The notes under the pieces are model-generated. The model saw nothing but the letters and a program-made list of their open reading frames with translations. It was not told the DNA's origin and made no database searches. The position numbers and the translations under genes are program-made. Positions 1-64,000 of a stretch of 64,000 bases of DNA are shown here, in pieces. Every line of letters starts with the position of its first letter. Within the stretch, counting starts at the first letter, position 1. The stretch is from an uncultured Bacilli bacterium (lineage in GTDB: Bacteria; Bacillota_I; Bacilli_A; RFN20; CAG-826): positions 28,172 to 92,171 of the forward strand of contig CALVYH010000003.1 in NCBI GenBank assembly GCA_944372115.1, in the 5' to 3' direction.

Positions 1-153
1 TATTGAAAAAAGATGATATGCTGCAGTATTTAAAAATGTAGTTATTACACATCCTAATTCTTCAATGTTTACATCACTTCTTATTAAAAATTTACGATAA
101 AATCTTGTTGGTTCTTCTAAGAAAAATAAATTTACTTCATAATATGTAGCCAT
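1..153 (-). CDS. partial (runs off window) pRiA4b ORF-3-like family protein
   Basis: Hand translation from ATG at 153 (GAGG RBS at 161-164): MATYYEVNLFFLEEPTRFYRKFLIRSDVNIEELGCVITTFLNTAAYHLFSI. This fits the pRiA4b ORF-3 N-terminal pattern (xRxxxVxxDxxLxxL...F....xHLxxF). Confidence 0.6.
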   Translation of the reverse strand, partial: MATYYEVNLFFLEEPTRFYRKFLIRSDVNIEELGCVITTFLNTAAYHLFSI

Positions 154-435
154 TTTTAAACCTCTTTATTAATTTTTAAAGTTATTAAAATTATATGGTA
201 TTTTTGATATTTAAAAAATGAATTATTTATTATCTTTATAAAAAAGAATAAAACATTCAAAGTTTGAGTGAATTTTAATTTAATAAAAATTCATTGTTTT
301 CATAAATAACATATAGAGAAAAAATTATTCACTTAATTGAGTAGATTTTAAAGTTAGGGTTAAGTCACCTTAAGTTAAAATTTAAATCATTATCTAATAA
401 ATTTCATTTTTGTTTATTATTTATTTTCTTTTTGA

Positions 436-452
436 ATAACATTTGTTATACT
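436..452 (+). promoter_or_regulatory. extended -10 promoter overlapped by a palindromic operator for the TA operon
   Basis: ATAACA-TT-TGTTAT inverted repeat (436-449) overlaps TG-T-TATACT (444-452); AGGAG RBS follows before ATG 475. Confidence 0.55.
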
Positions 453-474
453 AGAATAAGACAAGGAGATATTT

Positions 475-777
475 ATGAAATTTTACGGAATGAGGGAACT
501 AAGCAATAACACAAAAAAAGTAATTGAATCATTATCTTTTGGAAATCCAACAATCATCACTGATAAAGGTAAACCTAAAGCAATTTTATTAAAAATAGAT
601 GAAGATAATTTCGAACTGATATTAGATTCTATAAATCGCTACATTGCCTTACAAACTTTAGAAGCGATACAGAATGAATCTTTGAAGAAATATCCAAACG
701 GTGTTAGTCAAGAAGAAATTAACGAAGAAGTTGATAGGATTAGAAAGGAAATAAATAGTGATAAACATAGTAATTGA
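475..777 (+). CDS. Phd/YefM-family type II antitoxin
   Basis: N-terminal MRELSNNTKKVIE...PTIITDKGKPKAILL is the Phd/YefM fold signature; the gene overlaps the downstream PIN gene. Confidence 0.85.
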   Translation: MKFYGMRELSNNTKKVIESLSFGNPTIITDKGKPKAILLKIDEDNFELILDSINRYIALQTLEAIQNESLKKYPNGVSQEEINEEVDRIRKEINSDKHSN

Positions 778-1153
778 TACAAATGTAATAGTGTCATCGT
801 TTCTTAATAAATTTGGCGTCCCATCTCAAATTGTAAAATTGGTTTATGATAAAAAGGTCCAGCTTTTCTTAAGCGAAGAAATATTTTATGAATATAAAAC
901 CGTTTTAAGAAGAACAAAGTTTAATATTGATGAGATAAAAATAAATGATTTTCTAACTTCGATTTTGAAATTTTCGATGCTATTAAAACCTAACAAAATA
1001 GAAGAAATCAAATTTTCCGATAACTCAGATTTGAAGTTTTATAAACTAGCTATTTTTGCTAAAGCAATATTAATAACAAGAAATAAACATTTTCCTAATG
1101 AAAGTTTAGTTCAATCTCCAAGAGAGTTTATAAATTTATTGATGGATAGTTAA
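758..1153 (+). CDS. PIN-domain toxin (PIN_3-type putative TA toxin)
   Basis: IVIDTNVIVS, SEEIFYEY, DxxDLKF, LITRNKHFP motifs; 131 aa; GTG start overlapping the antitoxin. Confidence 0.85.
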   Translation: MINIVIDTNVIVSSFLNKFGVPSQIVKLVYDKKVQLFLSEEIFYEYKTVLRRTKFNIDEIKINDFLTSILKFSMLLKPNKIEEIKFSDNSDLKFYKLAIFAKAILITRNKHFPNESLVQSPREFINLLMDS

Positions 1154-1186
1154 TTTTTTAAAAGATAAAACAATATTTGAGATTAT

Positions 1187-1233
1187 AAAAAAGTGAAATA
1201 TACTCACTATTATCGAGTTTATTTCACTTTTTT
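1187..1233. terminator. bidirectional intrinsic terminator
   Basis: AAAAAAGTGAAATA-TACTC...GAGT-TTATTTCACTTTTTT inverted repeat between convergent genes. Confidence 0.75.
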
Positions 1234-1264
1234 ATTTTTAAAATTATAAATATTTAATAAAACA

Positions 1265-1657
1265 CTATTTATTATTTAATTTATTAATTAATAAAGAAAT
1301 ATTTTCTTTATTAATTTTATAGTTAATTATATAAATAATTAAATATATAATCCCTAAAATAAATAATATACTTCCTATTCCTATTCCTAAATATGCTATA
1401 AAAGCTTCTAAAGATAAATAAGAAAAATATGTTTCTCTAATTGTATTAATTATTGCCATTGGAATAAATATTATTCCAATAATTAATAAAATAATACCAA
1501 TGATTATAAAAGAAAGAGAATAATTCTTCTTTTCTTTTAATAAAGAAGAATTATTATATTCTTTCTTTAAAATCATTTTTATTTCTTCTTCATTATTAAA
1601 AGAAGATATTCTATTAATATCTATTTTATTAAATAATATCTTCTTTTTTTCTTTCAT
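1265..1657 (-). CDS. hypothetical two-TM membrane protein
   Basis: Two long hydrophobic segments; 13 bp downstream of the solute-binding protein gene. Confidence 0.7.
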   Translation of the reverse strand: MKEKKKILFNKIDINRISSFNNEEEIKMILKKEYNNSSLLKEKKNYSLSFIIIGIILLIIGIIFIPMAIINTIRETYFSYLSLEAFIAYLGIGIGSILFILGIIYLIIYIINYKINKENISLLINKLNNK

Positions 1658-1670
1658 AATAATTTAAAAA

Positions 1671-3179
1671 CTAAATATTTTCGTAAGCTTTATTAAGTTC
1701 TTCTTTAATGAAGTTAGTTAATTCTTCTCCACTTAATGTTGATCTTAAAACTTCAACTAAAACTGTTCCAACAGCATCTCTAACTGAACTAGAGAATTGA
1801 GAAACAGGAGCGATAAATGCTTGGTTATTAGCAGTATAATCAGCATAAATATCATAAATTTGTGCTGTCATATAAGAAGTTGAATCTTCAGTTTCTCCAT
1901 CTCCAGTAGTAGAAACAGGAGCATTCATAACTTCTTTAACATTATCTTCTTCATAAGAAGATGCTCTAATAGGGGCAGCACCATAAAGTAAGCTTAATTC
2001 AGCATTATTTTCAGTGTTAGTTAAGAATTTATAAAGTAACCATGCGCCTTTATTTTCTTCATCGCCCTTATCAAACATGCAAACAGATGGACCTTGAGAC
2101 ATAACTTTTGCTTCTGAAGCACTAACATTTCCACCAGTTAACATATTTTTATCAATTGCAGGCATTGATGCAACTCCAGGAACAAAATCATCAGTAGCAC
2201 ACCATGAAGCACCGGTTGTTGAATTTAAAACCATGAATGAAGTTTGTGATGTGAATGGTTCATTAATCCAGTGATCATATGGTTCATCAAAAACTAAAGT
2301 TGGTGAAACAGTAATTAAACCTTCATCATACCATCCTTTAATTAATGAAAACATAGAAATCATCTCATCATTATTAAATAAAACAGCTTCATCTTTAGTT
2401 AAAGTGCCATCTTTATTAGCATCAACATTGCTTGAAAGTGGGACACCCATCATTTCAGCAAATGTAATCATCATATTATCATATGAATCATATCCGATAG
2501 GAGCAACTGCACCACTTCCTGCATTTCCTTTGTTTTCATCGGTAAAAACTTCTGGATAATCTGCTCTCATTTGACGAGCTAAAGTGATCATCTCGCTCCA
2601 ATTTGTAGGAACTTCATAACCTTTTTCAGTGAAAACATCGCTATTATAATACATAACTTCACTTGTTCTAGCGAAAGGCATTGAATATGTACCTTCAACT
2701 TGGAATCCTTGTCCATCAGAAATATATGCTGAAGACATATCGTCTTTAACTGTATTTGTTTCATCAACAACTTCACCGTTTTCATTAGTTGTATGTCCGA
2801 AACCATATTCTTGATTATTCATAAAATCATCAAAGTTCATGACTGCACCTTGATCTAACCATGAATAAACATAATCAGGATAGCAAACTGCTAACGAAGG
2901 AAGTCTTGTTGGAGTATTAATAACTTGATTGACTGCTTCTTGAATATTTGGATAATCTCCTGATTCTTCCCAAACTACTTCATATTGAGGATATAAATCT
3001 TCAAATTCAGCAGCTTTTTTATCCATCCATTCTACTTGTTGATCTTGATAGAAGTTAGTCCAAAATGTAATAGTTGTTTTTTCTTCTTCAACAGGTGTTT
3101 TAGGATTACAACTAGCTAAAGCCATGATAGATGCGCTTGCTACGACTAAAGGCATAACTCTTTTAAATAATTTGTTCAT
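1671..3179 (-). CDS. CUT1 ABC importer extracellular solute-binding lipoprotein (UgpB-like, copy 2)
   Basis: Lipobox LAS-C; ITFWTNF, LPSLAVCYPD, SMPFARTSEVMYYN, VPTNWSEM, SQGPSVCMF, AWLLYKFLT motifs of family-1 SBPs. Confidence 0.9.
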   Translation of the reverse strand: MNKLFKRVMPLVVASASIMALASCNPKTPVEEEKTTITFWTNFYQDQQVEWMDKKAAEFEDLYPQYEVVWEESGDYPNIQEAVNQVINTPTRLPSLAVCYPDYVYSWLDQGAVMNFDDFMNNQEYGFGHTTNENGEVVDETNTVKDDMSSAYISDGQGFQVEGTYSMPFARTSEVMYYNSDVFTEKGYEVPTNWSEMITLARQMRADYPEVFTDENKGNAGSGAVAPIGYDSYDNMMITFAEMMGVPLSSNVDANKDGTLTKDEAVLFNNDEMISMFSLIKGWYDEGLITVSPTLVFDEPYDHWINEPFTSQTSFMVLNSTTGASWCATDDFVPGVASMPAIDKNMLTGGNVSASEAKVMSQGPSVCMFDKGDEENKGAWLLYKFLTNTENNAELSLLYGAAPIRASSYEEDNVKEVMNAPVSTTGDGETEDSTSYMTAQIYDIYADYTANNQAFIAPVSQFSSSVRDAVGTVLVEVLRSTLSGEELTNFIKEELNKAYENI

Positions 3180-3220
3180 AAAATACTTTTTCTCCTTTTA
3201 TTTTTTATAAACACACGAAT

Positions 3221-3278
3221 ATTATATCACTAACAATTCATGCTTTTATATTAGGAATTTATTAACAATTTATTAACA
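3221..3278 (-). promoter_or_regulatory. internal promoter of the SBP gene with 11-bp-spaced direct repeats
   Basis: Minus strand TG-A-TATAAT (3221-3229) with no good -35; TTAACA at 3262 and 3273 on the + strand. Confidence 0.5.
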
Positions 3279-3337
3279 ATTTTTGCAATTTTAATGTTTT
3301 TTTATTTGGATATTATTAATAAAATGCTTAATTATTT

Positions 3338-4297
3338 CTATCCCTTAATTCCAGCTCTTCCAACTCCTCTCATAATATATTTTCTAAAGAAAATAAAAAT
3401 AAGCAATAAAGGAATTGTTACAATTACAGTTGCGGCCATTTGCAAAGTTACAAGTTCTCTTCTTTCTGAACCATTTCCAACAAAGAAGTTAGCAAAATCT
3501 CTTAAAGCAACTGTAATTTGAGCATATGTTGGATCATTTAATACAACTGCTTTTGGCCAAGCATAAGCATTCCATCCACTAATAACTTTTAAAATAATTA
3601 TTGTAATTAATGTTGGAGAAGCAATTGGAACCATAACTTTCCATAAATATTGCCAATCATTTTTACCATCTACCTTTGCCGCTAAATATAATTCGTTAGG
3701 TATTTGTTTAAAATTTTCATTTAATAAATAAATATAGAAAACATTTACTAAAAACGGAGCCATTGTTGCAAAATAAATTTGCCACCTTCCATCTAATAAA
3801 TTTAATCTATACATCGTAATAAAATTAGACGTAACAAATAATTCAGAAGGAATCATCATTGTTGCTAAAAAGATAAAAAACACAGCATCTCTTCCTTTAA
3901 ATTGAAGTCTAGTAAAAGCAAAAGAAGCAAAAACAGTTATAAAAAATGTTCCTACAGTTGAAATAATAACAACTGTTAAAGTGTTGATTAATAAATTTGG
4001 AATATCAAATCCATCTACTTGAAACACTTTAACATAATTACTCCAAGCAATTTCATCAAAAGGAATAAAAAAACTATTCCCGATTTGATAATGTTCGGCA
4101 TCTTGATATTTTAAAGATGTTAAAATCATCCAATAAAATGGAAGAAGACAAAAAAGCGCAAAAGCAATAAGAAGAGCGTAAACAAAAATTAAGCCAATAA
4201 TTTTTAAGACTTTGTCTAATTTTTTTCCTTCGTTTAGATTTTTACTTTTACTAACAATAACTAAACGAGTATTTTGATCTAAACTTGATACTTTCAT
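3338..4297 (-). CDS. CUT1 ABC permease (UgpE/MalG-like, copy 2)
   Basis: AFAFTRLQFKGRD, EAA-loop IPNELYLAAKVDG, WNAYAWP. Confidence 0.92.
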   Translation of the reverse strand: MKVSSLDQNTRLVIVSKSKNLNEGKKLDKVLKIIGLIFVYALLIAFALFCLLPFYWMILTSLKYQDAEHYQIGNSFFIPFDEIAWSNYVKVFQVDGFDIPNLLINTLTVVIISTVGTFFITVFASFAFTRLQFKGRDAVFFIFLATMMIPSELFVTSNFITMYRLNLLDGRWQIYFATMAPFLVNVFYIYLLNENFKQIPNELYLAAKVDGKNDWQYLWKVMVPIASPTLITIIILKVISGWNAYAWPKAVVLNDPTYAQITVALRDFANFFVGNGSERRELVTLQMAATVIVTIPLLLIFIFFRKYIMRGVGRAGIKG

Positions 4298-4299
4298 AG

Positions 4300-5232
4300 T
4301 TAATAAATGACTCTCTTTTTAGAAATAATAAATTGTAAACCAGTAAATAAAAGAATAATTAAAAATAAAATAACAGCAGCTGCGCAAGCATAATTTATAT
4401 TTCTTCCACCAGTTTGAATTTGGTCATAAATAAAATAAACAGCAGTATAAAGATTGTATTCTAAAGGGGAAGTTCCTCTAGCGTTGAATAATCCAGCTAT
4501 CGCTTGATATTCTTTAAATCCATCAATAAATGAAGTAATTGATATATATAAAATTTGAGGTGAAAGTAAAGGAACGGTTATTTTACTAAACTTTTTTATT
4601 GCAGGAGTTGAATCAATTCTTGCTGCTTCATAATATTGCTTATCTATATTTTGTAATCCGCCAATAAAAACTAAAATTTTAAAAGGCATTTCATACCAAA
4701 CAAGTTCAATACATAAAACTATCATTGCATTTAAATAAGTTGTTTGTCCTCCTGCTCCTGGCATCCATGAAATATCTAAATCAAATATTTCATTAATTAA
4801 GCCATTTTGAGCAAATAAAACACCAAAAACCATACCGATTGCAATAATATTAGTTACGTATGGAGTAAAAAATATTGTTTGGAAGAATTTTTGTAAAACT
4901 TTAATCGAATTTAAACTAACTGCAATAATTAAAGACAAGATAATTGAAATAGGAACAGTTATAAATGTAATTAAAAGAGTATTAGGTAGGGCATATTTTA
5001 AAAATGCTTCTACTTGTCCTTTTCCTGTCATATTAGAAGGAAAATCACTTAAACCTAAAATAACTCCATAATTATCGAAAGTAAAACCAGTATTTGCTCC
5101 GGTTGCATAAGTATAATCTTTTAAAAATGAAATATAAAAAGTATTAATAATTGGGTATAAAGTAAAAACAACTATCAAAATGATAGCAGGCATTAAATAT
5201 AACCATCCTTTATAATTGTTTTTACTTTCCAT
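4300..5232 (-). CDS. CUT1 ABC permease (UgpA/MalF-like, copy 2)
   Basis: YLMPA...YPII, FQTIFFTPYVT, LQNIDKQYYEAARID, ITVPLLSP. Confidence 0.92.
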   Translation of the reverse strand: MESKNNYKGWLYLMPAIILIVVFTLYPIINTFYISFLKDYTYATGANTGFTFDNYGVILGLSDFPSNMTGKGQVEAFLKYALPNTLLITFITVPISIILSLIIAVSLNSIKVLQKFFQTIFFTPYVTNIIAIGMVFGVLFAQNGLINEIFDLDISWMPGAGGQTTYLNAMIVLCIELVWYEMPFKILVFIGGLQNIDKQYYEAARIDSTPAIKKFSKITVPLLSPQILYISITSFIDGFKEYQAIAGLFNARGTSPLEYNLYTAVYFIYDQIQTGGRNINYACAAAVILFLIILLFTGLQFIISKKRVIY

Positions 5233-5248
5233 AATTAATTACTTTTAT

Positions 5249-6727
5249 TTATTTAATTTCTATTCTTTCTTCACTGTCTATATCAAAAACAAACATCTTG
5301 TTTGTTTTTATTTTAAATTGATATGTATCAATATTTATATTTAAATCACTATCTACTACTATTTTAATATTTTCTCCAATAAAAGAATCATGTTCTAAAG
5401 TTAATGTTGTATCTTTCCCGTTTAATGTAATTTCTTTTACTCTTAAAGATATAGTATCTAAATTATCTTCATCTTTTTTTGATGAAACAAAAATAAATCC
5501 TTCAGGTCTAATTCCTACGTAAACTTCTTTGTTTATATAATTTTCATTTTTTAAAGAAGATATTTTTTCATTATCAACATAAATTCCATCTTCTTTAATT
5601 ATTCCTTTAAATACATTAATTGGAGGTGTTCCTAAAAATTTAGCAACAAATAAGTTAGAAGGATTTTTATATATTTCAATAGGTTTTCCTTCTTGCATTA
5701 CTTTTCCATTATTCATAACAACAATCTCATCACAAATTGACATTGCTTCTTCTTGATCATGCGTTACAAATACAGTAGTAATTCCTGTTTCTTTTTGAAT
5801 TCTTTTAATTTCTTCTCTAGTTTTTATTCTTAAACGAGCATCTAAATTTGACAATGGTTCATCTAAAAGTAAAACACGAGGTTTTTTTACTAATGCTCTA
5901 GCAATAGCGACTCTTTGTTGTTGACCTCCAGATAATTCTTTAGGTTTTTTATCTAGTTGTTCTTCAATTTGAACAAGTCTAGCTACTTCTCTAACCATTA
6001 AATCTATTTCATCATATACTAATTTTCTTCTTTGAATTATCTTTTCATCATTTAAATTAGTAATATAAAAAGAATCATCTATTTTTAAGTTTCTTTTTAA
6101 ATATTTATCTTTTATTTCTTTAATTTTTATATTATTTTCATTAATAATATTATCAACTTTATTTTTTAATTCTTCTTTAGAAGAAATAGTAAAAAGCTTA
6201 TGATTAAAAAGTCTTTTTGCAAAAGAAGGCGAAATAATATATTTATCGATTATAAAAACAATTGCTCTTTCTTTACTTATCTTATTATTTAAAGAAGAAT
6301 CTTTGATAATATTAACTAATTCTTCATAATTAGATAATATTTCGTTTTCTTTAGTTAACATTTCGATTTTATATTCTTTTTTATAAGCATCTATTTTTAA
6401 ATTAGTTAAAGGAAACGCAATATTTTTATAAACATTCATATGAGGATATAAAGCATAATTTTGAAAAACAAAACCAATTCCTCTTTTTTCACTAGCTAAA
6501 TTAGTTACTTCTTCATTATCAAACCAAATTTCTCCTGAGGAAGGTTCTTTTAATCCAGCAATCATATAAAGCGTAGTTGATTTACCACATCCCGAAGGAC
6601 CTAAAAGACCTACTAATTCATTATTTTTAATATTGATTGATACATTATTAACAGCAATAGTATCATCAATTCCTTTTTTCTCATCACCTTTAAATATTTT
6701 AGATAAGTTTTTAATTACTATTTCCAT
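5249..6727 (-). CDS. CUT1 ABC ATPase (UgpC/MalK-like, copy 2) with ~125-aa insertion
   Basis: GPSGCGKS, VFQNYALYPH, LSGGQQQR, LLLDEPLSNLD, VTHDQEEA, C-terminal TOBE-like region (GIRPE). Confidence 0.93.
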   Translation of the reverse strand: MEIVIKNLSKIFKGDEKKGIDDTIAVNNVSINIKNNELVGLLGPSGCGKSTTLYMIAGLKEPSSGEIWFDNEEVTNLASEKRGIGFVFQNYALYPHMNVYKNIAFPLTNLKIDAYKKEYKIEMLTKENEILSNYEELVNIIKDSSLNNKISKERAIVFIIDKYIISPSFAKRLFNHKLFTISSKEELKNKVDNIINENNIKIKEIKDKYLKRNLKIDDSFYITNLNDEKIIQRRKLVYDEIDLMVREVARLVQIEEQLDKKPKELSGGQQQRVAIARALVKKPRVLLLDEPLSNLDARLRIKTREEIKRIQKETGITTVFVTHDQEEAMSICDEIVVMNNGKVMQEGKPIEIYKNPSNLFVAKFLGTPPINVFKGIIKEDGIYVDNEKISSLKNENYINKEVYVGIRPEGFIFVSSKKDEDNLDTISLRVKEITLNGKDTTLTLEHDSFIGENIKIVVDSDLNINIDTYQFKIKTNKMFVFDIDSEERIEIK

Positions 6728-6812
6728 CTTAAAAAGCCTTTTTTTAATACCTCTATATTTTATTTAAAAAATAAAATATTTAAAACAATTAATTTATTTT
6801 TAAAAAGGGAAA

Positions 6813-8249
6813 TTAAACTTCAACATAGCCAACTGTTTTTAAAGTTTCTTTAACTACATCTCTAGCTAAAATATTAGTTTCAATTATTTCTTCTGCTAAT
6901 GAGGAAGTCGTTTTATAAGCTATATAGTCTATTGTAGCTAAATAGAATTTACCATTATAAGAAGTTGGTGGATTACTTCTAACAACATTTTCTTGTCCAT
7001 TTAAAAACATGTTATACATCGAAGCATCAAATTTCATTAAACATAAAGTATTTTCAAATGGATAAATTTTAAGTAAATCACCATAAGTAAATTCACCCTT
7101 CATTACATCACTTCTTATTCCACCACTATTTATACTTCCACTATCGCAAGGAATCGCTATGTTTTCATTATTAGAAGCATAAGTCATTAAAGAATAAGAA
7201 ATAAATCTAGCAAATTTAGCCTTTGAAACATTATTTTCAAAAGTATATAAAACTTCATCTCTAATACTTTCAATATTATCTTTATATTTATTATAAACTT
7301 CATCTACTTTTAAAGATGATTCATTAAATAAACTATCCTTATTATCCCAAGTAGAAATATTATTGAAAGACGAGGAAATTATTTCATATTCATTATTAGA
7401 ATTAAGTTTTAAATCTAAAGAAATATTTGAAAGATAACTTCCATAATTTTTTCCTTCAATATATGGAACTAATTTATTTTCTTCGTCTAAATACCCGTTT
7501 TTTAAATTATGATCATGCCCTAAAAATAGAGCATCAATATAATCAACTAATTCTAAATATCTTTCATATTCACCATCATGAGTAGATAAAACTACAACTT
7601 CACATTTTTCTTTTTCTCTTAAATTTTTAGCTTCTTCTTTTATTAATTCTATATTTTCATCATAAATAAAATCATCGGCAATAGTCGCTAAAATATCATC
7701 TTCAATTCCAGGCATAATAGCACCAATAATTCCAACATTAATCCCTTCTTTATTAATAACAGTTGAAGAAGATAAATAATAAGGTCTTTTATTAGTAGAA
7801 GCATGAAAAACATTAATTCCTAAAAGAGGAAAATCCATTTTAGAAGCCATTTCTTCTAATTTTTCTTCTCCCCAGTCAAATTCATGATTACCTATTGTCA
7901 TTGAATCAAAACCAATTGCATTCATTGATTCAATGACTACTTCTCCATAAGTAATATTGCTTTCTGCTCCACCCTGAAACATATCTCCACTAGAAATAAT
8001 AAAAGTATTATCAAAATTATTATTTTTTTCATTTATTAAATAATTACCAATTCTTGATAAACCTACTTGTTTATAATCTTCATCATAAAGATATGCCCCA
8101 TGAAAATCATTTAAAGCATAAAAATTTAAAGTTCTTTCTTCTATCCTTTCACCTAGCTCATCATAAGATACTTTATTTTGACAAGATGCAATTGTAATTA
8201 ATGATAAAAATGTTACAAAAATATAAGATAATCCTTTTTTTAATTTCAT
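6813..8249 (-). CDS. 5'-nucleotidase / 2',3'-cyclic phosphodiesterase-3'-nucleotidase family lipoprotein
   Basis: Lipobox IAS-C; NDFHG, GDMFQG, GNHEFD, GHDH metallophosphoesterase motifs; C-terminal NSGGIR...YPFEN. Start placed at ATG 8249 (AGGA RBS) rather than TTG 8294. Confidence 0.9.
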   Translation of the reverse strand: MKLKKGLSYIFVTFLSLITIASCQNKVSYDELGERIEERTLNFYALNDFHGAYLYDEDYKQVGLSRIGNYLINEKNNNFDNTFIISSGDMFQGGAESNITYGEVVIESMNAIGFDSMTIGNHEFDWGEEKLEEMASKMDFPLLGINVFHASTNKRPYYLSSSTVINKEGINVGIIGAIMPGIEDDILATIADDFIYDENIELIKEEAKNLREKEKCEVVVLSTHDGEYERYLELVDYIDALFLGHDHNLKNGYLDEENKLVPYIEGKNYGSYLSNISLDLKLNSNNEYEIISSSFNNISTWDNKDSLFNESSLKVDEVYNKYKDNIESIRDEVLYTFENNVSKAKFARFISYSLMTYASNNENIAIPCDSGSINSGGIRSDVMKGEFTYGDLLKIYPFENTLCLMKFDASMYNMFLNGQENVVRSNPPTSYNGKFYLATIDYIAYKTTSSLAEEIIETNILARDVVKETLKTVGYVEV

Positions 8250-8329
8250 AAGTTTTTCCTTTTTTTTATTTCTTCTTAAATTTATATATTTCAATATATA
8301 AATTTTATTATATTTACTTTATAAGTGTC

Positions 8330-8359
8330 AAAAAGGATATGGCTAAGCCATACCCTTTT
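8330..8359 (-). terminator. intrinsic terminator of the importer-nuclease-OB operon
   Basis: AAAAGGATATGGC-TAA-GCCATACCCTTTT hairpin ~25 bp after the stop at 8385, giving a U-tract on the minus strand. Confidence 0.75.
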
Positions 8360-8384
8360 ATCTAGTTTCTATAGATTAATTAAA

Positions 8385-10574
8385 TTATTCAGCTAATCTA
8401 ACATTGTCACAAACGATTTGGATATTTCCGTTGTAATCACTTCTAACACATGTGAAGGTAATCTTATCACCAACTTTTAAGTCTTTAGTAACTTCATTTG
8501 TTAACCAATCTTTTGGATTTCCAATTGAATATTTACCACTACCATTATAGTTATATGAAATTTTACCATCTTGTGCTGTTGCACCATAAACTGCTACTTC
8601 AAGACCACTTTCATCAGTAACAACCATATCACCATATTCAGTAGCGCCAGGTTTATTAGTTGCCCATGATTTAATTGTAGCTGTGACCTCATAGATATAT
8701 TGACCAGAAGCAGTTGCACTTGTTGCAGATAATGGAGCACCTTCAACAACTTCTTTTAATGTTGCTTTTGTTGGAGCAATTCTTGTATCGTTTGTAGCTG
8801 CTAAAACACCAACGATTTCTTTTGTATCTTTATAATCTGATCTAATTGCGACCATTGAAATTGTATCGCCGACTTTTAAATCTTTAGTATTTGCGTGAGT
8901 ATTAGCATCTTTTGGATTACTGAATTTATATTCACCAGTTGCTTCATCATAACTTAAAGCTGTATAAGTAGCACTGATTCCATATACAAGAATTTCTTTA
9001 GTTGCATCTTCTTCGTCAACTAAAATGATATTTCCGAATTGATCGATTGCTGTTTGATCACCTTTACTACCAAATCCTTTAATCTTACCTCTAACGACAT
9101 AAGCTTGTTCTTTAGTATTTTGAGCTTCTAAAACTTCAGCTACTGAAGCATGGAGATAATCTGGTTCACCTTGTCTAACTGAAGCAGTTAAAGTAACAAC
9201 ACCAATAGCACCTGATTCTGTTGAAGCACTAATTGTAACAGTTCCTTCACTAACACCAGTAACTAAACCATTTTCATCAACTGTAGCGACTGAAGAATCT
9301 GAAGTTGCCCATGTAATTGTTTCACCTTCTAAAGAAGCGGTGAGTTGTAAACTACTTCCAACAAATAAGTTACCTGTATAAGTAATATCAATACTTGTTG
9401 CTTCTTGATATGGTTCATCAACAACTTCGATTAAGCTTGAATCAACTAACATTAAAGCTGCACCATCAGTAGTTTGCATGTCATTATTGTCACCTTCCCA
9501 AACTACTTCTTTATTCATAGCTTGCATACCAGTGATATTAACAGTTTTTTCACCATTTGAATCTAAGGCTTCTTTTAAAACATCGTAAGCAGCTTTTTTA
9601 GCTTCCATATTGCTATTGTATCTATCAGCATAGAAGAACATTTCAGCACCTTTATATTCTAAAGTTGCAACTACATAATCACCTTCAGTAACTTTACCAT
9701 CAAAATGATTATCAACTAATTCAACACTTGTAACTTTAGCGCCTTCAACTCTAGACATAGTTCCATATGTTGCTTGGGAAATAAATCCTGGGTGACCTAA
9801 AACACTGAATTCAGCTGGAGCAACGCTACTTGCATCTTCTCCACTTAAAATAGTAATTTGTGCATCACTACCTTTAATTTGTTTTGTTCCATTGTATGGT
9901 GAAGAAGTACCACTAACTTCAACGATATCACCAACTTTTAATCCACTTGGAACTTTATTCTTTTTAATATTATAAATCATGAATCCATGATTACCTGATT
10001 GAACAAGAATTCCATACCATTGATCATCATCGCCATCGATAAATCCAACAACTTCACCTCTAACAGCAACTAATCCGCTATTTGGAATATCTTCGATTGC
10101 AATAAGATTTTTATTATTATCGATTGTTAATGTATATGTTAATGAGGCACTTGCGTCATTTAATGTAGCTGTAGCTGTTAATTTTACAGTACTAGTTGTT
10201 CCAAAATCTCCCCAAACAGGTCTTAATTCTAAGTGTGTTGAGCCATTAGAAGAAACTGTTTCTTCTTCTAAAGTGCCTTGAGCATAGTCCCAATCAATTG
10301 CAACATCATAAGTATTACCGCTATCTGATAAATAACTATAAGATGTTTGAGCAATAAGGTAACTTGCAGCCTTTTGTTCGAGTTTGTTGGTGACTCCGTA
10401 TGAATCATCTCTAATTGGAGCAGCTTTATTATCTGTAATAACTGCGGAAGAATTTAAAACAGCTTTAACGATATCTTCATCTGTCATTGTTTCGCTAGCT
10501 GGTTTATCTCCACATGAAGCAAGAACTGCACCTGCACTTAAAACTAAAGCGAGTAATAATTTAGTTTTTTTCAT
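8385..10574 (-). CDS. multi-domain surface lipoprotein: Ig-like domains plus several OB folds (putative nucleic-acid binding)
   Basis: Lipobox LAS-C; OB signature VRGEVV...ILVQSGNHGFMIY...LKVGDIVEVSG...YNGTKQI; Big_2 repeat TWATSDSSVATVDENGLVTGVSEGTVTI; two C-terminal repeats sharing VYG...NPKD...TKDLKVGD...RSDY. Confidence 0.75.
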   Translation of the reverse strand: MKKTKLLLALVLSAGAVLASCGDKPASETMTDEDIVKAVLNSSAVITDNKAAPIRDDSYGVTNKLEQKAASYLIAQTSYSYLSDSGNTYDVAIDWDYAQGTLEEETVSSNGSTHLELRPVWGDFGTTSTVKLTATATLNDASASLTYTLTIDNNKNLIAIEDIPNSGLVAVRGEVVGFIDGDDDQWYGILVQSGNHGFMIYNIKKNKVPSGLKVGDIVEVSGTSSPYNGTKQIKGSDAQITILSGEDASSVAPAEFSVLGHPGFISQATYGTMSRVEGAKVTSVELVDNHFDGKVTEGDYVVATLEYKGAEMFFYADRYNSNMEAKKAAYDVLKEALDSNGEKTVNITGMQAMNKEVVWEGDNNDMQTTDGAALMLVDSSLIEVVDEPYQEATSIDITYTGNLFVGSSLQLTASLEGETITWATSDSSVATVDENGLVTGVSEGTVTISASTESGAIGVVTLTASVRQGEPDYLHASVAEVLEAQNTKEQAYVVRGKIKGFGSKGDQTAIDQFGNIILVDEEDATKEILVYGISATYTALSYDEATGEYKFSNPKDANTHANTKDLKVGDTISMVAIRSDYKDTKEIVGVLAATNDTRIAPTKATLKEVVEGAPLSATSATASGQYIYEVTATIKSWATNKPGATEYGDMVVTDESGLEVAVYGATAQDGKISYNYNGSGKYSIGNPKDWLTNEVTKDLKVGDKITFTCVRSDYNGNIQIVCDNVRLAE

Positions 10575-10589
10575 AATTTTAATTTCCTC

Positions 10590-11999
10590 CTAATTAATAT
10601 GTTCGCTTATATAATTTTTATATTCACTTGCTTTGAAAAATGGGAATTCAATTTGATATGAAACATCATCGGTATCGTTATATTGGAAAATTCCTAATAA
10701 AACATTAACATCATAAGATTTCCCTCTTTTAAATACAGTTCTAATTGTAGATTCTGAAGAGAAGAAATTATGATTTTCACAGCGAATATTAAGGTCAATT
10801 CCATTGCATTTTGCATGAATTGTAAAGGTAGAAGCATCAGTTTGTGATTGATAAACGAAATCATCGCTATCTTCAATAGTAATTGTTGTCTTAACAAGGT
10901 TTCCAGCATAAGGATCAAAAGAATCAACATTTGTAATTAAACTTGGATCCATATAAACAGGGTCTGTATTATAAACATAACCTAATTCTTCAGCTTCTTC
11001 TTTTGTTGTTGCTAAAATTTCGAATGGATAATGGTCGTTATTAAGCTTTACGTCGGTTAATTGCATATTTCCATAATATTTCGTAATTTTCGCATAAAAA
11101 CGAATAATGTCTCCAACCTTTACACCGGCACTCTTATATTGAGTGAATGCAAAAATTGATGCAGGAACAACATCGTCATCCGCAGGATTAACATCTCTTA
11201 CATAGAAATCACTTCCGCTTAAAGCAATAACTTGGCCAATAATTCTTAATTGTTTTCCACTACTTGCAGTTGCATCGTCAACTCCAAGAGTATCAAAATT
11301 TTCTTTAGCATTTGAAATAGTTGTTTCAACTACTTCACCACTAGAGTCAAAATCACAGTCTTTTTCTCCATTAACTCTTCTTCCCTTAGCAACTTCTTGT
11401 GCTTCTTGGAAAGCTTCATAATATCCATCTAAGATACGAGAATTTTGATTTAATAAATTAATTGAATATCCTTGTTCAACAATTTCTAAATTTAATAATC
11501 TAAAATCTTCACCTTCGCTTGGTTGATACCAAACAAATCCCATATATCTTCCGCCACTAGAATCGAATTTTTCAAACATATCTAAATCATTGACGACAAC
11601 GATTCTAGAAGCGTTAGTTAATTTTGATTTTGTGAAATGGGAAGCTTTAATTCCCCATTCTTGGATTGCACCAGTAGATTCAGGTGTATCTATACCTTCA
11701 TATCTAAAACGGAATCTTGCTGTTGCTGATTCATCATTTAAAGGATAAAAGTTAGTAGTATCTCCATCAGTATTAGATGCTAAACTAACTTCCATAATCG
11801 CTAATCCACTAGTTGCAGTTAAAAAATTATTATTTGGAATACTACCCTCATTTGCAAACTTAAAAGAATCAGTTACAGGAGTATCATACTCAGTATTTGC
11901 CCCACAAACATCATCTTTTTGCTTCTCGCCACAAGAGGCGAGAGCAAAAGATACAAATAGAACAGAAATAATATTTTTAAATAATTTTTTCATTTTCAT
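10590..11999 (-). CDS. thermonuclease (SNase-family) lipoprotein with C-terminal OB folds
   Basis: Lipobox LAS-C; DGDT, RYEGIDTPE, GRYMGFV, LNLEIVEQGY; then FYVRD...VKVGDIIRFYAKITKYYGNMQL OB fold. Confidence 0.9.
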   Translation of the reverse strand: MKMKKLFKNIISVLFVSFALASCGEKQKDDVCGANTEYDTPVTDSFKFANEGSIPNNNFLTATSGLAIMEVSLASNTDGDTTNFYPLNDESATARFRFRYEGIDTPESTGAIQEWGIKASHFTKSKLTNASRIVVVNDLDMFEKFDSSGGRYMGFVWYQPSEGEDFRLLNLEIVEQGYSINLLNQNSRILDGYYEAFQEAQEVAKGRRVNGEKDCDFDSSGEVVETTISNAKENFDTLGVDDATASSGKQLRIIGQVIALSGSDFYVRDVNPADDDVVPASIFAFTQYKSAGVKVGDIIRFYAKITKYYGNMQLTDVKLNNDHYPFEILATTKEEAEELGYVYNTDPVYMDPSLITNVDSFDPYAGNLVKTTITIEDSDDFVYQSQTDASTFTIHAKCNGIDLNIRCENHNFFSSESTIRTVFKRGKSYDVNVLLGIFQYNDTDDVSYQIEFPFFKASEYKNYISEHIN

Positions 12000-12031
12000 A
12001 TTTTTAATTTAAATAAATAATAAACACTTAA

Positions 12032-13546
12032 TTAAGCAGGAATATTATTTGGGTTTAATTGATAATATGTATCAAGTAAATCGTACCAGTAATCATCGCT
12101 TGCCGCTTCTTCTTCACTAGCTCCTTCACAAGCTGCCATAATACCAGAAACGTTACTTCTAATTGATGATGAACCAACAAAACCTGGATCAACATATTGA
12201 GTCCAACCTTCTCCACCTTGATAAACATCAAAGTTTAATTTAACAGCATCTCTCATTGTTTTTGAAGTGCCAGTTAATGATTCATCAGTTAAATAATCTT
12301 GATAAACAGTTGATTCATAAGCATCTGTTGTAACAGGGATATAGCCAGTATTTTTAGCAAATGTTGCGTTAACTTCTGGATCATAAGTTAATGTTTTTAA
12401 AAGATCAAATGTTTGAGCTCTGTTTTCAGCATCTACATTTTTAAACATAACTAAGTTAGTTCCTTGAGAAATAACATATTTACAATCTGGTTTATCAGCA
12501 TTATATGGTAATGGGTTAATTTCAACTTCAATACCATCTTGGACACAGTTACTAACACCAGCGGATGAGCCAATTGTGAAAATTGTTTTATAAGCCTTAA
12601 ATGGTGTAGATGTATAACTTGATTCACCAAATGTTGATGGAATACCGATTAATCCTTCTCTGAATAATCTATTAAAGAATTTAAGCATTTCAACAGTTTC
12701 TGAACTCTTATATTGCATATAGCCTTGAGTTTTACCATTAGGTAATGTTTCAACTGTTGTATATGTGCCACCCCATTGTCTAACCATAGTAATAAAGAAG
12801 TTTGCTTGAGAGTCATAAGAACAAACTCTAAAGTCATTCTCACCGACATTAGTTAAATCAATAGCAACATCTTGTCCTGCTTCACCAGCAGCAACAGCAT
12901 TTTCATAAACTACACCGTCAGCGCCAATAACTTTATTGAAAGCACCTGTTTCTTTTAAAACTTTAAGAGTGGCTAAACCGAAAGTTTCCATTTCTTGCCA
13001 TGTTGTAGGGACAGTTGTAATTTTATCAGCACCTGTTTTGTTTGCTGTCATTTTAACTAAAACATCAATAAATGTTCTATTTGTTGTTAAAACTTCAGTT
13101 GATTTATTAAATGGTAAACCCATTACATGTTCTGGAACGATTTCTAAATTTTCTTGTAAATAGTTTGAATAGAATTTATCTAAATCCATATCTTGCTCTT
13201 CGATTGTTGAAGTTAAATCAAATAAAATACCTGATTCTTGATATTGAGCCATATGATCTGGATAAGCAACGGCTAATTGTGGATAAGTTCTAGTAGAAAC
13301 AGAACCAACAATAGCAGCAAGTAAGTTATCATAACCACCTTGTCCAGTATGAACGACTTCCCAACCTTCGTGATCAGCTTCGTAATCATTTAAAATATTG
13401 ACTAATTGAGTTGTCATTGATTCACCGAAACCAGTCCAAATGTTAATTGTCTTGCTTCCGCCAGTAGTTGAACCTTGATTACAACTTGTTAATGCAAATA
13501 AACCAATTACTGGAACTGCAGCTAACAATTTAATTTTTTTGTTCAT
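12032..13546 (-). CDS. CUT1 ABC importer extracellular solute-binding lipoprotein (UgpB-like, copy 1)
   Basis: Lipobox LTS-C; INIWTGFG, YPQLAVAYPDH, GLPFNKSTE, VPTTWQEM, SQGTNLVMF, TGYIPV. Confidence 0.9.
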   Translation of the reverse strand: MNKKIKLLAAVPVIGLFALTSCNQGSTTGGSKTINIWTGFGESMTTQLVNILNDYEADHEGWEVVHTGQGGYDNLLAAIVGSVSTRTYPQLAVAYPDHMAQYQESGILFDLTSTIEEQDMDLDKFYSNYLQENLEIVPEHVMGLPFNKSTEVLTTNRTFIDVLVKMTANKTGADKITTVPTTWQEMETFGLATLKVLKETGAFNKVIGADGVVYENAVAAGEAGQDVAIDLTNVGENDFRVCSYDSQANFFITMVRQWGGTYTTVETLPNGKTQGYMQYKSSETVEMLKFFNRLFREGLIGIPSTFGESSYTSTPFKAYKTIFTIGSSAGVSNCVQDGIEVEINPLPYNADKPDCKYVISQGTNLVMFKNVDAENRAQTFDLLKTLTYDPEVNATFAKNTGYIPVTTDAYESTVYQDYLTDESLTGTSKTMRDAVKLNFDVYQGGEGWTQYVDPGFVGSSSIRSNVSGIMAACEGASEEEAASDDYWYDLLDTYYQLNPNNIPA

Positions 13547-13604
13547 TTATAATTTTCCTCCTTGAACAACACTTTTAAATATATCTAATATGCGATATGC
13601 ATTA

Positions 13605-14654
13605 TTAGCCTTTAATACCACTTCTAGAAACACCTCTCATAATATACTTATGGAAGAATATAAAGAGGATAAATAGTGGCAAAGTAACAACAACGGAACC
13701 AGCCATTTTACCTGGTTGGTTATCGCTAAATTCTGAAGAGAATGAAGCCATTAATCCGTTTGAAACTAATCTAATATCATAATCATCGCCGAAAATAACT
13801 GAATGTTGAATTCTTCCATTAGCAACAAGTTGAGGCCAAACGTAAGCATTCCATCCACCCATCAGCGAAAGAATAATAATTGTAACAATAGTTGGCATAC
13901 CGATTGGAATCATAACTTTTAAAAGATATTTCCAGTCTGTATAACCATCAACTTTAGCAGCTAAATATAATTCGTTAGGAATTTGTTGGAACGTTTGTCT
14001 TAAATAGAAAATATAGAAAACAGAAACACCATGTACCAAAATAAGTGCATAGAATGTATTTTCCCAATTAAATTCCTTGACCAATGCATAATTAGTAATA
14101 ACCATCATTTCACCAGGAATCATCATAGTTGCTAAAATAACTAAGAAAAGTGCATTTTTGCCTTTAAAATTTAATCTTGCAAAAGCAAAAGCGGCTAAAA
14201 CAGAAGTAATAACTGTAACCAACATTCCGCCTGCTGCACTAATAAATGTATTCAAAAAATAAATCCAGAATGATGTTTTTTCTTGAACAATTCCTAAATT
14301 ATCAACATATGTTGGAGCAAAAACCGAAACATAATTTTCAAAAGTAAAAGGAATTGGCAAAAGTGTAATTGTATTATTGCTCTTATTCATTTCAAATGTT
14401 GTTTGAGAAATGAATGATGTTGAAATCATAAAAAGGAATGGTAAAAGAATAAAAATTGCAAAGACAATTAAGAAAATATACATTAAAGTTTGCGAAAAAA
14501 TTAATTTTGGTAAATAACTTTTACCAATTGTATATTCACCTTGTTTCTTATTACCTCTATGTTCGAGACGATATCTCTCACTTTCAGCTAACTTTTTATT
14601 ACCAGTTTCTAAGTAAGCTTGTAATTCTTGTTCACTCTTAATAGCGTTTCTCAT
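13605..14654 (-). CDS. CUT1 ABC permease (UgpE/MalG-like, copy 1)
   Basis: AAFAFARLNFKGK, IPNELYLAAKVDG, WNAYVWP; C-terminus KYIMRGVSRSGIKG. Confidence 0.92.
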   Translation of the reverse strand: MRNAIKSEQELQAYLETGNKKLAESERYRLEHRGNKKQGEYTIGKSYLPKLIFSQTLMYIFLIVFAIFILLPFLFMISTSFISQTTFEMNKSNNTITLLPIPFTFENYVSVFAPTYVDNLGIVQEKTSFWIYFLNTFISAAGGMLVTVITSVLAAFAFARLNFKGKNALFLVILATMMIPGEMMVITNYALVKEFNWENTFYALILVHGVSVFYIFYLRQTFQQIPNELYLAAKVDGYTDWKYLLKVMIPIGMPTIVTIIILSLMGGWNAYVWPQLVANGRIQHSVIFGDDYDIRLVSNGLMASFSSEFSDNQPGKMAGSVVVTLPLFILFIFFHKYIMRGVSRSGIKG

Positions 14655-14666
14655 TATAAAACCTCC

Positions 14667-15911
14667 TTAATAGTGGACTCTTTTCTTACTAACAGCAAAT
14701 TGAATGGCTGTAATTAAAAGAATAATAATTAAAAGTACAATACTTCCTGCGGCAGCATACCCTGGATTTAATGGATTTATTTGTTTCATATCGCGATATA
14801 AATAACCGACAACCGTAATCCATTCAACACCTTGATATCCACCAAAGAAATAGTTGTTTTGTGAAATATAAATCGATCTAACATCAGTATACATTTTGAA
14901 TGCACCAATGAATGATGTTATTGTAATATAAAGAATTTGTGGAGAAAGTAATGGAACAGTGATTTTTCTAAAAATTTTTGCTCCGCTTGCTCCATCAATT
15001 CTGGCAGCATCATAATATTGCTTGTCAATTGTAGATAATCCTGAAAGGAAAACTAAAATTTTGAAAGCCATTTGATTCCAAACTGAATAAGTTACAATAA
15101 CAACTCCTTGAGCCCATCTTGGAGCACCTTCTGTAACCCATTGTTGATTCAAACCAAAAAGAGTATTAAATAAGCCACCACCAACAGCTCCATTGGTATA
15201 GCTTGTAAAAATAAGGTTAAAAACCATACCTAATGCAATTGTATTTGTAACATATGGTAAAAAGAAAACAGTTTGAAAAAATCCCTTTAAAAACTTAATT
15301 CTATGAATAAAATAAGCAATTAAAAGGGAAACCAAAATGGTTAATGGAACTTCTAAAATAACAAGTTCAAAAGTATTCCATAAACTCTTAATGAATAATG
15401 AGGTAGGAATATTTTGACCAAATAAATTAATTGAATAACTAGTATTACTAAAAAGATATGTAAAATTTCCAAAACCAAAAGTTGTTGGATAAGGAGCTTC
15501 AGTACAAACAATTCCACTTCCTCCAACAGCACTCATATCTTCGCAAATTGTTGAATTTCCTTTAATGATATTAGCAATTGAGAAAGAACCTGCTCCGTCT
15601 ACCCATGTAAAATCTTCGGTAAAAGCGATAATGAAGCTATTAAAGATTGGATAAATCATGAATAAACAGATTAAAATGAAAGCAGGAATTAAAACCAAGA
15701 AAGCTAAAAGGTTTTGATTCATGTGGAATAATCTTTTTTTTGCTTCTAATGGTCTATTAATATTAAATTTGCATGTTCCGTCAGCATTATAATAATAAGA
15801 TTCTTCGTGCCCTCTATGTCTTAATCTTAAATATAAGTTATAGAAGGATTCTTTTACTTTGTTGAAGAAACTATTTTTCTTACTCGCATTATTTTCCATA
15901 ACAATTACCAA
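14667..15911 (-). CDS. CUT1 ABC permease (UgpA/MalF-like, copy 1)
   Basis: FQTVFFLPYVT, IDKQYYDAARIDGA, ITVPLLSP; N-terminal extension and enlarged first extracellular loop. Confidence 0.92.
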   Translation of the reverse strand: MVIVMENNASKKNSFFNKVKESFYNLYLRLRHRGHEESYYYNADGTCKFNINRPLEAKKRLFHMNQNLLAFLVLIPAFILICLFMIYPIFNSFIIAFTEDFTWVDGAGSFSIANIIKGNSTICEDMSAVGGSGIVCTEAPYPTTFGFGNFTYLFSNTSYSINLFGQNIPTSLFIKSLWNTFELVILEVPLTILVSLLIAYFIHRIKFLKGFFQTVFFLPYVTNTIALGMVFNLIFTSYTNGAVGGGLFNTLFGLNQQWVTEGAPRWAQGVVIVTYSVWNQMAFKILVFLSGLSTIDKQYYDAARIDGASGAKIFRKITVPLLSPQILYITITSFIGAFKMYTDVRSIYISQNNYFFGGYQGVEWITVVGYLYRDMKQINPLNPGYAAAGSIVLLIIILLITAIQFAVSKKRVHY

Positions 15912-15914
15912 AAA

Positions 15915-17699
15915 TTAATAAATTCTTTCTCCAGTTTCTTCAAAAACATAAATACGTTTAGCAGAGAAATTTAAGATTTCTTTACCAACACATTCTTTTG
16001 CAAGTTCTGAAGAAATAATGATTTTGACATGTCCTTCTTCAAGTCCAACAACATCACCAATAACAGATATATCTCTACCGATATGTTCGATATTAAAAAC
16101 TTTAACTGCAATTGGTCCGTTTGGATCTAAAACGAAGGATTCAGCTCTAATACCAATTTTGCATTCTCTAATAGGATTTAAACGTCCTTCTAAGGAAGCA
16201 ATAATCTTTTCTATTCTCTCTTTTGATTCCTCTGAATCAATTCCATTTGAATTTCTTAAAATTTCAATTTGATAATCTTTAATTTTCTTTGTGCCTTCCC
16301 AATCGCTATCTTTATATAAATCTTCGATTTGATGTGCAAAAGGAATAACATCAATTGCAACCTTAGCTTTTTGAACGAGTTTTTTAATTTTTTTAAGTCC
16401 GTTTGGAGAAGATGCCGCTTCAACTTCTTCTATTTCTTTTAAAACTGCATTAACAAGGACTTTTTCTTCATCGTTATTAGTTTTAACTCTACTAACTTCC
16501 ATTTTTCCTCTAGCAATTGCAATTTTATCTTTAATATTTAAAAGTATTTTTTCGACTTCATCCTCACTTGCAGAAGAAATGTTTTGAACTTCGCTGTTAT
16601 AAACATCAATAACGCTTTGATCATCATATTTGCAAAGAGATTTTTTAATCTTTTTAAGACCTTTTAAAAGTTGTTTGTTCTCAATTGATGGTAATGTAGC
16701 GTTTAAATAACAATCAAATTCAGGTAAAGATTGGTTATTTTCTTCATTGTTTGCTTTTTTATCTTTTTTAGTTTCGAATTCGTTTATACCAGAAATAATA
16801 TTTGTGCCGCAAACATTACAATATTTACCATTATGAGAAACAACATTACCACAATTAGGGCAGATAACCTCTTCAATGTGTACTTTGTCTAATTCTGGGG
16901 AAGATAAAACTTCTTTTTCCGCCATATAAAGTTTTCCGTTTTCAATTCTTCCATCAAAAACATTGATTGCAGGTGTACCTAAGAATTTAGCAACGAATAA
17001 ATTAGCAGGTTCATCATAAACTTTTTGTGGCTCATCTTTTTGTTGAACAATTCCATCTTTCATAACAACAATAAAATCAGAAATTGACATTGCTTCTTCT
17101 TGGTCGTGTGTAACGAAAACTGTTGTAATTCCAGTTTCTTTTTGGATTCTCTTAATTTCTTCTCTTGTTTGAAGTCTTAATCTAGCATCAAGATTTGATA
17201 AAGGTTCATCAAGTAAAAGGACTCTTGGTCTTTTTGCTAAAGCTCTGGCAATAGCGACTCTTTGTTGTTGACCACCAGATAATTCTTTTGGTTTTCTATC
17301 TAATAATTTTTCAATATTAACAATTTTTGCATTTTCAAGTGCAATAGCACATTTTTCATCAAATGTAAGTTTAGGGACGACATTATCTAAAGGGAACATA
17401 ATGTTTTGTCTAACATTAAAGTGTGGGTAAAGAGCATAGTTTTGGAAAACTAAACCAATACCACGATTTTCTGGAGGTACGTTGGTAACATCTTCATTAC
17501 CGAAATATATTTTTCCTTCGGTAGGATTATGAATTCCAGCAATCATATAGAGAGTGGTTGATTTACCACATCCAGAAGGTCCTAAAAGTCCACACAATTT
17601 TCCATCAGGAATATCGAAAGTCATATTATTAACAGCAACTGTTTTAGCGCCTTTCTTTCCTTCAAATGTTTTAACGAGGTTTTGAATCTTAACTTCCAT
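15915..17699 (-). CDS. CUT1 ABC ATPase (UgpC/MalK-like, copy 1) with zinc-ribbon/helical insertion
   Basis: GPSGCGKS, LSGGQQQR, DEPLSNLD, THDQEEA; CPNCG...YCNVCG insertion before the terminal GIRAE TOBE segment. Confidence 0.93.
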   Translation of the reverse strand: MEVKIQNLVKTFEGKKGAKTVAVNNMTFDIPDGKLCGLLGPSGCGKSTTLYMIAGIHNPTEGKIYFGNEDVTNVPPENRGIGLVFQNYALYPHFNVRQNIMFPLDNVVPKLTFDEKCAIALENAKIVNIEKLLDRKPKELSGGQQQRVAIARALAKRPRVLLLDEPLSNLDARLRLQTREEIKRIQKETGITTVFVTHDQEEAMSISDFIVVMKDGIVQQKDEPQKVYDEPANLFVAKFLGTPAINVFDGRIENGKLYMAEKEVLSSPELDKVHIEEVICPNCGNVVSHNGKYCNVCGTNIISGINEFETKKDKKANNEENNQSLPEFDCYLNATLPSIENKQLLKGLKKIKKSLCKYDDQSVIDVYNSEVQNISSASEDEVEKILLNIKDKIAIARGKMEVSRVKTNNDEEKVLVNAVLKEIEEVEAASSPNGLKKIKKLVQKAKVAIDVIPFAHQIEDLYKDSDWEGTKKIKDYQIEILRNSNGIDSEESKERIEKIIASLEGRLNPIRECKIGIRAESFVLDPNGPIAVKVFNIEHIGRDISVIGDVVGLEEGHVKIIISSELAKECVGKEILNFSAKRIYVFEETGERIY

Positions 17700-17817
17700 A
17701 AAATAAGCATCCTTTTAAATTATTGAATTACATTTTAACATTTTAGAATACTAAAAAAAATGTAAAACTTTATAATCTTAAAAAACTAATATAAAAAAAG
17801 AAAATTTTCGATAATTA

Positions 17818-18975
17818 TCATAAATTTTTATCATTTTTCTGAATTAATTTTACCCTTTCATTTACTTGATTAGATAGTTTGTCTTCCGTTTCCTTATTTA
17901 AAAACCAAACACTATTTTTTGTGTCAATAACTCTAGTAACAGAAATTAAATCTCCTATTGAAGTATGATGTTTAGTAAAAATAATTATTAAATAATCAAT
18001 TAAATAAAATAATCCTAAAGTAAAATATCCAACAAATGCTTCAGCTGAAATAAACAAATATTTAACAAAAATTTGAATCTTTTTTACTTGATACTCTTCT
18101 TTTCTAATTAAACCAAGCTTCATCATTCTCATTGATAAAGTTTCGCCGTTTTTTGATAACAGTGGAATTAAAATAAAATAAATTAATAAAGCTATAGTTA
18201 AAGAAATATAAAAAACATAACGCCCAATTCTTTCTAAATCTATATAAATTTCATAGTATTTATCAGTTTCTCTTAAATAAAAACAAGCTTGATGATAACT
18301 TCCAGGATAAGCATCTGTATCTGCAAAAATTCTTAAATAAGCTCTAATATAAGATTGGTTTTCATTAGCAGAAAAAGATTTAGATTCATCTTTAGTATAA
18401 GTTACTCCATTATAAATTACTTGATTATAAATACCTATATTTGAAGAAGCCACTTCTCCATCTTCATCAAAAGTTAATGGATCAGAGCTTTTATCGCCAT
18501 TAATAATATAAAAAGCTTTAAAATTTGGATACTCTTCATTATCGATATTGCAAACATTTTTATAAAACCATTCATTTAATTCCTCATGATTAGGAACTTC
18601 ATCAAAAATAATGTTATATCCATTTATTTTATCTAAATAATTAAAATAAAAGTTATAAAGCATTTTTAAAAATATCATATGTGAATCATATGTAAAATAA
18701 CCATTTTCATCAGTTAATTTATCTGCGGAAATATAATTTACTTCAGTTAATGGTTCTTCATCGATACCAGAATCATCAAAAAATAATCCGCTATCAACCT
18801 GTATTTCTTTTACTTCTTTTAACTTTTGAGGAATATGAAAACCGTAATCAATATACCCCTCAACAGTAGGTAAATAGGTTGGGATAATAAGAATAATAAT
18901 AAATAATAAATCTAAAATATATCCGAAAGTTCTCTTTCCTAAAGAACCATAATGAATCGATCTAATCTTCTCCAT
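17818..18975 (-). CDS. RDD-family membrane protein with large extracellular insert
   Basis: KRTFGYILD + TM1; ~210-aa loop; IYFILIPL...GETLSMRMMKL; HTSIGDLISVTRV. Confidence 0.8.
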   Translation of the reverse strand: MEKIRSIHYGSLGKRTFGYILDLLFIIILIIPTYLPTVEGYIDYGFHIPQKLKEVKEIQVDSGLFFDDSGIDEEPLTEVNYISADKLTDENGYFTYDSHMIFLKMLYNFYFNYLDKINGYNIIFDEVPNHEELNEWFYKNVCNIDNEEYPNFKAFYIINGDKSSDPLTFDEDGEVASSNIGIYNQVIYNGVTYTKDESKSFSANENQSYIRAYLRIFADTDAYPGSYHQACFYLRETDKYYEIYIDLERIGRYVFYISLTIALLIYFILIPLLSKNGETLSMRMMKLGLIRKEEYQVKKIQIFVKYLFISAEAFVGYFTLGLFYLIDYLIIIFTKHHTSIGDLISVTRVIDTKNSVWFLNKETEDKLSNQVNERVKLIQKNDKNL

Positions 18976-19954
18976 TTATTTTGTCTGCCTCTAATTCTTC
19001 AAAATTATTATAAATGATAGATTCTTTTTTATTTGCAACCCTAGAAAAAGATAAAAGATCAAGAAGCGAAGCGTTTTCTCTATTCATTAAAGTCGCTAAC
19101 CAATTAAATAAAAAATACCCTCCATAAATTGGTGCTAAAATAAAAACATTATCTTCAAAAAGAATAACAATTAATAAAATAACCATCGGAACATTTCTAA
19201 TCAAAAAGAAATATCTTTTTTGATATAGACCATCTTTAGAAACCAAAGCTATTTTTGTTAAAAACCTCCCTAAAGTGAATCCATATTTATTTGTAACTGG
19301 AGGAATAACAAAAATTAAGAAATAAGGTATGAAAGCTGAAAAGAATATACGATAAACCCCTTTTTGAACGATTGAATTTCTAGCTATTTCATAAAAACTA
19401 TCATTATAAAGATCACTGAAAATTTCACGATAATGTCGAGAATAAAATGTTAAAAGGTCAGCTTTAGCATCATCAGTTAAATCCTTCGTCTTATCTTCAT
19501 CTTCATAATATTTAGCTTTTATTACTCCGATTTTAGAAGTATCTATTTTTCCATTTTCATCATATTGATATTCAAAATAAGTATAATCGGTTCCAAGTTG
19601 AAGGATTTTCTCGTTATATTCTTCAACTTTATAACAACTTCTTTCTCCACCATTTTCCTTATAAAATGAAGAGCCAAAATATTTATCAGTTAAATAATAA
19701 TTTTCAACAACTTCTTGATACTTAATATAATCTGAAGAATTTAATTGATTATAATACCCATTTTTATCTTTTATTAATAAACCCGAATAAACTTGGGCTT
19801 TAGCAACTATTTGATCTTCATCGTAAGAATTAAATATATATTTAAAAATAAATGTTGATGCGATGAAAAATAAAACACCAAAAATAATGAAATCTATACA
19901 AATTCCAAGGAATCTTAACGACATTTTTGGATAAACAATTCTTTTATTTTCCAT
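18962..19954 (-). CDS. RDD-family membrane protein with large extracellular insert
   Basis: LRFLGICID + TM1; loop; IFVIPP...GFTLGRFLTKI; ASLLDLLSFSRV. Confidence 0.8.
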   Translation of the reverse strand: MENKRIVYPKMSLRFLGICIDFIIFGVLFFIASTFIFKYIFNSYDEDQIVAKAQVYSGLLIKDKNGYYNQLNSSDYIKYQEVVENYYLTDKYFGSSFYKENGGERSCYKVEEYNEKILQLGTDYTYFEYQYDENGKIDTSKIGVIKAKYYEDEDKTKDLTDDAKADLLTFYSRHYREIFSDLYNDSFYEIARNSIVQKGVYRIFFSAFIPYFLIFVIPPVTNKYGFTLGRFLTKIALVSKDGLYQKRYFFLIRNVPMVILLIVILFEDNVFILAPIYGGYFLFNWLATLMNRENASLLDLLSFSRVANKKESIIYNNFEELEADKINGED

Positions 19955-20021
19955 TTAAAACATCCCTTCAAAATTTAAGTATATTAACTTTATCAAAAAA
20001 TGAACTTAAATAATATAAAAA

Positions 20022-21137
20022 TTAACTTAATATATCTTCTTTAATTAAGTAAGTTTTACTTATAACCTCGAATAAATTCTTATTTCTTTTATTAACTAAA
20101 ATAAAGATAAGATTAAATAATATAAATAAGAATCCTATAAATGGAAGAGTATATAAAGTTAAATAAGAAGAATAATTTTTAATACCTATTTTAAAGATAG
20201 GTATTAAAAATAATATTGGAAAACATTCAACACTTTTAATTAAAAAAAGGAATAAACATTCTAAATTATTAATATATGACTTATCTTTTTCTTTAATTCT
20301 TTCTACTTTAACTAAATTTTCGCCAATACTTTCTTTTTTCTTTGAAAAAGCAGGATAAATGAAAAACAAAATAAAAGAAACTAGAAAAAACGTTATTAAT
20401 GCACAATAAAAATAATTATCATTAATAATTTTATCATTTTCATTTATTTTGTTTCGTAAAAGTAAATAAGAAGTTGAATTATCTAACGAAACTAAATCAT
20501 TAACTTTAATATCATTTAATAAATATTCATAAAATTTTGTAAATAAAACGCTTAAATTTGCATAATCTTCATACCCCTTAACACTCATTTCTTCATCTTC
20601 GTTAAAAAGTAAAATAAACTCATCTTGATATTCTTGTTTTAAAGAAACACTGTTATTGATTAAATAAACATCTTTTTCAAAAAAAGGTGATAAAAATTCT
20701 AACTTTAAATTATTTAAAGAAGAAACATCTTCTTTTTTTATACCAACAAAATAATTATAAAAAACATCGTATTTTGAAGTTTCTTCATTATTTTTAACTA
20801 AAAATTTGCAAAAATAATAAAATGTTTTACTTAAAGAATCACTTAAAGAATATTTATCGCTACTTTCACTATCATCAAAAAATAAAAGTTCATGTTCATA
20901 TAAAAGATTGAAAATTTCTTTTTCACCCTTCTCATTCTCTTTAATTAAATTATCATAAGAAATTATTGGTCTTGATATTTGAAATATAACAAGATTAAAA
21001 ATAACTAATGAAAGTATTAAAGAAGTAATAATATCAATAAAAAAAGAAAACATTCTATCTTTTAAAGTGACTTTCTCATTAAAACTACTTACTTCTTTTT
21101 TAATATCTTTATTTTCCATACTTAGAAAAAATAACAC
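20022..21137 (-). CDS. RDD-like membrane protein with large extracellular insert
   Basis: DRMFSFFID + TM1; loop; FFIYPAF...ESIGENLVKV; KNLFEVISKTYLI. The true start may be ATG 21119. Confidence 0.72.
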   Translation of the reverse strand: MLFFLSMENKDIKKEVSSFNEKVTLKDRMFSFFIDIITSLILSLVIFNLVIFQISRPIISYDNLIKENEKGEKEIFNLLYEHELLFFDDSESSDKYSLSDSLSKTFYYFCKFLVKNNEETSKYDVFYNYFVGIKKEDVSSLNNLKLEFLSPFFEKDVYLINNSVSLKQEYQDEFILLFNEDEEMSVKGYEDYANLSVLFTKFYEYLLNDIKVNDLVSLDNSTSYLLLRNKINENDKIINDNYFYCALITFFLVSFILFFIYPAFSKKKESIGENLVKVERIKEKDKSYINNLECLFLFLIKSVECFPILFLIPIFKIGIKNYSSYLTLYTLPFIGFLFILFNLIFILVNKRNKNLFEVISKTYLIKEDILS

Positions 21138-21191
21138 AATTTTGATAAATATATATAATTAATTTTTCTTTAAAATCTTAACAAACTATTT

Positions 21192-22139
21192 TTACCTTCC
21201 TTCATTTTTCTTCTTACTATATAAATACTCTTCATAATTTAAATAAAATTTCTTATTTTCATTACTTAAACTATAGGATTGAGATAAATATTCGTTTAAA
21301 TTTTGGTGAGAAATAGAAAAAATCATCATCCCTATACTTATTAATAAGGGAATAAAAAATGTAAAAAGAGATAATAAAAATTCAAGGAAGAAAAAGTATA
21401 AAAACTTAATTAAGAAATCTTTTTTAGATAATGAAAATCCATTTACTTTTAAATTTCCAAATCTAAAAATTAATTTTCCGATTGTTTTATTTCCTCTTTT
21501 TATAATTAAAGGAATAAAAAGATAAAATATTAAAACACTAATAATAATTGATGAAACTAATAAAATAATTTGAAAAATAAATATTTTATTAGTTTCATTT
21601 TTATAAATATCGTTTTGAAGTAAATATCCTATCGCATTTTCATTAATTATATAAATATAAAATTCAACAAAATCTTTATCTAAAGCATCTACTTTTTCTT
21701 TTATTTCGTTACTTATTTCATCTTTATAAAATAAATTATTCCCATATTCTAACTTTAATTCGTTTAATAAATTATTGCCAAAAGAAGAAATACCACTATA
21801 ACAATTTAAATTAATATAAAAGTAATTAACTCTTTTTTCTAAATCTTTTCTTTTTTCATTATTAGAAATAGTTTTATTATTTTCATAATAATCACTAATT
21901 AAAATATATTCTTCATTACTTTTTATATATAAAGAAGAATCTTCTATAACCGTGTTTATAGAAGATATACTTTCTTTATATATAGAAGTATTTGTATAAA
22001 TAAAAAGTGAAGATAAAGTTAAAATTAACGCTAAAAAGATAGTAATAAATATATCGATTATCGCACTAAAAAACCTTTTATATAAAGGAACATAATCATA
22101 TTCTATTTCTATTACATTTTCTTTTTTTTCTTTTTCCAT
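21192..22139 (-). CDS. RDD-family membrane protein with large extracellular insert
   Basis: KRFFSAIID + TM1; loop; FYLFIPL...KTIGKLIFRF; HQNLNEYLSQSY. Confidence 0.8.
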   Translation of the reverse strand: MEKEKKENVIEIEYDYVPLYKRFFSAIIDIFITIFLALILTLSSLFIYTNTSIYKESISSINTVIEDSSLYIKSNEEYILISDYYENNKTISNNEKRKDLEKRVNYFYINLNCYSGISSFGNNLLNELKLEYGNNLFYKDEISNEIKEKVDALDKDFVEFYIYIINENAIGYLLQNDIYKNETNKIFIFQIILLVSSIIISVLIFYLFIPLIIKRGNKTIGKLIFRFGNLKVNGFSLSKKDFLIKFLYFFFLEFLLSLFTFFIPLLISIGMMIFSISHQNLNEYLSQSYSLSNENKKFYLNYEEYLYSKKKNEGR

Positions 22140-22195
22140 CGTTTAATTATTTTATTAAATTTAAAAAATAATATAAAACTTATTTATTTCATTCT

Positions 22196-23365
22196 TTATT
22201 TCATTTCATTTATAAATTCATCACTTTTTTTAATAATTTCATTACTGCCTAAATTTATTAAAGAATAGTGTTTTTTATTTAAAAGAGGTAAAAACATATT
22301 AATTAATAAAAGTAGAAAAGAGAATATTGATATATTAAAAATATTTATAAAACCTATAAAAATCATATTTAAATATGAAAAATAAAATAAAAATATAAAA
22401 ATAAGCAATGAAAATAAGAATATTAAATAAAGAAGTATAAATTTTGTTAAATAATTTATAAATTTTAAATTTAAGTTAGTTTTTTTATTTGCCCCAACAA
22501 GTTTAAACATCTTCATCATTAAAGTTTGATCTTTTTTGAAAATTAAAAGCGGAATTAAAAAATAAATAATAAAAGCTAATGTATAAGAAATAAATAGTTC
22601 ATAAATTAAGTAAATATAATATTCATCATTTAATTTTTTAAAATCAGAAAATGATAAATTATAATTACTATCATTACTTTCAAAATCTTTAATTAATTCA
22701 TTATAAAAAAGTGAGTAATTATCTAAATATTCATTATAAAACGAACTATATTCATTAGAATAATCTTCTTCAAAAATATATTTTGTTAATTTTAAAGCAA
22801 CTTCTTCTTTAAAAAGAAAATAGTTAGTTTCTAAAAAGTTATTTTCATAATAATTAATAAAATATTTATTAAAAAGCTCTAAAATAAACTCATCATTTTT
22901 ACTTTTATCTTTTGTTATATTATTTAAACGATAATTAAATAAATAAAAATTTATATTTTCTTCACTATAATCATCAAAAATTTCATAATCTTTATATAAA
23001 TTTCCTTTAAATTCATAGTTAATACCAACTAAATAAGTTTTTAAGCTCCTTCTTATTTCTTTATAAATAGTATCTTCAAAAGAAATTAAGTTATTATCTT
23101 CTATTTCTAAAAGCGAAGAAGATTCGGAAATTTTATATAAATTTCCTCTACTTTCATTAATTTCACTAATTTTATTACTTACACTAGGAATTAAAAAACC
23201 AATTTGATTAGTAAAAATACCTTGAATTAATGAAAAAAGAATAAAAAATAAAGCAAAATCTAATAAAAATACTAAAAATCTCTTTTTTGAAGGAGCATTT
23301 TCATTTAAAGAATAATTAAAATTCTTATTAATATTTTTATCTTTTATTAAAAATATATTTTTCAT
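22196..23365 (-). CDS. RDD-like membrane protein with large extracellular insert
   Basis: KRFLVFLLD + TM1; loop; IYFLIPL...QTLMMKMFKL; HYSLINLGSNEII. Confidence 0.75.
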   Translation of the reverse strand: MKNIFLIKDKNINKNFNYSLNENAPSKKRFLVFLLDFALFFILFSLIQGIFTNQIGFLIPSVSNKISEINESRGNLYKISESSSLLEIEDNNLISFEDTIYKEIRRSLKTYLVGINYEFKGNLYKDYEIFDDYSEENINFYLFNYRLNNITKDKSKNDEFILELFNKYFINYYENNFLETNYFLFKEEVALKLTKYIFEEDYSNEYSSFYNEYLDNYSLFYNELIKDFESNDSNYNLSFSDFKKLNDEYYIYLIYELFISYTLAFIIYFLIPLLIFKKDQTLMMKMFKLVGANKKTNLNLKFINYLTKFILLYLIFLFSLLIFIFLFYFSYLNMIFIGFINIFNISIFSFLLLLINMFLPLLNKKHYSLINLGSNEIIKKSDEFINEMK

Positions 23366-23372
23366 TTAAAAA

Positions 23373-24719
23373 TTAATCAATTTTTCTAAGCCAATCACCG
23401 ATTTCACTATAATCATCAATCCAAATAGTAATCAAATCATATGAGAAAAAATAATTTGTAACATCTCTAAATGTTTTTTCACCATATCTTTCTTCTTTTT
23501 TCATAAATATAAAATTAAATTTTAAAAAGTTAGAAGCTAATTCTAATAATCTTTTCATATTTGGATCAGTTAAAGATATTCCAATAAAAATTGATGTTTT
23601 AAACATAAAATCATGTAATTGCTTAGCAATATTCCATGAATATGGGTTGTTATAAAGATAAAAATATTCAGATTCATTAAAAATTAATGAATCTGTAAAT
23701 TTTTCTTCATTGTATTTATCAAAAGGAAGTAATCCATGCACATGATAAATATCCACCTTTGCATCTTTAGTTAAAAAGGCGTTATCATCATAAACCGTGT
23801 TATATAAAATACCCCTTCTTTTAAGAATGTACTCTAAGTTTGTGTCGTAATTATATGTGATAACTGTTGTTTTATTCTGTCTTTCAATAAAATTGGTTAA
23901 TTCATATAAAGTAGAATTAGGATCATCAAAATCAATATTGTCCTTAAAAAGATATAATTCTTTATTTAATTCTTTATAAGTATCAAATCCGTTAGTTTTT
24001 AAAATTTTTGAAGAAACGAAAAGTTCATTTCCAACATAATGAGAAATTTCTTCCATTCTTTCCTCATTTCCTTCATAAAAAGTTGAATTTAAGGCTGAAA
24101 TTAAATGTTTCCAATCTTTTGCACCATAATTTACATTCATTCCCGCTCCTAAAATAAGGTCAGTATCAAGTTGATAAGTAAAAAGTTTTAAAAGATAAAG
24201 AATGAAAGAATCTTCATTTTCTTCTTGTCTATCTAAGTTTAAACGATATAAAAGTTCATCTTTAAATAAAGATTCATCTTTTTTCTTTAAAGTGTAGTTA
24301 ATTTTCTTTCCTTCAATATATCCAACAGCTAAAAAATTATCTTCATCGAAGTAAATATTTAAACTCGATAACGGAATATAAGGATCTAAATTTTTTAAAG
24401 ATTTTACTTTAAAGAAATTTACGTTACCCATAATATCTACCTCCTCTAAATTAACTTTAAAAATAGAAGAGTAAATATGAACAACATATTTATGAATATG
24501 GTCATGAGATGAATAAACAACAACTTTAAAATTACATTTTGGATCGAAATGAAATCCGAAAGATCTAAAAATTATTTTTTTATAACTAACTCCATTTAAA
24601 TAATATAAATAAAGTAAGATAAGTAAGCATTTTTTGCTAAATATGTAATTTTCTCTTTCTTTTTTTCTCATAAACACAAATTTCCTAACGTTTAAAATTT
24701 TAGCATGTTTTAGGTTCAA
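23373..24719 (-). CDS. SIR2-like domain protein (SIR2_2 type, putative NADase) with unknown N-terminal domain
   Basis: LILGAG, ITYNYD, YHVHG, IFIGISLTDPN motifs in the C-terminal ~260 aa; alternative in-frame ATG at 24671. Confidence 0.85.
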   Translation of the reverse strand: MNLKHAKILNVRKFVFMRKKERENYIFSKKCLLILLYLYYLNGVSYKKIIFRSFGFHFDPKCNFKVVVYSSHDHIHKYVVHIYSSIFKVNLEEVDIMGNVNFFKVKSLKNLDPYIPLSSLNIYFDEDNFLAVGYIEGKKINYTLKKKDESLFKDELLYRLNLDRQEENEDSFILYLLKLFTYQLDTDLILGAGMNVNYGAKDWKHLISALNSTFYEGNEERMEEISHYVGNELFVSSKILKTNGFDTYKELNKELYLFKDNIDFDDPNSTLYELTNFIERQNKTTVITYNYDTNLEYILKRRGILYNTVYDDNAFLTKDAKVDIYHVHGLLPFDKYNEEKFTDSLIFNESEYFYLYNNPYSWNIAKQLHDFMFKTSIFIGISLTDPNMKRLLELASNFLKFNFIFMKKEERYGEKTFRDVTNYFFSYDLITIWIDDYSEIGDWLRKID

Positions 24720-24803
24720 ATAATAAACTTATTCTCAAAATTTTCTACTTCATTTTGTTTTAAAAATATAGAAAAAATAAGTCAATATAATTAGAATAAT
24801 TAC

Positions 24804-25778
24804 ATGCGTTATTTTATTTTTAAAAAATTATACGATTATATATGGAAAAACGCTGATATAGGCGATAAAAAGATAAAAAGTAAAGAAATTAAACCTGAAG
24901 GAATTATAAAAAAAGAATATTCCATCTTTTTCCCTAAGAATAAAACAATCAAATATAAATCTAACGAATTAAAATTTAATATTTATTATGATAAAAATAT
25001 TAAAACTCGTCCTGTCATTATTGATATTCATGGTGGTGGATGGAAATACGGCGATAAAGATTTAAATGATAATTTTTGTTATCATCTTGCAAAAAATGGA
25101 TTTAACATTGTTTCTTTATCATATTCATTAGGTTATAAAGCAAAATTAATTAACCAACTCCAAGAGATCCACTTTTTAATTAATCATTTAATTTCAAATA
25201 GTGAAAATTTTTTTCTTGATATGTCTTCATTATTTTTAACTGGTGATAGTGCTGGTGGAGAACTTGCTTTTCTTTACACTGCTATTATAGTAAATAATTT
25301 TAAATACGGAGAAATTTATAAAATTTTCAATAAAAACAATATAAATGTCAAAGGAATTGCTCTAAATCATGCAACTTGTTATTTGAAAGATTTAGGTGAT
25401 TTCCCAGGACATAAATTTTTAACTTGGATATGTAAAAACGGTATTAAAAGGATGCTTTATGGCCCTTTCTTTAAACAAAGAAAAATATATACAAAAACTG
25501 ACCCAAACGATATTTTCCCCACATCAAATCCATTCCCTCCAATTTTAATTCTTACTTCAAGAGGCGATAAACTATATTCATTCCAATCAATTTTATTAAA
25601 TGATGATTGTAACTTATATGCAATTCCTCATAAATTTATTAATTTGGATAATGAAAAAGCTATTCATGTTTTTAACGTTCTATATCCAAATTTAGACGAT
25701 TCAATCTATTTTAATAATGAAATTACAAATTTTTTCAAAACTGAATTAAATAAAAAGGAAGAAGAAACTAATAAATAG
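24804..25778 (+). CDS. alpha/beta hydrolase, HSL-type esterase/lipase
   Basis: HGGGW oxyanion motif, GDSAG nucleophile, D...HVF. Confidence 0.88.
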   Translation: MRYFIFKKLYDYIWKNADIGDKKIKSKEIKPEGIIKKEYSIFFPKNKTIKYKSNELKFNIYYDKNIKTRPVIIDIHGGGWKYGDKDLNDNFCYHLAKNGFNIVSLSYSLGYKAKLINQLQEIHFLINHLISNSENFFLDMSSLFLTGDSAGGELAFLYTAIIVNNFKYGEIYKIFNKNNINVKGIALNHATCYLKDLGDFPGHKFLTWICKNGIKRMLYGPFFKQRKIYTKTDPNDIFPTSNPFPPILILTSRGDKLYSFQSILLNDDCNLYAIPHKFINLDNEKAIHVFNVLYPNLDDSIYFNNEITNFFKTELNKKEEETNK

Positions 25779-26405
25779 TTATAGATAATTGTTTTCTTTC
25801 AATATATTAATTACAAAATCATAAGTTAGTTTTTCTAAATCTTTTTCATCTTTTTTATACAAATATTCTCTAATTTTTGTAGACGAAATTCCTGTTAAAT
25901 CAAAAGATGGATCAATAAAAATAAATGATTTTTCATGGCCTTTTAAGAATGAATTTTCATTAATAATTCTATTTAAAACACCATTATTTCTTTTAACTAC
26001 GATAAATTTAAAATCTTTTAAAATATCATCAATTCTATACCATTTATCTAAATTTTGAAGTTTTTCACTACCTATTACGAATAAAATTTCATCATCTTTA
26101 TATTTTTCTTTTAAGTAATTTAATGATTTATAAGTAGTAGAATTTTCATCATCTATTTCATGTAAATCTAATTCAATATTTTTATTTTGTTTTATAAATT
26201 CGTTTAATATTTTAATTCTTAATTCAATAGGTAAAATTTCCTTATTATTAAAATTATTTATTGAATGATTATGAATTTTATTTGTTATTAAAAGAATGCC
26301 TTTTTCGGCATCAAAGAAATTAACTAAATATTTAATTATTTTTCCATGAGCTTTCGTTAAAGGATTAAAACTTCCTCCTAAAACAATAATTTTATTAGAT
26401 CGCAT
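25779..26405 (-). CDS. nadD: nicotinate/nicotinamide-nucleotide adenylyltransferase
   Basis: GGSFNPLTKAH, FVIGSE, KWY, ISSTKIRE. Confidence 0.8.
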   Translation of the reverse strand: MRSNKIIVLGGSFNPLTKAHGKIIKYLVNFFDAEKGILLITNKIHNHSINNFNNKEILPIELRIKILNEFIKQNKNIELDLHEIDDENSTTYKSLNYLKEKYKDDEILFVIGSEKLQNLDKWYRIDDILKDFKFIVVKRNNGVLNRIINENSFLKGHEKSFIFIDPSFDLTGISSTKIREYLYKKDEKDLEKLTYDFVINILKENNYL

Positions 26406-26408
26406 AAT

Positions 26409-27338
26409 TTATTTATCCAATTTTTCTATAATCTCATCTTCACCTATATAACAAGCCGAATAATGATTATCACTTATTTCAAATAAAGAAGGTACATATC
26501 TAAAATATGTTTCACTAACTTTATTAACTTTATTTTCAATATTTTCTTTTACATATCTATTTTTAAAATCATCAACACTAGAAACATCATTAGGAACTTT
26601 AAATTTATTTCTAATTTCTTTTCCTTCTTCACTTGAAGAAGGAAATACATTAAATGTAAAAATAGGTACTTCTTTATTTTTAGGTGAACTTAAATAATTT
26701 AAAAGAGTGGGTTTAACCTTAAAACAATGAGGACACGTATCAAAATATAAATAAATATAATATCTTTTATAATTTAATGTATAAAATTCTTCTATTTCTT
26801 TTAATATAGCATTATTAAAATCACTATAACTTCTACTATCTAAAGTCGTAGATATTAAATATTTAGCAGGTTCAACTCCTCCAGCAATATAATCATAAAT
26901 AACTCCATTATTAACAATATATAAAGATGGAACTAGATTAATAATTGTATCTTTTAAAGTAGAAACTTTATTATTTACCATTATATTTTTACATTCTTCA
27001 ATAGTTAATGAAGAATCAGAAATATAATTAGCACCTTCTTCTTTTAATCTAATAGTATTATAAATATAAACTTTAAAATGCTTATTTCCTTTTTTATATT
27101 CATTTAAATGATTTAAGATAACATTTTTATTTTTATTACAACTTTCGCAATCAACTCGATATAAATAAACTCCATATGTTTCTTCTTTTTGAAGATAAAA
27201 ATTATTGATATTATCTAAATAATATTCTTTAAAAGAAGAATAATCTAAAGAAGGATCTATCTCAAAAGTAGGTAAAGAATTACAAGAAGTTAAAAATAAT
27301 AAAATAAATAATATAAAACTTTTAAAAATTTTTTTCAT
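26409..27338 (-). CDS. lipoprotein with two thioredoxin-like domains
   Basis: Lipobox LTS-C; repeats YLYxxxCESC...VPSLY and YLYxxxCPHC...VPSLF (cis-Pro loop). Confidence 0.75.
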   Translation of the reverse strand: MKKIFKSFILFILLFLTSCNSLPTFEIDPSLDYSSFKEYYLDNINNFYLQKEETYGVYLYRVDCESCNKNKNVILNHLNEYKKGNKHFKVYIYNTIRLKEEGANYISDSSLTIEECKNIMVNNKVSTLKDTIINLVPSLYIVNNGVIYDYIAGGVEPAKYLISTTLDSRSYSDFNNAILKEIEEFYTLNYKRYYIYLYFDTCPHCFKVKPTLLNYLSSPKNKEVPIFTFNVFPSSSEEGKEIRNKFKVPNDVSSVDDFKNRYVKENIENKVNKVSETYFRYVPSLFEISDNHYSACYIGEDEIIEKLDK

Positions 27339-27447
27339 AACTAAATATTTTTTTATAAACTTATTAAAAATAAATAAGTCTTAATAATTATACTAAACTA
27401 ATCATAAACATATAAAACAAAATTCATTATTTTGGTATACTTTATAC

Positions 27448-29067
27448 ATGCAAAACGAATTTAAAAAAGCAAAAATAGCAATTGTAATTCCTCTTTTATT
27501 CTTTTTACTTATTTTAGTTTTTTTCTTATTAAATTTATATGCTTTAACTGGTGAATACTCTTTATTAAATTTAATTATTGAAATAATTTTAGGTTTATTT
27601 TTATTATTTTTCTTTTACAAAATATTGATTTTTTTATTTACACCTAAAAAATTATTAAAAATCAATGATGATGAAATAATAGTTTATAAATTTAATAAAA
27701 GAACTGAGATAAGTTATAAAGATATTTTTACTCTTTATAACGTCCCTAGTTCATTTTTAACTACTTCTATTTTTATTATTTATCTTAAAAATGGTAAAAA
27801 AATAAAAATAAAATATTTAAAAGAAGATAAGCTTGCTTCTTTAATGATTTTTTCTAAATTAGATCATAACTTTTTTATTGATAAAGAAAATTTATTTTTC
27901 AAATTTTTTATCAGAATTTTTAATTTCTTTGAAAGTTTTTTCTTACATTTTATTAAATATAAAATTCCTAAAGAAATTAAAAATATCGAAGATATCACTT
28001 TAAAATTTAAAGAAATGGGCGCAAAAAAAGTATTTATTGTTAAATACAATCATTTAAATCTTACTTTTATTGATAATATTTTTGAAAATTCTGATATATC
28101 TTATTTTGTTTTTGATAAATCAATTCCTAATCCAAGTGAAGAAATAGTTTTGGAAGCTAAAAAAGCATATATAAATAATAAATGTGATTCAATTTTAGCG
28201 ATTGGAGGAGGATCAGTGATTGATCTAGCTAAAGCTTTAGGAGTAGTAATTAAAAATAACTCTAAAGATTTAGAAAAATATAGTGGTTTATTTAAAGTTA
28301 GACATCATCTTCCTCCTTTTATAGTTATTCCTTCTACTCCTGCTAGTGGAAGTGAGATGTCTTATGCTTCAGTCATTACTTTTAAAGATAAAAAATATTC
28401 AATTATTTCTGCTAAAATTATTCCTAAATATATCTATTATAGCGATGAATTAATTTCTTCTTTATCAAAAGAAATATTAGTTAATAGTATTATGGATGCT
28501 TTAACTCATGCTTTAGAAAGTTATTTAAATGTTTTTAAATATAAAAAGTATGATAATTATGCTTTAAAAGCGATAAAACTTACCTATGAAAATTTAGATG
28601 GTGCTTTTAATAATAATGATTTAGTTTCAAAAAAGAATTTATTTAAAGCTTCTTCTTTAGCAGGTATAGCTTTTTCGCTTAAAGGAGTAGGAAATGTTCA
28701 TGCCTTATCTCATGCTTTATCTTATAAATATAATCTAGCACACGCTAAAACTAACGCTATTATCTTACCTTTAGTTATAAAAACTTATCTTTATAATAAA
28801 ACTGCTAGAAAAAAGATGAATTATATATCTAAAAATATATTAAATAATACTTCATTAATCACTTATTTAGACGAATTAACCAATAAATATCATTATAATG
28901 TTAATATAAAAGAAATTAAAAAAGATGATATCTCTTTTTTAGCAAAACATGCTAAAAAAGAAGCTATTCCTTTATATGGAACACCGATTATATATTCAAA
29001 AATTATGTATTCTTATATGTATTTAAATCTATATAGTTATTATAAAAAGGAGATAAAAAATAAATAA
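27448..29067 (+). CDS. iron-containing alcohol dehydrogenase fused to an N-terminal two-TM domain
   Basis: PNPS, IGGGSVIDLAK, PSTPASGSE, DALTHALESY, HALSH, AHAK; hydrophobic N-terminal ~140 aa. Confidence 0.85.
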   Translation: MQNEFKKAKIAIVIPLLFFLLILVFFLLNLYALTGEYSLLNLIIEIILGLFLLFFFYKILIFLFTPKKLLKINDDEIIVYKFNKRTEISYKDIFTLYNVPSSFLTTSIFIIYLKNGKKIKIKYLKEDKLASLMIFSKLDHNFFIDKENLFFKFFIRIFNFFESFFLHFIKYKIPKEIKNIEDITLKFKEMGAKKVFIVKYNHLNLTFIDNIFENSDISYFVFDKSIPNPSEEIVLEAKKAYINNKCDSILAIGGGSVIDLAKALGVVIKNNSKDLEKYSGLFKVRHHLPPFIVIPSTPASGSEMSYASVITFKDKKYSIISAKIIPKYIYYSDELISSLSKEILVNSIMDALTHALESYLNVFKYKKYDNYALKAIKLTYENLDGAFNNNDLVSKKNLFKASSLAGIAFSLKGVGNVHALSHALSYKYNLAHAKTNAIILPLVIKTYLYNKTARKKMNYISKNILNNTSLITYLDELTNKYHYNVNIKEIKKDDISFLAKHAKKEAIPLYGTPIIYSKIMYSYMYLNLYSYYKKEIKNK

Positions 29068-29071
29068 ACTT

Positions 29072-30094
29072 ATGGAACAAAAAGAATTAAAAGAAGGTCG
29101 TTTACTCGATTATGAAGGTAATTTATATGAAGCTGGATATTCAACTTCATTAATTAAAAAATATAAAAGAAAAGATATTATTGGTTTAAAATCTAGAATT
29201 AAAGAATGGGATTATTACGCTATATTTATTAAAGATTACGCAATATGTTTTACTATTTCAGATTGTTCAATCTTTTCTCTTGTTTCAATTTCTATAATTG
29301 ATCTTGCTAAAAAAGGATTTAAAACTAAATCAAAAATAAAATTTTTCACTTTTGGAAAATTAAATTTACCTTCTTCTAGTGAAATAGGAGATACCGTATA
29401 TTCTTCAAAAGATTTTTCGCTTACCTTTTTAAATAATGGAAATAGTAGGGAAATAAAAGCCAATATTAAAAACTTTTCTAATGATAAAGATTTAGATGTT
29501 GATATTATTCTTTCTTCTACTTCATCTAAATCAATGGTTATTGCTACCCCATTTAAAAAGAAAAAACACTTCTACTATAATCAAAAAATCAATAATTTAG
29601 TTGCAAATGGCTATTTTAAACTTGGTGATAAATTAACTTCGATTAAAGATGGATTAGCTGTTTTAGATTGGGGAAGAGGTGTTTGGACTTATAAAAATAC
29701 TTGGTATTGGGCTTCTTTATCTATTAAAGATAATGATGGTTATAAAGGATTTAATCTAGGTTATGGATTTGGTGATACATCTAATGCTAGTGAAAATATG
29801 TTATTTATTAATAAAGAAGCTTATAAACTCGATGATGTTAAATTTTATTTTACTAAGAAAAATGGAAAAGAAGATTTTTTAGGACCTATTAAAATAGAAT
29901 CTTCTGCTAAAGATATTCTTTTAACCTTTACACCAATAGTTGATCGTCATGAAGATACTAACGCTTTATTTATCGCTTCTTTTCAACATCAAATATTTGG
30001 TAAATTTAATGGAAAAATTAAAACTAAAGATAATAAAGAAGTTATATTTAAAGATGCTGTTGGGTTTTTAGAAAAAGTAAAAAATAGATGGTGA
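29072..30094 (+). CDS. DUF2804-family protein
   Basis: RIKEWDYY, FYYNQKIN, LDWGRGVW, WYWAS, GFNLGYGFGD, ASEN, HQIFGKFNG, EKVKNRW. Confidence 0.75.
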   Translation: MEQKELKEGRLLDYEGNLYEAGYSTSLIKKYKRKDIIGLKSRIKEWDYYAIFIKDYAICFTISDCSIFSLVSISIIDLAKKGFKTKSKIKFFTFGKLNLPSSSEIGDTVYSSKDFSLTFLNNGNSREIKANIKNFSNDKDLDVDIILSSTSSKSMVIATPFKKKKHFYYNQKINNLVANGYFKLGDKLTSIKDGLAVLDWGRGVWTYKNTWYWASLSIKDNDGYKGFNLGYGFGDTSNASENMLFINKEAYKLDDVKFYFTKKNGKEDFLGPIKIESSAKDILLTFTPIVDRHEDTNALFIASFQHQIFGKFNGKIKTKDNKEVIFKDAVGFLEKVKNRW

Positions 30095-30109
30095 ATCCAT
30101 CTATTTTTT
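30079..30109. terminator. bidirectional intrinsic terminator
   Basis: AAAAAATAGATGG-TGAAT-CCATCTATTTTTT between convergent genes. Confidence 0.75.
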
Positions 30110-30132
30110 ATTTAATAGATATTATTAAAAGG

Positions 30133-30825
30133 TTAAAAATCTCTCTTTTTAAACATTAAAAGTGCTAAAAAGAAGAATAATATATACATTAATAATCCGA
30201 AAACAAAAAAGTTAATTATTCCAAATATCCATAAAGAAGAAATCATTCCTTCCATAACTGTTGGAATTAAAATAACACCCATAGGAATAAGGGTAGTTAA
30301 AAATGAAAATATAGAACTTAAAACAAGTGCTTTACTACTTCCAATAGCCGAACACATAAATAGAGACATCGAACCTGAAAATAAGCATGATGCTAAAAAT
30401 GTTAAAATTAATCCTACATAAATACTTATATCAAATGGTGCATCCATAACAAATAAAGCTACTAAAAATGGGATTAATAAAATAAATGTAGCAATAAGAT
30501 GAAGTAAAACTTTTGATAATAAAACTTTACTTTTTTTAACACCAACCGAAAGAATAAATGGAGTCCAATGTGATTTTTCATCAAAACTATATGAAGAAAT
30601 TAGCATATTTCCTGGATAAAATCCTCCGATAAACATTAAAGGCATAAGTAAATAAATTCCATTTCTACACATTTCTTCAACACTAGGTAAACTTCCATCT
30701 TGAGTTGGTTCATTTATTACATTTCCATCGCTAAAAGCTATAAAACAAAGAAAAATAACTACCAAAAGATAGATAACAAATACCATTCTTAAATTGTAAA
30801 ATTCTTTTAATAATAAACCTTTCAT
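30133..30825 (-). CDS. ABC-2 type transporter permease
   Basis: MKGLLLKEFY start, DEKSHW, VLLSK, FKKRDF end, ~6 TM. Confidence 0.85.
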   Translation of the reverse strand: MKGLLLKEFYNLRMVFVIYLLVVIFLCFIAFSDGNVINEPTQDGSLPSVEEMCRNGIYLLMPLMFIGGFYPGNMLISSYSFDEKSHWTPFILSVGVKKSKVLLSKVLLHLIATFILLIPFLVALFVMDAPFDISIYVGLILTFLASCLFSGSMSLFMCSAIGSSKALVLSSIFSFLTTLIPMGVILIPTVMEGMISSLWIFGIINFFVFGLLMYILFFFLALLMFKKRDF

Positions 30826-31664
30826 AGTTTCTTACCTCTAATAATTAGAATCATAATCTCTGAAAGATTAGCTCTTCTTTTATTTTCTAAATCATATTTA
30901 TCTGATAGAGTAATAAATTCAATATAATCATCATTAAATCTTTTATATTTAATAACAAATTCTTTATTTAAATTTTCCCATGTTAAATTATCTACTTTAA
31001 AATAATCATACATATTTAAAAGTTCGTTTTTAGAAGAATTTAATATGATTTTACCTTCATGAATAAAAACTATTTGATCACAAATTCTTTCTAAATCTTC
31101 AACAATATGAGAAGAAATTAATACGCTTCCACCGTTATTTTTAATTTCATGAAGTATATCTAAAATTTCATCTCTAGCAATTGGATCAAGTCCATTAGTT
31201 GGTTCATCTAAAATAAATAATTTAGCGTGATGAGAAAAAGCGATGGATAAATTTAGTTTAACTTTCATTCCTTTAGAAAGTTCACGACATTTTTTATTTT
31301 TATCTACCCCAAATTTAGTTAAATATTTATAAAATGTATCGCTTTCCCACCCTTTAAAGATATTTTTTAAAACTTTTTCAAGTTGAAAAAGTTTAATATT
31401 TTCTGGGAAATTTAATTCATCAAGAATAAAAGAAATCTTTTCTCTTTCTTCATTAGTTAATTTATTAATTTCTTTATCAAAAATATGAACAACTCCTTCT
31501 TTAAATGAAGTTATCCCGGCTAAAATTTTCATAGTAGTAGATTTACCAGCACCATTTTCACCGATAAACCCACATATTTCTCCTTCATTTAATGATAAAG
31601 AAACGTTATCTAAACTAAAATTTTTATAGTGTTTATTTAAATTTGATATTTCGACTACTTTCAT
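30822..31664 (-). CDS. ABC exporter ATP-binding protein
   Basis: GENGAGKS, LSKGM, ILDEPTNGLD, ISSH. Confidence 0.92.
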   Translation of the reverse strand: MKVVEISNLNKHYKNFSLDNVSLSLNEGEICGFIGENGAGKSTTMKILAGITSFKEGVVHIFDKEINKLTNEEREKISFILDELNFPENIKLFQLEKVLKNIFKGWESDTFYKYLTKFGVDKNKKCRELSKGMKVKLNLSIAFSHHAKLFILDEPTNGLDPIARDEILDILHEIKNNGGSVLISSHIVEDLERICDQIVFIHEGKIILNSSKNELLNMYDYFKVDNLTWENLNKEFVIKYKRFNDDYIEFITLSDKYDLENKRRANLSEIMILIIRGKKL

Positions 31665-31668
31665 ATTT

Positions 31669-32244
31669 TTATTCCATATAATTTGATGAATCTAAATAGG
31701 TTAAAGCTTCTAAAACGATATTTTTAACTATTTTTTCATTTTCTCCTTTTGTTTTTTCTTCAATTTCTAATCGATGAGAGCCACCATTTATTACGTTTAA
31801 ATTAATAAAACGATATTTAAGTTTATTCCTTGCTTCTTCACTTAAATATTTATCATTGGTGCCATAAGCAATATAATCAGTTTGTTCTAAATAGCAAATT
31901 GATTGATCTAAAGGAGTTAAACAAATATATTTAATTTTACTTATTAAATTTGGATATTTTTCTTTAATTAATTGTCTCAATTTTCCAGCAAAAATAGTTC
32001 CAATACTTTTAGAAATTAAAATAATTTCGCTATATTCATTTAAAGAATTAAAATTTATTTTCGATAAAACGAATTCATAGGCTTTCTCTTTATTAAAAAA
32101 ATCATTTTTTTCATCATAAAAATAGGAATAATCTAAATAAAGAGTATCTCCCTTTATAGCTTCATCAAGTTCTTTTAAAAGTGGTTTATTTAAACCATAT
32201 CGAATTCCTGGAAAAATAATTTTAATTGTTTTTAGTATATTCAT
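31669..32244 (-). CDS. small alpha/beta hydrolase
   Basis: FPGIRY, SKSIG nucleophile elbow, GTND, GSH. Confidence 0.65.
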   Translation of the reverse strand: MNILKTIKIIFPGIRYGLNKPLLKELDEAIKGDTLYLDYSYFYDEKNDFFNKEKAYEFVLSKINFNSLNEYSEIILISKSIGTIFAGKLRQLIKEKYPNLISKIKYICLTPLDQSICYLEQTDYIAYGTNDKYLSEEARNKLKYRFINLNVINGGSHRLEIEEKTKGENEKIVKNIVLEALTYLDSSNYME

Positions 32245-32734
32245 ATTTATTGATTTCTTTAATTTTGGAAGTTAGTTCATCAACTTCTCTATTATTATAT
32301 ATTTGCGTTGTGTTTTTTAAAATCTTTTTGAAAGTTTTTAAAGTAAAAATTTTATCATCCTCTTTTACTTTTTTAAGATTGTTAAAAAGAGGTATTAAAT
32401 AACAAACAATGTTTAAATTTTCTTTAATATTTCTTTTCAAATAATCTTCTACTTCTTTTAAATCTAAATATGGATTTTTTAAAGTAATTAAGCCTTTATA
32501 ATTATCATCAATTTTTAAAATTTCATCATTTTGATTAAAAAATGAAGCTATTTCGCCTTCACAATTTTCAATTAAAAATATAAAAATCCCTGAAGAAGCA
32601 ACAATTATTGTATATTCATTTAAATCATCTTTAGAAATTTTAAAATTATAAATTAAATTTTCTTTTTCAAAGAAACATTCGTAAAGTTTGTTAGCAATTT
32701 TTTCTTTATAAGGTTTAAAAAAGAAAAGACCCAT
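32222..32734 (-). CDS. NERD-like (nuclease-related domain) protein, apparently degenerate
   Basis: IYNF...EYTIIVASSGIFIFLIENCEGEI...KNPY resembles the NERD pattern EIDHIVI..GIFVIETKN..G.I...NP. Confidence 0.45.
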   Translation of the reverse strand: MGLFFFKPYKEKIANKLYECFFEKENLIYNFKISKDDLNEYTIIVASSGIFIFLIENCEGEIASFFNQNDEILKIDDNYKGLITLKNPYLDLKEVEDYLKRNIKENLNIVCYLIPLFNNLKKVKEDDKIFTLKTFKKILKNTTQIYNNREVDELTSKIKEINKYEYTKNN

Positions 32735-32735
32735 T

Positions 32736-33281
32736 TTATAAATTTCCTTCTTCTTTTTTTAATAGATAAAGTAAAAAAGCGTGAACAGTTTTTGCATCAC
32801 GAATTTCACCATTTAAAATCATCTTTTTGATTTCATCTTCGCTTTTATAAATGACATCAACAAATTCATTTTCATCTAAATGAGTTTCTTTTAAAGTCAA
32901 ATCTTCACAATAATATAAATAAATTTTTTCATTTGTATAAGCAACACTTGGATATGTTTCGCCTAAATAAACACACTTTTTTGCTTCATATCCAGTTTCT
33001 TCTTTTAATTCTCTTAAAGTTGTAATTTTTGTATCTTCGTTTTTATCTGTTTTTCCTGCTGGAAATTCAATCATTACATCATCGTAAGGATAACGAAATT
33101 GTCTTTCTAAAATAAATTTATCATCTTTTGTTTTAGCGATTACACAAGCAGCAGGTCCTTTATTAATGTATTCACGATAAGATTCGTGATTGTTTGGACA
33201 TAAAACTTTATCTTTATGAACCTCTAGTAAATGTCCATTAAATACTATTTCACCACTTAATTTCTTTTCTTTTAAATCCAT
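32736..33281 (-). CDS. nudF: NUDIX hydrolase, ADP-ribose pyrophosphatase type
   Basis: QFRYP, EFPAGK...RELKEETG Nudix box, LDENEF, DAKT. Confidence 0.85.
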   Translation of the reverse strand: MDLKEKKLSGEIVFNGHLLEVHKDKVLCPNNHESYREYINKGPAACVIAKTKDDKFILERQFRYPYDDVMIEFPAGKTDKNEDTKITTLRELKEETGYEAKKCVYLGETYPSVAYTNEKIYLYYCEDLTLKETHLDENEFVDVIYKSEDEIKKMILNGEIRDAKTVHAFLLYLLKKEEGNL

Positions 33282-33536
33282 AAATATACCTCAGCATGTA
33301 AATTATACTAATTTTTGCCAAATTTATCTCATAAAGTTAATTTTTAACACTAAATTTAATTTTTCTTCAAAAAAGTGAATATTTTTCTTAACTCGTGGCA
33401 TTCTTGTATATATAAGGGTATGGGAAATTCCTTTATACCCTTAATATATTATATAGGTATATATTTAATATAAATTAGAGCAAAATCATTTATTTTTATT
33501 AATCAATAAACTAATATTTATACGTGAGGAAACATT

Positions 33537-34445
33537 ATGGAAAGATTTGACACAATTATTATTGGAGCTGGACCAGCAGGAGTTACTGCTGCTATTTATG
33601 CACATAGAAGCGGATTATCATATTTACTTTTAGAAAAAGGAGCAATCGGTGGTAAAGTTGTCACTGCTTTTGAAATTGAAAATTATCCTGGTATTAGTAA
33701 AATTGGCGGAAGCGAATTAGCTTTAGACTTTAGAAAACAGGTTAAAGATATGGGTATTAATTTTAGACGTGAAGAAGTTTTAAGTGTTGAAAAATTTGAT
33801 GACCATTTATTTTTTATAACTACTAATAAAGATAAATATCAATGTGAATCAATTATTATTGCAACAGGAACTAAAGAAAATGAATTAAATTTACCAAAAG
33901 AAGATCAATTTAGGGGTAGAGGTGTTTCATTCTGTGCAACTTGTGATGGTGCTTTTTATAAAGATAAAGATGTTGTTGTTTATGGAGGAGGAGATAGTGC
34001 TATAACTGAAGCTACTTTTTTAGCACCAATCGTTCATTCAATTACAATGATTTCTCGTCATAACTTAAGAGGAGAAAAAAACAATATTGAAAAATTAAAT
34101 GCTCATTCAAATATTACTTATTTACCAAATACAATTATTACTGAATTGATTGGTGATGATCATCTTGAAGGAATAAAAGTTTTAAGTGAAGGAAATAAAA
34201 TATCTACTATTAAAACAGATGGTATATTTGTTTATATTGGTTCAAAACCAGAATTAAAATTTTTAAATCACTTAGATGTTTTAAATTCAAAAGGTTATAT
34301 TGAAGTAGATAATGAATTTAGAACAAAAGTTAAGGGTGTCTATGCAATTGGTGATGTAATTGAAAAAGAGTTAAGACAAATTGTTACCGCTACTAATGAT
34401 GGCGCAATAGCAATTCATACATTACATAAAGATTTAAATAAATAA
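33537..34445 (+). CDS. trxB: thioredoxin-disulfide reductase
   Basis: GAGPAG, IENYPG, GVSFCATCDG, GGGDSA, GD...RQIVTA. Confidence 0.93.
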   Translation: MERFDTIIIGAGPAGVTAAIYAHRSGLSYLLLEKGAIGGKVVTAFEIENYPGISKIGGSELALDFRKQVKDMGINFRREEVLSVEKFDDHLFFITTNKDKYQCESIIIATGTKENELNLPKEDQFRGRGVSFCATCDGAFYKDKDVVVYGGGDSAITEATFLAPIVHSITMISRHNLRGEKNNIEKLNAHSNITYLPNTIITELIGDDHLEGIKVLSEGNKISTIKTDGIFVYIGSKPELKFLNHLDVLNSKGYIEVDNEFRTKVKGVYAIGDVIEKELRQIVTATNDGAIAIHTLHKDLNK

Positions 34446-34448
34446 TGA

Positions 34449-34476
34449 AAAATGGTTTCCACGTGGAAACCATTTT
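34449..34476. terminator. 28-bp perfect palindrome: bidirectional terminator containing a parS-like core
   Basis: AAAATGGTTTCCACGTGGAAACCATTTT between convergent trxB and lysS. Confidence 0.75.
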
Positions 34477-34479
34477 ATT

Positions 34480-35964
34480 TTACTTTTGATCTTTCATTGT
34501 TGGGAAGAGAATTACTTCTCTAATAGATGGTTGATTAAGTAATAACATTACTAATCTATCAATACCAATTCCAATACCACCAGTAGGAGGCATACCATAA
34601 TCCATAGCCTCTAAGAAATCATAATCCATTTCATTTGCTTCATCATCACCAAGTTCTTTAGCTTTAAGTTGAGCAACGAATCTTTCTTTTTGATCAATAG
34701 GATCATTTAATTCGCTATATGCATTAGCAAATTCCCATCCATTGATATAAAGTTCAAATCTTTCAGTAAATCTTGGGTCTGGGCTCTTTTTAGTTAATGG
34801 CGAAACTTCGATTGGATGATGACAAACAAATGTTGGTTGAATAAGTTCATTTTCGCAAAGTTCTTCAAATAAAGCATTTAAATAATAACCTGTTGAAGTC
34901 CAATGTTTTTCTATTTTTATATTGTATTTTTTACATAATTCTTGAGCTTCTTCTAAAGAAATATCTCCTTTAAAATCAACTCCAGTCTTTTCTTTAACAA
35001 GATCAGACATATCAACCCATCTAAATTCAGGTCTAAAATCGATTTCTTTACCTTGATAGTTTAAAACATCTGTTTTAATAACATTTTTTAAAACATATCT
35101 AATGACATCTTCGCTTAATTGTCTCATTGAAGATAAATCACCATATGCTTGATATAACTCGACAGTTGTAAATTCAGGATTATGTCTTGTATCCATTCCT
35201 TCATTTCTAAATAATCTACCAAATTCATATACCTTTTCTAAACCACCAACAATTAATTTCTTTAATGGTAATTCGGTAGCGATTCTTAAATAAAAATCTT
35301 TATTTAGTGCATTATGATGAGTAATAAATGGTCGAGCATTTGCTCCTCCTAAAATTGGAGAAAGAACACTAGTTTCAACTTCTGTAAATCCTAATGAATC
35401 AAAATAATGTTGCATACATCTAATAATTTTTGGTCTTAAAAGAGCAACTTGTTTTGCTTCATCATTCATAATCAAATCAACATATCTGTGCCTATATCTT
35501 TCTTCAACATCAGTTAAGCCATGGAATTTTTCAGGTAATGGTCTTAATGATTTTGTTAAGAAAGTAAAATCTGTTACTTTTAAAGTTAATTCGCCGGTTC
35601 TTGTTTTCATTAAATGACCGCCTAAACCAACAATATCACCGACATCACATAATTTAAAAATAGCATAATTATCAGCATTTACAGTTTCAACTGAAATATA
35701 TGCTTGTATTCTTCCTTCTTTGTCTTGAATTGTTAAAAAGGAAGCTTTTCCCATTTTTCTAAGAAGCATGATTCTTCCAGCAACTTTTACTTCTATTGGA
35801 TTTGCTTCTAATTCTTCATTAGTTTTTTCACCAGCTTTTTCTTTACAAGTTAAGGTTGAATCTGTTCTATCATATTTTTGACCCCATGGATTGACGCCAA
35901 GTTCGACTAATTTATTTAACTTTTCTCTTCTTGCTAATTCTTGATCTGTTAACTTGTTTTCCAT
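34480..35964 (-). CDS. lysS: lysine--tRNA ligase (class II)
   Basis: PLPEKFHGL, YLRIATEL, FRNEG...HNPEFT, GMPPTGGIGIGIDRL. Confidence 0.98.
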   Translation of the reverse strand: MENKLTDQELARREKLNKLVELGVNPWGQKYDRTDSTLTCKEKAGEKTNEELEANPIEVKVAGRIMLLRKMGKASFLTIQDKEGRIQAYISVETVNADNYAIFKLCDVGDIVGLGGHLMKTRTGELTLKVTDFTFLTKSLRPLPEKFHGLTDVEERYRHRYVDLIMNDEAKQVALLRPKIIRCMQHYFDSLGFTEVETSVLSPILGGANARPFITHHNALNKDFYLRIATELPLKKLIVGGLEKVYEFGRLFRNEGMDTRHNPEFTTVELYQAYGDLSSMRQLSEDVIRYVLKNVIKTDVLNYQGKEIDFRPEFRWVDMSDLVKEKTGVDFKGDISLEEAQELCKKYNIKIEKHWTSTGYYLNALFEELCENELIQPTFVCHHPIEVSPLTKKSPDPRFTERFELYINGWEFANAYSELNDPIDQKERFVAQLKAKELGDDEANEMDYDFLEAMDYGMPPTGGIGIGIDRLVMLLLNQPSIREVILFPTMKDQK

Positions 35965-36221
35965 AATCTAATCCTTTCTTCTTTTAAAACTCTAATATTT
36001 TAATAAATTAAAAAAGAAAAATAAAATAATATTCATTTAAATGCAATAAATTATAAAACTATAATTAACTAGAACTAGATGAAAAAATCTATTTAATTAT
36101 TTATGTATTAAACTTGTCTATGAACCAGTTAATAAACAAGTTTCTAAAAAATATGTAATAGCTCTTAATTTTGCAATTAATATTTCTTTTAGAAAATTTA
36201 AATATTATAAAGAAATATTTC

Positions 36222-37208
36222 TTAATAAATTTCATTATTCATTAAATAATCGTTAACAATATTAAACAATGAGTCAATTGAAGTAATTGTTGTTGATATT
36301 TCGTTTTTTAATTTTTTTGTATTTGAAAACATATTAAAAAATTTAGGTGCTATACCTCTTAAAATAGAAACTGCTCTTTGTTCACCAAATTCCTCATTTA
36401 AAAGGGTTGTAAATTCTTTTAAATATTCAATTTGTCCTTCAATTGTTGGTTCTTCAATTTTATCTAACTCATTATTTAAATAATGATTAATATTTTTTAT
36501 TAATAATGGATTTCCAATTCCACCCCTAGCAACCGCAATAGAGTCTGCTTTTGAAATTTCTAATGCTTTAATTGCATCGTTAAGTGTAAAAATATTTCCA
36601 CTTACAGCATATGGTATTTTAATATATTTTTTTAAATCTTTTAAAGCTTCATAATGTGCTTCGCCAATATAAAGTTCTTTTTTAGTTCGACAATGAATTG
36701 TTAAAAAAGATACTCCAGCCTCTTCTAATGCTTTAGCTATTTCTATAATATTATTTTTTTCCCAACCTAAACGAATTTTAGCACTCACTGGTTTTTTAGA
36801 TTTCTCTACAATACTTTTCATCATATCTTTCATTAAAGGAACATCTTTTAACCAACTACTTCCACCATTTGATTTAGTTACTTTTGGTACAGGACAGGCT
36901 AAATTTATATCTAAAACATCATAATTTGTATTACTTTTTTCTAATATATCAAGAGCTTCTAATAAAGTCTCTTTTTTCCCACCAAAAAGTTGAATAGCTA
37001 ATGGTTTATCGTTTCCATCAGTTTTAATCATTTCAAAAGTTCTTTTATTATTATAAATAAGTCCACAATCAGAAATCATTTCGCTATAAGTAATAGCGCA
37101 GCCAAACTTATTCATAAACTTTCTATAAGAAAAAGAAGTTATTCCAGCCATAGGGGCTAGAATAACTTTTCCTTTTAATTCAAGATTTTTAATTATTAAA
37201 TTTTCCAT
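36222..37208 (-). CDS. dusB: tRNA-dihydrouridine synthase
   Basis: LAPMAG, QLFG, DINLACPVPKV, KIRLGW, IHCRT. Confidence 0.92.
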   Translation of the reverse strand: MENLIIKNLELKGKVILAPMAGITSFSYRKFMNKFGCAITYSEMISDCGLIYNNKRTFEMIKTDGNDKPLAIQLFGGKKETLLEALDILEKSNTNYDVLDINLACPVPKVTKSNGGSSWLKDVPLMKDMMKSIVEKSKKPVSAKIRLGWEKNNIIEIAKALEEAGVSFLTIHCRTKKELYIGEAHYEALKDLKKYIKIPYAVSGNIFTLNDAIKALEISKADSIAVARGGIGNPLLIKNINHYLNNELDKIEEPTIEGQIEYLKEFTTLLNEEFGEQRAVSILRGIAPKFFNMFSNTKKLKNEISTTITSIDSLFNIVNDYLMNNEIY

Positions 37209-37216
37209 TTATTTAA

Positions 37217-39325
37217 TTAATCTTTTTTATCTTCAGTAGAATTAAGTCCTTCTTTTTCTTCTTCTTTATCGATAGTATCGATATTTTTTTCATCTTCTTT
37301 AACTAATTCTTCGCTCTTTTTTTCATCAAAGTGAGGTTTATCTTCTTCTTTTAAGGAAGAGTTTTCATAATTATCTTTAGCAGCTCCTTCTAAATGATCT
37401 TTATCACTTGGAAGAGAACGATGTTCTAAAAGATAAGTAATTTGTTCTTCGGTAATAGTTTCATTTTCAAGAAGTGTTTTAGCAATTAATTCCATATCAT
37501 CTTTTCTTTCAGTGATAATTTTAACTGCTAAAGCGTGAGAATCATCAACAATTTTTCTAACTTCTCTATCAATTTCATTTGCAACATCAGCGGAGAAATT
37601 CTTTTGAGTATTATAATAATCTCTCCCTAAGAAGACATTTCCGCTTGGTTTTTCATATTGAATAGGTCCTAATGAAGACATTCCATATTCAACAACCATG
37701 CTTCTAGCAATTTGAGTAGCTCTTTCAATGTCATTACTTGCACCTGTAGAAACATCATTAAAGAAAATTTCTTCAGCTACACGTCCGCCTAATAAACCGC
37801 AAATCTCTGCCTCTAATTCTTTTTTAGTTAATAAGAATCTATCTTCATCTGGTCCCATTAAAACATGTCCGCCAGTTCTTCCACGAGGAATAATAGTAAT
37901 TTTTCTAACTTTATCAGCATCTGGAAGAGTTAATCCTATAATTGCGTGGCCGCTTTCATGATAAGCGACTCTAAGTCTTTCTTTATCACTTAAACCTTTT
38001 GTACTTCTTGCAGGACCAGCAATTCTTCTATCAATTGCTTCATCAATATCAGAAAGAGTAATGAATTCTTTCTTTTCTCTAATAGCTAATATAGCAGCAT
38101 CATTTAATATTGAAGCAATATCAGCGCCAGAGAATCCAACAGTTCTTTTTGCTAAGAAAGAGAAATCAATTTTAGGATCTAACTTCTTATTTTTAGCATG
38201 AACTTTGAAGATTGCTTCTCTTCCAGCTCTATCAGGAAGGGAAACGGTAATTTGTCTATCAAATCTACCTGCTCTTAAAAGTGCAGGATCAAGAACATCG
38301 TCACGGTTAGTAGCAGCAATAACGATAATTCCACTATTTTCTTCGAAACCATCAAGCTCAACTAATAATTGGTTAAGAGTCTGTTCTCTTTCATCGTTTC
38401 CACCACCAAGTCCAGCACCTCTTTGTCTACCAACAGCATCGATTTCATCGATAAAAATAACACAAGGAGCATTTTGTTTTGCTGTTTTAAATAAATCTCT
38501 AACTCTACCAGCGCCAACACCAACAAACATTTCAACGAAGTCGGAACCTGAAATAGAATAGAATGGAACGCCAGCTTCACCAGCAACAGCTTTTGCTAAT
38601 AAAGTTTTACCAGTTCCTGGAGGACCAACAAGTAAAATACCTTTTGGTAATTTAGCACCATATTTTGTATATTTTTTAGGTTCTTTTAAATAATCAACAA
38701 CTTCAACCAATTCTGCTTTTTCACTATCACATCCAGCGACGTCATCAAATCTAACCTTTGAATCATCAACCTTTCTTGCTCTTGATTTATTAAAATCCAA
38801 AGCTTTTTGGTTTCCACCAGCTGAAGACATGAGTAAACGGAAGAAGAATATTGCAATTGCAATCATTACAACTGTTGAAATAATTGTTGGTAACCATGAA
38901 ATAAACCAATTTTCAGTATAAATTGATCCATAAATACCAGGATGAGCACCACATTCAATAATTTGTGAAGATAATGCTTCAGCAAATGTAACCATATTTG
39001 GTTTTCCGTCTGCATCAACTCCATATTCATATGGATAAACATTGAATGCATCTTTACTCATTGTAAATGTAAAGTATTCTTGATTGTTATATGGTTTATC
39101 AAGTTGAATATAAACTTGAACTTCTTCGCCACTTTCAACAGCTGCACCATATTGAACTTTATATTGATCTTCATCATTTAATACTAAACGAATACCTTGA
39201 TCAGTTGAAATACTTGCATATTGTTGATTGTTAACACCAATTAGGAAATAAATCATTAATCCTAAAAAAGCGAAAAGTATTATATATATAAGGATATTAA
39301 ACCAACTAAATCTTCTTTTCTCCAT
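37217..39325 (-). CDS. ftsH: ATP-dependent zinc metalloprotease FtsH
   Basis: Two TM segments, [26 protein letters not shown]. Confidence 0.98.
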
Positions 39326-39387
39326 GTTTTCTCCTTTTTTACACGCCTAAATAATTTTAATATAAATTGATATTTTTTTATAGAGAA

Positions 39388-40635
39388 TTACTCTATTTTT
39401 ATTAAACTTTCAATATCAAAAACTAAAAATGATTTTTTTGTATATCTAACCTTTTCCATATAACGAGGAAGATAAATTAATTCACCATTCTTTGAATAAA
39501 CACCCGGCCAAATCTTTCGATATGAAGTAGGTAATTTCATATCTATAAATATTTTAGAAACTCTTTTTTTCTGCCCCTTATAAGAATAAAAATCGTCTCT
39601 CGATACCGGATGAATTATTATACTATCATAATTTGAAAATATTTCATTATATTTTGTATCTACTAAAAAGCGAAAGTATTTATTACCTTTTTTTGAAAGT
39701 TCGAAATAGTAATTTGATTCATAAATTTTATCTATTTTTAAATAACCGTATTCAATAAAAATATAATATAAAGTATTTCCAATTTTTTCTTTAATATTTT
39801 TATTTAAAAATAACTTTAAATAAATATCATTTATCTTGTCTTTACTGAAATTTTTTAAAAAAGGAAAATAAGAAAGATAATAGTAAAATAGATTAATAAA
39901 ATCATTTATATCCATTTTTTTACATTTTTTTACATTTAAGCGATTATTTTTAATCATTTTTTTAAAAATGTTATTTTCTTCTCTTTTCTTTTTGTTTTTA
40001 TATTTAATCTCTAATAAGATAGTTTTTATTTCTTCATCGCTTAAATTTTTAATATATTCATTTCTAATTTTATTGCGTTTATATTTATTATCAAAATTTG
40101 ATTTATCAATATTAAAAGGAATATTATTTTTTAAACAATAAATTTCTAAATCTTTTTTACGATAAGAAAGTAAAGGGCGAATATAAGGGATATCATCTTT
40201 ATAAATTAATGTTTTAAGTCCATAAAATGTTACGTAGGAATTTCTTTCTTTTTGCAATAAGTAAGTTTCAATTAAATCATCTAAATTATGAGCGATTAAA
40301 ACAGCTTCATAATTTTCTTTATGGTTTTTATTATCTAAATTATAAATTTCTTTAAAAAAATCGTAACGGACATTTCTTGCCCAAGATTCAACATTTTTAT
40401 CTTCTTTTTTATAATAAACTTCTTTTTTATATACTTTTATATTGTTTAATTTAGAAAATTTTAATAATTCTTTTTCTTCATAATTGCTTTCATCTCTTAA
40501 ATGATAATTAATGAATGCAATATCAAAAGAAATATTATTTTTTAACAATAATGAAACTAAAGCCATTGAATCTGGCCCAAAAGAACATCCAACTAAATAT
40601 TTTTTATTCGTCTTTATTATCTTCTTTAATTTCAT
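39388..40635 (-). CDS. tilS: tRNA(Ile)-lysidine synthase
   Basis: SFGPDSMAL PP-loop variant, NYHLR, ARNVRY, AHNLDDLIET, RPLL, DKSN, RNKIR; position before ftsH. Confidence 0.92.
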   Translation of the reverse strand: MKLKKIIKTNKKYLVGCSFGPDSMALVSLLLKNNISFDIAFINYHLRDESNYEEKELLKFSKLNNIKVYKKEVYYKKEDKNVESWARNVRYDFFKEIYNLDNKNHKENYEAVLIAHNLDDLIETYLLQKERNSYVTFYGLKTLIYKDDIPYIRPLLSYRKKDLEIYCLKNNIPFNIDKSNFDNKYKRNKIRNEYIKNLSDEEIKTILLEIKYKNKKKREENNIFKKMIKNNRLNVKKCKKMDINDFINLFYYYLSYFPFLKNFSKDKINDIYLKLFLNKNIKEKIGNTLYYIFIEYGYLKIDKIYESNYYFELSKKGNKYFRFLVDTKYNEIFSNYDSIIIHPVSRDDFYSYKGQKKRVSKIFIDMKLPTSYRKIWPGVYSKNGELIYLPRYMEKVRYTKKSFLVFDIESLIKIE

Positions 40636-40876
40636 CTTTAATTACTTCATACATTTTAAAAGCGTCTTCTTTTAAAATGTGGTCTTTTATAAATAATATT
40701 TTAACGATTAAATGATGTCTTCCTAAAGTTAAATCTAAAATATCTCCTTCTTTCACTTCGCTTGATGGTTTACAAGGGTGATTATTAAGTAAAAAGATGT
40801 CTCTAGAAACGAGTTCTTTAGCTACACTTCTTCTTTTTATTAGTCTACTTACTTTTAAAAATTTATCTAATCTCAT
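40604..40876 (-). CDS. yabO: S4-domain RNA-binding protein (YabO/RqcP)
   Basis: MRLDKFLKVSRLIKRRSVAKE...KPSSEVKEGD. Confidence 0.92.
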   Translation of the reverse strand: MRLDKFLKVSRLIKRRSVAKELVSRDIFLLNNHPCKPSSEVKEGDILDLTLGRHHLIVKILFIKDHILKEDAFKMYEVIKDEIKEDNKDE

Positions 40877-43800
40877 TTTTTAAAGCCTCTTCATGGATAA
40901 TTTTTAATACTTCTAATAATAACTTATCATAATCATTCTTTTTTGAAATAATTATTTCAATACATTTATTATGATAAGTTAATTTTAATCTATCTATATA
41001 ATTAATTAACTTCATAAATATTGTTGTACCTATCGCATTAATTGAGGAAAATTCATTTGATAATATTAAATTTATTGAATTTTGAGTATTTTTTAATTCA
41101 TTAAATTCTTTAAATGATAAATAAATATCAATTTCTCTTTGTTTCAAGATGTTATTAAAAGAAGGGGGGATTTCTCCACCAAAAATATCTTTAATATGTT
41201 TTGATAAATTTTTAAGTTTATCAAAAGTATCAGCTTCACTTATTTTTTGATAAAGCTCAATTTTTTCATTATCTGAAGCAAAAGAAGAAGGAATATAAGC
41301 ATTTTCAATAACTGTTGATGTTGTTTTTACTTCATTTTCTTTAATAATTTGACCATCTTTTTTCTCTTTTAAAGCTTCATTTAATAATTTTAAATATAGA
41401 TCAATTCCGACATCATCAATAAATCCGGCTTGTTCTCTACCTAAAATTTCTCCAGCTCCTCTAATAAGAAGATCTCTTTGAGCAATTTTAAAACCGCTTC
41501 CAAGTTCAGTAAAATCTTGTAATGCTTTAAGTCTTTTTCTAGCTTCATCATTTAACTTTTTATTTTTATCAATTAAAAGATAACAATAGGCCATTCTATC
41601 GCCTCTTCCTACTCTACCTTTTATTTGATAAAGTTGAGAAAGTCCAAATCTATCAGCGTCATCAACAATAATTAAATTTGCATTTCGAACATCAATTCCA
41701 TTTTCAATAATTGAAGTTGCCAATAATAAATCTATATCATTTAAATAAAAATCTGCCATTACAGTATTAACATCGTTTTTATCCATTTTTCCATGAACAA
41801 CTCCTACTCTAATTTCAGGGATCATTTTTTGTATTTTATTAGCAAGTTCATAGATATCTGAAATGTTGTTATGAACAAAATAAACTTGTCCACCTCTTGC
41901 GAGTTCTCTTTCAATAATTTCCTTTAAAACTTTTTCATCTTTTTGAATAACATAAAGTTGAATTGGAAGTCTTTCTTTAGGTGGGGTTTGAATAGTTGAA
42001 ACACTTTTTAACCCTACTAAGGAAGATTGTAAAGTTCTAGGGATTGGGGTAGCAGATAATGTTAAAACATCGATATTTTCTGTATTTAATTTAATTTTTT
42101 CTTTCTGTTCAACACCAAATCTTTGCTCTTCATCAATAATTAAAAGACCTAAATCTTTAAATTTTATCTTGTTAGATAAGGCTTTATGAGTTCCAATTAA
42201 AAAATTTATTTTTCCATTTTCTAAATCTTCTAAAATCAATTTTGTTTCTTTTGGAGTCTGATTTCTCGTTAAAAGTTTAATATTAACATCAAATTTTCTA
42301 AATCTATCAAGAGCAACTTCATGATGTTGCTTTGCTAAAAGTGTTGTTGGAGCTAAAAGTAAAACCTGTTTGTTACTTAAAATTGCTTTAAAAGCTGCAC
42401 AAAATGCAATTTCAGTTTTGCCAAAACCAACATCACCGCATAAAAGACGGTCCATTGGTTGTTCTTTTTCCATATCTTCTTTAATTTCTTTTAAAGATTT
42501 CTTTTGGTCATCAGTTAGTTCATGCTTAAATTCAGCTTCAAATTCAGCTTGAAGTTCATCATCGTTTTCAAATCTAATACCCTTTATTAATGCTCTATTT
42601 TTATATAAAACTAAAAGCTTATCAGCTAAATCATTAACCTTATCTTTGATTCTTTTCTTAGTTTTTTTCCACGTGTCACTATGTAAAGACGATAATTTTG
42701 GGATTCTTCCTTCTTGCCCAGCATATTTTCTAATTAAATTAAAAGAATATAAAGGAACAAATAATTCATCATTTCCTGCAAATTTAATTTCTAGATAATC
42801 TTCTTTCTTCCCTTGAAGTTCCATTTGGCTTAAGCCGATATATTGGCCTATCCCATAAGTTTCATGAACTACATAATCTCCTTGTTCTAACTCTTGATAA
42901 CTGCCTAAAATTTCCCCCTCTTTAAATTTAGAAGAGTAAGTTAAATTAGTATGTCTAGAATTAAAGAGTAATTTAGAAGTAACTAAAGCAAAACTATCAT
43001 TTTTATCTTCAATTGCAATATTAAAATCAGAAATAATTATATTAATTGATCCACTAAATTTATCTTCGATTTTATCCAAAATATTAAAATCTCTATGTAA
43101 AAACTCTAAATAATCGACTAATGATGAAAATTCCTCTTTATTTTTAACAACGAATAATATCTTATTAAATTCATTTAAATATAAATCGACTATTTTTTGA
43201 TATTCAATTCCTTTTTTTGCTTCAAAAATTGGAGCAGACAAAGGAACATCAATCATATTTTTATGCGTTAAATCAAAAGATGAAATATAAGAAATTTCTA
43301 TGGCACCTTCATTGCATAAACCTAAATTGTTATTAAAATATTCAAGATGAGTTAAACTTTTCCCACTGTCAAAAAGATCCATTAATAATTCATGAGATTC
43401 TAAATAAAGTTGTTTTTTTGATTCTAAAATATCATTTTCTTCTAAAATTATTTCAATATATTCATCTAAATAAGAAAGGATAGAATCATGACTACTTTTT
43501 AAAAATCCATAATATTTATATAAAGTTGGTTGATAATTATTATTAATTAAATTCTCTATATCTTCATTGATTTGAGCATTGAAAATATCTTTTAAATCAC
43601 TTCTAATTCTTTTCAAATCTTCTTCTTTTCTAAAATTCATCTTTTTTTCGATATTTCTTTTTTCTTCATCATTAAAAATTAAAGTAGTAGCAGGTAAAAT
43701 GTCGATTTTATCAATTGTTGAAATTGAGGATTGAGTTGCAATATCAAAAAAACGAATTGATTCAATAGTATCATCAAAAAATTCGATTCTTATCGGATTA

Positions 43801-44348
43801 TCATAATTCATTGTAAAAATATCTATGATATCTCCTCTTGATGCAAATTGAAGAGATTGATCAATTTTTGGAACTTTATAATAACCAAGTTCACTTAATT
43901 TTTTAATTAATTTATCAAAATCGTAACTTTCATTAACTTTTAAAGAAATTATTGAGTTCAAAAATTCTTCTTTTTTTGGATAAAATCTAAAAAATGAAGA
44001 AGGGGTAAAAATAAATATTTTATGATTAGAATTAACCATTTTATATAAAGCATAAATTTTATTAGCTAAAATATCTTTACTCTCAGAAATATATTCAACT
44101 CTTATCATTTCATTTTCTAAAAATAAAATAATATCGTCTTTATTAACTAAATTTGCAATTGAAGAATATAATTTATTAGCTTTATAAGTGGATGAACAAA
44201 TTAAAACAATGTTTTTATTATAATTTTCAAGATATTTTTTATAAATTAAAAAAGTTCCTCCAATTATTTCATCAACACCAAAAAAGGCCTCCTTAGCATT
44301 TTTGGAGGGGGTAAAATAATTGAGTAAATTTTTTAAATAATTAATCAA
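40863..44348 (-). CDS. mfd: transcription-repair coupling factor
   Basis: RGDIIDIF, GDYVVHETYGIG, MDRLLCGDVGFGKTE, DEEQRFGV, QIKGRVGR; 1161 aa. Confidence 0.97.
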   Translation of the reverse strand: MINYLKNLLNYFTPSKNAKEAFFGVDEIIGGTFLIYKKYLENYNKNIVLICSSTYKANKLYSSIANLVNKDDIILFLENEMIRVEYISESKDILANKIYALYKMVNSNHKIFIFTPSSFFRFYPKKEEFLNSIISLKVNESYDFDKLIKKLSELGYYKVPKIDQSLQFASRGDIIDIFTMNYDNPIRIEFFDDTIESIRFFDIATQSSISTIDKIDILPATTLIFNDEEKRNIEKKMNFRKEEDLKRIRSDLKDIFNAQINEDIENLINNNYQPTLYKYYGFLKSSHDSILSYLDEYIEIILEENDILESKKQLYLESHELLMDLFDSGKSLTHLEYFNNNLGLCNEGAIEISYISSFDLTHKNMIDVPLSAPIFEAKKGIEYQKIVDLYLNEFNKILFVVKNKEEFSSLVDYLEFLHRDFNILDKIEDKFSGSINIIISDFNIAIEDKNDSFALVTSKLLFNSRHTNLTYSSKFKEGEILGSYQELEQGDYVVHETYGIGQYIGLSQMELQGKKEDYLEIKFAGNDELFVPLYSFNLIRKYAGQEGRIPKLSSLHSDTWKKTKKRIKDKVNDLADKLLVLYKNRALIKGIRFENDDELQAEFEAEFKHELTDDQKKSLKEIKEDMEKEQPMDRLLCGDVGFGKTEIAFCAAFKAILSNKQVLLLAPTTLLAKQHHEVALDRFRKFDVNIKLLTRNQTPKETKLILEDLENGKINFLIGTHKALSNKIKFKDLGLLIIDEEQRFGVEQKEKIKLNTENIDVLTLSATPIPRTLQSSLVGLKSVSTIQTPPKERLPIQLYVIQKDEKVLKEIIERELARGGQVYFVHNNISDIYELANKIQKMIPEIRVGVVHGKMDKNDVNTVMADFYLNDIDLLLATSIIENGIDVRNANLIIVDDADRFGLSQLYQIKGRVGRGDRMAYCYLLIDKNKKLNDEARKRLKALQDFTELGSGFKIAQRDLLIRGAGEILGREQAGFIDDVGIDLYLKLLNEALKEKKDGQIIKENEVKTTSTVIENAYIPSSFASDNEKIELYQKISEADTFDKLKNLSKHIKDIFGGEIPPSFNNILKQREIDIYLSFKEFNELKNTQNSINLILSNEFSSINAIGTTIFMKLINYIDRLKLTYHNKCIEIIISKKNDYDKLLLEVLKIIHEEALKNEIR

Positions 44349-44365
44349 TTTCTATAATATCTCCT

Positions 44366-44920
44366 TTATTTATTATATAAACTCATTGCTTTATTAAAAC
44401 TTTCTTTTATAGCAATTTTTAAAGCCTCTACAGCATTATTTTGAGCTTCTTCGATTAATTCTTTTTCTTCTTTTGATGGTTTTGATAATACAAAATCAAT
44501 ATTATTGTAGGTTGGAGCACCTATCCCAACACGAATTCTTTTAAATTCTTGAGTTCCAATATTATTGATAATTGATTTTATTCCATTATGTCCGCCACTA
44601 CTTCCTTCAAATTTAAGTTTTAAATGACCAACTTTAATATCCATATCATCATAAACAATGATTAAATCATCTACATCGATATCAAAATAATCCATAATTT
44701 CTTTTATAGCAATGCCACTATTATTCATATAAGTTTGTGGTTTTAATAAAATAATGTCTTCTCCCATATATTTTGTTTTTAAATATAAAGAATGAAAACC
44801 AGATTTTGTAATATCTTCGCCTAAAGATTCAGCAAATTTGTCTACAACATCAAAACCCATGTTGTGACGAGTATGTTCATATTCTTTTCCAAAATTTCCT
44901 AATCCGACAATAAGTTTCAT
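44366..44920 (-). CDS. pth: peptidyl-tRNA hydrolase
   Basis: LIVGLGN, TRHNMG, KPQTYMNNSG, GGHNG. Confidence 0.97.
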   Translation of the reverse strand: MKLIVGLGNFGKEYEHTRHNMGFDVVDKFAESLGEDITKSGFHSLYLKTKYMGEDIILLKPQTYMNNSGIAIKEIMDYFDIDVDDLIIVYDDMDIKVGHLKLKFEGSSGGHNGIKSIINNIGTQEFKRIRVGIGAPTYNNIDFVLSKPSKEEKELIEEAQNNAVEALKIAIKESFNKAMSLYNK

Positions 44921-45096
44921 AACGTTAATATATTACATTTTTTTATTAAAAAATAAAGTTAAAAGAAAAATTATTATTTTTGCAAATAAATTAGTTTTCA
45001 CGTAAAAACACTATAAATAAAATCTTTTATGTAAAACGCCAAAAATTAATATTTTTTTCTTTGAAAAAATAACTACTAATTTTAGAATAAAATTAA

Positions 45097-45114
45097 ATTG
45101 ACTAAATGGTCAAT
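45097..45114. promoter_or_regulatory. putative TetR operator
   Basis: ATTGAC-TAAATG-GTCAAT inverted repeat 35 bp upstream of the tetR start. Confidence 0.6.
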
Positions 45115-45149
45115 GCCTATTATTATTTTAACTTACCTGGAGGAAAACT

Positions 45150-45740
45150 ATGCCAAGAACACCTGAAGCAAATCAATATGTTAAAGACAAAAGAAAAAAA
45201 GAAATACTTTTAACCGCTTTAAAACTTTTCTGCCTTCAAGGGTATGAAAATGTCACAATGGATCGCATTTCCAAAGAAGCAAAAGTATCTCACGGTCTTA
45301 TTTATCATTACTTCAATAAAAAGACCGATATTCTTTCTGAATTAATAAATGAAAGTCGTCAAAAATTTAATCAAATTTTTGATCTTGATCATATTAAAAC
45401 TTTAAAAGGTGCTGATTTTTTTCAAAATTTCACTGAATTTATTATTTCAGCTGTTAGTTTAGGTGGTGAATATTCTTACTACATAGCTCTATATTTGAAT
45501 TTTAAAATTTCGCCTACTCTTTATGAAGATTTTGGATCCACTTCTTATTTTAAAGAGTTAGAAAATAATTTTAAAATTGCTCAAAGCGAAGGCAAATATG
45601 AAAAAGGTAGCCCAAAAGAATACTTAATTTGTTACTTTTTCTTATTAAAATCAATAACTATGTCAGCAATTTATTCAAATAATAAAAACACGATTCCTTC
45701 ATCTGAAGTAGTATTAAATCTATTTAAAAGGAGTATCTAA
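45150..45740 (+). CDS. TetR/AcrR family transcriptional regulator
   Basis: ILLTALKLF..QGYENVTMDRISKEAKVSHGLIYHYFNKK HTH. Confidence 0.93.
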   Translation: MPRTPEANQYVKDKRKKEILLTALKLFCLQGYENVTMDRISKEAKVSHGLIYHYFNKKTDILSELINESRQKFNQIFDLDHIKTLKGADFFQNFTEFIISAVSLGGEYSYYIALYLNFKISPTLYEDFGSTSYFKELENNFKIAQSEGKYEKGSPKEYLICYFFLLKSITMSAIYSNNKNTIPSSEVVLNLFKRSI

Positions 45741-45742
45741 TA

Positions 45743-47935
45743 ATGGTTAAACTTTTTAAAATTGTTGGGAAAAGATGGTATTTCTTACTTCTTGCTGTAG
45801 TTGCCATTATATGTCAATGTTGGTTTCAATTAAATTTACCTGAATTTATGGGTAATATTCAAACTATTATTACATATAAACCAAATCTACCAGAGTTAAT
45901 TGGCGTTACTTTACCAATTCCAGTTACTTTAACTAACCCTTTAAGTAACCAAATTATTGAAATTACTCATTATCTTTCTCAAGATGAATTAATATCATTA
46001 ATTTTAGGACAAGGTGGCTGGATGATATTATGCTGTGTAATTATTTTATTTTGCGCATTTTGCCAATTTTATGGAGCTTCAACTGTCGGAGCTTACGTTG
46101 GTAAAGAATTAAGAAGAGAAATTTATGCAAAAGTAAACACCCTTTCTTTAGCAGAATATAATAAATTTGGAACAGCAACTTTAATTACAAGAACAACCAA
46201 TGATATTGAACAAATTAAAAACTATGTAATTATGTTTATTAGAATGATTGTTATGTCTCCTACCTATATGATAATTGCATTAATTAAAACATTATCATTA
46301 CAAGACCCAGGACCAAAATTATCAATTGTTCTTGCAATTACAATCCCAATTATTCTTGCAATAATGATAATTATTTTCGTTTTTGCAATGCCTTTATTCA
46401 AACAAATGCAATCGCGTATTGATGATGTTACAGTTGTTTTAAGAGAAAATTTAACTGGTATAAGAGTAATAAGAGCTTATAATCAACAAGAAACTGAAAC
46501 AGAAAAATTCGATAAAGTTAATACAAATTTAAAAAATATTATTGTTAAATCTGGCAGAATCATGTCTGTTGCAAATCCATTTATTCAAATTATTTTTAAT
46601 TTCGCATTTATCTGTATTTACGCTTTTGGCTTCTTTTTATTAACTGAAATTCAAGGCACAAATATTAATGATTTTACTTTAGCTATTAGCACACAAGTTT
46701 CAATTATTGCCGTTGTTGCTCAATACTCAATGCAAATTATGAATTCTTTCTTAATGCTTGCAATGATTATTGCTATGATTCCTCAAGCTGCCGCTTCATA
46801 TAAGAGGGTTTATGAAGTAATTAATACAAAAACTTCAATTAATGATAAAGAGGCTAGAGAATACGCTGTTGAACAATATGAACTTCATCTTCAACGTTTA
46901 GAATTTAGATTTAAAGAAAAATATAAAGAAACACATGATGGAAATGTATTTTCTTATTCTTTATTAAAAGATAAATATGAAAAAATGAGTGAAGAAGAAA
47001 AAGAGAAAGATCCTCAATATAAAAACTTCGTTGAATATACAAACATTAGAAAAGATAGAGAAAACATTATCAGTTCATTAAAAGATGAGACTTCTGAAGA
47101 ATATATTAATATTATTAATAGAGATTTCCATAAATTAGAACAACACGGTGTTATTGAATTTAAAAATGTTACTTTCCAATATCCTGATGCAAACACACCA
47201 ACAGTTATGAATATTTCTTTTAAAACAAAACCTGGCTCAACTACTGCAATTATTGGTTCAACAGGAAGTGGAAAATCAACTTTAATTAATTTAATTCCTC
47301 GTTTCTATGATGCTACTTCTGGTCAAATTTTATTTGATGGAATTGATATTAAAAAAATACCTCAAAAAATATTAAGAGATCATGTTGGTTTTGTTCCCCA
47401 AAGTGCAGTTCTTTTTACTGGAACAATAAAAGAAAATATTTGTTATGGAAAAAAAGATGCAACTGATGAGGAAGTAAAAGAAGCATTAAGCGTTGCTCAA
47501 GCATCAAACTTTGTTTCAAAACTTCCAGATCAATTAGATACATTTGTCTCTCAAGGTGGTAAAAACTTCTCTGGAGGGCAAAAACAAAGATTAGCTATTG
47601 CAAGATGTTTAGTTAGAAAGCCAGAAATTTATGTTTTTGATGATTCTTTTTCAGCTTTAGACTTTAAAACCGATGCTCAACTTAGAGCTGCTTTAAAAAA
47701 TTATACTAAAAACGCTTCCATTATAGTAGTTGCTCAAAGAGTTTCATCAATTCTAGATGCAGACAATATTATTGTTTTAAATGAAGGCAAATGTGTTGGT
47801 CAAGGTAGTCACACCGAATTATTAAGAACTTGTCCAGTTTATCAAGATATAGTTAGATCTCAACTTGATCCTGAAGAAGTTGAAAAAACTATTAAATTAA
47901 ATAAGCAAGCCGCAATGGAAGGAGGTAATAACTAA
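45743..47935 (+). CDS. heterodimeric multidrug ABC exporter subunit (degenerate-site half)
   Basis: TMD + NBD; GSTGSGKS, FSGGQKQR, degenerate Walker B FDD and AQR switch. Confidence 0.92.
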   Translation: MVKLFKIVGKRWYFLLLAVVAIICQCWFQLNLPEFMGNIQTIITYKPNLPELIGVTLPIPVTLTNPLSNQIIEITHYLSQDELISLILGQGGWMILCCVIILFCAFCQFYGASTVGAYVGKELRREIYAKVNTLSLAEYNKFGTATLITRTTNDIEQIKNYVIMFIRMIVMSPTYMIIALIKTLSLQDPGPKLSIVLAITIPIILAIMIIIFVFAMPLFKQMQSRIDDVTVVLRENLTGIRVIRAYNQQETETEKFDKVNTNLKNIIVKSGRIMSVANPFIQIIFNFAFICIYAFGFFLLTEIQGTNINDFTLAISTQVSIIAVVAQYSMQIMNSFLMLAMIIAMIPQAAASYKRVYEVINTKTSINDKEAREYAVEQYELHLQRLEFRFKEKYKETHDGNVFSYSLLKDKYEKMSEEEKEKDPQYKNFVEYTNIRKDRENIISSLKDETSEEYINIINRDFHKLEQHGVIEFKNVTFQYPDANTPTVMNISFKTKPGSTTAIIGSTGSGKSTLINLIPRFYDATSGQILFDGIDIKKIPQKILRDHVGFVPQSAVLFTGTIKENICYGKKDATDEEVKEALSVAQASNFVSKLPDQLDTFVSQGGKNFSGGQKQRLAIARCLVRKPEIYVFDDSFSALDFKTDAQLRAALKNYTKNASIIVVAQRVSSILDADNIIVLNEGKCVGQGSHTELLRTCPVYQDIVRSQLDPEEVEKTIKLNKQAAMEGGNN

Positions 47936-49767
47936 TGCCACCAAGAGGAAGAATGGGTCATAATGAAAAACCAAAAGAATTTAAAAAGACCTTTAGAAAA
48001 ATGCTCAAAGATTTTGCAAATCAATGGCATTTAATACTTTTTATTGTTATTCTCGCAATTGGAAGCGCAATTTTGACTGTAGTTACTCCTAGCCTTTTAA
48101 GGAAAATATTAGATAATGCTCAAAACATGTTTACTGTAAATGAAGTTGAACTAACAGTTACAATTAAATGGGATATTTTCTTATCTAATTTTGGACTCTT
48201 GCTAGGATTATATGCAATTGCTGCTTTATTATCATGGTTAAGTGAATTTACTGCAGTTTCAGTAAGCGCTCGTTATTCCTATGATATGAGAGTAAAAATT
48301 CAAAATAAATTAGATAAATTACCACTTTCATATTTTGATAGAGTTCCTTATGGAGACACTTTATCAGTTGGAACTAATGATGTTGATAACATTTCAAGAA
48401 ACTTGCAATCAATTATTACTCAAATTTTCTCTGGAATTACACTTTTCTTTGGTTCCTTAATCGCAATGTTAATAATTGATTGGAGAATCGCTTTAGTTGC
48501 CTTTATTTCTCTTCCTTTATCTTTTGTATTTATTATCTTTATATCTGTATTCTCTGGAAAATTATTTACTAAATATAGAAAAGATTTAGGTGAATTAAAC
48601 GGAAAAATTGAAGAAACTTATGCTGGATATAAAATCATAAAATTATTTAATAAAGAAAAAGATGTTGAAGAATCATTTGAAAAAACTAACGTTTCAATGG
48701 AAAAAAGTGATCGTTATTCTCAATTTTTATCTGGTTTAATTTTTCCAACTACCTTCTTTGTTAATAATCTTTGTTATGTAGGAATCGCTGTTGTTGCTGG
48801 AATTGTTTCTACAGCTGGAACAATGATTTCTTTCTTCCTTTATTTAAATCTTTTCACTAGACCACTCCAACAAATTGGACAAATTGCAAATATTATTCAA
48901 TCAGTTGTCGCTAGTGGAGAAAGAATTTATTCTCTTTTAGAAGAAAATGAAGAAGTAAAAGATAATGAAAACGCTATAACTAGCGAAGAAAATATTAAAG
49001 GTATGTTTGATTTTGAACATGTTGATTTCTCTTATTCAAAAGATAAACCATTAATTGAAGATATGAATTTACATGTTAATGCTGGTGATATGATTGCTAT
49101 TGTTGGTCCTACTGGTGCTGGAAAAACAACTTTAGTTAATTTAATTATGAGATTCTATGAAATTAATTCTGGAACTATTAAACTTGATAATATTTCAACT
49201 AAAGAGTATACCAAAAACTGCTTAAGAGGATCTATTGGTATGGTTTTACAAGATACATGGTTATTTAAAGGAACAATAAAAGAAAATTTACTTTATGGTA
49301 ATCAAGATGCAACAAATGAAGAAATTATAGAAGCTTGTAAAGATGCTCATATTCATCACTTTATTGAAACTTTGCCTGGTGGATATAATTATATGTTAAA
49401 TGAAGACGGAAATAATATTTCTCAAGGTCAAAGACAACTTTTAACTATCGCTAGAGCAATTCTTTCTAAACCTAAAATCTTGATTTTAGATGAAGCTACT
49501 TCTTCTGTTGATACTCGTACCGAACAATTGATTCAAGATGCCTTAGATAATATTATGAAAGGAAGAACATCCTTTGTTATTGCGCACCGTTTATCAACAA
49601 TTAAAAATGCTAAAACTATAATTGTTATGAAAAAAGGTCATATTGTTGAAACTGGAAACCATCAAGAATTACTTGCTAAAAATGGTTTCTATGCTGAACT
49701 TTATAATTCTCAATTCTCCGGAATTAATCCAATGGCTAAAGAAGAAAATAGTGTATTAGAAAGTTAA
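47935..49767 (+). CDS. heterodimeric multidrug ABC exporter subunit (consensus Walker B half)
   Basis: TMD + NBD; GPTGAGKT, ISQGQRQ, ILDEATS, AHRLSTI. Confidence 0.93.
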   Translation: MPPRGRMGHNEKPKEFKKTFRKMLKDFANQWHLILFIVILAIGSAILTVVTPSLLRKILDNAQNMFTVNEVELTVTIKWDIFLSNFGLLLGLYAIAALLSWLSEFTAVSVSARYSYDMRVKIQNKLDKLPLSYFDRVPYGDTLSVGTNDVDNISRNLQSIITQIFSGITLFFGSLIAMLIIDWRIALVAFISLPLSFVFIIFISVFSGKLFTKYRKDLGELNGKIEETYAGYKIIKLFNKEKDVEESFEKTNVSMEKSDRYSQFLSGLIFPTTFFVNNLCYVGIAVVAGIVSTAGTMISFFLYLNLFTRPLQQIGQIANIIQSVVASGERIYSLLEENEEVKDNENAITSEENIKGMFDFEHVDFSYSKDKPLIEDMNLHVNAGDMIAIVGPTGAGKTTLVNLIMRFYEINSGTIKLDNISTKEYTKNCLRGSIGMVLQDTWLFKGTIKENLLYGNQDATNEEIIEACKDAHIHHFIETLPGGYNYMLNEDGNNISQGQRQLLTIARAILSKPKILILDEATSSVDTRTEQLIQDALDNIMKGRTSFVIAHRLSTIKNAKTIIVMKKGHIVETGNHQELLAKNGFYAELYNSQFSGINPMAKEENSVLES

Positions 49768-49782
49768 TTCTATTTATTTAAA

Positions 49783-49824
49783 ATTAAAAAGCGCTGAAAT
49801 AAATAAAATCAGCGCTTTTTTAAT
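49783..49824. terminator. bidirectional intrinsic terminator
   Basis: AAAAAGCGCTGA...TCAGCGCTTTTT between convergent genes. Confidence 0.8.
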
Positions 49825-49831
49825 ATATAAA

Positions 49832-50389
49832 TTAATAAACTATTCCTTGTTTATTACTTCTTTTAGCGATAAAAGAAACGCTATCCACTTCTCCTCTTTT
49901 ATCAAAAATTACATTAATATTATTTTTTTCTAAATTGATGTAATTTATTTTTTCTTCTCTTAATGAAAAATTAAAATCTAACATTGTGTTTTTAAATTCA
50001 TTAATTGATGAATTAACTGTTAAATTATAAAAACTAACATTTTCATCGCTTATATATAAACTTATAACATGTTTATCTTTTGATGATAAATCTGGATAAT
50101 TATCAATCGTATAAATAACTGTTTTTAAAGGAGTAATAACATATCCATTTTCATCATAATAAAATTCACCATATTTTTTTAAATAATAATTTGGACTACA
50201 TCCAAAACAAAAAGAATCTATATAAGAAAAATACTTATTCAAATCTATATTGTCATCAATTTTATCAAGAAACCAAAATTCCTCGTTCCAATCTTTTGGT
50301 CTTTTTAAAGGATTTTTTATATTACAACTCGTTAAAGATATAAAAATTGAAGAAAATAAAAACAGTAATTTAAATAAATATTTTTTCAT
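49832..50389 (-). CDS. hypothetical lipoprotein
   Basis: MKK + hydrophobic core + LTS-C lipobox; GAGG RBS. Confidence 0.7.
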   Translation of the reverse strand: MKKYLFKLLFLFSSIFISLTSCNIKNPLKRPKDWNEEFWFLDKIDDNIDLNKYFSYIDSFCFGCSPNYYLKKYGEFYYDENGYVITPLKTVIYTIDNYPDLSSKDKHVISLYISDENVSFYNLTVNSSINEFKNTMLDFNFSLREEKINYINLEKNNINVIFDKRGEVDSVSFIAKRSNKQGIVY

Positions 50390-50438
50390 ATTTTAACCTC
50401 TTATTTATTAAGATAATTAAAAATGGAAAATGGTGCAT

Positions 50439-52004
50439 TTATTTTATACTTCCTTCGTTATTTTTTTCTAAATAATCAGATAAGGAAGAATATGTTTTTT
50501 TAAGTTGAGGATAAATAGTTGAATAAACTTTTTTATAAAGATAAGAATATTTATCACTATCAATCTTGTTTGGTTTAAAAATTTTATCGTATTTTATCAT
50601 TGATTTTTTAGCATCATTAACGCCTTCAAAAACTTTTAATGAAATAAATTGTGACATCGCACAGCCTAAAGATGATGCTTCATAATTACGAGGTTTATAA
50701 ACAGGGATATTTAAAATATCTGCTGTAATCTGACATATGGCATCAGATTTTGAACCTCCGCCACTAATTGTTACATATTTACATTTTTGATGGCTTCTTT
50801 TTTGAATTGAAATGAGCCCTTCTTTTAAAGCATACCCAAGACCTTCGATAATTGCCCTATAAATATGGTATTTTGTATGAACATCGTCATAAAAACCTAT
50901 CATTGAGCCTTTTCCTAAAGGTTTATCAAGTTGAGGTCCCCAGTATGGTTGAACAACAAGACCATTGCTTCCTGGAGGTACATCTAAAATTTTTTGATTT
51001 AATAATTCTTCAGGGGCAATTTTTTCAATCTCAGCTTCATTAACTTCTTCTTTTGCAAATTCTTTAGAAAACCATGTTAACATCCATGCTCCTCTATATA
51101 TTTGGACTTCACCATTATAATAACCAGGATAAGCACTAATATATGAAGGTAAAAAATGAATTGGTTCAAAATATTTTTTACTAGTCATTGCAATTGAACA
51201 GCTTGTTCCAAAACTTGCATGAGCACTAAATGGTTCAATAGCTCCAGCTCCAAGCGCCTCACAACTTTTATCATTTCCAGTTCCAATATATGCTAATCCT
51301 TCAGGAAAACCAGTTTCCACGTGGCAATTTTCTGTTATTTTTCCTATCTCTTGACCTACAGAAAAAATCTTTGGAAGCATTTTTGGATCAATTCCATAAA
51401 TAATTCCTTTTAAATTATTTTTTCCATAAGGTTTTCCAGTTTTAAAACAAATAGGAGCGTGACCAATCATATTAGATGCACTATCACCCAAAACGCCCAA
51501 CATACGATAATTTAAATATGAATTTAAAGGTGCATAATATCTTGTTTTTGCCCAATTATCTTTTTCATTTTCTTGGATCCATAAAGCAGGGGTTCTTTTT
51601 CGATTTAAAATTACTGTTTCACTCATTCCAACAATCCAAAAAGCGAGTGAATAAATTAAAGGAATTTTCTTTTCAAGTTTGGCTTTTCTTTGATCTAACC
51701 AGATAATTGTAGGTCTTATTGGTTTAAAATCTTTGTCTAAAAGAACATAAGTATCTCTAAAACAAGTTGAGGAAATTGAAGAACATTGATTAACTAAATT
51801 TTTATTTTTTCTAACTAATCTTTTAGCTGCTTTACACATCATATCATAGTAATAATCAGCATTTTGTTCGCAATATCCTGGCTTAATTGAAAAGTATGAA
51901 GGGTTATATTTTTCTTGTTCAAAAGCGAGAAATTCACCCTTATCATTTATAACAGAAACCCTTACAGATTGAGTTCCGTAATCAATACATAAAACACAAC
52001 TCAT
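50439..52004 (-). CDS. FGGY-family carbohydrate kinase
   Basis: IDYGTQSVR, IIWLDQR, GNDKSCEALG, SFGT, RAIIEG, SGGGSKS. Confidence 0.9.
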   Translation of the reverse strand: MSCVLCIDYGTQSVRVSVINDKGEFLAFEQEKYNPSYFSIKPGYCEQNADYYYDMMCKAAKRLVRKNKNLVNQCSSISSTCFRDTYVLLDKDFKPIRPTIIWLDQRKAKLEKKIPLIYSLAFWIVGMSETVILNRKRTPALWIQENEKDNWAKTRYYAPLNSYLNYRMLGVLGDSASNMIGHAPICFKTGKPYGKNNLKGIIYGIDPKMLPKIFSVGQEIGKITENCHVETGFPEGLAYIGTGNDKSCEALGAGAIEPFSAHASFGTSCSIAMTSKKYFEPIHFLPSYISAYPGYYNGEVQIYRGAWMLTWFSKEFAKEEVNEAEIEKIAPEELLNQKILDVPPGSNGLVVQPYWGPQLDKPLGKGSMIGFYDDVHTKYHIYRAIIEGLGYALKEGLISIQKRSHQKCKYVTISGGGSKSDAICQITADILNIPVYKPRNYEASSLGCAMSQFISLKVFEGVNDAKKSMIKYDKIFKPNKIDSDKYSYLYKKVYSTIYPQLKKTYSSLSDYLEKNNEGSIK

Positions 52005-52114
52005 AATGAATTATTATATTCTTTTTGATATTTATATCAAATTGGTTTTAAAAATGTTATAATCTCGGCGTAAGGTTTTGAACCAAACATTTTTTTAGGA
52101 GGAAATATAGAAAA

Positions 52115-54772
52115 ATGGCAAAACAATATGTTTACCTTTTTAAAGATGCACATGGCTTAGGTAAAGAACTCTTAGGTGGAAAAGGTGCAGGTCTTGCTGA
52201 AATGACCTACATTGGAGTACCAATCCCACAAGGTTTCACAATTACAACTGAAGCTTGTACTCTTTATTATCAAAGTAATAAAACAATGCCTGATTATTTA
52301 ATCGCTCAAATCGATGAAGGAATTAGAGATGTTGAAAAAGAATCAGGAAAATCATTTGGTGGTATCGATCCAACAAAAATGCCTTTACTTGTCTCAGTCC
52401 GTTCCGGTGCTAGAGTTTCAATGCCAGGTATGATGGATACAATCTTAAACTTAGGTTTAAATGATACTTCTGTCGAATTATTAGCAAAAGCTAGTGGAAA
52501 TGAAAGATTTGCTTACGATTCATATCGTAGATTTATCTTAATGTTCACAAACATTGCTAAAGGTCATCCAAGAACTAACATGGACAAAATGTTAGAAGAA
52601 TTAAAAACATCAAAAGGATACAAACTCGATAGTGATGTCCCAGCAGAAGATTTAAAAGAATTAGTTAAAAAATATAAACAATACTACCATGATACATTCG
52701 GTGAAGATTTCCCAAGTGATCCATATGTTCAATTACACGAAGCAGTTACAGCTGTCTTTAGATCATGGGATAACGATAGAGCAAACGTTTATCGTAAGAT
52801 GAATGGTATTCCTTATGAATGGGGTACTGCAGTCAACGTTCAATCAATGGTCTTCGGTAACTTAAATGAAAATTCCGGTACAGGTGTTGCTTTCTCAAGA
52901 GACCCATCTACTGGTAAAAAAGAAATCTATGCTGAATATTTACCATGCGCTCAAGGTGAAGACGTTGTTGCTGGTATTAGAACACCAATGCATATCGATG
53001 AATTAAAGAAGAGAATGCCAGATGTTTATGAACAATTCGCAAAAACAATTAAACAAATGGAAGCTCACTATAAAGATATGCAAGATATGGAATATACCGT
53101 TGAAAACGGAAAACTCTATTTCTTACAAACAAGAAATGGTAAGAGAACCGCTCAAGCTTCATTACAAATCGCATTCGACTTATTAGATGAAGGCGTTATT
53201 GATGAAGAAACAGCAGTTTGCAGAATCGAACCACAATTATTAGATTCTCTCTTACACCCAACATTCGATAAGGATGATTTAAAAGCTCATTCTCCAGTTG
53301 CTGCAGGTAACCCAGCATCTCCAGGTGCAGGTGTTGGTAAAATTGCTTTCGATGCTAAAGAGGCTGAAGAAAGACACGCAAATGGTGAAAAAGTTGTCTT
53401 AGTTAGAGCAGAAACATCTCCAGAAGATATTGAAGGTATGGTCGCAGCTGAAGGTATTTTAACTATGAGAGGCGGTATGACTTCTCACGCAGCTGTTGTC
53501 GCTAGAGGTATGGGTAAATGCTGTATCACTGGTTGTAGTGCTGCTATCGTTGATGAAGAAAATAGAACTCTTACAATCAATGGTAAAGTTTATACAGATA
53601 AAGATACAATCTCTCTCAATGGTTCAACAGGTGATGTTTATGAAGGTGCACTTAAACTCGTCGAAGCAGATACATCATCAGGTAACTTCGGTAGATTAAT
53701 GACCTTAGCTAACAAATATAAGAGATTATCAATTAGAACAAATGCTGATACTCCACGTGATGCTCTCCAAGCAGCTAAATTCGGTGCAGAAGGTATTGGT
53801 CTTTGTAGAACAGAACATATGTTCTTCGATAAAGATAGAATCTTCCATATGAGAAAAATGATTCTTTCTGACACAGTCGAAGAAAGAGAAGCAGCTTTAG
53901 CAGAACTTCTCCCATATCAAAGAGATGACTTCTATGGATTATATATGTCCATGAAAGATTTAAAAGAAATCAATGTTAACATTAGATTACTTGACCCACC
54001 TCTCCACGAATTCTTACCACAAGAAGAAGATAAGATTGAAGAATTAGCAAAAGCATTAAATAAAACTGTCCAAGAAATTAAAGATAGAATTGCTTACTTA
54101 CACGAATTCAACCCAATGATGGGTCATAGAGGATGTAGATTAGACGTCTCTTATCCAGAAATTGGTAGAATGCAAGCAAGAGCTATTATGGAAGCAGCTA
54201 TTAAAGCTAGTGAAGAATTAAAACGTGATATCCAACCAGAAATCATGATTCCATTAACTCTCGATCTTAAAGAATTCAAATTCGTTAAGAAAGTTATTTG
54301 TGATGAAGCTGATAAAGTTTTAGCAGAACATAATTCTCACTTACATTACCATGTCGGTACAATGATTGAAATTCCACGTGCTGCATTACTTTCAGGAGAA
54401 ATCGCAAGTGAAGCTGAATTCTATTCATTTGGTACTAACGACTTAACACAAATGACATTTGGTTTCTCAAGAGATGATGCTTCTAAATTCTTACCAGATT
54501 ACTATAGTAATAAGATCTTAGAATTTGATCCATTCCAAACTGTCGACCAAAAAGGTGTTGGTAAATTAATTAAAATGGCTGTAAAAGATGGTAAAGAAAC
54601 ACGTCCTAACCTCTTAACTGGTGTTTGTGGCGAACACGGTGGTGATCCAAGAAGTATTGAATTCTTCAATAGAGTTGGATTAGACTATGTCTCATGTTCT
54701 CCATTTAGAGTCCCAATTGCAAGACTCGCAGCAGCTCAAGCTGAAATCTTACTTAAAAAAGAAGGTAAATAA
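52115..54772 (+). CDS. ppdK: pyruvate, phosphate dikinase
   Basis: LGGKGA, LVSVRSGA, GGMTSHAAVVARG, GLCRTEHM, SFGTNDL, CGEHGG. Confidence 0.98.
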   Translation: MAKQYVYLFKDAHGLGKELLGGKGAGLAEMTYIGVPIPQGFTITTEACTLYYQSNKTMPDYLIAQIDEGIRDVEKESGKSFGGIDPTKMPLLVSVRSGARVSMPGMMDTILNLGLNDTSVELLAKASGNERFAYDSYRRFILMFTNIAKGHPRTNMDKMLEELKTSKGYKLDSDVPAEDLKELVKKYKQYYHDTFGEDFPSDPYVQLHEAVTAVFRSWDNDRANVYRKMNGIPYEWGTAVNVQSMVFGNLNENSGTGVAFSRDPSTGKKEIYAEYLPCAQGEDVVAGIRTPMHIDELKKRMPDVYEQFAKTIKQMEAHYKDMQDMEYTVENGKLYFLQTRNGKRTAQASLQIAFDLLDEGVIDEETAVCRIEPQLLDSLLHPTFDKDDLKAHSPVAAGNPASPGAGVGKIAFDAKEAEERHANGEKVVLVRAETSPEDIEGMVAAEGILTMRGGMTSHAAVVARGMGKCCITGCSAAIVDEENRTLTINGKVYTDKDTISLNGSTGDVYEGALKLVEADTSSGNFGRLMTLANKYKRLSIRTNADTPRDALQAAKFGAEGIGLCRTEHMFFDKDRIFHMRKMILSDTVEEREAALAELLPYQRDDFYGLYMSMKDLKEINVNIRLLDPPLHEFLPQEEDKIEELAKALNKTVQEIKDRIAYLHEFNPMMGHRGCRLDVSYPEIGRMQARAIMEAAIKASEELKRDIQPEIMIPLTLDLKEFKFVKKVICDEADKVLAEHNSHLHYHVGTMIEIPRAALLSGEIASEAEFYSFGTNDLTQMTFGFSRDDASKFLPDYYSNKILEFDPFQTVDQKGVGKLIKMAVKDGKETRPNLLTGVCGEHGGDPRSIEFFNRVGLDYVSCSPFRVPIARLAAAQAEILLKKEGK

Positions 54773-54806
54773 TTAGGTTTATCTTTAAATAAATAAGATA
54801 CATATT

Positions 54807-54838
54807 AAAGAGACTAACAAATATGGTTAGTCTCTTTT
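54807..54838 (+). terminator. intrinsic terminator of ppdK
   Basis: AAAGAGACTAAC-loop-GTTAGTCTCTTTT. Confidence 0.8.
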
Positions 54839-54890
54839 AATTTATATATTTTATCTTTATAATTTATTAATAAAGGTAAGGTAAAATCAT

Positions 54891-55304
54891 ATGAAATATT
54901 GCGTTGAATGCGGAAGAAAACTTGAAGATGATGCTAAATTTTGTCCTAGTTGTGGAAAAAAACAACCTTCTTTAGATGAATCAATTAATAATAATGAAGA
55001 TAATAACAATAATAATAGTTATAGTGAGGTAATTGATGTTAAAGAAGATAATGTAGCTATTTTAAATAATAATATTCAAGAAAACGAATATGGAAAAACT
55101 AGTTTAGTTTTAGGTATTTTATCAATCGTTTTCTCTTTACTTCTTATTTCTTCACCTATTGGATTAATTTTAGGTATTATTGGTTTATTAACATCTAAAA
55201 ATGGTAAATATAAATCACTTAACGCGATAGGTATAATTATTTTCCTTGTTATTGCAATTATTTTATTAATTGTTCTTATAATAGGATATATTGTTAGTAT
55301 TTAA
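54891..55304 (+). CDS. zinc-ribbon-domain membrane protein
   Basis: YCVECG...FCPSCG, Asn-rich linker, SLVLGILS...GLILGIIG TM segments (DUF4190-like). Confidence 0.8.
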   Translation: MKYCVECGRKLEDDAKFCPSCGKKQPSLDESINNNEDNNNNNSYSEVIDVKEDNVAILNNNIQENEYGKTSLVLGILSIVFSLLLISSPIGLILGIIGLLTSKNGKYKSLNAIGIIIFLVIAIILLIVLIIGYIVSI

Positions 55305-55305
55305 T

Positions 55306-55335
55306 AAAAAATGTCGAATTTAATCGACATTTTTT
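55306..55335. terminator. bidirectional intrinsic terminator
   Basis: AAAAAATGTCGA-ATTTAA-TCGACATTTTTT. Confidence 0.8.
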
Positions 55336-56186
55336 TATTTTATGAGTTTAGTTAATTCAGTATGATATCCTTTAAAATATAATTCTTTTTCAGCTTTTCT
55401 TAAAAGTTTTACATTAGTAGAAAGTGCAAAAATTGTTGAACCACTTCCACTCATAGATATGACTTCAAAACCATATTTTTTTACATCGTTATAAGTATTT
55501 ATAATCTTTTCTTGTAATGATGAAGCTGGTTTATATAAAGAATTAAACACATTTTGACCTAAAGTAATTAAGTTTTCTTCTAAAAATAATTTTAAAACTT
55601 CATTTAAATTACCTTTAATTAAATCGTGTTTATCGGCTTCTTCAAATACTTGTTGAGTTGATGAGCCATAAATTGATTTAACAAGTAAAACATAATAATT
55701 TTTAGGAATTTCTATAAAGGTGAGTTTATCTCCTCTTCCTTTTACAATTGCTGGTTTATTATAAAATTGAACAAGAACATCACTTCCAATTGAATTACAT
55801 ATTTCTTTAATCTCTTCTTCAGTAGGTTTAAGTTTAAAAAGACGAATTATACCTCTAAAAGCAGCGGCAGCATCAGCACTTCCTCCACCAAGTCCAGCCT
55901 GAAGAAAAATATTTTTATGTATTTCTATACTTAAATGTTCATTAAATTTCCATTTATTTCTACAAACATCAATCATTTTATGAACAAGGTTATATTTTGA
56001 AATTTTAAGTGAAAAATCATCACATACAACAAAATCATCTGGAGTAGTTTTAGGTAATAAAGAGATAACTAAAGTATCATGAAGTTCAATTGGAAGAACA
56101 ATCGATTCAATATCATGGTATCCATCTTCTCTTAATCCTAAACAATTAAGAGAAAGATTAATTTTGGCGTTTGCTTTTTCTATCAT
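55335..56186 (-). CDS. ispE: 4-diphosphocytidyl-2-C-methyl-D-erythritol kinase
   Basis: AKINLSL...DGYH, AGLGGGSADAA, GSDV, MSGSG. Confidence 0.95.
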   Translation of the reverse strand: MIEKANAKINLSLNCLGLREDGYHDIESIVLPIELHDTLVISLLPKTTPDDFVVCDDFSLKISKYNLVHKMIDVCRNKWKFNEHLSIEIHKNIFLQAGLGGGSADAAAAFRGIIRLFKLKPTEEEIKEICNSIGSDVLVQFYNKPAIVKGRGDKLTFIEIPKNYYVLLVKSIYGSSTQQVFEEADKHDLIKGNLNEVLKLFLEENLITLGQNVFNSLYKPASSLQEKIINTYNDVKKYGFEVISMSGSGSTIFALSTNVKLLRKAEKELYFKGYHTELTKLIK

Positions 56187-56196
56187 ATCGAAATAA

Positions 56197-57021
56197 TTAT
56201 AATGAAATTATATTAAGTTTCAACAATTCTTTAGTTAAATTTGTAAAATCATTTACACTTAATTCTTCTGCTCTCATATTTTCTTTTAAAGATACACTAT
56301 TTAAGACATTTTTAATTATATTTTCATCGTTTATAATTGTTTTTAAATTGTTATAAATTGTTTTTCTTCTTAATTTAAAAAGTGTTTTTGAAACCTTTAA
56401 TAAAGATAAATTAAACTTTTGATCATTATTTTCTTTTCTAACAATTTTAAAAACAATCGAATCAACATTTGGCATTGGAAAAAATGAATTTTTACTTACT
56501 AAAAATAATTTTTTAACATCATATCCATAATTAATCATTATATTTAAAGCATTATAATCTTTTCCTTTTAAAGAGAGTAATCTATTCAAGGCTTCGTTTT
56601 GAACCATAAATACTCCTTCTTTAAAATTATAAAAATCTTTTAAAATATGTTCGATTATTTCAGTCGTTATATAATAAGGTAAATTACCAATCAATTTAGA
56701 AAACGAATAGTCTTTATAGGTTAAAAAATTACCTTTAATAACGGTTAAATTCGTATTTTTTGAATAACAATTATTTAGAAAATTAACAAATTTTTGATCA
56801 TATTCAACTACAGTTAAATTAATATTTTTTGCTAATAATTCACTTGTTAAAGCTCCTAAACCTGGGCCAATTTCTAAAATATTTTCGTTATCATTTATAG
56901 ATAAAGAATTAACAATTTCAGTAATAATTTTTTGATCAATTAAGAAATTTTGACCTAATTCTTTTTTTGCATGAGAAAATTCAAGTTCAAAAAAATCTTT
57001 TATTTCTTCTTTATTCAACAT
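56197..57021 (-). CDS. rsmA: 16S rRNA adenine dimethyltransferase (KsgA)
   Basis: KKELGQNFL, LEIGPGLGALT, GNLPYYIT, RRKTI. Confidence 0.96.
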   Translation of the reverse strand: MLNKEEIKDFFELEFSHAKKELGQNFLIDQKIITEIVNSLSINDNENILEIGPGLGALTSELLAKNINLTVVEYDQKFVNFLNNCYSKNTNLTVIKGNFLTYKDYSFSKLIGNLPYYITTEIIEHILKDFYNFKEGVFMVQNEALNRLLSLKGKDYNALNIMINYGYDVKKLFLVSKNSFFPMPNVDSIVFKIVRKENNDQKFNLSLLKVSKTLFKLRRKTIYNNLKTIINDENIIKNVLNSVSLKENMRAEELSVNDFTNLTKELLKLNIISL

Positions 57022-57553
57022 TTTTAATTACCTCCAAAATTTCTTCCTTACTTATATTAAGCATATTTAATCGTTTTAAAAATGTTTTTGAATTAGTAAA
57101 TCCTAAATGAAAATATTCAGAAATATATTTTCTTTTTTTAAAAGCATCATCATTCCCACTTAACCCTAATTCAAATAAATCATAACTAGTTACATTTCCT
57201 TTGTTAAGTTCATCAAATTTTTGAGCATTTTTTAAAGCAGATAATATTTCTTCTTTTGTTGATTCAGCTACTCCTACTTTATTATGTTTAATTGAAACTT
57301 CTTTTCTAACAAAAGAGTTTAAAACACCTTTACAATGTTCGTTTATTTTATTTCTAATTTGAATCCCAGGAAAATCAGGGTCAGTTAAAACAATTACATT
57401 TCCACGTGAAAGATAATTGTTGATGAAATTATAGTCTTTTTTACATACTGATGACCCATTCACTGAATAAAAATCACTGTCAATAAAAGACGATAAAAAA
57501 TCTATATCGGTTTTTCCTTCTACCACTATTAATGCATTAATTTTTGTCTTCAT
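57011..57553 (-). CDS. rnmV: ribonuclease M5 (Toprim)
   Basis: IVVEGKTD, LTDPDFPG, VGVAE, FLKRLN; between tatD and rsmA. Confidence 0.92.
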   Translation of the reverse strand: MKTKINALIVVEGKTDIDFLSSFIDSDFYSVNGSSVCKKDYNFINNYLSRGNVIVLTDPDFPGIQIRNKINEHCKGVLNSFVRKEVSIKHNKVGVAESTKEEILSALKNAQKFDELNKGNVTSYDLFELGLSGNDDAFKKRKYISEYFHLGFTNSKTFLKRLNMLNISKEEILEVIKNVE

Positions 57554-58328
57554 TTCTTTCCACGTGAAAAATTCTTAATGAATTTTTATATATTTTGTTT
57601 TCGAAAACGTTTAAATCCATATTTAATAAATGACTAGCAAAAATTGCTATATTTTTTATATATTTAGGCTCATTTAACTTGCCTCTATAAGGCATAGGAG
57701 CTAAATATGGGGCATCAGTTTCTAAAACTACATCATCTATAGATATAGAAGTTAAAACTTGTTTGGTAGTTATACTATTTTTAAAAGTTAAAACCCCTCC
57801 AAAAGCAATTTTATATCCTAATTTTATAAACTCTTTAGCCATTTCTAAACTTCCAGAATAACAATGCATTACTCCTTTTTCTTTTACAGGGTGAGTTTTT
57901 AAAATGTTAAAGGTATCTTGTATTGAATCTCTACAATGAATTGAAACAGGTAAATCATACTTATTTGCTAACTCAATATGTCTTATAAACATATCTTTTT
58001 GTTTTTCTTTAATCTCTGTTTCTTTTTCCCGATAATAATCAAGTCCCGTTTCACCGATTGCTATGATTTTATTAGATATTTTTAACAAATCCTCAAGTTT
58101 ATTAAAATTTTTATCATTAAATGATTTATGTTCGGTTGGCATAATGGCAATAGCAGCATAAATTTCATCATATTTATCAGCTAATTCGAAAGCTTTTTTT
58201 GAAGATTCATAGTCCCAACCAACACATAAAAATTTATCAATTCCGTTTTCTTTAGCTTCTTTTAAATAAAAATCTATTTTTTCTAATAATCTTGGTTCAT
58301 TTAAATGGATGTGAGTATCAAAAATCAT
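57537..58328 (-). CDS. tatD: TatD-family DNase
   Basis: DTHIHL, GETGLDYY, IHCRD, MHCYSG, ETDAPY. Confidence 0.94.
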   Translation of the reverse strand: MIFDTHIHLNEPRLLEKIDFYLKEAKENGIDKFLCVGWDYESSKKAFELADKYDEIYAAIAIMPTEHKSFNDKNFNKLEDLLKISNKIIAIGETGLDYYREKETEIKEKQKDMFIRHIELANKYDLPVSIHCRDSIQDTFNILKTHPVKEKGVMHCYSGSLEMAKEFIKLGYKIAFGGVLTFKNSITTKQVLTSISIDDVVLETDAPYLAPMPYRGKLNEPKYIKNIAIFASHLLNMDLNVFENKIYKNSLRIFHVERNEDKN

Positions 58329-58329
58329 A

Positions 58330-59652
58330 TTATTTACCTACACAAAAACGAGAAAAAATTTCTTTCGCAATATCAAAATCATGATCTTCACCAATTAAAG
58401 ATAAAATAGAAAGATACATATCTTTAATATCAGCACTTAATAAATCAATTGATAAGTTATTTTCATTATCGTTTTTAACTTTTTTCATCATTTCTAAAAC
58501 ATTTTTTAAAATTCCAAGTTCTCTAACATTAGAAATTGATGGATTTATATAATTCTCTTTCGATAAATTTAATTCTTTTAAGATAGCTTTTTTAAGATTA
58601 TCAATTTCGTTATTTAAAGCCGAAATATATAGATGATTATCATCCTTTTCACTAATTAAATCAGCTTTATTATTAACAATGATGTATTTTTTATCTTTAA
58701 TTAAAGATAAAATTTCTTTGTCTTCATCATCAAATGTTGAATTGTCGAAAACAGCGATAACTAGATCGGCATCATTGAGCTTTTTAATACTTTTATTAAT
58801 ACCAATTCCTTCGATTAAATCATCGCTTTCTCTAATTCCAGCAGTATCAAAAAGATTAATAACTACTCCGTTAAGAATAAATTTACCTTCAACAACATCT
58901 CGAGTCGTTCCTTTGATATCGCTAACAATAGCTTTATCTTCATTTAATAAAGCATTTAAAATAGAAGATTTCCCAACATTAGGTTTGCCAACAATTGCAA
59001 CATTAATTCCGTCTCTAATAATGTTACCTTTATTACCATTTTTAATTAATTCTTCGATATATTTAATATTTTTAGACATTATTTCAGTAATTTTTTCTTT
59101 ATTAACTTCTTCAATGTCTTCATATTCAGGATAATCAATATTAACCTCGATTAAACTTAATAAATCCCCTAAATCTTTTTTAATAGGTTCAATTAATTTT
59201 GAGGTTGATCCATCTAAAGACATTAATGCAATTTTTTTAGCTTCTTTTGATTCAGCATTTATTAAATCGTTTATAGATTCTGCTTGAATTAAATCCATTT
59301 TTCCATTCATATATGCTCTAGAAGTAAATTCACCACCACTAGCTAGTCTAGCTCCATTTTTTAAAGCTAATTCAATAATATGATTAAAAATAATAGGCGA
59401 TCCATGTGAAATAATTTCGACACTATCTTCTCCAGTAAAAGATTTAGGCTCTTTATAAGCTAAAAGGACGACTTCATCAACTTTTTCTTCATTATCTAAT
59501 ATATATCCATGCATAATTGTAGATTTATCTACATTTATTCTTTTAGAAAAGAATGATGAACAAATTTTAAAACAATCTTCACCACTTAAACGAATAATAG
59601 CTAAAGCACTTCTCATTGGAGGTGTAGCGAGTGCAACAATAGTTTCTAACAT
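58330..59652 (-). CDS. mnmE: tRNA modification GTPase MnmE
   Basis: TIVALATP, GKPNVGKSS, GTTRD, DTAGIR, NKAD, terminal FCVGK. Confidence 0.97.
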   Translation of the reverse strand: MLETIVALATPPMRSALAIIRLSGEDCFKICSSFFSKRINVDKSTIMHGYILDNEEKVDEVVLLAYKEPKSFTGEDSVEIISHGSPIIFNHIIELALKNGARLASGGEFTSRAYMNGKMDLIQAESINDLINAESKEAKKIALMSLDGSTSKLIEPIKKDLGDLLSLIEVNIDYPEYEDIEEVNKEKITEIMSKNIKYIEELIKNGNKGNIIRDGINVAIVGKPNVGKSSILNALLNEDKAIVSDIKGTTRDVVEGKFILNGVVINLFDTAGIRESDDLIEGIGINKSIKKLNDADLVIAVFDNSTFDDEDKEILSLIKDKKYIIVNNKADLISEKDDNHLYISALNNEIDNLKKAILKELNLSKENYINPSISNVRELGILKNVLEMMKKVKNDNENNLSIDLLSADIKDMYLSILSLIGEDHDFDIAKEIFSRFCVGK

Positions 59653-59678
59653 ATATTGATTATATTAAAAAAGGAGAA

Positions 59679-60347
59679 TTAATTCTCCTTATTTTCTTCT
59701 CCTTGGTCAACTTCTTCAATATGGATGTTTGTTGTAGGAGCATTACCGCCAATATATTTGACTACGATAGCTCTATCTTTTCCATCACCAATTGATTCAG
59801 TTTTAATATTTTTCCATGTTGTCAAAGCGTTATGAACTTTCTTTCTTTCATCTGGAGTCATTGGTTCAAGTTTAATATCAACGTGAGTTCTTGAAACTTC
59901 TTTTGCAGCTCTTTTTGCAATTGAAACAACACGTGCATATTTTTTATCTTTATAATCACCAATATCTAATAAAATTCTGAATTTTCTTTTAAATTTAGAA
60001 GAAACAGCAAGTTTAGTTAATTCATTTAACGATTGTAATGTTTGGCCATTTTTACCAATTAATAATGAATTTCTATCAGTTTCAATTAAAATTTTGATTA
60101 ATCCATTTCTAAAAAATGCTTTTAACGAGACTTCAATTCCTAAACCATCTTTAATAACAGCTTTGATGTAATTTTGAGCATATTCAATAACATCAGCAGT
60201 ATCATAAACAGCAATAACAGCTTTTTTTGTAAATAATCCTTTTTTCTCTTCCTCTACTTCATAAAGTAATTCTTCAATAGGAAGATTTAATTCTGTACTA
60301 GCGCTTTTTAAAGCATCTTCGACAGTTTTTGCACTAAATCTTTTCAT
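59679..60347 (-). CDS. jag: Jag/KhpB (EloR) RNA-binding protein
   Basis: Jag N-domain AKTVEDAL, KH IGKNGQTL, R3H ERKKVH. Confidence 0.92.
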   Translation of the reverse strand: MKRFSAKTVEDALKSASTELNLPIEELLYEVEEEKKGLFTKKAVIAVYDTADVIEYAQNYIKAVIKDGLGIEVSLKAFFRNGLIKILIETDRNSLLIGKNGQTLQSLNELTKLAVSSKFKRKFRILLDIGDYKDKKYARVVSIAKRAAKEVSRTHVDIKLEPMTPDERKKVHNALTTWKNIKTESIGDGKDRAIVVKYIGGNAPTTNIHIEEVDQGEENKEN

Positions 60348-60350
60348 TTT

Positions 60351-62162
60351 TTATTTAACTCCTCTTTTAACAAATGCGAAATGTAAAATTAAACTTTGTA
60401 AAATTGAGAATATTGCACCAGCAAACCAATAAACACCCATTGCTGCAGGAAGATTAAAGCCCATAATAATTATGAAAATTGTCATAACCCATTGGGTAAT
60501 TTTCATAGTTCTTTGGCTCTTATTCATTGCATCAGAATTAACTGTTTTAGCAACATTCTTATTTCTCTTTTTATTTAACCATTGTGGTAAAAGCATAGAA
60601 ACAATTTGTGAAGCACTCATTAAAATAATTAAGACTAAAGCAGTCCACCATCCACCTTGAGATGGCCAATTTGCAAAATTAGTCAAAGCACTCCAAATTG
60701 AATCAGAAAGATTTAATCCTAAAACAGCATCGGTAGCTAAAGATGCACTTCCTTGTAATGCATTCCAAACACAAATAAATAATGGGAATTGAATAATAAT
60801 TACGAGCATAGACATAAATGGATGTACTTTATGCTTTTTATAAAGAGCTGCTTGAGCTTGAGCAAATCTTTGTTTATCGTAATCATTTGTATTAGAATTT
60901 GGATATTTTTGTTGTAATTTAGCAATTTCTGGTTGTAAATATGACATTTTTTGTTGTGATAAAGTAGATGGGAAAGTAACTGCCATAAATAAGAATCTAA
61001 CAATAAGAGTCATTAATAAGACAGCACCAACTTGACCCCAACCATTCATTCCAAAAGCATGGGATAAATTTTCGACGCCAACACCAATTGGATAGACAAG
61101 TAATCCTTCTAAGAAACCATGTTTAGAAAAAGCTTCTCCCCATCCTTGCCAGAAATCAACAGCTTTTCCTTCAATTTTAACAGTATTATTGAGTGGATCG
61201 TTTGTTAAATTACCATAGAATCCTTCTTCAACAGTAATACACGTTCTAACATTCATTACTTTTTGATCAAGTAAAGTTTTATAAGCTTTTATAAAGTTAG
61301 TGGTCATAACACCATTAACACCAACTTCACCATTAGCAATTTCATCGTTCCAATTATTTAAATTTTTATAATAATCAATTGTTTCGTTGCCATTTTCATC
61401 AGTTGATAATCCATAATGTTTTAAATATCCATAATTAGCTAAAATAGATTTTTCTTCTCTTTCTTGGCGCATTGTATCTAATAATTCATTTTTTTCTGCA
61501 CCATTTTCTAATCCCTTATATCTTTCTAATTCTGCTTCACTATATCCATATAAAGCACTATAAGTTAAATTAGAAAAATCGCTATAAATCATAGTATCAA
61601 TAACGCTCATTTGTGAATTAGCTTCATTAACAATTAAAGTTAAAGTTTTTTGATCTAATTCATTATAAAAACCATAAGAAGGAACGATATATCCTTGTGT
61701 AGTTGCATTATTAAATAATTCAATAGTTAAATCATTTAAACCAACATACATTGTATAAGTTGTTTCGTTTTCATCTTCTTCATTAGTTTTTAAACTAACT
61801 CTAAGTTCACCAGCATTAACTGAAATAAGATTTTCATTGTAAGATTTAAATAATCTATTTTTAAACTCCTCACTATCTTCTAAATAAGTAACTTTTCCTT
61901 TATCATCAACAAATTCAAGCTCATCGATAGTTAATAATTTACTACTTAAACCTGTTGAAGATTGGAAATCTACTAATAATTCGTCAATAGCAAAATTTTC
62001 TACATCATTTGATGCAGAATAAAAAGTTGTATTAATAGGGTCATATGCATATCTAAAATTTGAAGTATCAGCTACACTACAGAAAGAGTTACAGGAAGCT
62101 AAAATTAAAGCGACTCCTACTCCTCCTGAAATTGCAAGTGTATTTCTTAAACTTTTTTTCAT
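60351..62162 (-). CDS. yidC: membrane protein insertase YidC with large extracellular domain
   Basis: LAS-C lipobox; TLIVR, QPEIAKLQQKY, IIQFPLF, PAAMGVYW; between rnpA and jag. Confidence 0.93.
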   Translation of the reverse strand: MKKSLRNTLAISGGVGVALILASCNSFCSVADTSNFRYAYDPINTTFYSASNDVENFAIDELLVDFQSSTGLSSKLLTIDELEFVDDKGKVTYLEDSEEFKNRLFKSYNENLISVNAGELRVSLKTNEEDENETTYTMYVGLNDLTIELFNNATTQGYIVPSYGFYNELDQKTLTLIVNEANSQMSVIDTMIYSDFSNLTYSALYGYSEAELERYKGLENGAEKNELLDTMRQEREEKSILANYGYLKHYGLSTDENGNETIDYYKNLNNWNDEIANGEVGVNGVMTTNFIKAYKTLLDQKVMNVRTCITVEEGFYGNLTNDPLNNTVKIEGKAVDFWQGWGEAFSKHGFLEGLLVYPIGVGVENLSHAFGMNGWGQVGAVLLMTLIVRFLFMAVTFPSTLSQQKMSYLQPEIAKLQQKYPNSNTNDYDKQRFAQAQAALYKKHKVHPFMSMLVIIIQFPLFICVWNALQGSASLATDAVLGLNLSDSIWSALTNFANWPSQGGWWTALVLIILMSASQIVSMLLPQWLNKKRNKNVAKTVNSDAMNKSQRTMKITQWVMTIFIIIMGFNLPAAMGVYWFAGAIFSILQSLILHFAFVKRGVK

Positions 62163-62173
62163 TTAAATTCCCC

Positions 62174-62494
62174 TTAAATATCTCTAAATATATTTTTAAA
62201 CATTTCGAAATTTTCGTTGTATTTAGAAATATCGTAATTTTTTGATATTAAAATAATTAAATCTATATTTTTTGTATAATCAGTCAATTGATCAATCATA
62301 CTTCTTATTTGCCTTTTGATTTTGTTTCTAATTACAGCATTTCCATTTTTTTTACTAACTAATAAACCAATTCTGGTATATCCATATTCATTTTTACGAA
62401 AATATATAATGAAAAGTGCGTTTCGTTTAAATTTTCTAAGATTTAATATTTCTTTATATTCGAGATATTTTTTAATAGTATTTTTTTTCTTCAT
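62174..62494 (-). CDS. rnpA: ribonuclease P protein component
   Basis: RIGLLVSKKNGNAVIRNKIKR (RNR motif). Confidence 0.95.
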   Translation of the reverse strand: MKKKNTIKKYLEYKEILNLRKFKRNALFIIYFRKNEYGYTRIGLLVSKKNGNAVIRNKIKRQIRSMIDQLTDYTKNIDLIILISKNYDISKYNENFEMFKNIFRDI

Positions 62495-62510
62495 TAAAAC
62501 AGCAAAAAAA

Positions 62511-62657
62511 TTAGTTATATAAAGAAACGACTAATTGTTTTCTTCCTTTTCTTCTTCTAGCTGCTAAAACTTTTCTTCCATTAGCGGTAGACATTCTTGC
62601 TCTAAAGCCATGTGTTCTCATTTTGTGTAATTTACTAGGTTGATAAGTTCTTTTCAT
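62511..62657 (-). CDS. rpmH: 50S ribosomal protein L34
   Basis: Hand translation [48 protein letters not shown]; AAGGAG RBS; not in the ORF track (48 aa). Confidence 0.97.
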
Positions 62658-62659
62658 AT

Positions 62660-63087
62660 CGTTTACGTCTCCTTTTCAAGCATTAAGAATTATATATGTA
62701 TATATACATATATGTCAAATTCATTTAATATTTTATTGCATATTTAAATTGCTTTCTAAAAAGAAATTTAAAATAAAAAATAATCAACATTAGTGTGTAT
62801 AACTATACATTTAAAAATGTTAAAAATGTAAAGATATGCGATATTTATCTTTAAAATTTATGTTGAAAACTTTTTTTGTGTTGAAAACTTTCCACATTTT
62901 TAAATGTTGAAAAGCAATTTAAATAAGTTTTCCACACTCTTTCCACATTTTATTTTGTTGAAAACAACAAATAAACGATGTTATTCGTATATATTTTTAA
63001 ATTTTAATGTTGAAAACTTTTTCTTCACACTTATTCTTATTTAAAAATAATTTTAAAGTGATAAAATTTATCAAAATAAGAAATTTT
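62660..63087. other. oriC / dnaA promoter region with DnaA-box cluster
   Basis: rpmH-dnaA intergenic region. TTATACACA (minus, 62794-62802), TTTTCCACA (62928), CTTTCCACA (62888, 62939), TTCTTCACA (63021), and TGTTGAAAA at 62861, 62879, 62905, 62956, 63008. Confidence 0.85.
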
Positions 63088-64000
63088 ATGGATATTAGTA
63101 ATTTAAACACACAAAGAGAAATTTGGGATAAAGTTTTAAAAACGATTGATAAAAATGGAAAAACTCCTCGTGGTGCTTCCACTTTTTTTAAGAAAACTTT
63201 TATTCATACAGTGCAAGGAAATAAGATAATTGTTGGTTGTGAAAATGAAACCACTGCTAATGTTTTAAAAAATAATTTTAAAGATCTTTTCCTAGCAAAT
63301 GTGTCAACAGTTACTGGGACTAATTTTGATATAGTTTTTGTCCCGTTAACTGAATTGAGCGTTAAATCAAAAGATGACATTATTAAAGAAAATGAGCCAA
63401 AGTTTTTTAAAGGTTGTTATTTAAATCCAGATTTTACTTTTGAAAGATTCGTTGAAGGCCCATGTAATACCCAAGCTAGACAAGGTGCATTGTTAGTAGC
63501 TTCTAATTTAGGCAAAATGTATAACCCTTTCTATATACAAGGAGATTCAGGACTTGGTAAAACTCATTTATTGCATGCTATTGCCCATTTCATTAGGGAA
63601 AATTTTCCCGAAAAGAAAGTTTTATGCATTTCTTCTCAAAATTTCTTTGATGAGTATATTAATTTTGCAAAAAATGCCACAAATGATTTGAATTTAACAG
63701 ATTATTTAAAATCGTTTGATGTTCTTTTGATTGACGATATTCAACAATTAAAAGGAAAAGAAAAAACATTAGATTATTTCTTTGATATTTATCAATATTT
63801 TATTAATAATAATCGTCAAATAGTTTTGACAAGTGATAGACCACAAAATGAATTAGCTGGTATTCCAAATAGATTAATCACTCGTTTTTTACAAGGCTTA
63901 ACTGTTTCGATTTCTAAACCTGATTTTTCCACGTGTAAACAAATTTTATTGAAAAAAATCGAATTTTCTCAATTAGAAAAAGATTTTATTATCGAAGATG
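63088..64000 (+). CDS. dnaA: chromosomal replication initiator DnaA (partial, runs off window)
   Basis: Hand translation MDISNLNTQREIWDKVL...LNPDFTFERFVEGPCN...YNPFYIQGDSGLGKTHLLHAI...LLIDDIQ...LTSDRP. Confidence 0.96.
   Translation, partial: MDISNLNTQREIWDKVLKTIDKNGKTPRGASTFFKKTFIHTVQGNKIIVGCENETTANVLKNNFKDLFLANVSTVTGTNFDIVFVPLTELSVKSKDDIIKENEPKFFKGCYLNPDFTFERFVEGPCNTQARQGALLVASNLGKMYNPFYIQGDSGLGKTHLLHAIAHFIRENFPEKKVLCISSQNFFDEYINFAKNATNDLNLTDYLKSFDVLLIDDIQQLKGKEKTLDYFFDIYQYFINNNRQIVLTSDRPQNELAGIPNRLITRFLQGLTVSISKPDFSTCKQILLKKIEFSQLEKDFIIED

Follow-up and report, generated by a model that had tools for sequence, protein, structure and literature searches.

A probable locus for surface scavenging of nucleic acids in a small-genome gut member of the Bacilli

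What would a gut bacterium gain from a surface nuclease, a nucleotidase and two ABC importers encoded side by side? The locus that raises this question belongs to an uncultured, standard-code gut member of the Bacilli, whose genome of 1.25 Mb is 96% complete; the window analyzed here is a 64,000-nucleotide stretch of it. The original prediction was a system for foraging on extracellular nucleic acids, and all of its points that could be checked computationally held. Computation supports this reading, with the ligands and the nuclease activity predicted from comparisons of sequence and fold. The two operons probably encode surface machinery with which a nucleotide auxotroph scavenges nucleic acids. 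A small-genome gut bacterium would then likely use environmental nucleic acid as food by means of a widely conserved gene layout.

Layout of the two operons

Eleven open reading frames follow one another in a single direction on the minus strand, and each lies where the original prediction had placed it, the terminator between OB and NT included. In the order of transcription, and with the neighboring genes, the features are:

17818-18975, 18962-19954, 20022-21137, 21192-22139 and 22196-23365 (span 17818..23365), minus strand: five tandem genes for RDD-family membrane proteins
15915..17699, minus strand: A1, UgpC/MalK-like ABC ATPase of importer 1 (ABC_tran, E 1.4e-36)
14667..15911, minus strand: P1a, UgpA/MalF-like permease (BPD_transp_1, E 4e-15)
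13605..14654, minus strand: P1b, UgpE/MalG-like permease (BPD_transp_1, E 4.6e-18)
12032..13546, minus strand: S1, substrate-binding lipoprotein of importer 1 (SBP_bac_8, E 8e-23; signal peptide ending in lipobox LTSC)
10590..11999, minus strand: NUC, SNase (thermonuclease) lipoprotein (PF00565, 43.2 bits, cut-off 21; lipobox LASC)
8385..10574, minus strand: OB, 729-aa multidomain lipoprotein (Big_2; sub-threshold tRNA_anti-codon OB match; lipobox LASC)
~8330..8359, minus strand: intrinsic-terminator-like hairpin with a T run at the end of operon 1 (13 bp, G+C-containing; palindrome core 8338-8352)
8302..8331, minus strand: sigma-70-like promoter site of operon 2, TTGACA-18-TAAAAT (the best match of the region, 11 of 12 positions)
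6813..8294, minus strand: NT, 5'-nucleotidase/UshA-family lipoprotein (Metallophos, 27.7 bits, and 5_nucleotid_C, 32.9 bits, each exceeding its cut-off; lipobox IASC)
5249..6727, minus strand: A2, ATPase of the second ABC importer (ABC_tran split over two segments; OB_MalK, E 1e-6)
4300..5232, minus strand: P2a, permease (BPD_transp_1, E 4.7e-14; 38% identity to P1a)
3338..4297, minus strand: P2b, permease (BPD_transp_1, E 2.7e-13; 43% identity to P1b)
1671..3179, minus strand: S2, substrate-binding lipoprotein of importer 2 (SBP_bac_8, E 3.8e-27; lipobox LASC)
1265..1657, minus strand: small membrane protein encoded past S2, after a gap of 13 nt

Inside each half of the locus, the genes are separated by 2-158 nt. 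In all five lipoproteins (S1, NUC, OB, NT and S2), the lipobox closes a signal peptide. The automatic scan reported the terminator hairpin on the plus strand only, and its minus-strand reading was made by eye; the promoter-like site overlaps it. Translation table 11 leaves the frames open, and the first RDD gene ends in TGA, in keeping with the standard code that had been proposed. As also anticipated, a scan of 23 flanking proteins, from ∼15 kb beyond S2 toward lower coordinates and from 12 kb past A1, found no glycoside hydrolase, sugar kinase, LacI-type or other sugar regulator.

The RDD genes, directly upstream of A1, lie beyond the part of the window covered by the original prediction. 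Four of the five match PF06271 above its cut-off, and the fifth is assigned through BLAST similarity to RDD-like frames of related loci only. Of the 54 related loci whose upstream DNA extends for 2.5 kb or more, 49 have such a frame as one of the two that precede the ATPase.

The nuclease and the OB lipoprotein

How could these products handle nucleic acids outside the cell? In the proposed scheme, the multi-OB lipoprotein would retain DNA or RNA from outside on the cell surface, and NUC, with an OB-like tail of its own, would cut it into mono-, di- and short oligonucleotides. S1 would catch a fragment containing a phosphodiester and pass it to the importer formed by P1a, P1b and A1.

NUC is the sole SNase of the genome. 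When it is aligned to staphylococcal nuclease (1syb), the residues D21, R35, D40, T41, E43 and R87 of the latter have identical counterparts; its catalytic and Ca-binding residues are intact, and NUC is predicted to be an active nuclease. Its C-terminal half is OB-like or DUF5689-like, and shares with the OB domains of its neighbor a weak motif, KVGDxI..Y.GN.Q (E 0.012-0.019).

The OB lipoprotein is built from an N-terminal Ig-like domain, tandem OB folds (~155-258 and 270-385) and a Big_2 domain (392-468), after which its structure model (pLDDT 85.9) suggests two more OB-like domains (~475-595 and ~615-727). A comparison of this model by VIA matched the OB folds of RPA70, archaeal RPA and AsnRS with Z 10.5-11.4 (rmsd 2.1-2.6 over 87-102 residues), DBD-A/B of RPA70 (1jmc) with Z 10.8 over 199 residues, and the Big_2 domain with Z 11.8. 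The last two OB domains are barely covered by VIA and are proposed from the strand pattern of the model together with long, high-rmsd alignments to RPA. Foldseek, at probability 1.00, lists HIN-dsDNA, LEF-3 and RPA-ssDNA structures among its matches. The fold suggests that this lipoprotein may bind nucleic acid, although an OB fold alone is no proof of it. Its full-length family is narrow, with seven full-length homologues.

The importers and their possible cargo

What do the two importers carry? Both have the CUT1 architecture, and most members of this family transport sugars, a point that weighs against the scavenging reading. A1 scores 320 bits against the UgpC subfamily model (cut-off 432; residues 2-265), and continues for ∼250 residues past its nucleotide-binding domain, including a zinc ribbon at residues 277-298 (sub-threshold DZR match). 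P1a reaches 66 bits with the UgpA model, far under the cut-off of 335.

In a Foldseek search with the structure model of S1 (pLDDT 90.5), ranks 1-24 are all the dinucleotide binder of Thermus thermophilus (best E 1.9e-23, TM 0.83), followed by UgpB (~1e-19) and then by sugar binders. A profile search of the PDB gives the same order, with 3.3e-31 for the Thermus protein, 5e-22 for UgpB and lower ranks for sugar binders. The Thermus entries (PDB 7C0F and mutants; Chandravanshi et al. 2021) are titled as a dinucleotide-binding protein bound to uridylyl-3'-5'-phospho-guanosine. The two proteins share the motifs PFNKS, S-SAG, QGTNLV and GY.PVT, with PFNKS and QGTNLV identical. Of the eight residues mutated in these entries, S1 has four identical (Y72, S149, Y311, Q361), three similar (Y95, D97, S327) and one changed (N333), with N at the Y246 position. 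Most of these sites, namely G.Y, Y.D, the motifs PF.K[ST] and S..G and a conserved Gln, also occur in the paralogous binder types S2-S4. Unlike the Thermus protein, S1 is lipid-anchored. It is also ∼100 residues longer and only 22% identical, and these last two differences, with the changed residue, count against the main reading. Even so, the comparisons make S1 a candidate binder of (di/oligo)nucleotides, in line with the non-sugar ligand that had been proposed. Capture of fragments by S1 would follow from this closest solved relative, the conserved phosphate-binding residues and the synteny. The physiological role of the Thermus protein was reportedly left open, and to our knowledge a nuclease partner has not been reported for it.

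Could the importers instead be true Ugp-type systems for glycerol 3-phosphate or glycerophosphodiesters, scavenging lipid head groups, with the nuclease, OB and nucleotidase genes merely co-located? The best NCBIfam names of all eight transporter parts do include UgpC, UgpA, UgpE and UgpB, and among solved structures UgpB comes second in closeness to S1, which keeps its phosphate-coordinating Tyr/Ser signature (PMC12718374). The curated cut-offs are nevertheless missed widely throughout (51 bits against 411 for S1), and in the profile search the E-value of S1 with the dinucleotide binder is lower than that with UgpB by roughly nine orders of magnitude. In addition, the partners are nucleases rather than GlpQ or UgpQ, and they adjoin the importer in BLAST-annotated related loci too. 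The genome does encode a GDPD enzyme, but on another contig with its own MFS transporter and HAD hydrolase, and none is found in this locus. This explanation is unlikely.

The second operon would pair a surface phosphoesterase of the 5'-nucleotidase family with a paralogous importer whose binder is of the same clade. The true start of NT is likely the ATG at 8252, with AGGA upstream, and its translation contains NDFHG, GDMFQGG, GNHEFD and GHDH. Its best NCBIfam match is the second phosphoesterase module (614-995 of 1174) of a model for the multifunctional 2',3'-cyclic-nucleotide phosphodiesterase/3'-/5'-nucleotidase, followed by UshA, and it is closer to 5'- than to 3'-nucleotidases. Nucleases of the staphylococcal type leave 3'-phosphates; NUC and NT need not, therefore, act in series, a point against the scavenging reading.

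In A2, an insertion of ∼105 residues interrupts the nucleotide-binding domain, and the match to the UgpC model picks up again at residue 232 (profile position 102). S2, 23% identical to S1, is ambiguous. A profile built from seven homologues has as its top PDB matches UgpB (9.5e-14), the dinucleotide binder of Thermus (3.6e-13) and a binder of maltose (4.5e-13), whose E-values differ less than fivefold; the single sequence is closest to a milk-oligosaccharide binder (9h0n, E 4e-7). Its orthologues do not have the Tyr that matches Y402 of S1 in our alignment. This near-tie, topped by UgpB, gives some comfort to the glycerol-phosphate explanation, and the oligosaccharide match tells against the scavenging reading. 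In the main reading, the likeliest cargo of importer 2 would be a different breakdown product of nucleotides.

The oligosaccharide match also favors a second explanation, in which the importers carry the usual CUT1 cargo of sugars or oligosaccharides, and the SNase and OB proteins serve another end, for example the removal of host DNA traps, biofilm matrix or DNA outside the cell. No other CUT1-like systems were found in the genome with the queries used, and public annotations assign homologues of S1 in relatives to a "multiple sugar transport system". Others read "glycerol-3-phosphate transport system", and both names had been foreseen. Against the sugar explanation stand the 23 scanned flanking proteins, which yielded no glycoside hydrolase, sugar kinase or sugar regulator, the rank of sugar binders under phosphodiester and phosphate binders for S1, and an importer link that persists while the type of nuclease changes. 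We regard it as slightly more doubtful than the glycerol-phosphate explanation.

Conservation, auxotrophy and known systems

The arrangement recurs in many genomes and is thus not due to chance. The predicted synteny is seen in all ten loci anchored on OB, where the nuclease and OB genes accompany the importer. In loci anchored on the substrate-binding protein, an SNase lies within three frames in 44 of 57; it was undetected in the other 13, which counts against the scavenging reading. At the class level, it adjoins the binder in 9 of 14 loci, and four of the remaining five have an aBig_2 protein directly downstream, one of them also with LTD. A P1b-type permease (E<=1e-35) is present in 228 of 399 genomes of the class, typically at 45-55% identity. 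To describe the locus as an expanded version is reasonable, but the cassette is shared widely within the class rather than confined to this lineage.

The nuclease itself varies. Cassettes of two genomes (G001 and G018) contain an additional Endonuclease_1, and in G018 the S2 importer still adjoins NT and Endonuclease_1 after a rearrangement. In the two TGA-reading, Mollicutes-like genomes of the class that were compared, a ComEC-type MBL lipoprotein replaces the SNase. These cassettes keep a P68-like binder with the motifs of S1 and an ATPase whose insertion coincides with that of A2 in profile position, in line with the proposed kinship with the Mycoplasma scheme; the permeases of the present locus are 27-31% identical to theirs, against ∼50% for many other class members. 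Persistence of the importer link through SNase, Endonuclease_1 and ComEC-type MBL argues for functional coupling.

Does the host need such a supply? Searches of the 96% complete genome for purH, purM and pyrB gave no match, and the only family match to OMP decarboxylase is Rpe. Hpt, Apt, Upp and DeoD are present and would feed imported material into the salvage pathways. The gene content supports the expected auxotrophy, namely that the host is unable to synthesize purines and pyrimidines de novo. A Bmp-type importer on another contig (C2; Bmp binder, two-NBD ATPase, two permeases) could already cover nucleoside uptake, which speaks against the scavenging reading. Like the Bmp/PnrA-RnsBCD systems, it would serve nucleoside or nucleotide salvage in auxotrophs but belongs to a different ABC family (Bmp binder, tandem-NBD ATPase), and the importers of the window are additional to it and probably carry other cargo.

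A purpose chiefly of phosphate acquisition, with the nuclease and nucleotidase releasing phosphate or organophosphates and the importers taking in organophosphate as a phosphorus source instead of as nucleotide precursors, is the least likely of the alternatives: binders in a phosphate-ligand clade, and an extracellular nuclease, 5'-nucleotidase family and Ugp-like importers do recall the phosphate-starvation regulons of other bacteria, but no phosphate-specific transporter or regulator was found within the cassette, the de novo pathways not found point to a direct need for bases and sugars, and the cassette is conserved across lineages sharing the small-genome lifestyle. Its mechanism overlaps with that of nucleic-acid scavenging; the purpose alone differs.

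For nucleic-acid scavenging, there are partial precedents. Mycoplasma gallisepticum has a polynucleotide-binding lipoprotein, MslA (Masukagami et al. 2013, cited in PMC6895004 and PMC4881454). This surface protein has reportedly been proposed to hold polynucleotides for a neighboring nuclease and ABC importer. The OB lipoprotein, likened to MslA by this described role, would act in the same way, and differs in its RPA-like tandem OB and Big_2 folds and narrow full-length family. Published accounts place Mycoplasma SNase genes in ABC-transporter operons with an SBP-like lipoprotein (PMC3585158), at M. agalactiae MAG_5030 P80/MAG_5040 SNase/MAG_5050-5070, mhp379, MG_186 and MBOV_RS02825, and propose import of nucleic-acid precursors by these nucleotide auxotrophs (PMC3585158, PMC4881454, PMC12115388). 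Compared by description, these loci and ours have in common two permeases, an ATPase of the UgpC/MalK-like kind and two lipoproteins, one a surface SNase and the other SBP-like. The present locus differs in its standard code and in that ATPase, permeases and binder precede the nuclease, and it adds the 729-aa multi-OB lipoprotein, the second importer led by a nucleotidase and the upstream RDD genes.

A last point concerns the small membrane protein downstream of S2. It weakly matches (E 0.004-0.005, in a tiny database) membrane proteins of 158 and 229 aa positioned between the SNase and OB genes of related cassettes, and it may be a further member of the cassette.

Layout of the locus and family of its importers

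The region from 1671 to 17699 holds eleven ORFs, all on the minus strand. The original prediction had described eleven co-directional genes in a defined order, and this layout stands as written when judged by ORF coordinates, Pfam and NCBIfam. A1, P1a and P1b make up importer 1, and A2, P2a and P2b make up importer 2; each importer has its own substrate-binding lipoprotein (SBP).

15915-17699, minus strand: A1, ABC ATPase; UgpC subfamily model 320 bits against a cut-off of 432
14667-15911, minus strand: P1a, permease (Pfam/NCBIfam)
13605-14654, minus strand: P1b, permease (Pfam/NCBIfam)
12032-13546, minus strand: S1, SBP with SBP_bac_8 match
10590-11999, minus strand: NUC, SNase lipoprotein; PF00565 domain 43.2 bits, curated cut-off 21
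8385-10574, minus strand: OB, 729-aa multi-OB lipoprotein; Big_2 and a sub-threshold OB match
6813-8294, minus strand: NT, putative nucleotidase lipoprotein; Metallophos and 5_nucleotid_C
5249-6727, minus strand: A2, ABC ATPase
4300-5232, minus strand: P2a, permease
3338-4297, minus strand: P2b, permease
1671-3179, minus strand: S2, SBP with SBP_bac_8 match

The genome (1.25 Mb in 24 contigs, 26% G+C, 96% complete) uses the standard genetic code, and DNA of the window is present in chicken-gut metagenome runs. All five extracellular proteins of the locus (S1, NUC, OB, NT and S2) carry a lipobox. The gaps between the genes from A1 to OB are 3-58 nt long. Just 5' of NT, the region's best promoter-like site (8331..8302) is overlapped by a hairpin and T run at about 8330-8359, so that the locus reads as two predicted operons, the second running from NT to S2. 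No glycosidase, sugar kinase or LacI-type regulator occurs among the 23 flanking proteins scanned, in agreement with the prediction. Just beyond the locus, at 475-1153 on the plus strand, genes for a Phd/YefM antitoxin and a PIN-domain toxin overlap and form a type II toxin-antitoxin pair.

By sequence, both importers are assigned to the CUT1 type, with MalFGK2/UgpBAEC architecture. S1 and S2 match SBP_bac_8 (PF13416; E 8e-23 and 3.8e-27), as expected of CUT1 binding proteins, and the four permeases all exceed the cut-off of PF00528, their best NCBIfam names being UgpA/UgpE/MalF/MalG/GlcU. The ATPases are built differently. The nucleotide-binding domain of A1 aligns to UgpC positions 3-260 and is followed by a zinc ribbon and about 250 residues, whereas A2 has an insertion of about 105 residues inside this domain, at about position 102 of the UgpC profile, aligns with the UgpC model through to its end, and matches OB_MalK (E 1e-6). 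Since Pfam detects no C-terminal regulatory OB domain in A1, this MalK/UgpC-type feature is established for A2 only. With the queries used, the two importers are the only ones of their type in the genome.

Do the Ugp names also describe the function? The UgpBAEC equivalog cut-offs of NCBIfam are missed by wide differences: S1 scores 51 and S2 21 against 411 bits, P1a 66 against 335, P1b 85 against 297, and A1 (320) and A2 (339) fall below the 432 bits set for UgpC. With the family names on one side and these scores on the other, a true Ugp function of the importers is unlikely.

Binding proteins, nuclease and OB lipoprotein

The clearest indication of what importer 1 might carry comes from S1. 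A model built from 34 sequences (pLDDT 90.5) was searched with Foldseek, and the top 24 ranks were all occupied by the dinucleotide-binding ABC protein of Thermus thermophilus (E ~2e-23, TM 0.83-0.84), followed by UgpB with G3P or G1P (~1e-19) and then by sugar binders. To our knowledge, the Thermus protein is the only dinucleotide-binding SBP with a solved structure; the title of its PDB entry describes it as endogenously bound to uridylyl-3'-5'-phospho-guanosine. The sequence profile of S1 gives the same order as Foldseek (Thermus protein 3.3e-31, UgpB 4.6e-22), and in phmmer the Thermus protein again ranks above UgpB, at 1.7e-16. Thus, the Thermus dinucleotide (U3G)-binding SBP is the closest solved relative of S1, a candidate nucleotide binder, by sequence and by fold.

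The ligand site can be compared residue by residue. The positions mutated in the Thermus protein were located by comparing the sequences of the point-mutant chains in the PDB and then mapped onto S1 in an HMM alignment; four are identical, three similar and one changed.

Mutated ligand-site residues of the Thermus dinucleotide binder and their counterparts in S1
Thermus Y56, S1 Y72: identical
Thermus S127, S1 S149: identical
Thermus Y224, S1 Y311: identical
Thermus Q274, S1 Q361: identical
Thermus F79, S1 Y95: similar
Thermus N81, S1 D97: similar
Thermus T240, S1 S327: similar
Thermus Y246, S1 N333: changed

Both proteins have PFNKS and QGTNLV motifs of identical sequence, and Y72, Y95, D97, S149, S327 and Q361 are invariant across the S1 family. 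Judged by spacing, the Tyr/Ser phosphate-binding signature shared with UgpB would correspond to Y72, S149, S328 and Y402 of S1.

For S2, which is only 23% identical to S1, the ligand evidence is thinner. Its best single-sequence match in the PDB is an oligosaccharide binder (9h0n, E 4e-7), and a profile of seven sequences places UgpB (9.5e-14), the dinucleotide binder (3.6e-13) and a maltose binder (4.5e-13) nearly level. The paralogous SBPs S3 and S4 of related genomes are distinct types as well; S2, S3 and S4 retain the larger part of the signature, except that S2 orthologues have no Tyr where S1 has Y402. Membership of S1 and S2 in the P68 family (NF045826, cut-off 200 bits) was rejected and not used, all scores, including 56 bits for S1 and 36.5 for S2, being below the curated cut-off; the accessible part of PMC2824730 does not clarify the family of M. 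bovis P68.

The active site of the nuclease is intact. Aligned with staphylococcal nuclease (1syb), NUC has identical residues at the Ca-binding positions D21, D40 and T41 and at the catalytic positions R35, E43 and R87 (roles in part after PMC12115388). In the C-terminal half of NUC lies a motif, KVGDxI...Y.GN.Q, with weak counterparts in the OB domains of the OB protein (E 0.012-0.019). Protein Atlas look-ups, which serve as leads only, point to clusters with tRNA_anti-codon OB, DUF6359 and DUF5689, and place this half of NUC near the DUF5689/OB clusters; one class-level relative has a Pfam-significant fusion of SNase and DUF5689.

The OB lipoprotein was modeled from an alignment of 16 sequences drawn from the loci of relatives (pLDDT 85.9). 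Its whole-protein homology search was swamped by Big_2-only matches and left 7 full-length relatives, and Foldseek with the whole model was dominated by multi-Ig chains, so the per-domain picture is that of the VIA search, which beyond 155-385 and 392-468 gave barely any coverage. The stretch 155-258 resembles OB folds from RPA70, archaeal RPA and Asn/Lys-tRNA synthetase (Z 10.5-11.4, rmsd 2.1-2.6 over 87-102 residues). The longer stretch 156-392 pairs with the DBD-A/B tandem of ssDNA-bound RPA70 (Z 10.8 over 199 residues), and a Big_2 domain (Z 11.8) spans 392-468. Two more OB-like domains, barely covered by VIA, come after Big_2 and show the strongest conservation within the family. The protein is thus predicted to share the RPA-like nucleic-acid-binding OB fold, a likeness of fold that is not in itself proof of DNA binding.

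NT is assigned by sequence to the 5'-nucleotidase/UshA family, with Metallophos at 27.7 against 21.5 bits and 5_nucleotid_C at 32.9 against 23.6 bits. Its translation contains the metal-binding motifs DxH, GD, GNHE and GHxH, and its nearest relatives are UshA and the second phosphoesterase module of the multifunctional cyclic-nucleotide phosphodiesterase/nucleotidase model; it reaches none of the NCBIfam equivalog cut-offs. NUC, OB and NT are each single-copy in the genome with the queries used.

Conservation of the cassette

Is the neighborhood of nuclease and importer kept in other genomes? The related genomes are non-independent samples, so the synteny counts that follow are descriptive and not statistics. 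A scan anchored on OB found a match in 27 of 41 related genomes, many via Big_2 alone, and the loci of the ten strongest OB-domain matches were compared. All ten have an ATPase, two permeases, one or two SBPs and one or two SNases, then the OB protein, often preceded by a membrane protein of 156-229 aa. Orthologues of operon 1 occur in two related genomes, G001 and G018, where an Endonuclease_1 lipoprotein joins the cassette, and in a third, G006, the operon 2 orthologue (NT-A2-P2a-P2b-S2, 56-80% identity) lies next to a nuclease cassette that is paralogous. In two genus relatives a protein of 497-553 aa is inserted (L011:12895-14556 and L093:13196-14689); the L011 copy is Endonuclease_1 (PF04231) by Pfam, and the copies in L093, L024, L026 and L062 are assigned by BLAST alone.

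Anchoring on S1 among species-representative genomes gave 439 loci with relatives, of which 72 were kept; bar a few bins labelled otherwise, they belong to uncultured Bacilli, 'Mollicutes', 'Tenericutes' and Erysipelotrichales-type MAGs. Among the 57 loci having at least 1.5 kb 3' of the last SBP, an SNase homologue lies at most three ORFs away in 44 and an OB-like protein occurs in 28. In the remaining 13, the SNase is replaced by a 374-447-aa protein without Pfam match, which in 6 cases matches the OB protein by BLAST. At class level, P1b has a match at E<=1e-35 in 228 of 399 scored genomes, mostly 45-55% identical. Fourteen of these loci, picked from long contigs and not at random, were fetched; nine have an SNase homologue directly 3' of the SBP, and in four of the five others this position is taken by a large surface protein with aBig_2, in one case together with a lamin-tail domain. 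The strongest sign that importer and nuclease work together is that a nuclease of some kind remains next to the importer even though the nuclease family varies. Sugar transport, with the nuclease serving an unrelated role, would suit the CUT1 family and the best PDB match of S2; set against this conserved pairing and the rank of the dinucleotide binder for S1, it is quite improbable.

Directly 5' of A1 lie five RDD-family genes (17818-23365, minus strand). Four of the proteins score 29.6-42 bits with RDD (PF06271, cut-off 24.1) and the fifth has no Pfam match. In 49 of the 54 SBP-anchored loci with enough upstream DNA, RDD-like ORFs occur within two ORFs 5' of the ATPase (in both ORFs in 30), and such genes precede paralogous cassettes in the same order too; none was detected in the 14 more distant class-level loci. 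The RDD proteins may be an order-specific accessory of the importer. Their genes are followed upstream by one for a 448-aa SIR2_2-domain protein (23373-24719, minus strand). G+C content is 30-34% in operon 1 against 15-19% in three RDD genes and 14.5% in a small membrane gene (1265-1657, minus strand); horizontal transfer as the source of the operon 1/RDD difference was rejected as unsupported, because AT-rich membrane-protein codons may account for it equally well. This small gene lies 13 nt 3' of S2, and its product is weakly similar to membrane proteins of 158 and 229 aa (L013:8759-9235; L014:10703-11392), one with a sub-threshold zinc-ribbon match, which sit between the SNase and OB genes of related cassettes.

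The cassette was also sought in five small genomes. Two complete ones (0.8-0.9 Mb) match, and their 9-10 in-frame TGA codons indicate that TGA is read as sense. Under table 4, both encode an ATPase, two permeases and an SBP-derived lipoprotein of 707-768 aa; the importer is followed by a lipoprotein with a ComEC/Rec2-type metallo-beta-lactamase (MBL) domain, encoded at:

L128:10107-11216: ComEC/Rec2-type MBL lipoprotein gene (table 4), follows importer
L129:18359-19519: ComEC/Rec2-type MBL lipoprotein gene (table 4), follows importer

With the MBL lipoprotein in place of SNase, one nuclease family appears to have been exchanged for another in an otherwise equivalent cassette. The permeases are 27-31% identical to those of the window, the SBP-derived lipoproteins share SBP motifs (LPFGKS, S-[ST]-AG, SQG, Y.P), and the ATPases (L128:5413-7800, L129:13973-16192) have an insertion of about 430 residues at UgpC-profile position 104, the same profile position as that of A2. 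Their SBPs reach only 51-59 bits with NF045826, sub-threshold matches of which one is near-full-length; before these, the match to this model had been considered a possible signal-peptide artefact.

The uptake of precursors by wall-less or reduced-genome Bacilli has been argued for years from Mycoplasma gene order, and we know of no substrate shown for the linked ABC importer. As in the Mycoplasma SNase-ABC operon, the window encodes side by side, and on a single strand, an SNase lipoprotein, an SBP-like lipoprotein, two permeases and an ATPase. In contrast, the RPA-like multi-OB surface protein, the nucleotidase-led second importer and the linked RDD proteins are absent from the accessible parts of PMC3585158, PMC12115388, PMC4881454 and PMC6895004, and no statement on the transported substrate was found in the accessible Mycoplasma SNase-ABC literature. 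A full-text search, subscription journals excepted, yielded no described SBP ligand for Mycoplasma in work on oligonucleotides, nucleases and lipoprotein ABC systems, and no link between a nuclease-coupled importer and a dinucleotide binder; for the Thermus dinucleotide-binding protein it led only to work on glycerol-phosphate transport. A search on nucleotide auxotrophy in RF39/Mollicutes gave nothing relevant to the cassette.

Nucleotide supply and a possible function

Searches of the genome for purH, purM and pyrB found none of them, and the sole match to the OMP-decarboxylase family is a ribulose-phosphate epimerase. The genome does encode Hpt, Apt, Upp, Prs and DeoD, each scoring above its cut-off, and no deoxynucleoside kinase reaches its cut-off. 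With the de novo genes missing, the organism depends on outside purines and pyrimidines. On contig C2, a Bmp-type SBP is accompanied by a tandem-NBD ATPase and a pair of permeases; this importer could already handle nucleosides. A row of HAD hydrolase, MFS transporter and GDPD phosphodiesterase (C9:5524-8349, L131) is possibly a separate glycerophosphodiester route.

The original prediction of a nucleic-acid foraging system is, as a whole, supported by gene content, lipid anchors, an intact nuclease site, folds, synteny and the missing de novo pathways, all of which are observed. How might the parts act together? The OB protein would hold nucleic acid at the surface, NUC would cut it, and S1 would bind a phosphodiester-containing fragment for importer 1 to take in; NT and importer 2 may deal with another breakdown product. 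That the locus serves phosphate rather than precursor acquisition, for which a nucleotidase and a phosphate-binding signature might speak, is very unlikely beside the dependence on outside purines and pyrimidines.

Foraging for nucleic acid can be extended, tentatively, to a broader reading, which is possible though short of probable: S1-type importers would be a class-wide family for intact nucleic-acid fragments, spanning standard-code gut Bacilli and TGA-reading Mollicutes, with the products of the partner nuclease, dinucleotides or short oligonucleotides, as cargo, the RPA-like multi-OB lipoprotein as surface capture device and, in this order, the RDD pair as accessory module of the importer. 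If so, the orphan Thermus dinucleotide-binding SBP would gain a physiological context, and the long-sought uptake route for nucleic-acid precursors of Mollicutes-like auxotrophs would be identified.

The idea of a nuclease plus importer is already known for Mycoplasma. What is new is how widely standard-code Bacilli carry the cassette and that its SBP is linked to one that binds a dinucleotide; new too are the multi-OB lipoprotein with its RPA-like folds, a second importer led by a nucleotidase, and the association with RDD genes. Through the SBP link, the 'sugar/G3P transporter' labels carried by hundreds of genomes become a concrete, testable hypothesis, and since the same logic is found in a standard-code organism, the SBPs, nuclease and OB protein can be expressed in E. 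coli without TGA recoding.

A third ABC system lies about 10 kb outside the window (C3:13244-18524; L103:4245-9525). It comprises a 670-aa ATPase with an A2-like insertion, a 608-aa fused permease and a 453-aa protein without Pfam match, and beside it stands an OmpR-type two-component pair.

Follow-up and report, generated by a model that had tools for sequence, protein, structure and literature searches.

Paired split-RDD membrane proteins linked to CUT1 importers in an order of uncultured, small-genome Bacilli

RDD proteins (PF06271; COG 'YckC') form, to our knowledge, a very widespread family of membrane proteins almost without known biology. Their shared core includes an Arg and an Asp in the first transmembrane helix (TM1), a second helix (TM2) that ends in Pro, a basic T-L-G motif, and a C-terminal S-L-x-D, and ordinary members elsewhere in the class are 150 to 260 aa long among the matches listed. 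Mycoplasmas have nuclease-linked ABC operons of the sugar family that share with the locus described here a long MalK/UgpC-like ATPase, two permeases, a P68/UgpB-like lipoprotein, and an SNase lipoprotein, and we know of no RDD pair in such Mollicute-type operons. Actinomycete mce operons for ABC importers are reported to encode RDD-domain proteins with an extracellular domain (PMC1810536). One of these, the RDD-containing, Mce-associated Mas1B, resembles the proteins studied here in joining an RDD anchor to an external domain and in being a noncanonical component of an ABC importer operon. Mas1B is reported to have its RDD part at the N-terminus, ahead of the Mas domain (PMC1810536), whereas the external domain of our proteins lies inside RDD; the Mas1B importer is of the Mce/YrbE type rather than a CUT1 system with lipoprotein binding proteins; and the hosts of Mas1B are actinomycetes rather than a small-genome lineage of Bacilli. 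A literature search found no description of a split-RDD pair system, in line with an initial annotation of the locus that knew of nothing similar.

The window, a 64,000-nucleotide stretch of DNA from an uncultured Bacilli bacterium (GCA_944372115.1 CALVYH010000003.1:28172-92171; source genome G000), carries an array of diverged RDD paralogs at 17818-23365. The initial annotation had placed here five consecutive, co-directional genes for proteins of 315 to 389 aa, and the ORFs were found at exactly those positions, all on the minus strand.

17818..18975, minus strand: RDD1, second gene of the RDD2-RDD1 pair, 385 aa
18962..19954, minus strand: RDD2, first gene of the RDD2-RDD1 pair, 330 aa
20022..21119, minus strand: RDD3, orphan first-type subunit, 365 aa from the ATG at 21119
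21192..22139, minus strand: RDD4, second-type subunit of the RDD5-RDD4 pair, 315 aa with a 148-aa insert
22196..23365, minus strand: RDD5, first-type subunit of the RDD5-RDD4 pair, ORF of 389 aa

The source genome (1.25 Mb, 96% complete) has no RDD-family match besides these five. RDD2 and RDD1 overlap by 14 nt, and RDD3 has an alternative start, a GTG at 21137 that would yield 371 aa; the ATG form begins with MENK, as the paralogs do. Aligned with each other, the proteins are as diverged as had been proposed, with pairwise identities to RDD1 of 22 to 28%. All five proteins share the R-x6-D motif at TM1 without change (R15 and D22 in RDD1 numbering), and D22 is conserved at a level of at least 90% among 67 family members. 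The other motifs named in the initial annotation are also visible in the alignment: S-x-L at the start of the insert, the Pro ending TM2, a basic T-L/I-G motif, and an S-L-x-D/E/N tail. The last signature Asp of the family is present in RDD1 and RDD2 only, again as annotated, and is replaced by Glu in RDD3 and RDD4 and by Asn in RDD5, so that three of the five copies differ from the usual RDD protein at this position.

Family membership was assessed with the Pfam RDD model (PF06271; gathering score, 24.1 bits; ~137 model positions), which was passed by RDD1 (42.0 bits), RDD2 (29.6 bits), RDD3 (35.1 bits), and RDD4 (33.4 bits). RDD5 reached 19.3 bits, under the cut-off and with its N-terminal part alone matched, and is tied to the family by BLASTP to RDD1 (1e-6) and by a family profile (1.6e-56). 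First-type subunits often score under the Pfam cut-off, and they appear to be strongly diverged RDD proteins, with second-type subunits closer to a canonical RDD. The same Pfam scan detected no domain besides RDD in the five proteins. Because the matches begin at about model position 41, after residue ~188 to 250, with the N-terminal part matching separately, the RDD domain is split between TM1 and TM2. In place of a contiguous domain, each protein has a folded insert of 148 to 215 aa between these helices, the large extracellular insert that the initial annotation had described. The five proteins are thus RDD-family members whose domain is split by an acidic insert. In RDD1, TM1 (residues ~20 to 38) is followed by the extracellular insert (39 to 253), the RDD core (254 to 345), and a C-terminal helix; RDD5, a very diverged RDD, has TM1, a 208-aa acidic insert, and a C-terminal membrane part. 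Compared with usual RDD proteins, the array proteins are twice as large, carry a folded surface insert, and occur as conserved pairs of unlike subunits.

Lys and Arg are concentrated at the N-terminus and in the loop after TM2, and the insert has a pI of 4.3 to 4.7. The predicted topology is a cytoplasmic N-terminus, one helix, an acidic surface domain of 150 to 215 aa, and then the rest of the RDD core. Since neither FtsW/RodA nor a PBP transpeptidase was found in the genome, the insert is probably exposed on a naked cell surface. An AlphaFold2 model of RDD1 reached a pLDDT of 92.9 and a pTM of 0.78, and the RDD1 insert modeled alone reached a pLDDT of 87.4; despite this confident model, no relative of the insert was detected among solved structures. 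The insert, a surface domain with no detectable known fold, was found nowhere but inside RDD proteins. For the membrane part, the best structural match was Pex2/Pex10/Pex12 (PDB 7t92; VIA-align Z, 11.4; next row, 6.2), with 142 residues aligned at an rmsd of 3.6 and 13% identity, a score that may reflect a common helical arrangement; the top three Foldseek rows were 7t92 chains as well (E, 0.16 to 1.5). The Pex proteins are also homologous subunits that form a hetero-oligomer, but theirs is a eukaryotic peroxisomal ubiquitin-ligase complex, and its RING domain is absent from the array proteins.

All five genes are under purifying selection. Against orthologs from the relative G062, dN/dS was 0.15 for RDD1, 0.12 for RDD2, 0.33 for RDD3, 0.25 for RDD4, and 0.22 for RDD5, and this range argues that the array genes are real. 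The highest value belongs to RDD3, whose membrane part alone gave 0.43 at 54% identity.

The initial annotation had treated the five chains as one unit. To place the array in context, 40 related loci with 43 arrays were taken from hit lists before their context was seen. A five-gene array was present in G000 and G062 only, G067 has four genes, with RDD3 not seen in its array, and most relatives have one or more separate RDD pairs. In 38 of the 39 two-gene arrays the junction is at most +3 nt, and 36 of these overlap, with ORFs taken from the most upstream start codon, which may inflate overlaps. The conserved unit is therefore two overlapping or abutting genes, a first-type subunit followed by a second-type subunit, rather than five chains, and the window contains two full modules (RDD5-RDD4 and RDD2-RDD1) plus the orphan RDD3. 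One-to-one orthology, which had been suggested as a test, held for each copy, although the copies belong to a set of six orthogroups, of which RDD6 was not found in G000. RDD2 orthologs directly precede RDD1 orthologs at 11 loci. RDD3 orthologs in relatives are followed by RDD6 and then by an importer, 'ABC3'; neither RDD6 nor ABC3 had a match in the G000 genome, so RDD3 has no partner there. In the trees, RDD3-type and RDD5-type first genes group together (30 rows; SH-aLRT, 90) to the exclusion of second genes, and RDD4-type and RDD6-type second genes make up a clade of their own (28 rows; SH-aLRT, 91) with RDD4 sister to RDD6, a separation indicating that the pair was duplicated as a unit; the tree search was a quick one, its deep nodes are supported by SH-aLRT alone, and the branch point of RDD1 differs between two trees. 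The insert-bearing form was detected in no other order; in a sample of the class, the genomes from outside this order had nothing but short RDD proteins among the matches listed.

Downstream of the array lie two importers, ABC1 (12032-17699) and ABC2 (1671-6727), both assigned to CUT1 on the basis of a MalK/UgpC-like ATPase, two BPD_transp_1 permeases, and an SBP_bac_8/1 binding protein.

23373..24719, minus strand: SIR2_2-domain gene (Pfam SIR2_2, 9.7e-14), 7 nt upstream of RDD5
15915..17699, minus strand: ABC1 ATPase, 594 aa, MalK/UgpC-like domain (Pfam ABC_tran, 1.4e-36; NCBIfam UgpC-like)
14667-15911 and 13605-14654, minus strand: ABC1 permeases PERM1 and PERM2 (Pfam BPD_transp_1, 56.4 and 66 bits)
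12032..13546, minus strand: ABC1 solute-binding lipoprotein, 504 aa (Pfam SBP_bac_8, 8.3e-23)
10590..11999, minus strand: staphylococcal-nuclease-type surface lipoprotein (Pfam SNase, 5.9e-11)
8385-10574, minus strand: Big_2/OB-fold surface protein (Pfam)
6813-8294, minus strand: 5'-nucleotidase-type phosphoesterase (Pfam)
1671..6727, minus strand: ABC2, second CUT1 importer (Pfam), with ATPase at 5249-6727 and permeases at 4300-5232 and 3338-4297
1671-3179, minus strand: ABC2 binding protein (Pfam)

The RDD1 stop codon lies 118 bp before the start of the ABC1 ATPase gene, the distance given in the initial annotation, and no terminator-like site was seen between the RDD genes and the ATPase gene. 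The tail of this ATPase has a zinc-ribbon match, with DZR and Zn-ribbon under their cut-offs, and extra sequence. The binding lipoprotein begins with a signal sequence ending in Cys, and the SNase match at 10590..11999 is the only one in the genome.

Linkage between RDD pairs and importers is a feature of the order. A same-strand CUT1 ABC gene lies within 2.5 kb of 35 of the 43 arrays (29 downstream, 6 upstream), counts that come from related genomes and so are not independent observations; importers of this type number only about 9 per 1.25 Mb in G000 (18 BPD_transp_1 matches). Conservation of the linkage to importer and nuclease genes thus extends well beyond the closest relatives. Pair types track importer types: RDD2/RDD1-type pairs precede PERM1/PERM2-type importers at 11 of 11 loci, and pairs of an RDD3/5-type with an RDD4/6-type gene precede P2a/P2b-type importers in 22 of 23 arrays, the exception being L042, with no CUT1 genes near its pair. 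ABC2 lies 15 kb from RDD5-RDD4 in the window, and in relatives such pairs stand directly before an ABC2-type importer (L032 and L046). Rearranged loci keep the link: in L051 the pair closes an ABC/nuclease operon at its 3' end, in L052 it precedes a short-ATPase operon, and in L047 it is flanked by amylase and pullulanase genes. The hydrolases encoded in these operons are SNase, Endonuclease_1, alpha-amylase, and pullulanase; most lineages have a nuclease as the linked surface enzyme, and one family has amylase/pullulanase. As that family has the pair inside its amylase/pullulanase ABC cluster, the link is not specific to nucleic acid uptake, the role with which the initial annotation had connected the array. 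In L048 to L050 the pair is convergent with the ABC cluster and not part of it, and several G000 importers have no adjoining pair. A congener of G031, G092, has a syntenic ABC/SNase operon with the same flanking genes and no RDD pair, so the pair is dispensable for at least one such importer; a long RDD gene occurs in one of six genomes of their genus.

We propose, with a probability of about 0.45, that the RDD module is an accessory to CUT1 importers that work with surface polymer hydrolases. On this view, the five genes represent two and a half copies of a two-gene module found across the order, in which every pair type is matched to an importer type of its own: RDD2-RDD1 would serve ABC1 with its nuclease, RDD5-RDD4 probably ABC2, and RDD3 would be a leftover whose partner and importer are gone. 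Overlapping or abutting genes suggest that the two subunits are made together, and they probably act as a heterodimer. A scaffold or docking role is a more tentative idea, in which the paired surface domains would form a platform beside the permeases and keep the lipoprotein binding protein, the hydrolase, or the substrate near the importer. It is rather unlikely that the pair physically joins the type I ABC importer as extra membrane subunits; two permeases with two split-RDD subunits would then be a previously unknown importer architecture, and the novel-fold surface domains might, at similarly low odds, capture polymer fragments or dock the binding protein and hydrolase. Such an importer, if real, would be a Gram-positive, wall-less counterpart of a surface 'utilisation complex' for DNA and starch. 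The hosts are uncultured, small-genome gut and rumen bacteria, probably wall-less, that seem to live by scavenging these two polymers. If the pair is part of the importer machinery, it represents a new component class for type I ABC importers and a first functional handle on RDD proteins, which in any case gain a clear, repeatable genomic context as pairs of dissimilar subunits whose duplication went along with that of nutrient importers.

One alternative is that the pairs are independent transporters of small solutes or ions, merely co-transcribed with importers and serving, for example, ion balance or the movement of a nucleobase, phosphate, or other product of hydrolysis. The importer operon without a pair in G092 and the invariant TM1 Arg and Asp fit this possibility, as does the resemblance of the membrane part to channel-forming Pex2/10/12 domains, although a Z of 11.4 for a helical bundle may mean a common arrangement only. 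A Halobacillus andaensis RDD protein has been described as an Na+(Li+,K+)/H+ antiporter, but the same study reports the family-conserved TM1 Arg and Asp as dispensable for antiport (PMC5996927). We consider a transporter role unlikely, as a generic ion function needs neither a separate pair type for each importer type nor a conserved 150- to 215-aa surface domain, and the last signature Asp is lost in three of the five copies; even if it held, the strict pairing and co-duplication would still demand explanation. On either reading, the module is small and well delimited enough to be taken into expression, pull-down, and structural studies. A less probable option borrows from FtsX/MacB-type proteins (type VII ABC): FtsX external domains activate hydrolases, and the large domain between TM1 and TM2 of the pair could bind the operon's surface hydrolase and control it, perhaps with the unusually long ATPase as the driving force. 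The layout matches (N-terminus inside, TM1, a large external domain, further helices), the genes adjoin an ABC ATPase gene, the operons carry surface hydrolases of differing kinds, and a predicted RDD-peptidase heterodimer has been mentioned for Campylobacter jejuni (PMC13181095). The likeness is in layout only, however: the array operon has a separate canonical permease pair, FtsX (PF02687) gave no match at E up to 1 in the five proteins while the same Pfam library detected an FtsX in L042, and the Foldseek rows for MacB and YtrEF had E values of 1.7 to 5.5. Long ATPases also occur at G000 importers that lack a pair, and short ones accompany the pairs of L051 and L052.

A diversified surface receptor set, an idea raised in the initial annotation, or a set of variable antigens would fit the surface-exposed inserts, the 22 to 28% paralog identity, and the tandem arrangement. 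Such a role is very improbable, because the inserts alone are under purifying selection (dN/dS, 0.17 to 0.27) and stable, conserved orthologs of each copy occur in several genera and families; neither repeats nor switching elements were seen, and copy number follows pair-plus-importer modules. Least probable of all is that the RDD proteins are membrane effectors of an anti-phage system based on SIR2. The SIR2_2 gene next to RDD5 has a weak ThsA-type match in PADLOC (3e-8, 30.7 bits), and such genes head RDD-ABC clusters at 10 of the 40 loci, in two families (L013 to L016, L020, L028, L041, and L043 to L045). PADLOC matched none of the five RDD proteins, however, and most RDD pairs have no SIR2 neighbor, compared with the ABC neighbor of 35 of the 43 arrays. 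The SIR2_2 gene itself is syntenic and extremely conserved, with 93% identity to its G062 counterpart and a dN/dS of 0.06.

Five successive open reading frames of 315-389 aa occupy positions 17818-23365 on the minus strand, in an AT-rich window (G+C about 18-35%) that reads cleanly in the standard bacterial code and uses TAA as its dominant stop. In order, the array consists of an RDD5-RDD4 pair, a lone RDD3 and an RDD2-RDD1 pair, and no terminator-like site was found between the RDD genes and the importer that follows them. The region contains these features:

23373-24719, minus strand: SIR2_2 gene, 7 nt upstream of RDD5
22196-23365, minus strand: RDD5
21192-22139, minus strand: RDD4
20022-21119 (GTG start at 21137), minus strand: RDD3
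18962-19954, minus strand: RDD2
17818-18975, minus strand: RDD1
12032-17699, minus strand: ABC1, a CUT1-type importer by Pfam and NCBIfam, downstream of RDD1 on the same strand and starting 118 bp after it; its components are a MalK/UgpC-like ATPase of 594 aa that includes a zinc-ribbon match, two permeases (PERM1, PERM2) and a binding lipoprotein
after ABC1: SNase-type lipoprotein, the sole SNase match in the genome
8385-10574, minus strand: Big_2/OB surface protein
next: 5'-nucleotidase-type enzyme
1671-6727, minus strand: ABC2, a second CUT1 importer

The RDD domain (PF06271) was found in all five proteins, scoring 42.0, 29.6, 35.1 and 33.4 bits in four of them (gathering cut-off, 24.1). 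RDD5 fell below the cut-off at 19.3 bits, with the N-terminal part alone; it is tied to RDD1 by BLASTP (1e-6) and is matched by the family profile at 1.6e-56. No NCBIfam model matched any of the five. Pfam matches span model positions of about 41-136 and begin only past residue 190-250, and the N-terminus holds the first helix and the invariant Arg-x6-Asp in it, so the domain is split by an insert. The array of five split-RDD genes proposed in the initial annotation was thus confirmed, along with every motif listed there, including the loss of the last signature Asp from three of the five copies. A 706-aa open frame in the genome search had joined RDD3 and RDD4, a fusion that we rejected because RDD4 ends at a TAA (21192-21194), the stop used most often in the window. 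The reduced genome (1.25 Mb, 96% complete) has retained these five and yielded no other RDD-family gene, and dN/dS values of 0.12-0.33 against orthologs in a related genome, G062, indicate purifying selection on each.

A profile built from the five proteins matched 58 of the 60 genomes of the genus, and a broader profile matched 111 of 121 genomes of the order. When 301 genomes were sampled across the class, whole-profile coverage among the matches listed was confined to the order's own families, and those outside the order comprised the C-terminal RDD part only, in frames of about 150-270 aa. Records of the relatives describe uncultured gut or rumen "Bacilli," "Mollicutes" or "Firmicutes bacterium CAG:449." We fetched 40 loci, half of them within the genus and half in other genera and families (20 each), picked from the hit lists before their context was seen. 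They held 43 arrays, of which 39 had two genes, one had three, two had four and one had five. Within the two-gene arrays, the genes overlapped or lay no more than 3 nt apart in 38 of 39 cases, where some overlaps may be overstated since starts were set at the most upstream start codon.

Six RDD orthogroups were resolved in trees of 54 and 99 rows (quick IQ-TREE searches with SH-aLRT support only, all hits at E <=1e-5 kept), and they form three modules: RDD2 then RDD1, RDD5 then RDD4, and RDD3 then RDD6, the last an orthogroup not found in the genome of the window. One clade (30 rows, support 90) unites the RDD3-type and RDD5-type first genes, and another (28 rows, support 91) unites the RDD4-type and RDD6-type second genes, a topology which indicates that these pairs duplicated as units. 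Placement of the RDD1/RDD2 group differed between the two trees. Second-type subunits pass the Pfam model, and first-type subunits are often too diverged to do so. The five-chain complex first envisaged was not borne out; arrays and orthogroups in the relatives show the unit to be the pair.

A same-strand CUT1 ABC gene lay within 2.5 kb of 35 of the 43 arrays, downstream in 29 of them. Among the eight exceptions, two are RDD5-RDD4 pairs upstream of another pair, one locus (L044) is broken by an inserted opposite-strand gene, one pair (L051) closes an ABC/nuclease operon at its 3' end, with the nearest ABC gene 4.5 kb off, three pairs (L048-L050) are convergent with an ABC cluster, and L042 is without CUT1 genes. 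By gene order, pair type tracks importer type: RDD2/RDD1-type pairs stood before PERM1/PERM2-type importers in 11 of 11 loci, and pairs of the RDD3/5 and RDD4/6 types before P2a/P2b-type importers in 22 of 23 arrays. Linked surface enzymes included SNase in 21 arrays, Endonuclease_1 in one locus (L032), and alpha-amylase and pullulanase in one family of relatives (f7), where one pair (L047) sits between the two genes. As the kinds of hydrolase vary, these neighborhoods connect the pairs with importers working with surface polymer hydrolases, beyond nucleic-acid uptake alone. The nuclease specificity proposed at the outset therefore gave way to hydrolase-linked importers in general, and what stood of the earlier interpretation was split RDD proteins with a conserved importer link.

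Several observations speak against an obligate role for the pair. G092, a relative in the same genus as G031, keeps a syntenic ABC/SNase operon with its flanking genes and lacks the RDD pair, and a long RDD protein occurs in only one of six genomes of that genus. The genome of the window itself encodes about nine binding-protein-dependent importers, most of them with no pair nearby.

The lone RDD3 can be placed by the same comparison. G062 has the same five genes, and another relative, G067, has four, without RDD3. At ten loci in the genus, the RDD3 ortholog precedes RDD6, then a membrane-anchored protein (about 510 aa) without annotation, then a third importer that has two binding proteins and, at most of these loci, an SNase; RDD6, the 510-aa protein, the third importer and its binding proteins were not found in the genome of the window. 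RDD3 evolves faster than the other four (dN/dS 0.33 and 63% identity against the G062 ortholog), and its membrane part is its least constrained (dN/dS 0.43, 54% identity). We read RDD3 as the leftover of a lost module, with some constraint remaining. The protein that separates the third importer from the RDD3-RDD6 pair is conserved, at 500-717 aa (L015:8777-10312, minus strand; L020:9584-11113, plus; L036:11141-13159, plus). It combines a signal sequence with a large external part and membrane helices at the C-terminus, and has no Pfam match; the four genus copies examined share a conserved tail that ends in DDGTLII(R/N)K. G062, the closest relative, also contains an extra RDD-like frame (C1:279162-280118) interrupted by two in-frame TAA stops, possibly a sixth copy that has decayed.

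An AlphaFold2 model of RDD1, for which 67 family members were used, was confident (pLDDT 92.9, pTM 0.78). In it, one helix forms the N-terminus and another the C-terminus; residues 39-253 fold into a mixed alpha/beta domain, and the RDD core consists of a long helix, a short beta-hairpin and additional helices. The Lys/Arg-rich N-terminus and post-TM2 loop and the acidic inserts (pI 4.3-4.7) fit an N-in, insert-out topology. Because the 96%-complete genome yielded no match to FtsW/RodA/SpoVE or a PBP transpeptidase, the organism is probably wall-less despite its standard code, and the inserts would then probably stand on a naked surface. Modelled alone, the insert was again confident (pLDDT 87.4, pTM 0.85). 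Foldseek returned nothing at E <=0.001 for the insert or for whole RDD1, VIA-align of the insert gave a best Z of 4.2 and none >=5 among 48,161 chains, and a PDB sequence-profile search gave no match at E up to 1; an ESM Atlas feature search with the insert scored no higher than 0.80, providing leads only. The modelled insert has no detectable solved relative, and this absence of fold matches does not prove a new fold. Its profile found just 45 cluster representatives among 1.84 billion proteins, always at about residues 30-250, and since RDD follows it in 41 of 42 scanned representatives (the other being a 204-aa protein), the insert is, by these searches, known only inside RDD proteins. In the RDD1 model, the membrane part resembles Pex2/10/12 membrane domains (Z 11.4 over 142 residues, rmsd 3.6; next row, 6.2), a likeness we treat as a lead only.

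The arrangement of the genes, their co-duplication and their retention in a reduced genome are established. As to binding and mechanism, we interpret the RDD module as an accessory, probably heterodimeric, of these CUT1-type importers; the paired surface domains of the module would keep a binding lipoprotein, hydrolase or substrate close to the permeases. A control-free complex prediction for RDD1 and RDD2 with ortholog alignments gave an ipSAE of 0.00 in two runs, which speaks neither for nor against binding. The pair could instead be an independent ion or solute transporter, in line with PMC5996927, which reports a Halobacillus RDD protein as a cation/proton antiporter, or an FtsX/MacB-like controller of surface hydrolases, with which it shares a likeness of layout only.

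Another rival, a set of variable surface receptors, is argued against by insert dN/dS values of 0.17-0.27. Membership in a SIR2-linked defence system is countered by the lack of any PADLOC match for the five RDD proteins and by the high conservation of the SIR2 gene. Besides the window, several members of the genus and a second family (L041, L043-L045) have this gene at the head of their RDD-ABC clusters; its dN/dS of 0.06 and 59-96% identity across loci are unusual for a defence-type domain, and its ThsA match is weak. Within its coding region, a 12-bp-stem hairpin followed by a T-run (23669-23695) is terminator-like on both strands.

Full-text searches yielded no description of split, paired RDD proteins adjoining CUT1 importers. 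Going by passages of PMC1810536, the nearest precedent is the Mas1B orthologs of actinomycete mce operons, which join an N-terminal RDD domain to an extracellular Mas domain. Elsewhere, excerpts describe a Mycoplasma hominis RDD protein whose abundance changed on thymidine (PMC9301678) and mention a predicted RDD-peptidase heterodimer in Campylobacter jejuni (PMC13181095).

Among minor observations, a 481-aa database protein on a 1.6-kb contig (P0019) matches 75% of RDD2 at 98% identity and bears a Pfam label for alpha-amylase, so that it could represent either a chimeric gene call or a genuine fusion. In the ABC1 ATPase (15915-17699, minus strand), the zinc-ribbon match falls at 277-300 and the chain runs on for about 300 extra residues past the nucleotide-binding domain, and ATPases of 437-696 aa are common at such importers in relatives. 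We dropped the idea that long ATPases go with RDD pairs, as the genome of the window has long ATPases without pairs and relatives have short ones with them. The Big_2/OB-fold gene looks as if it alone was recently exchanged or converted between the lineages of the window and G062, because its product is 99% identical to the G062 ortholog with a dS of 0.049, compared to 0.45-0.88 in all neighboring genes.
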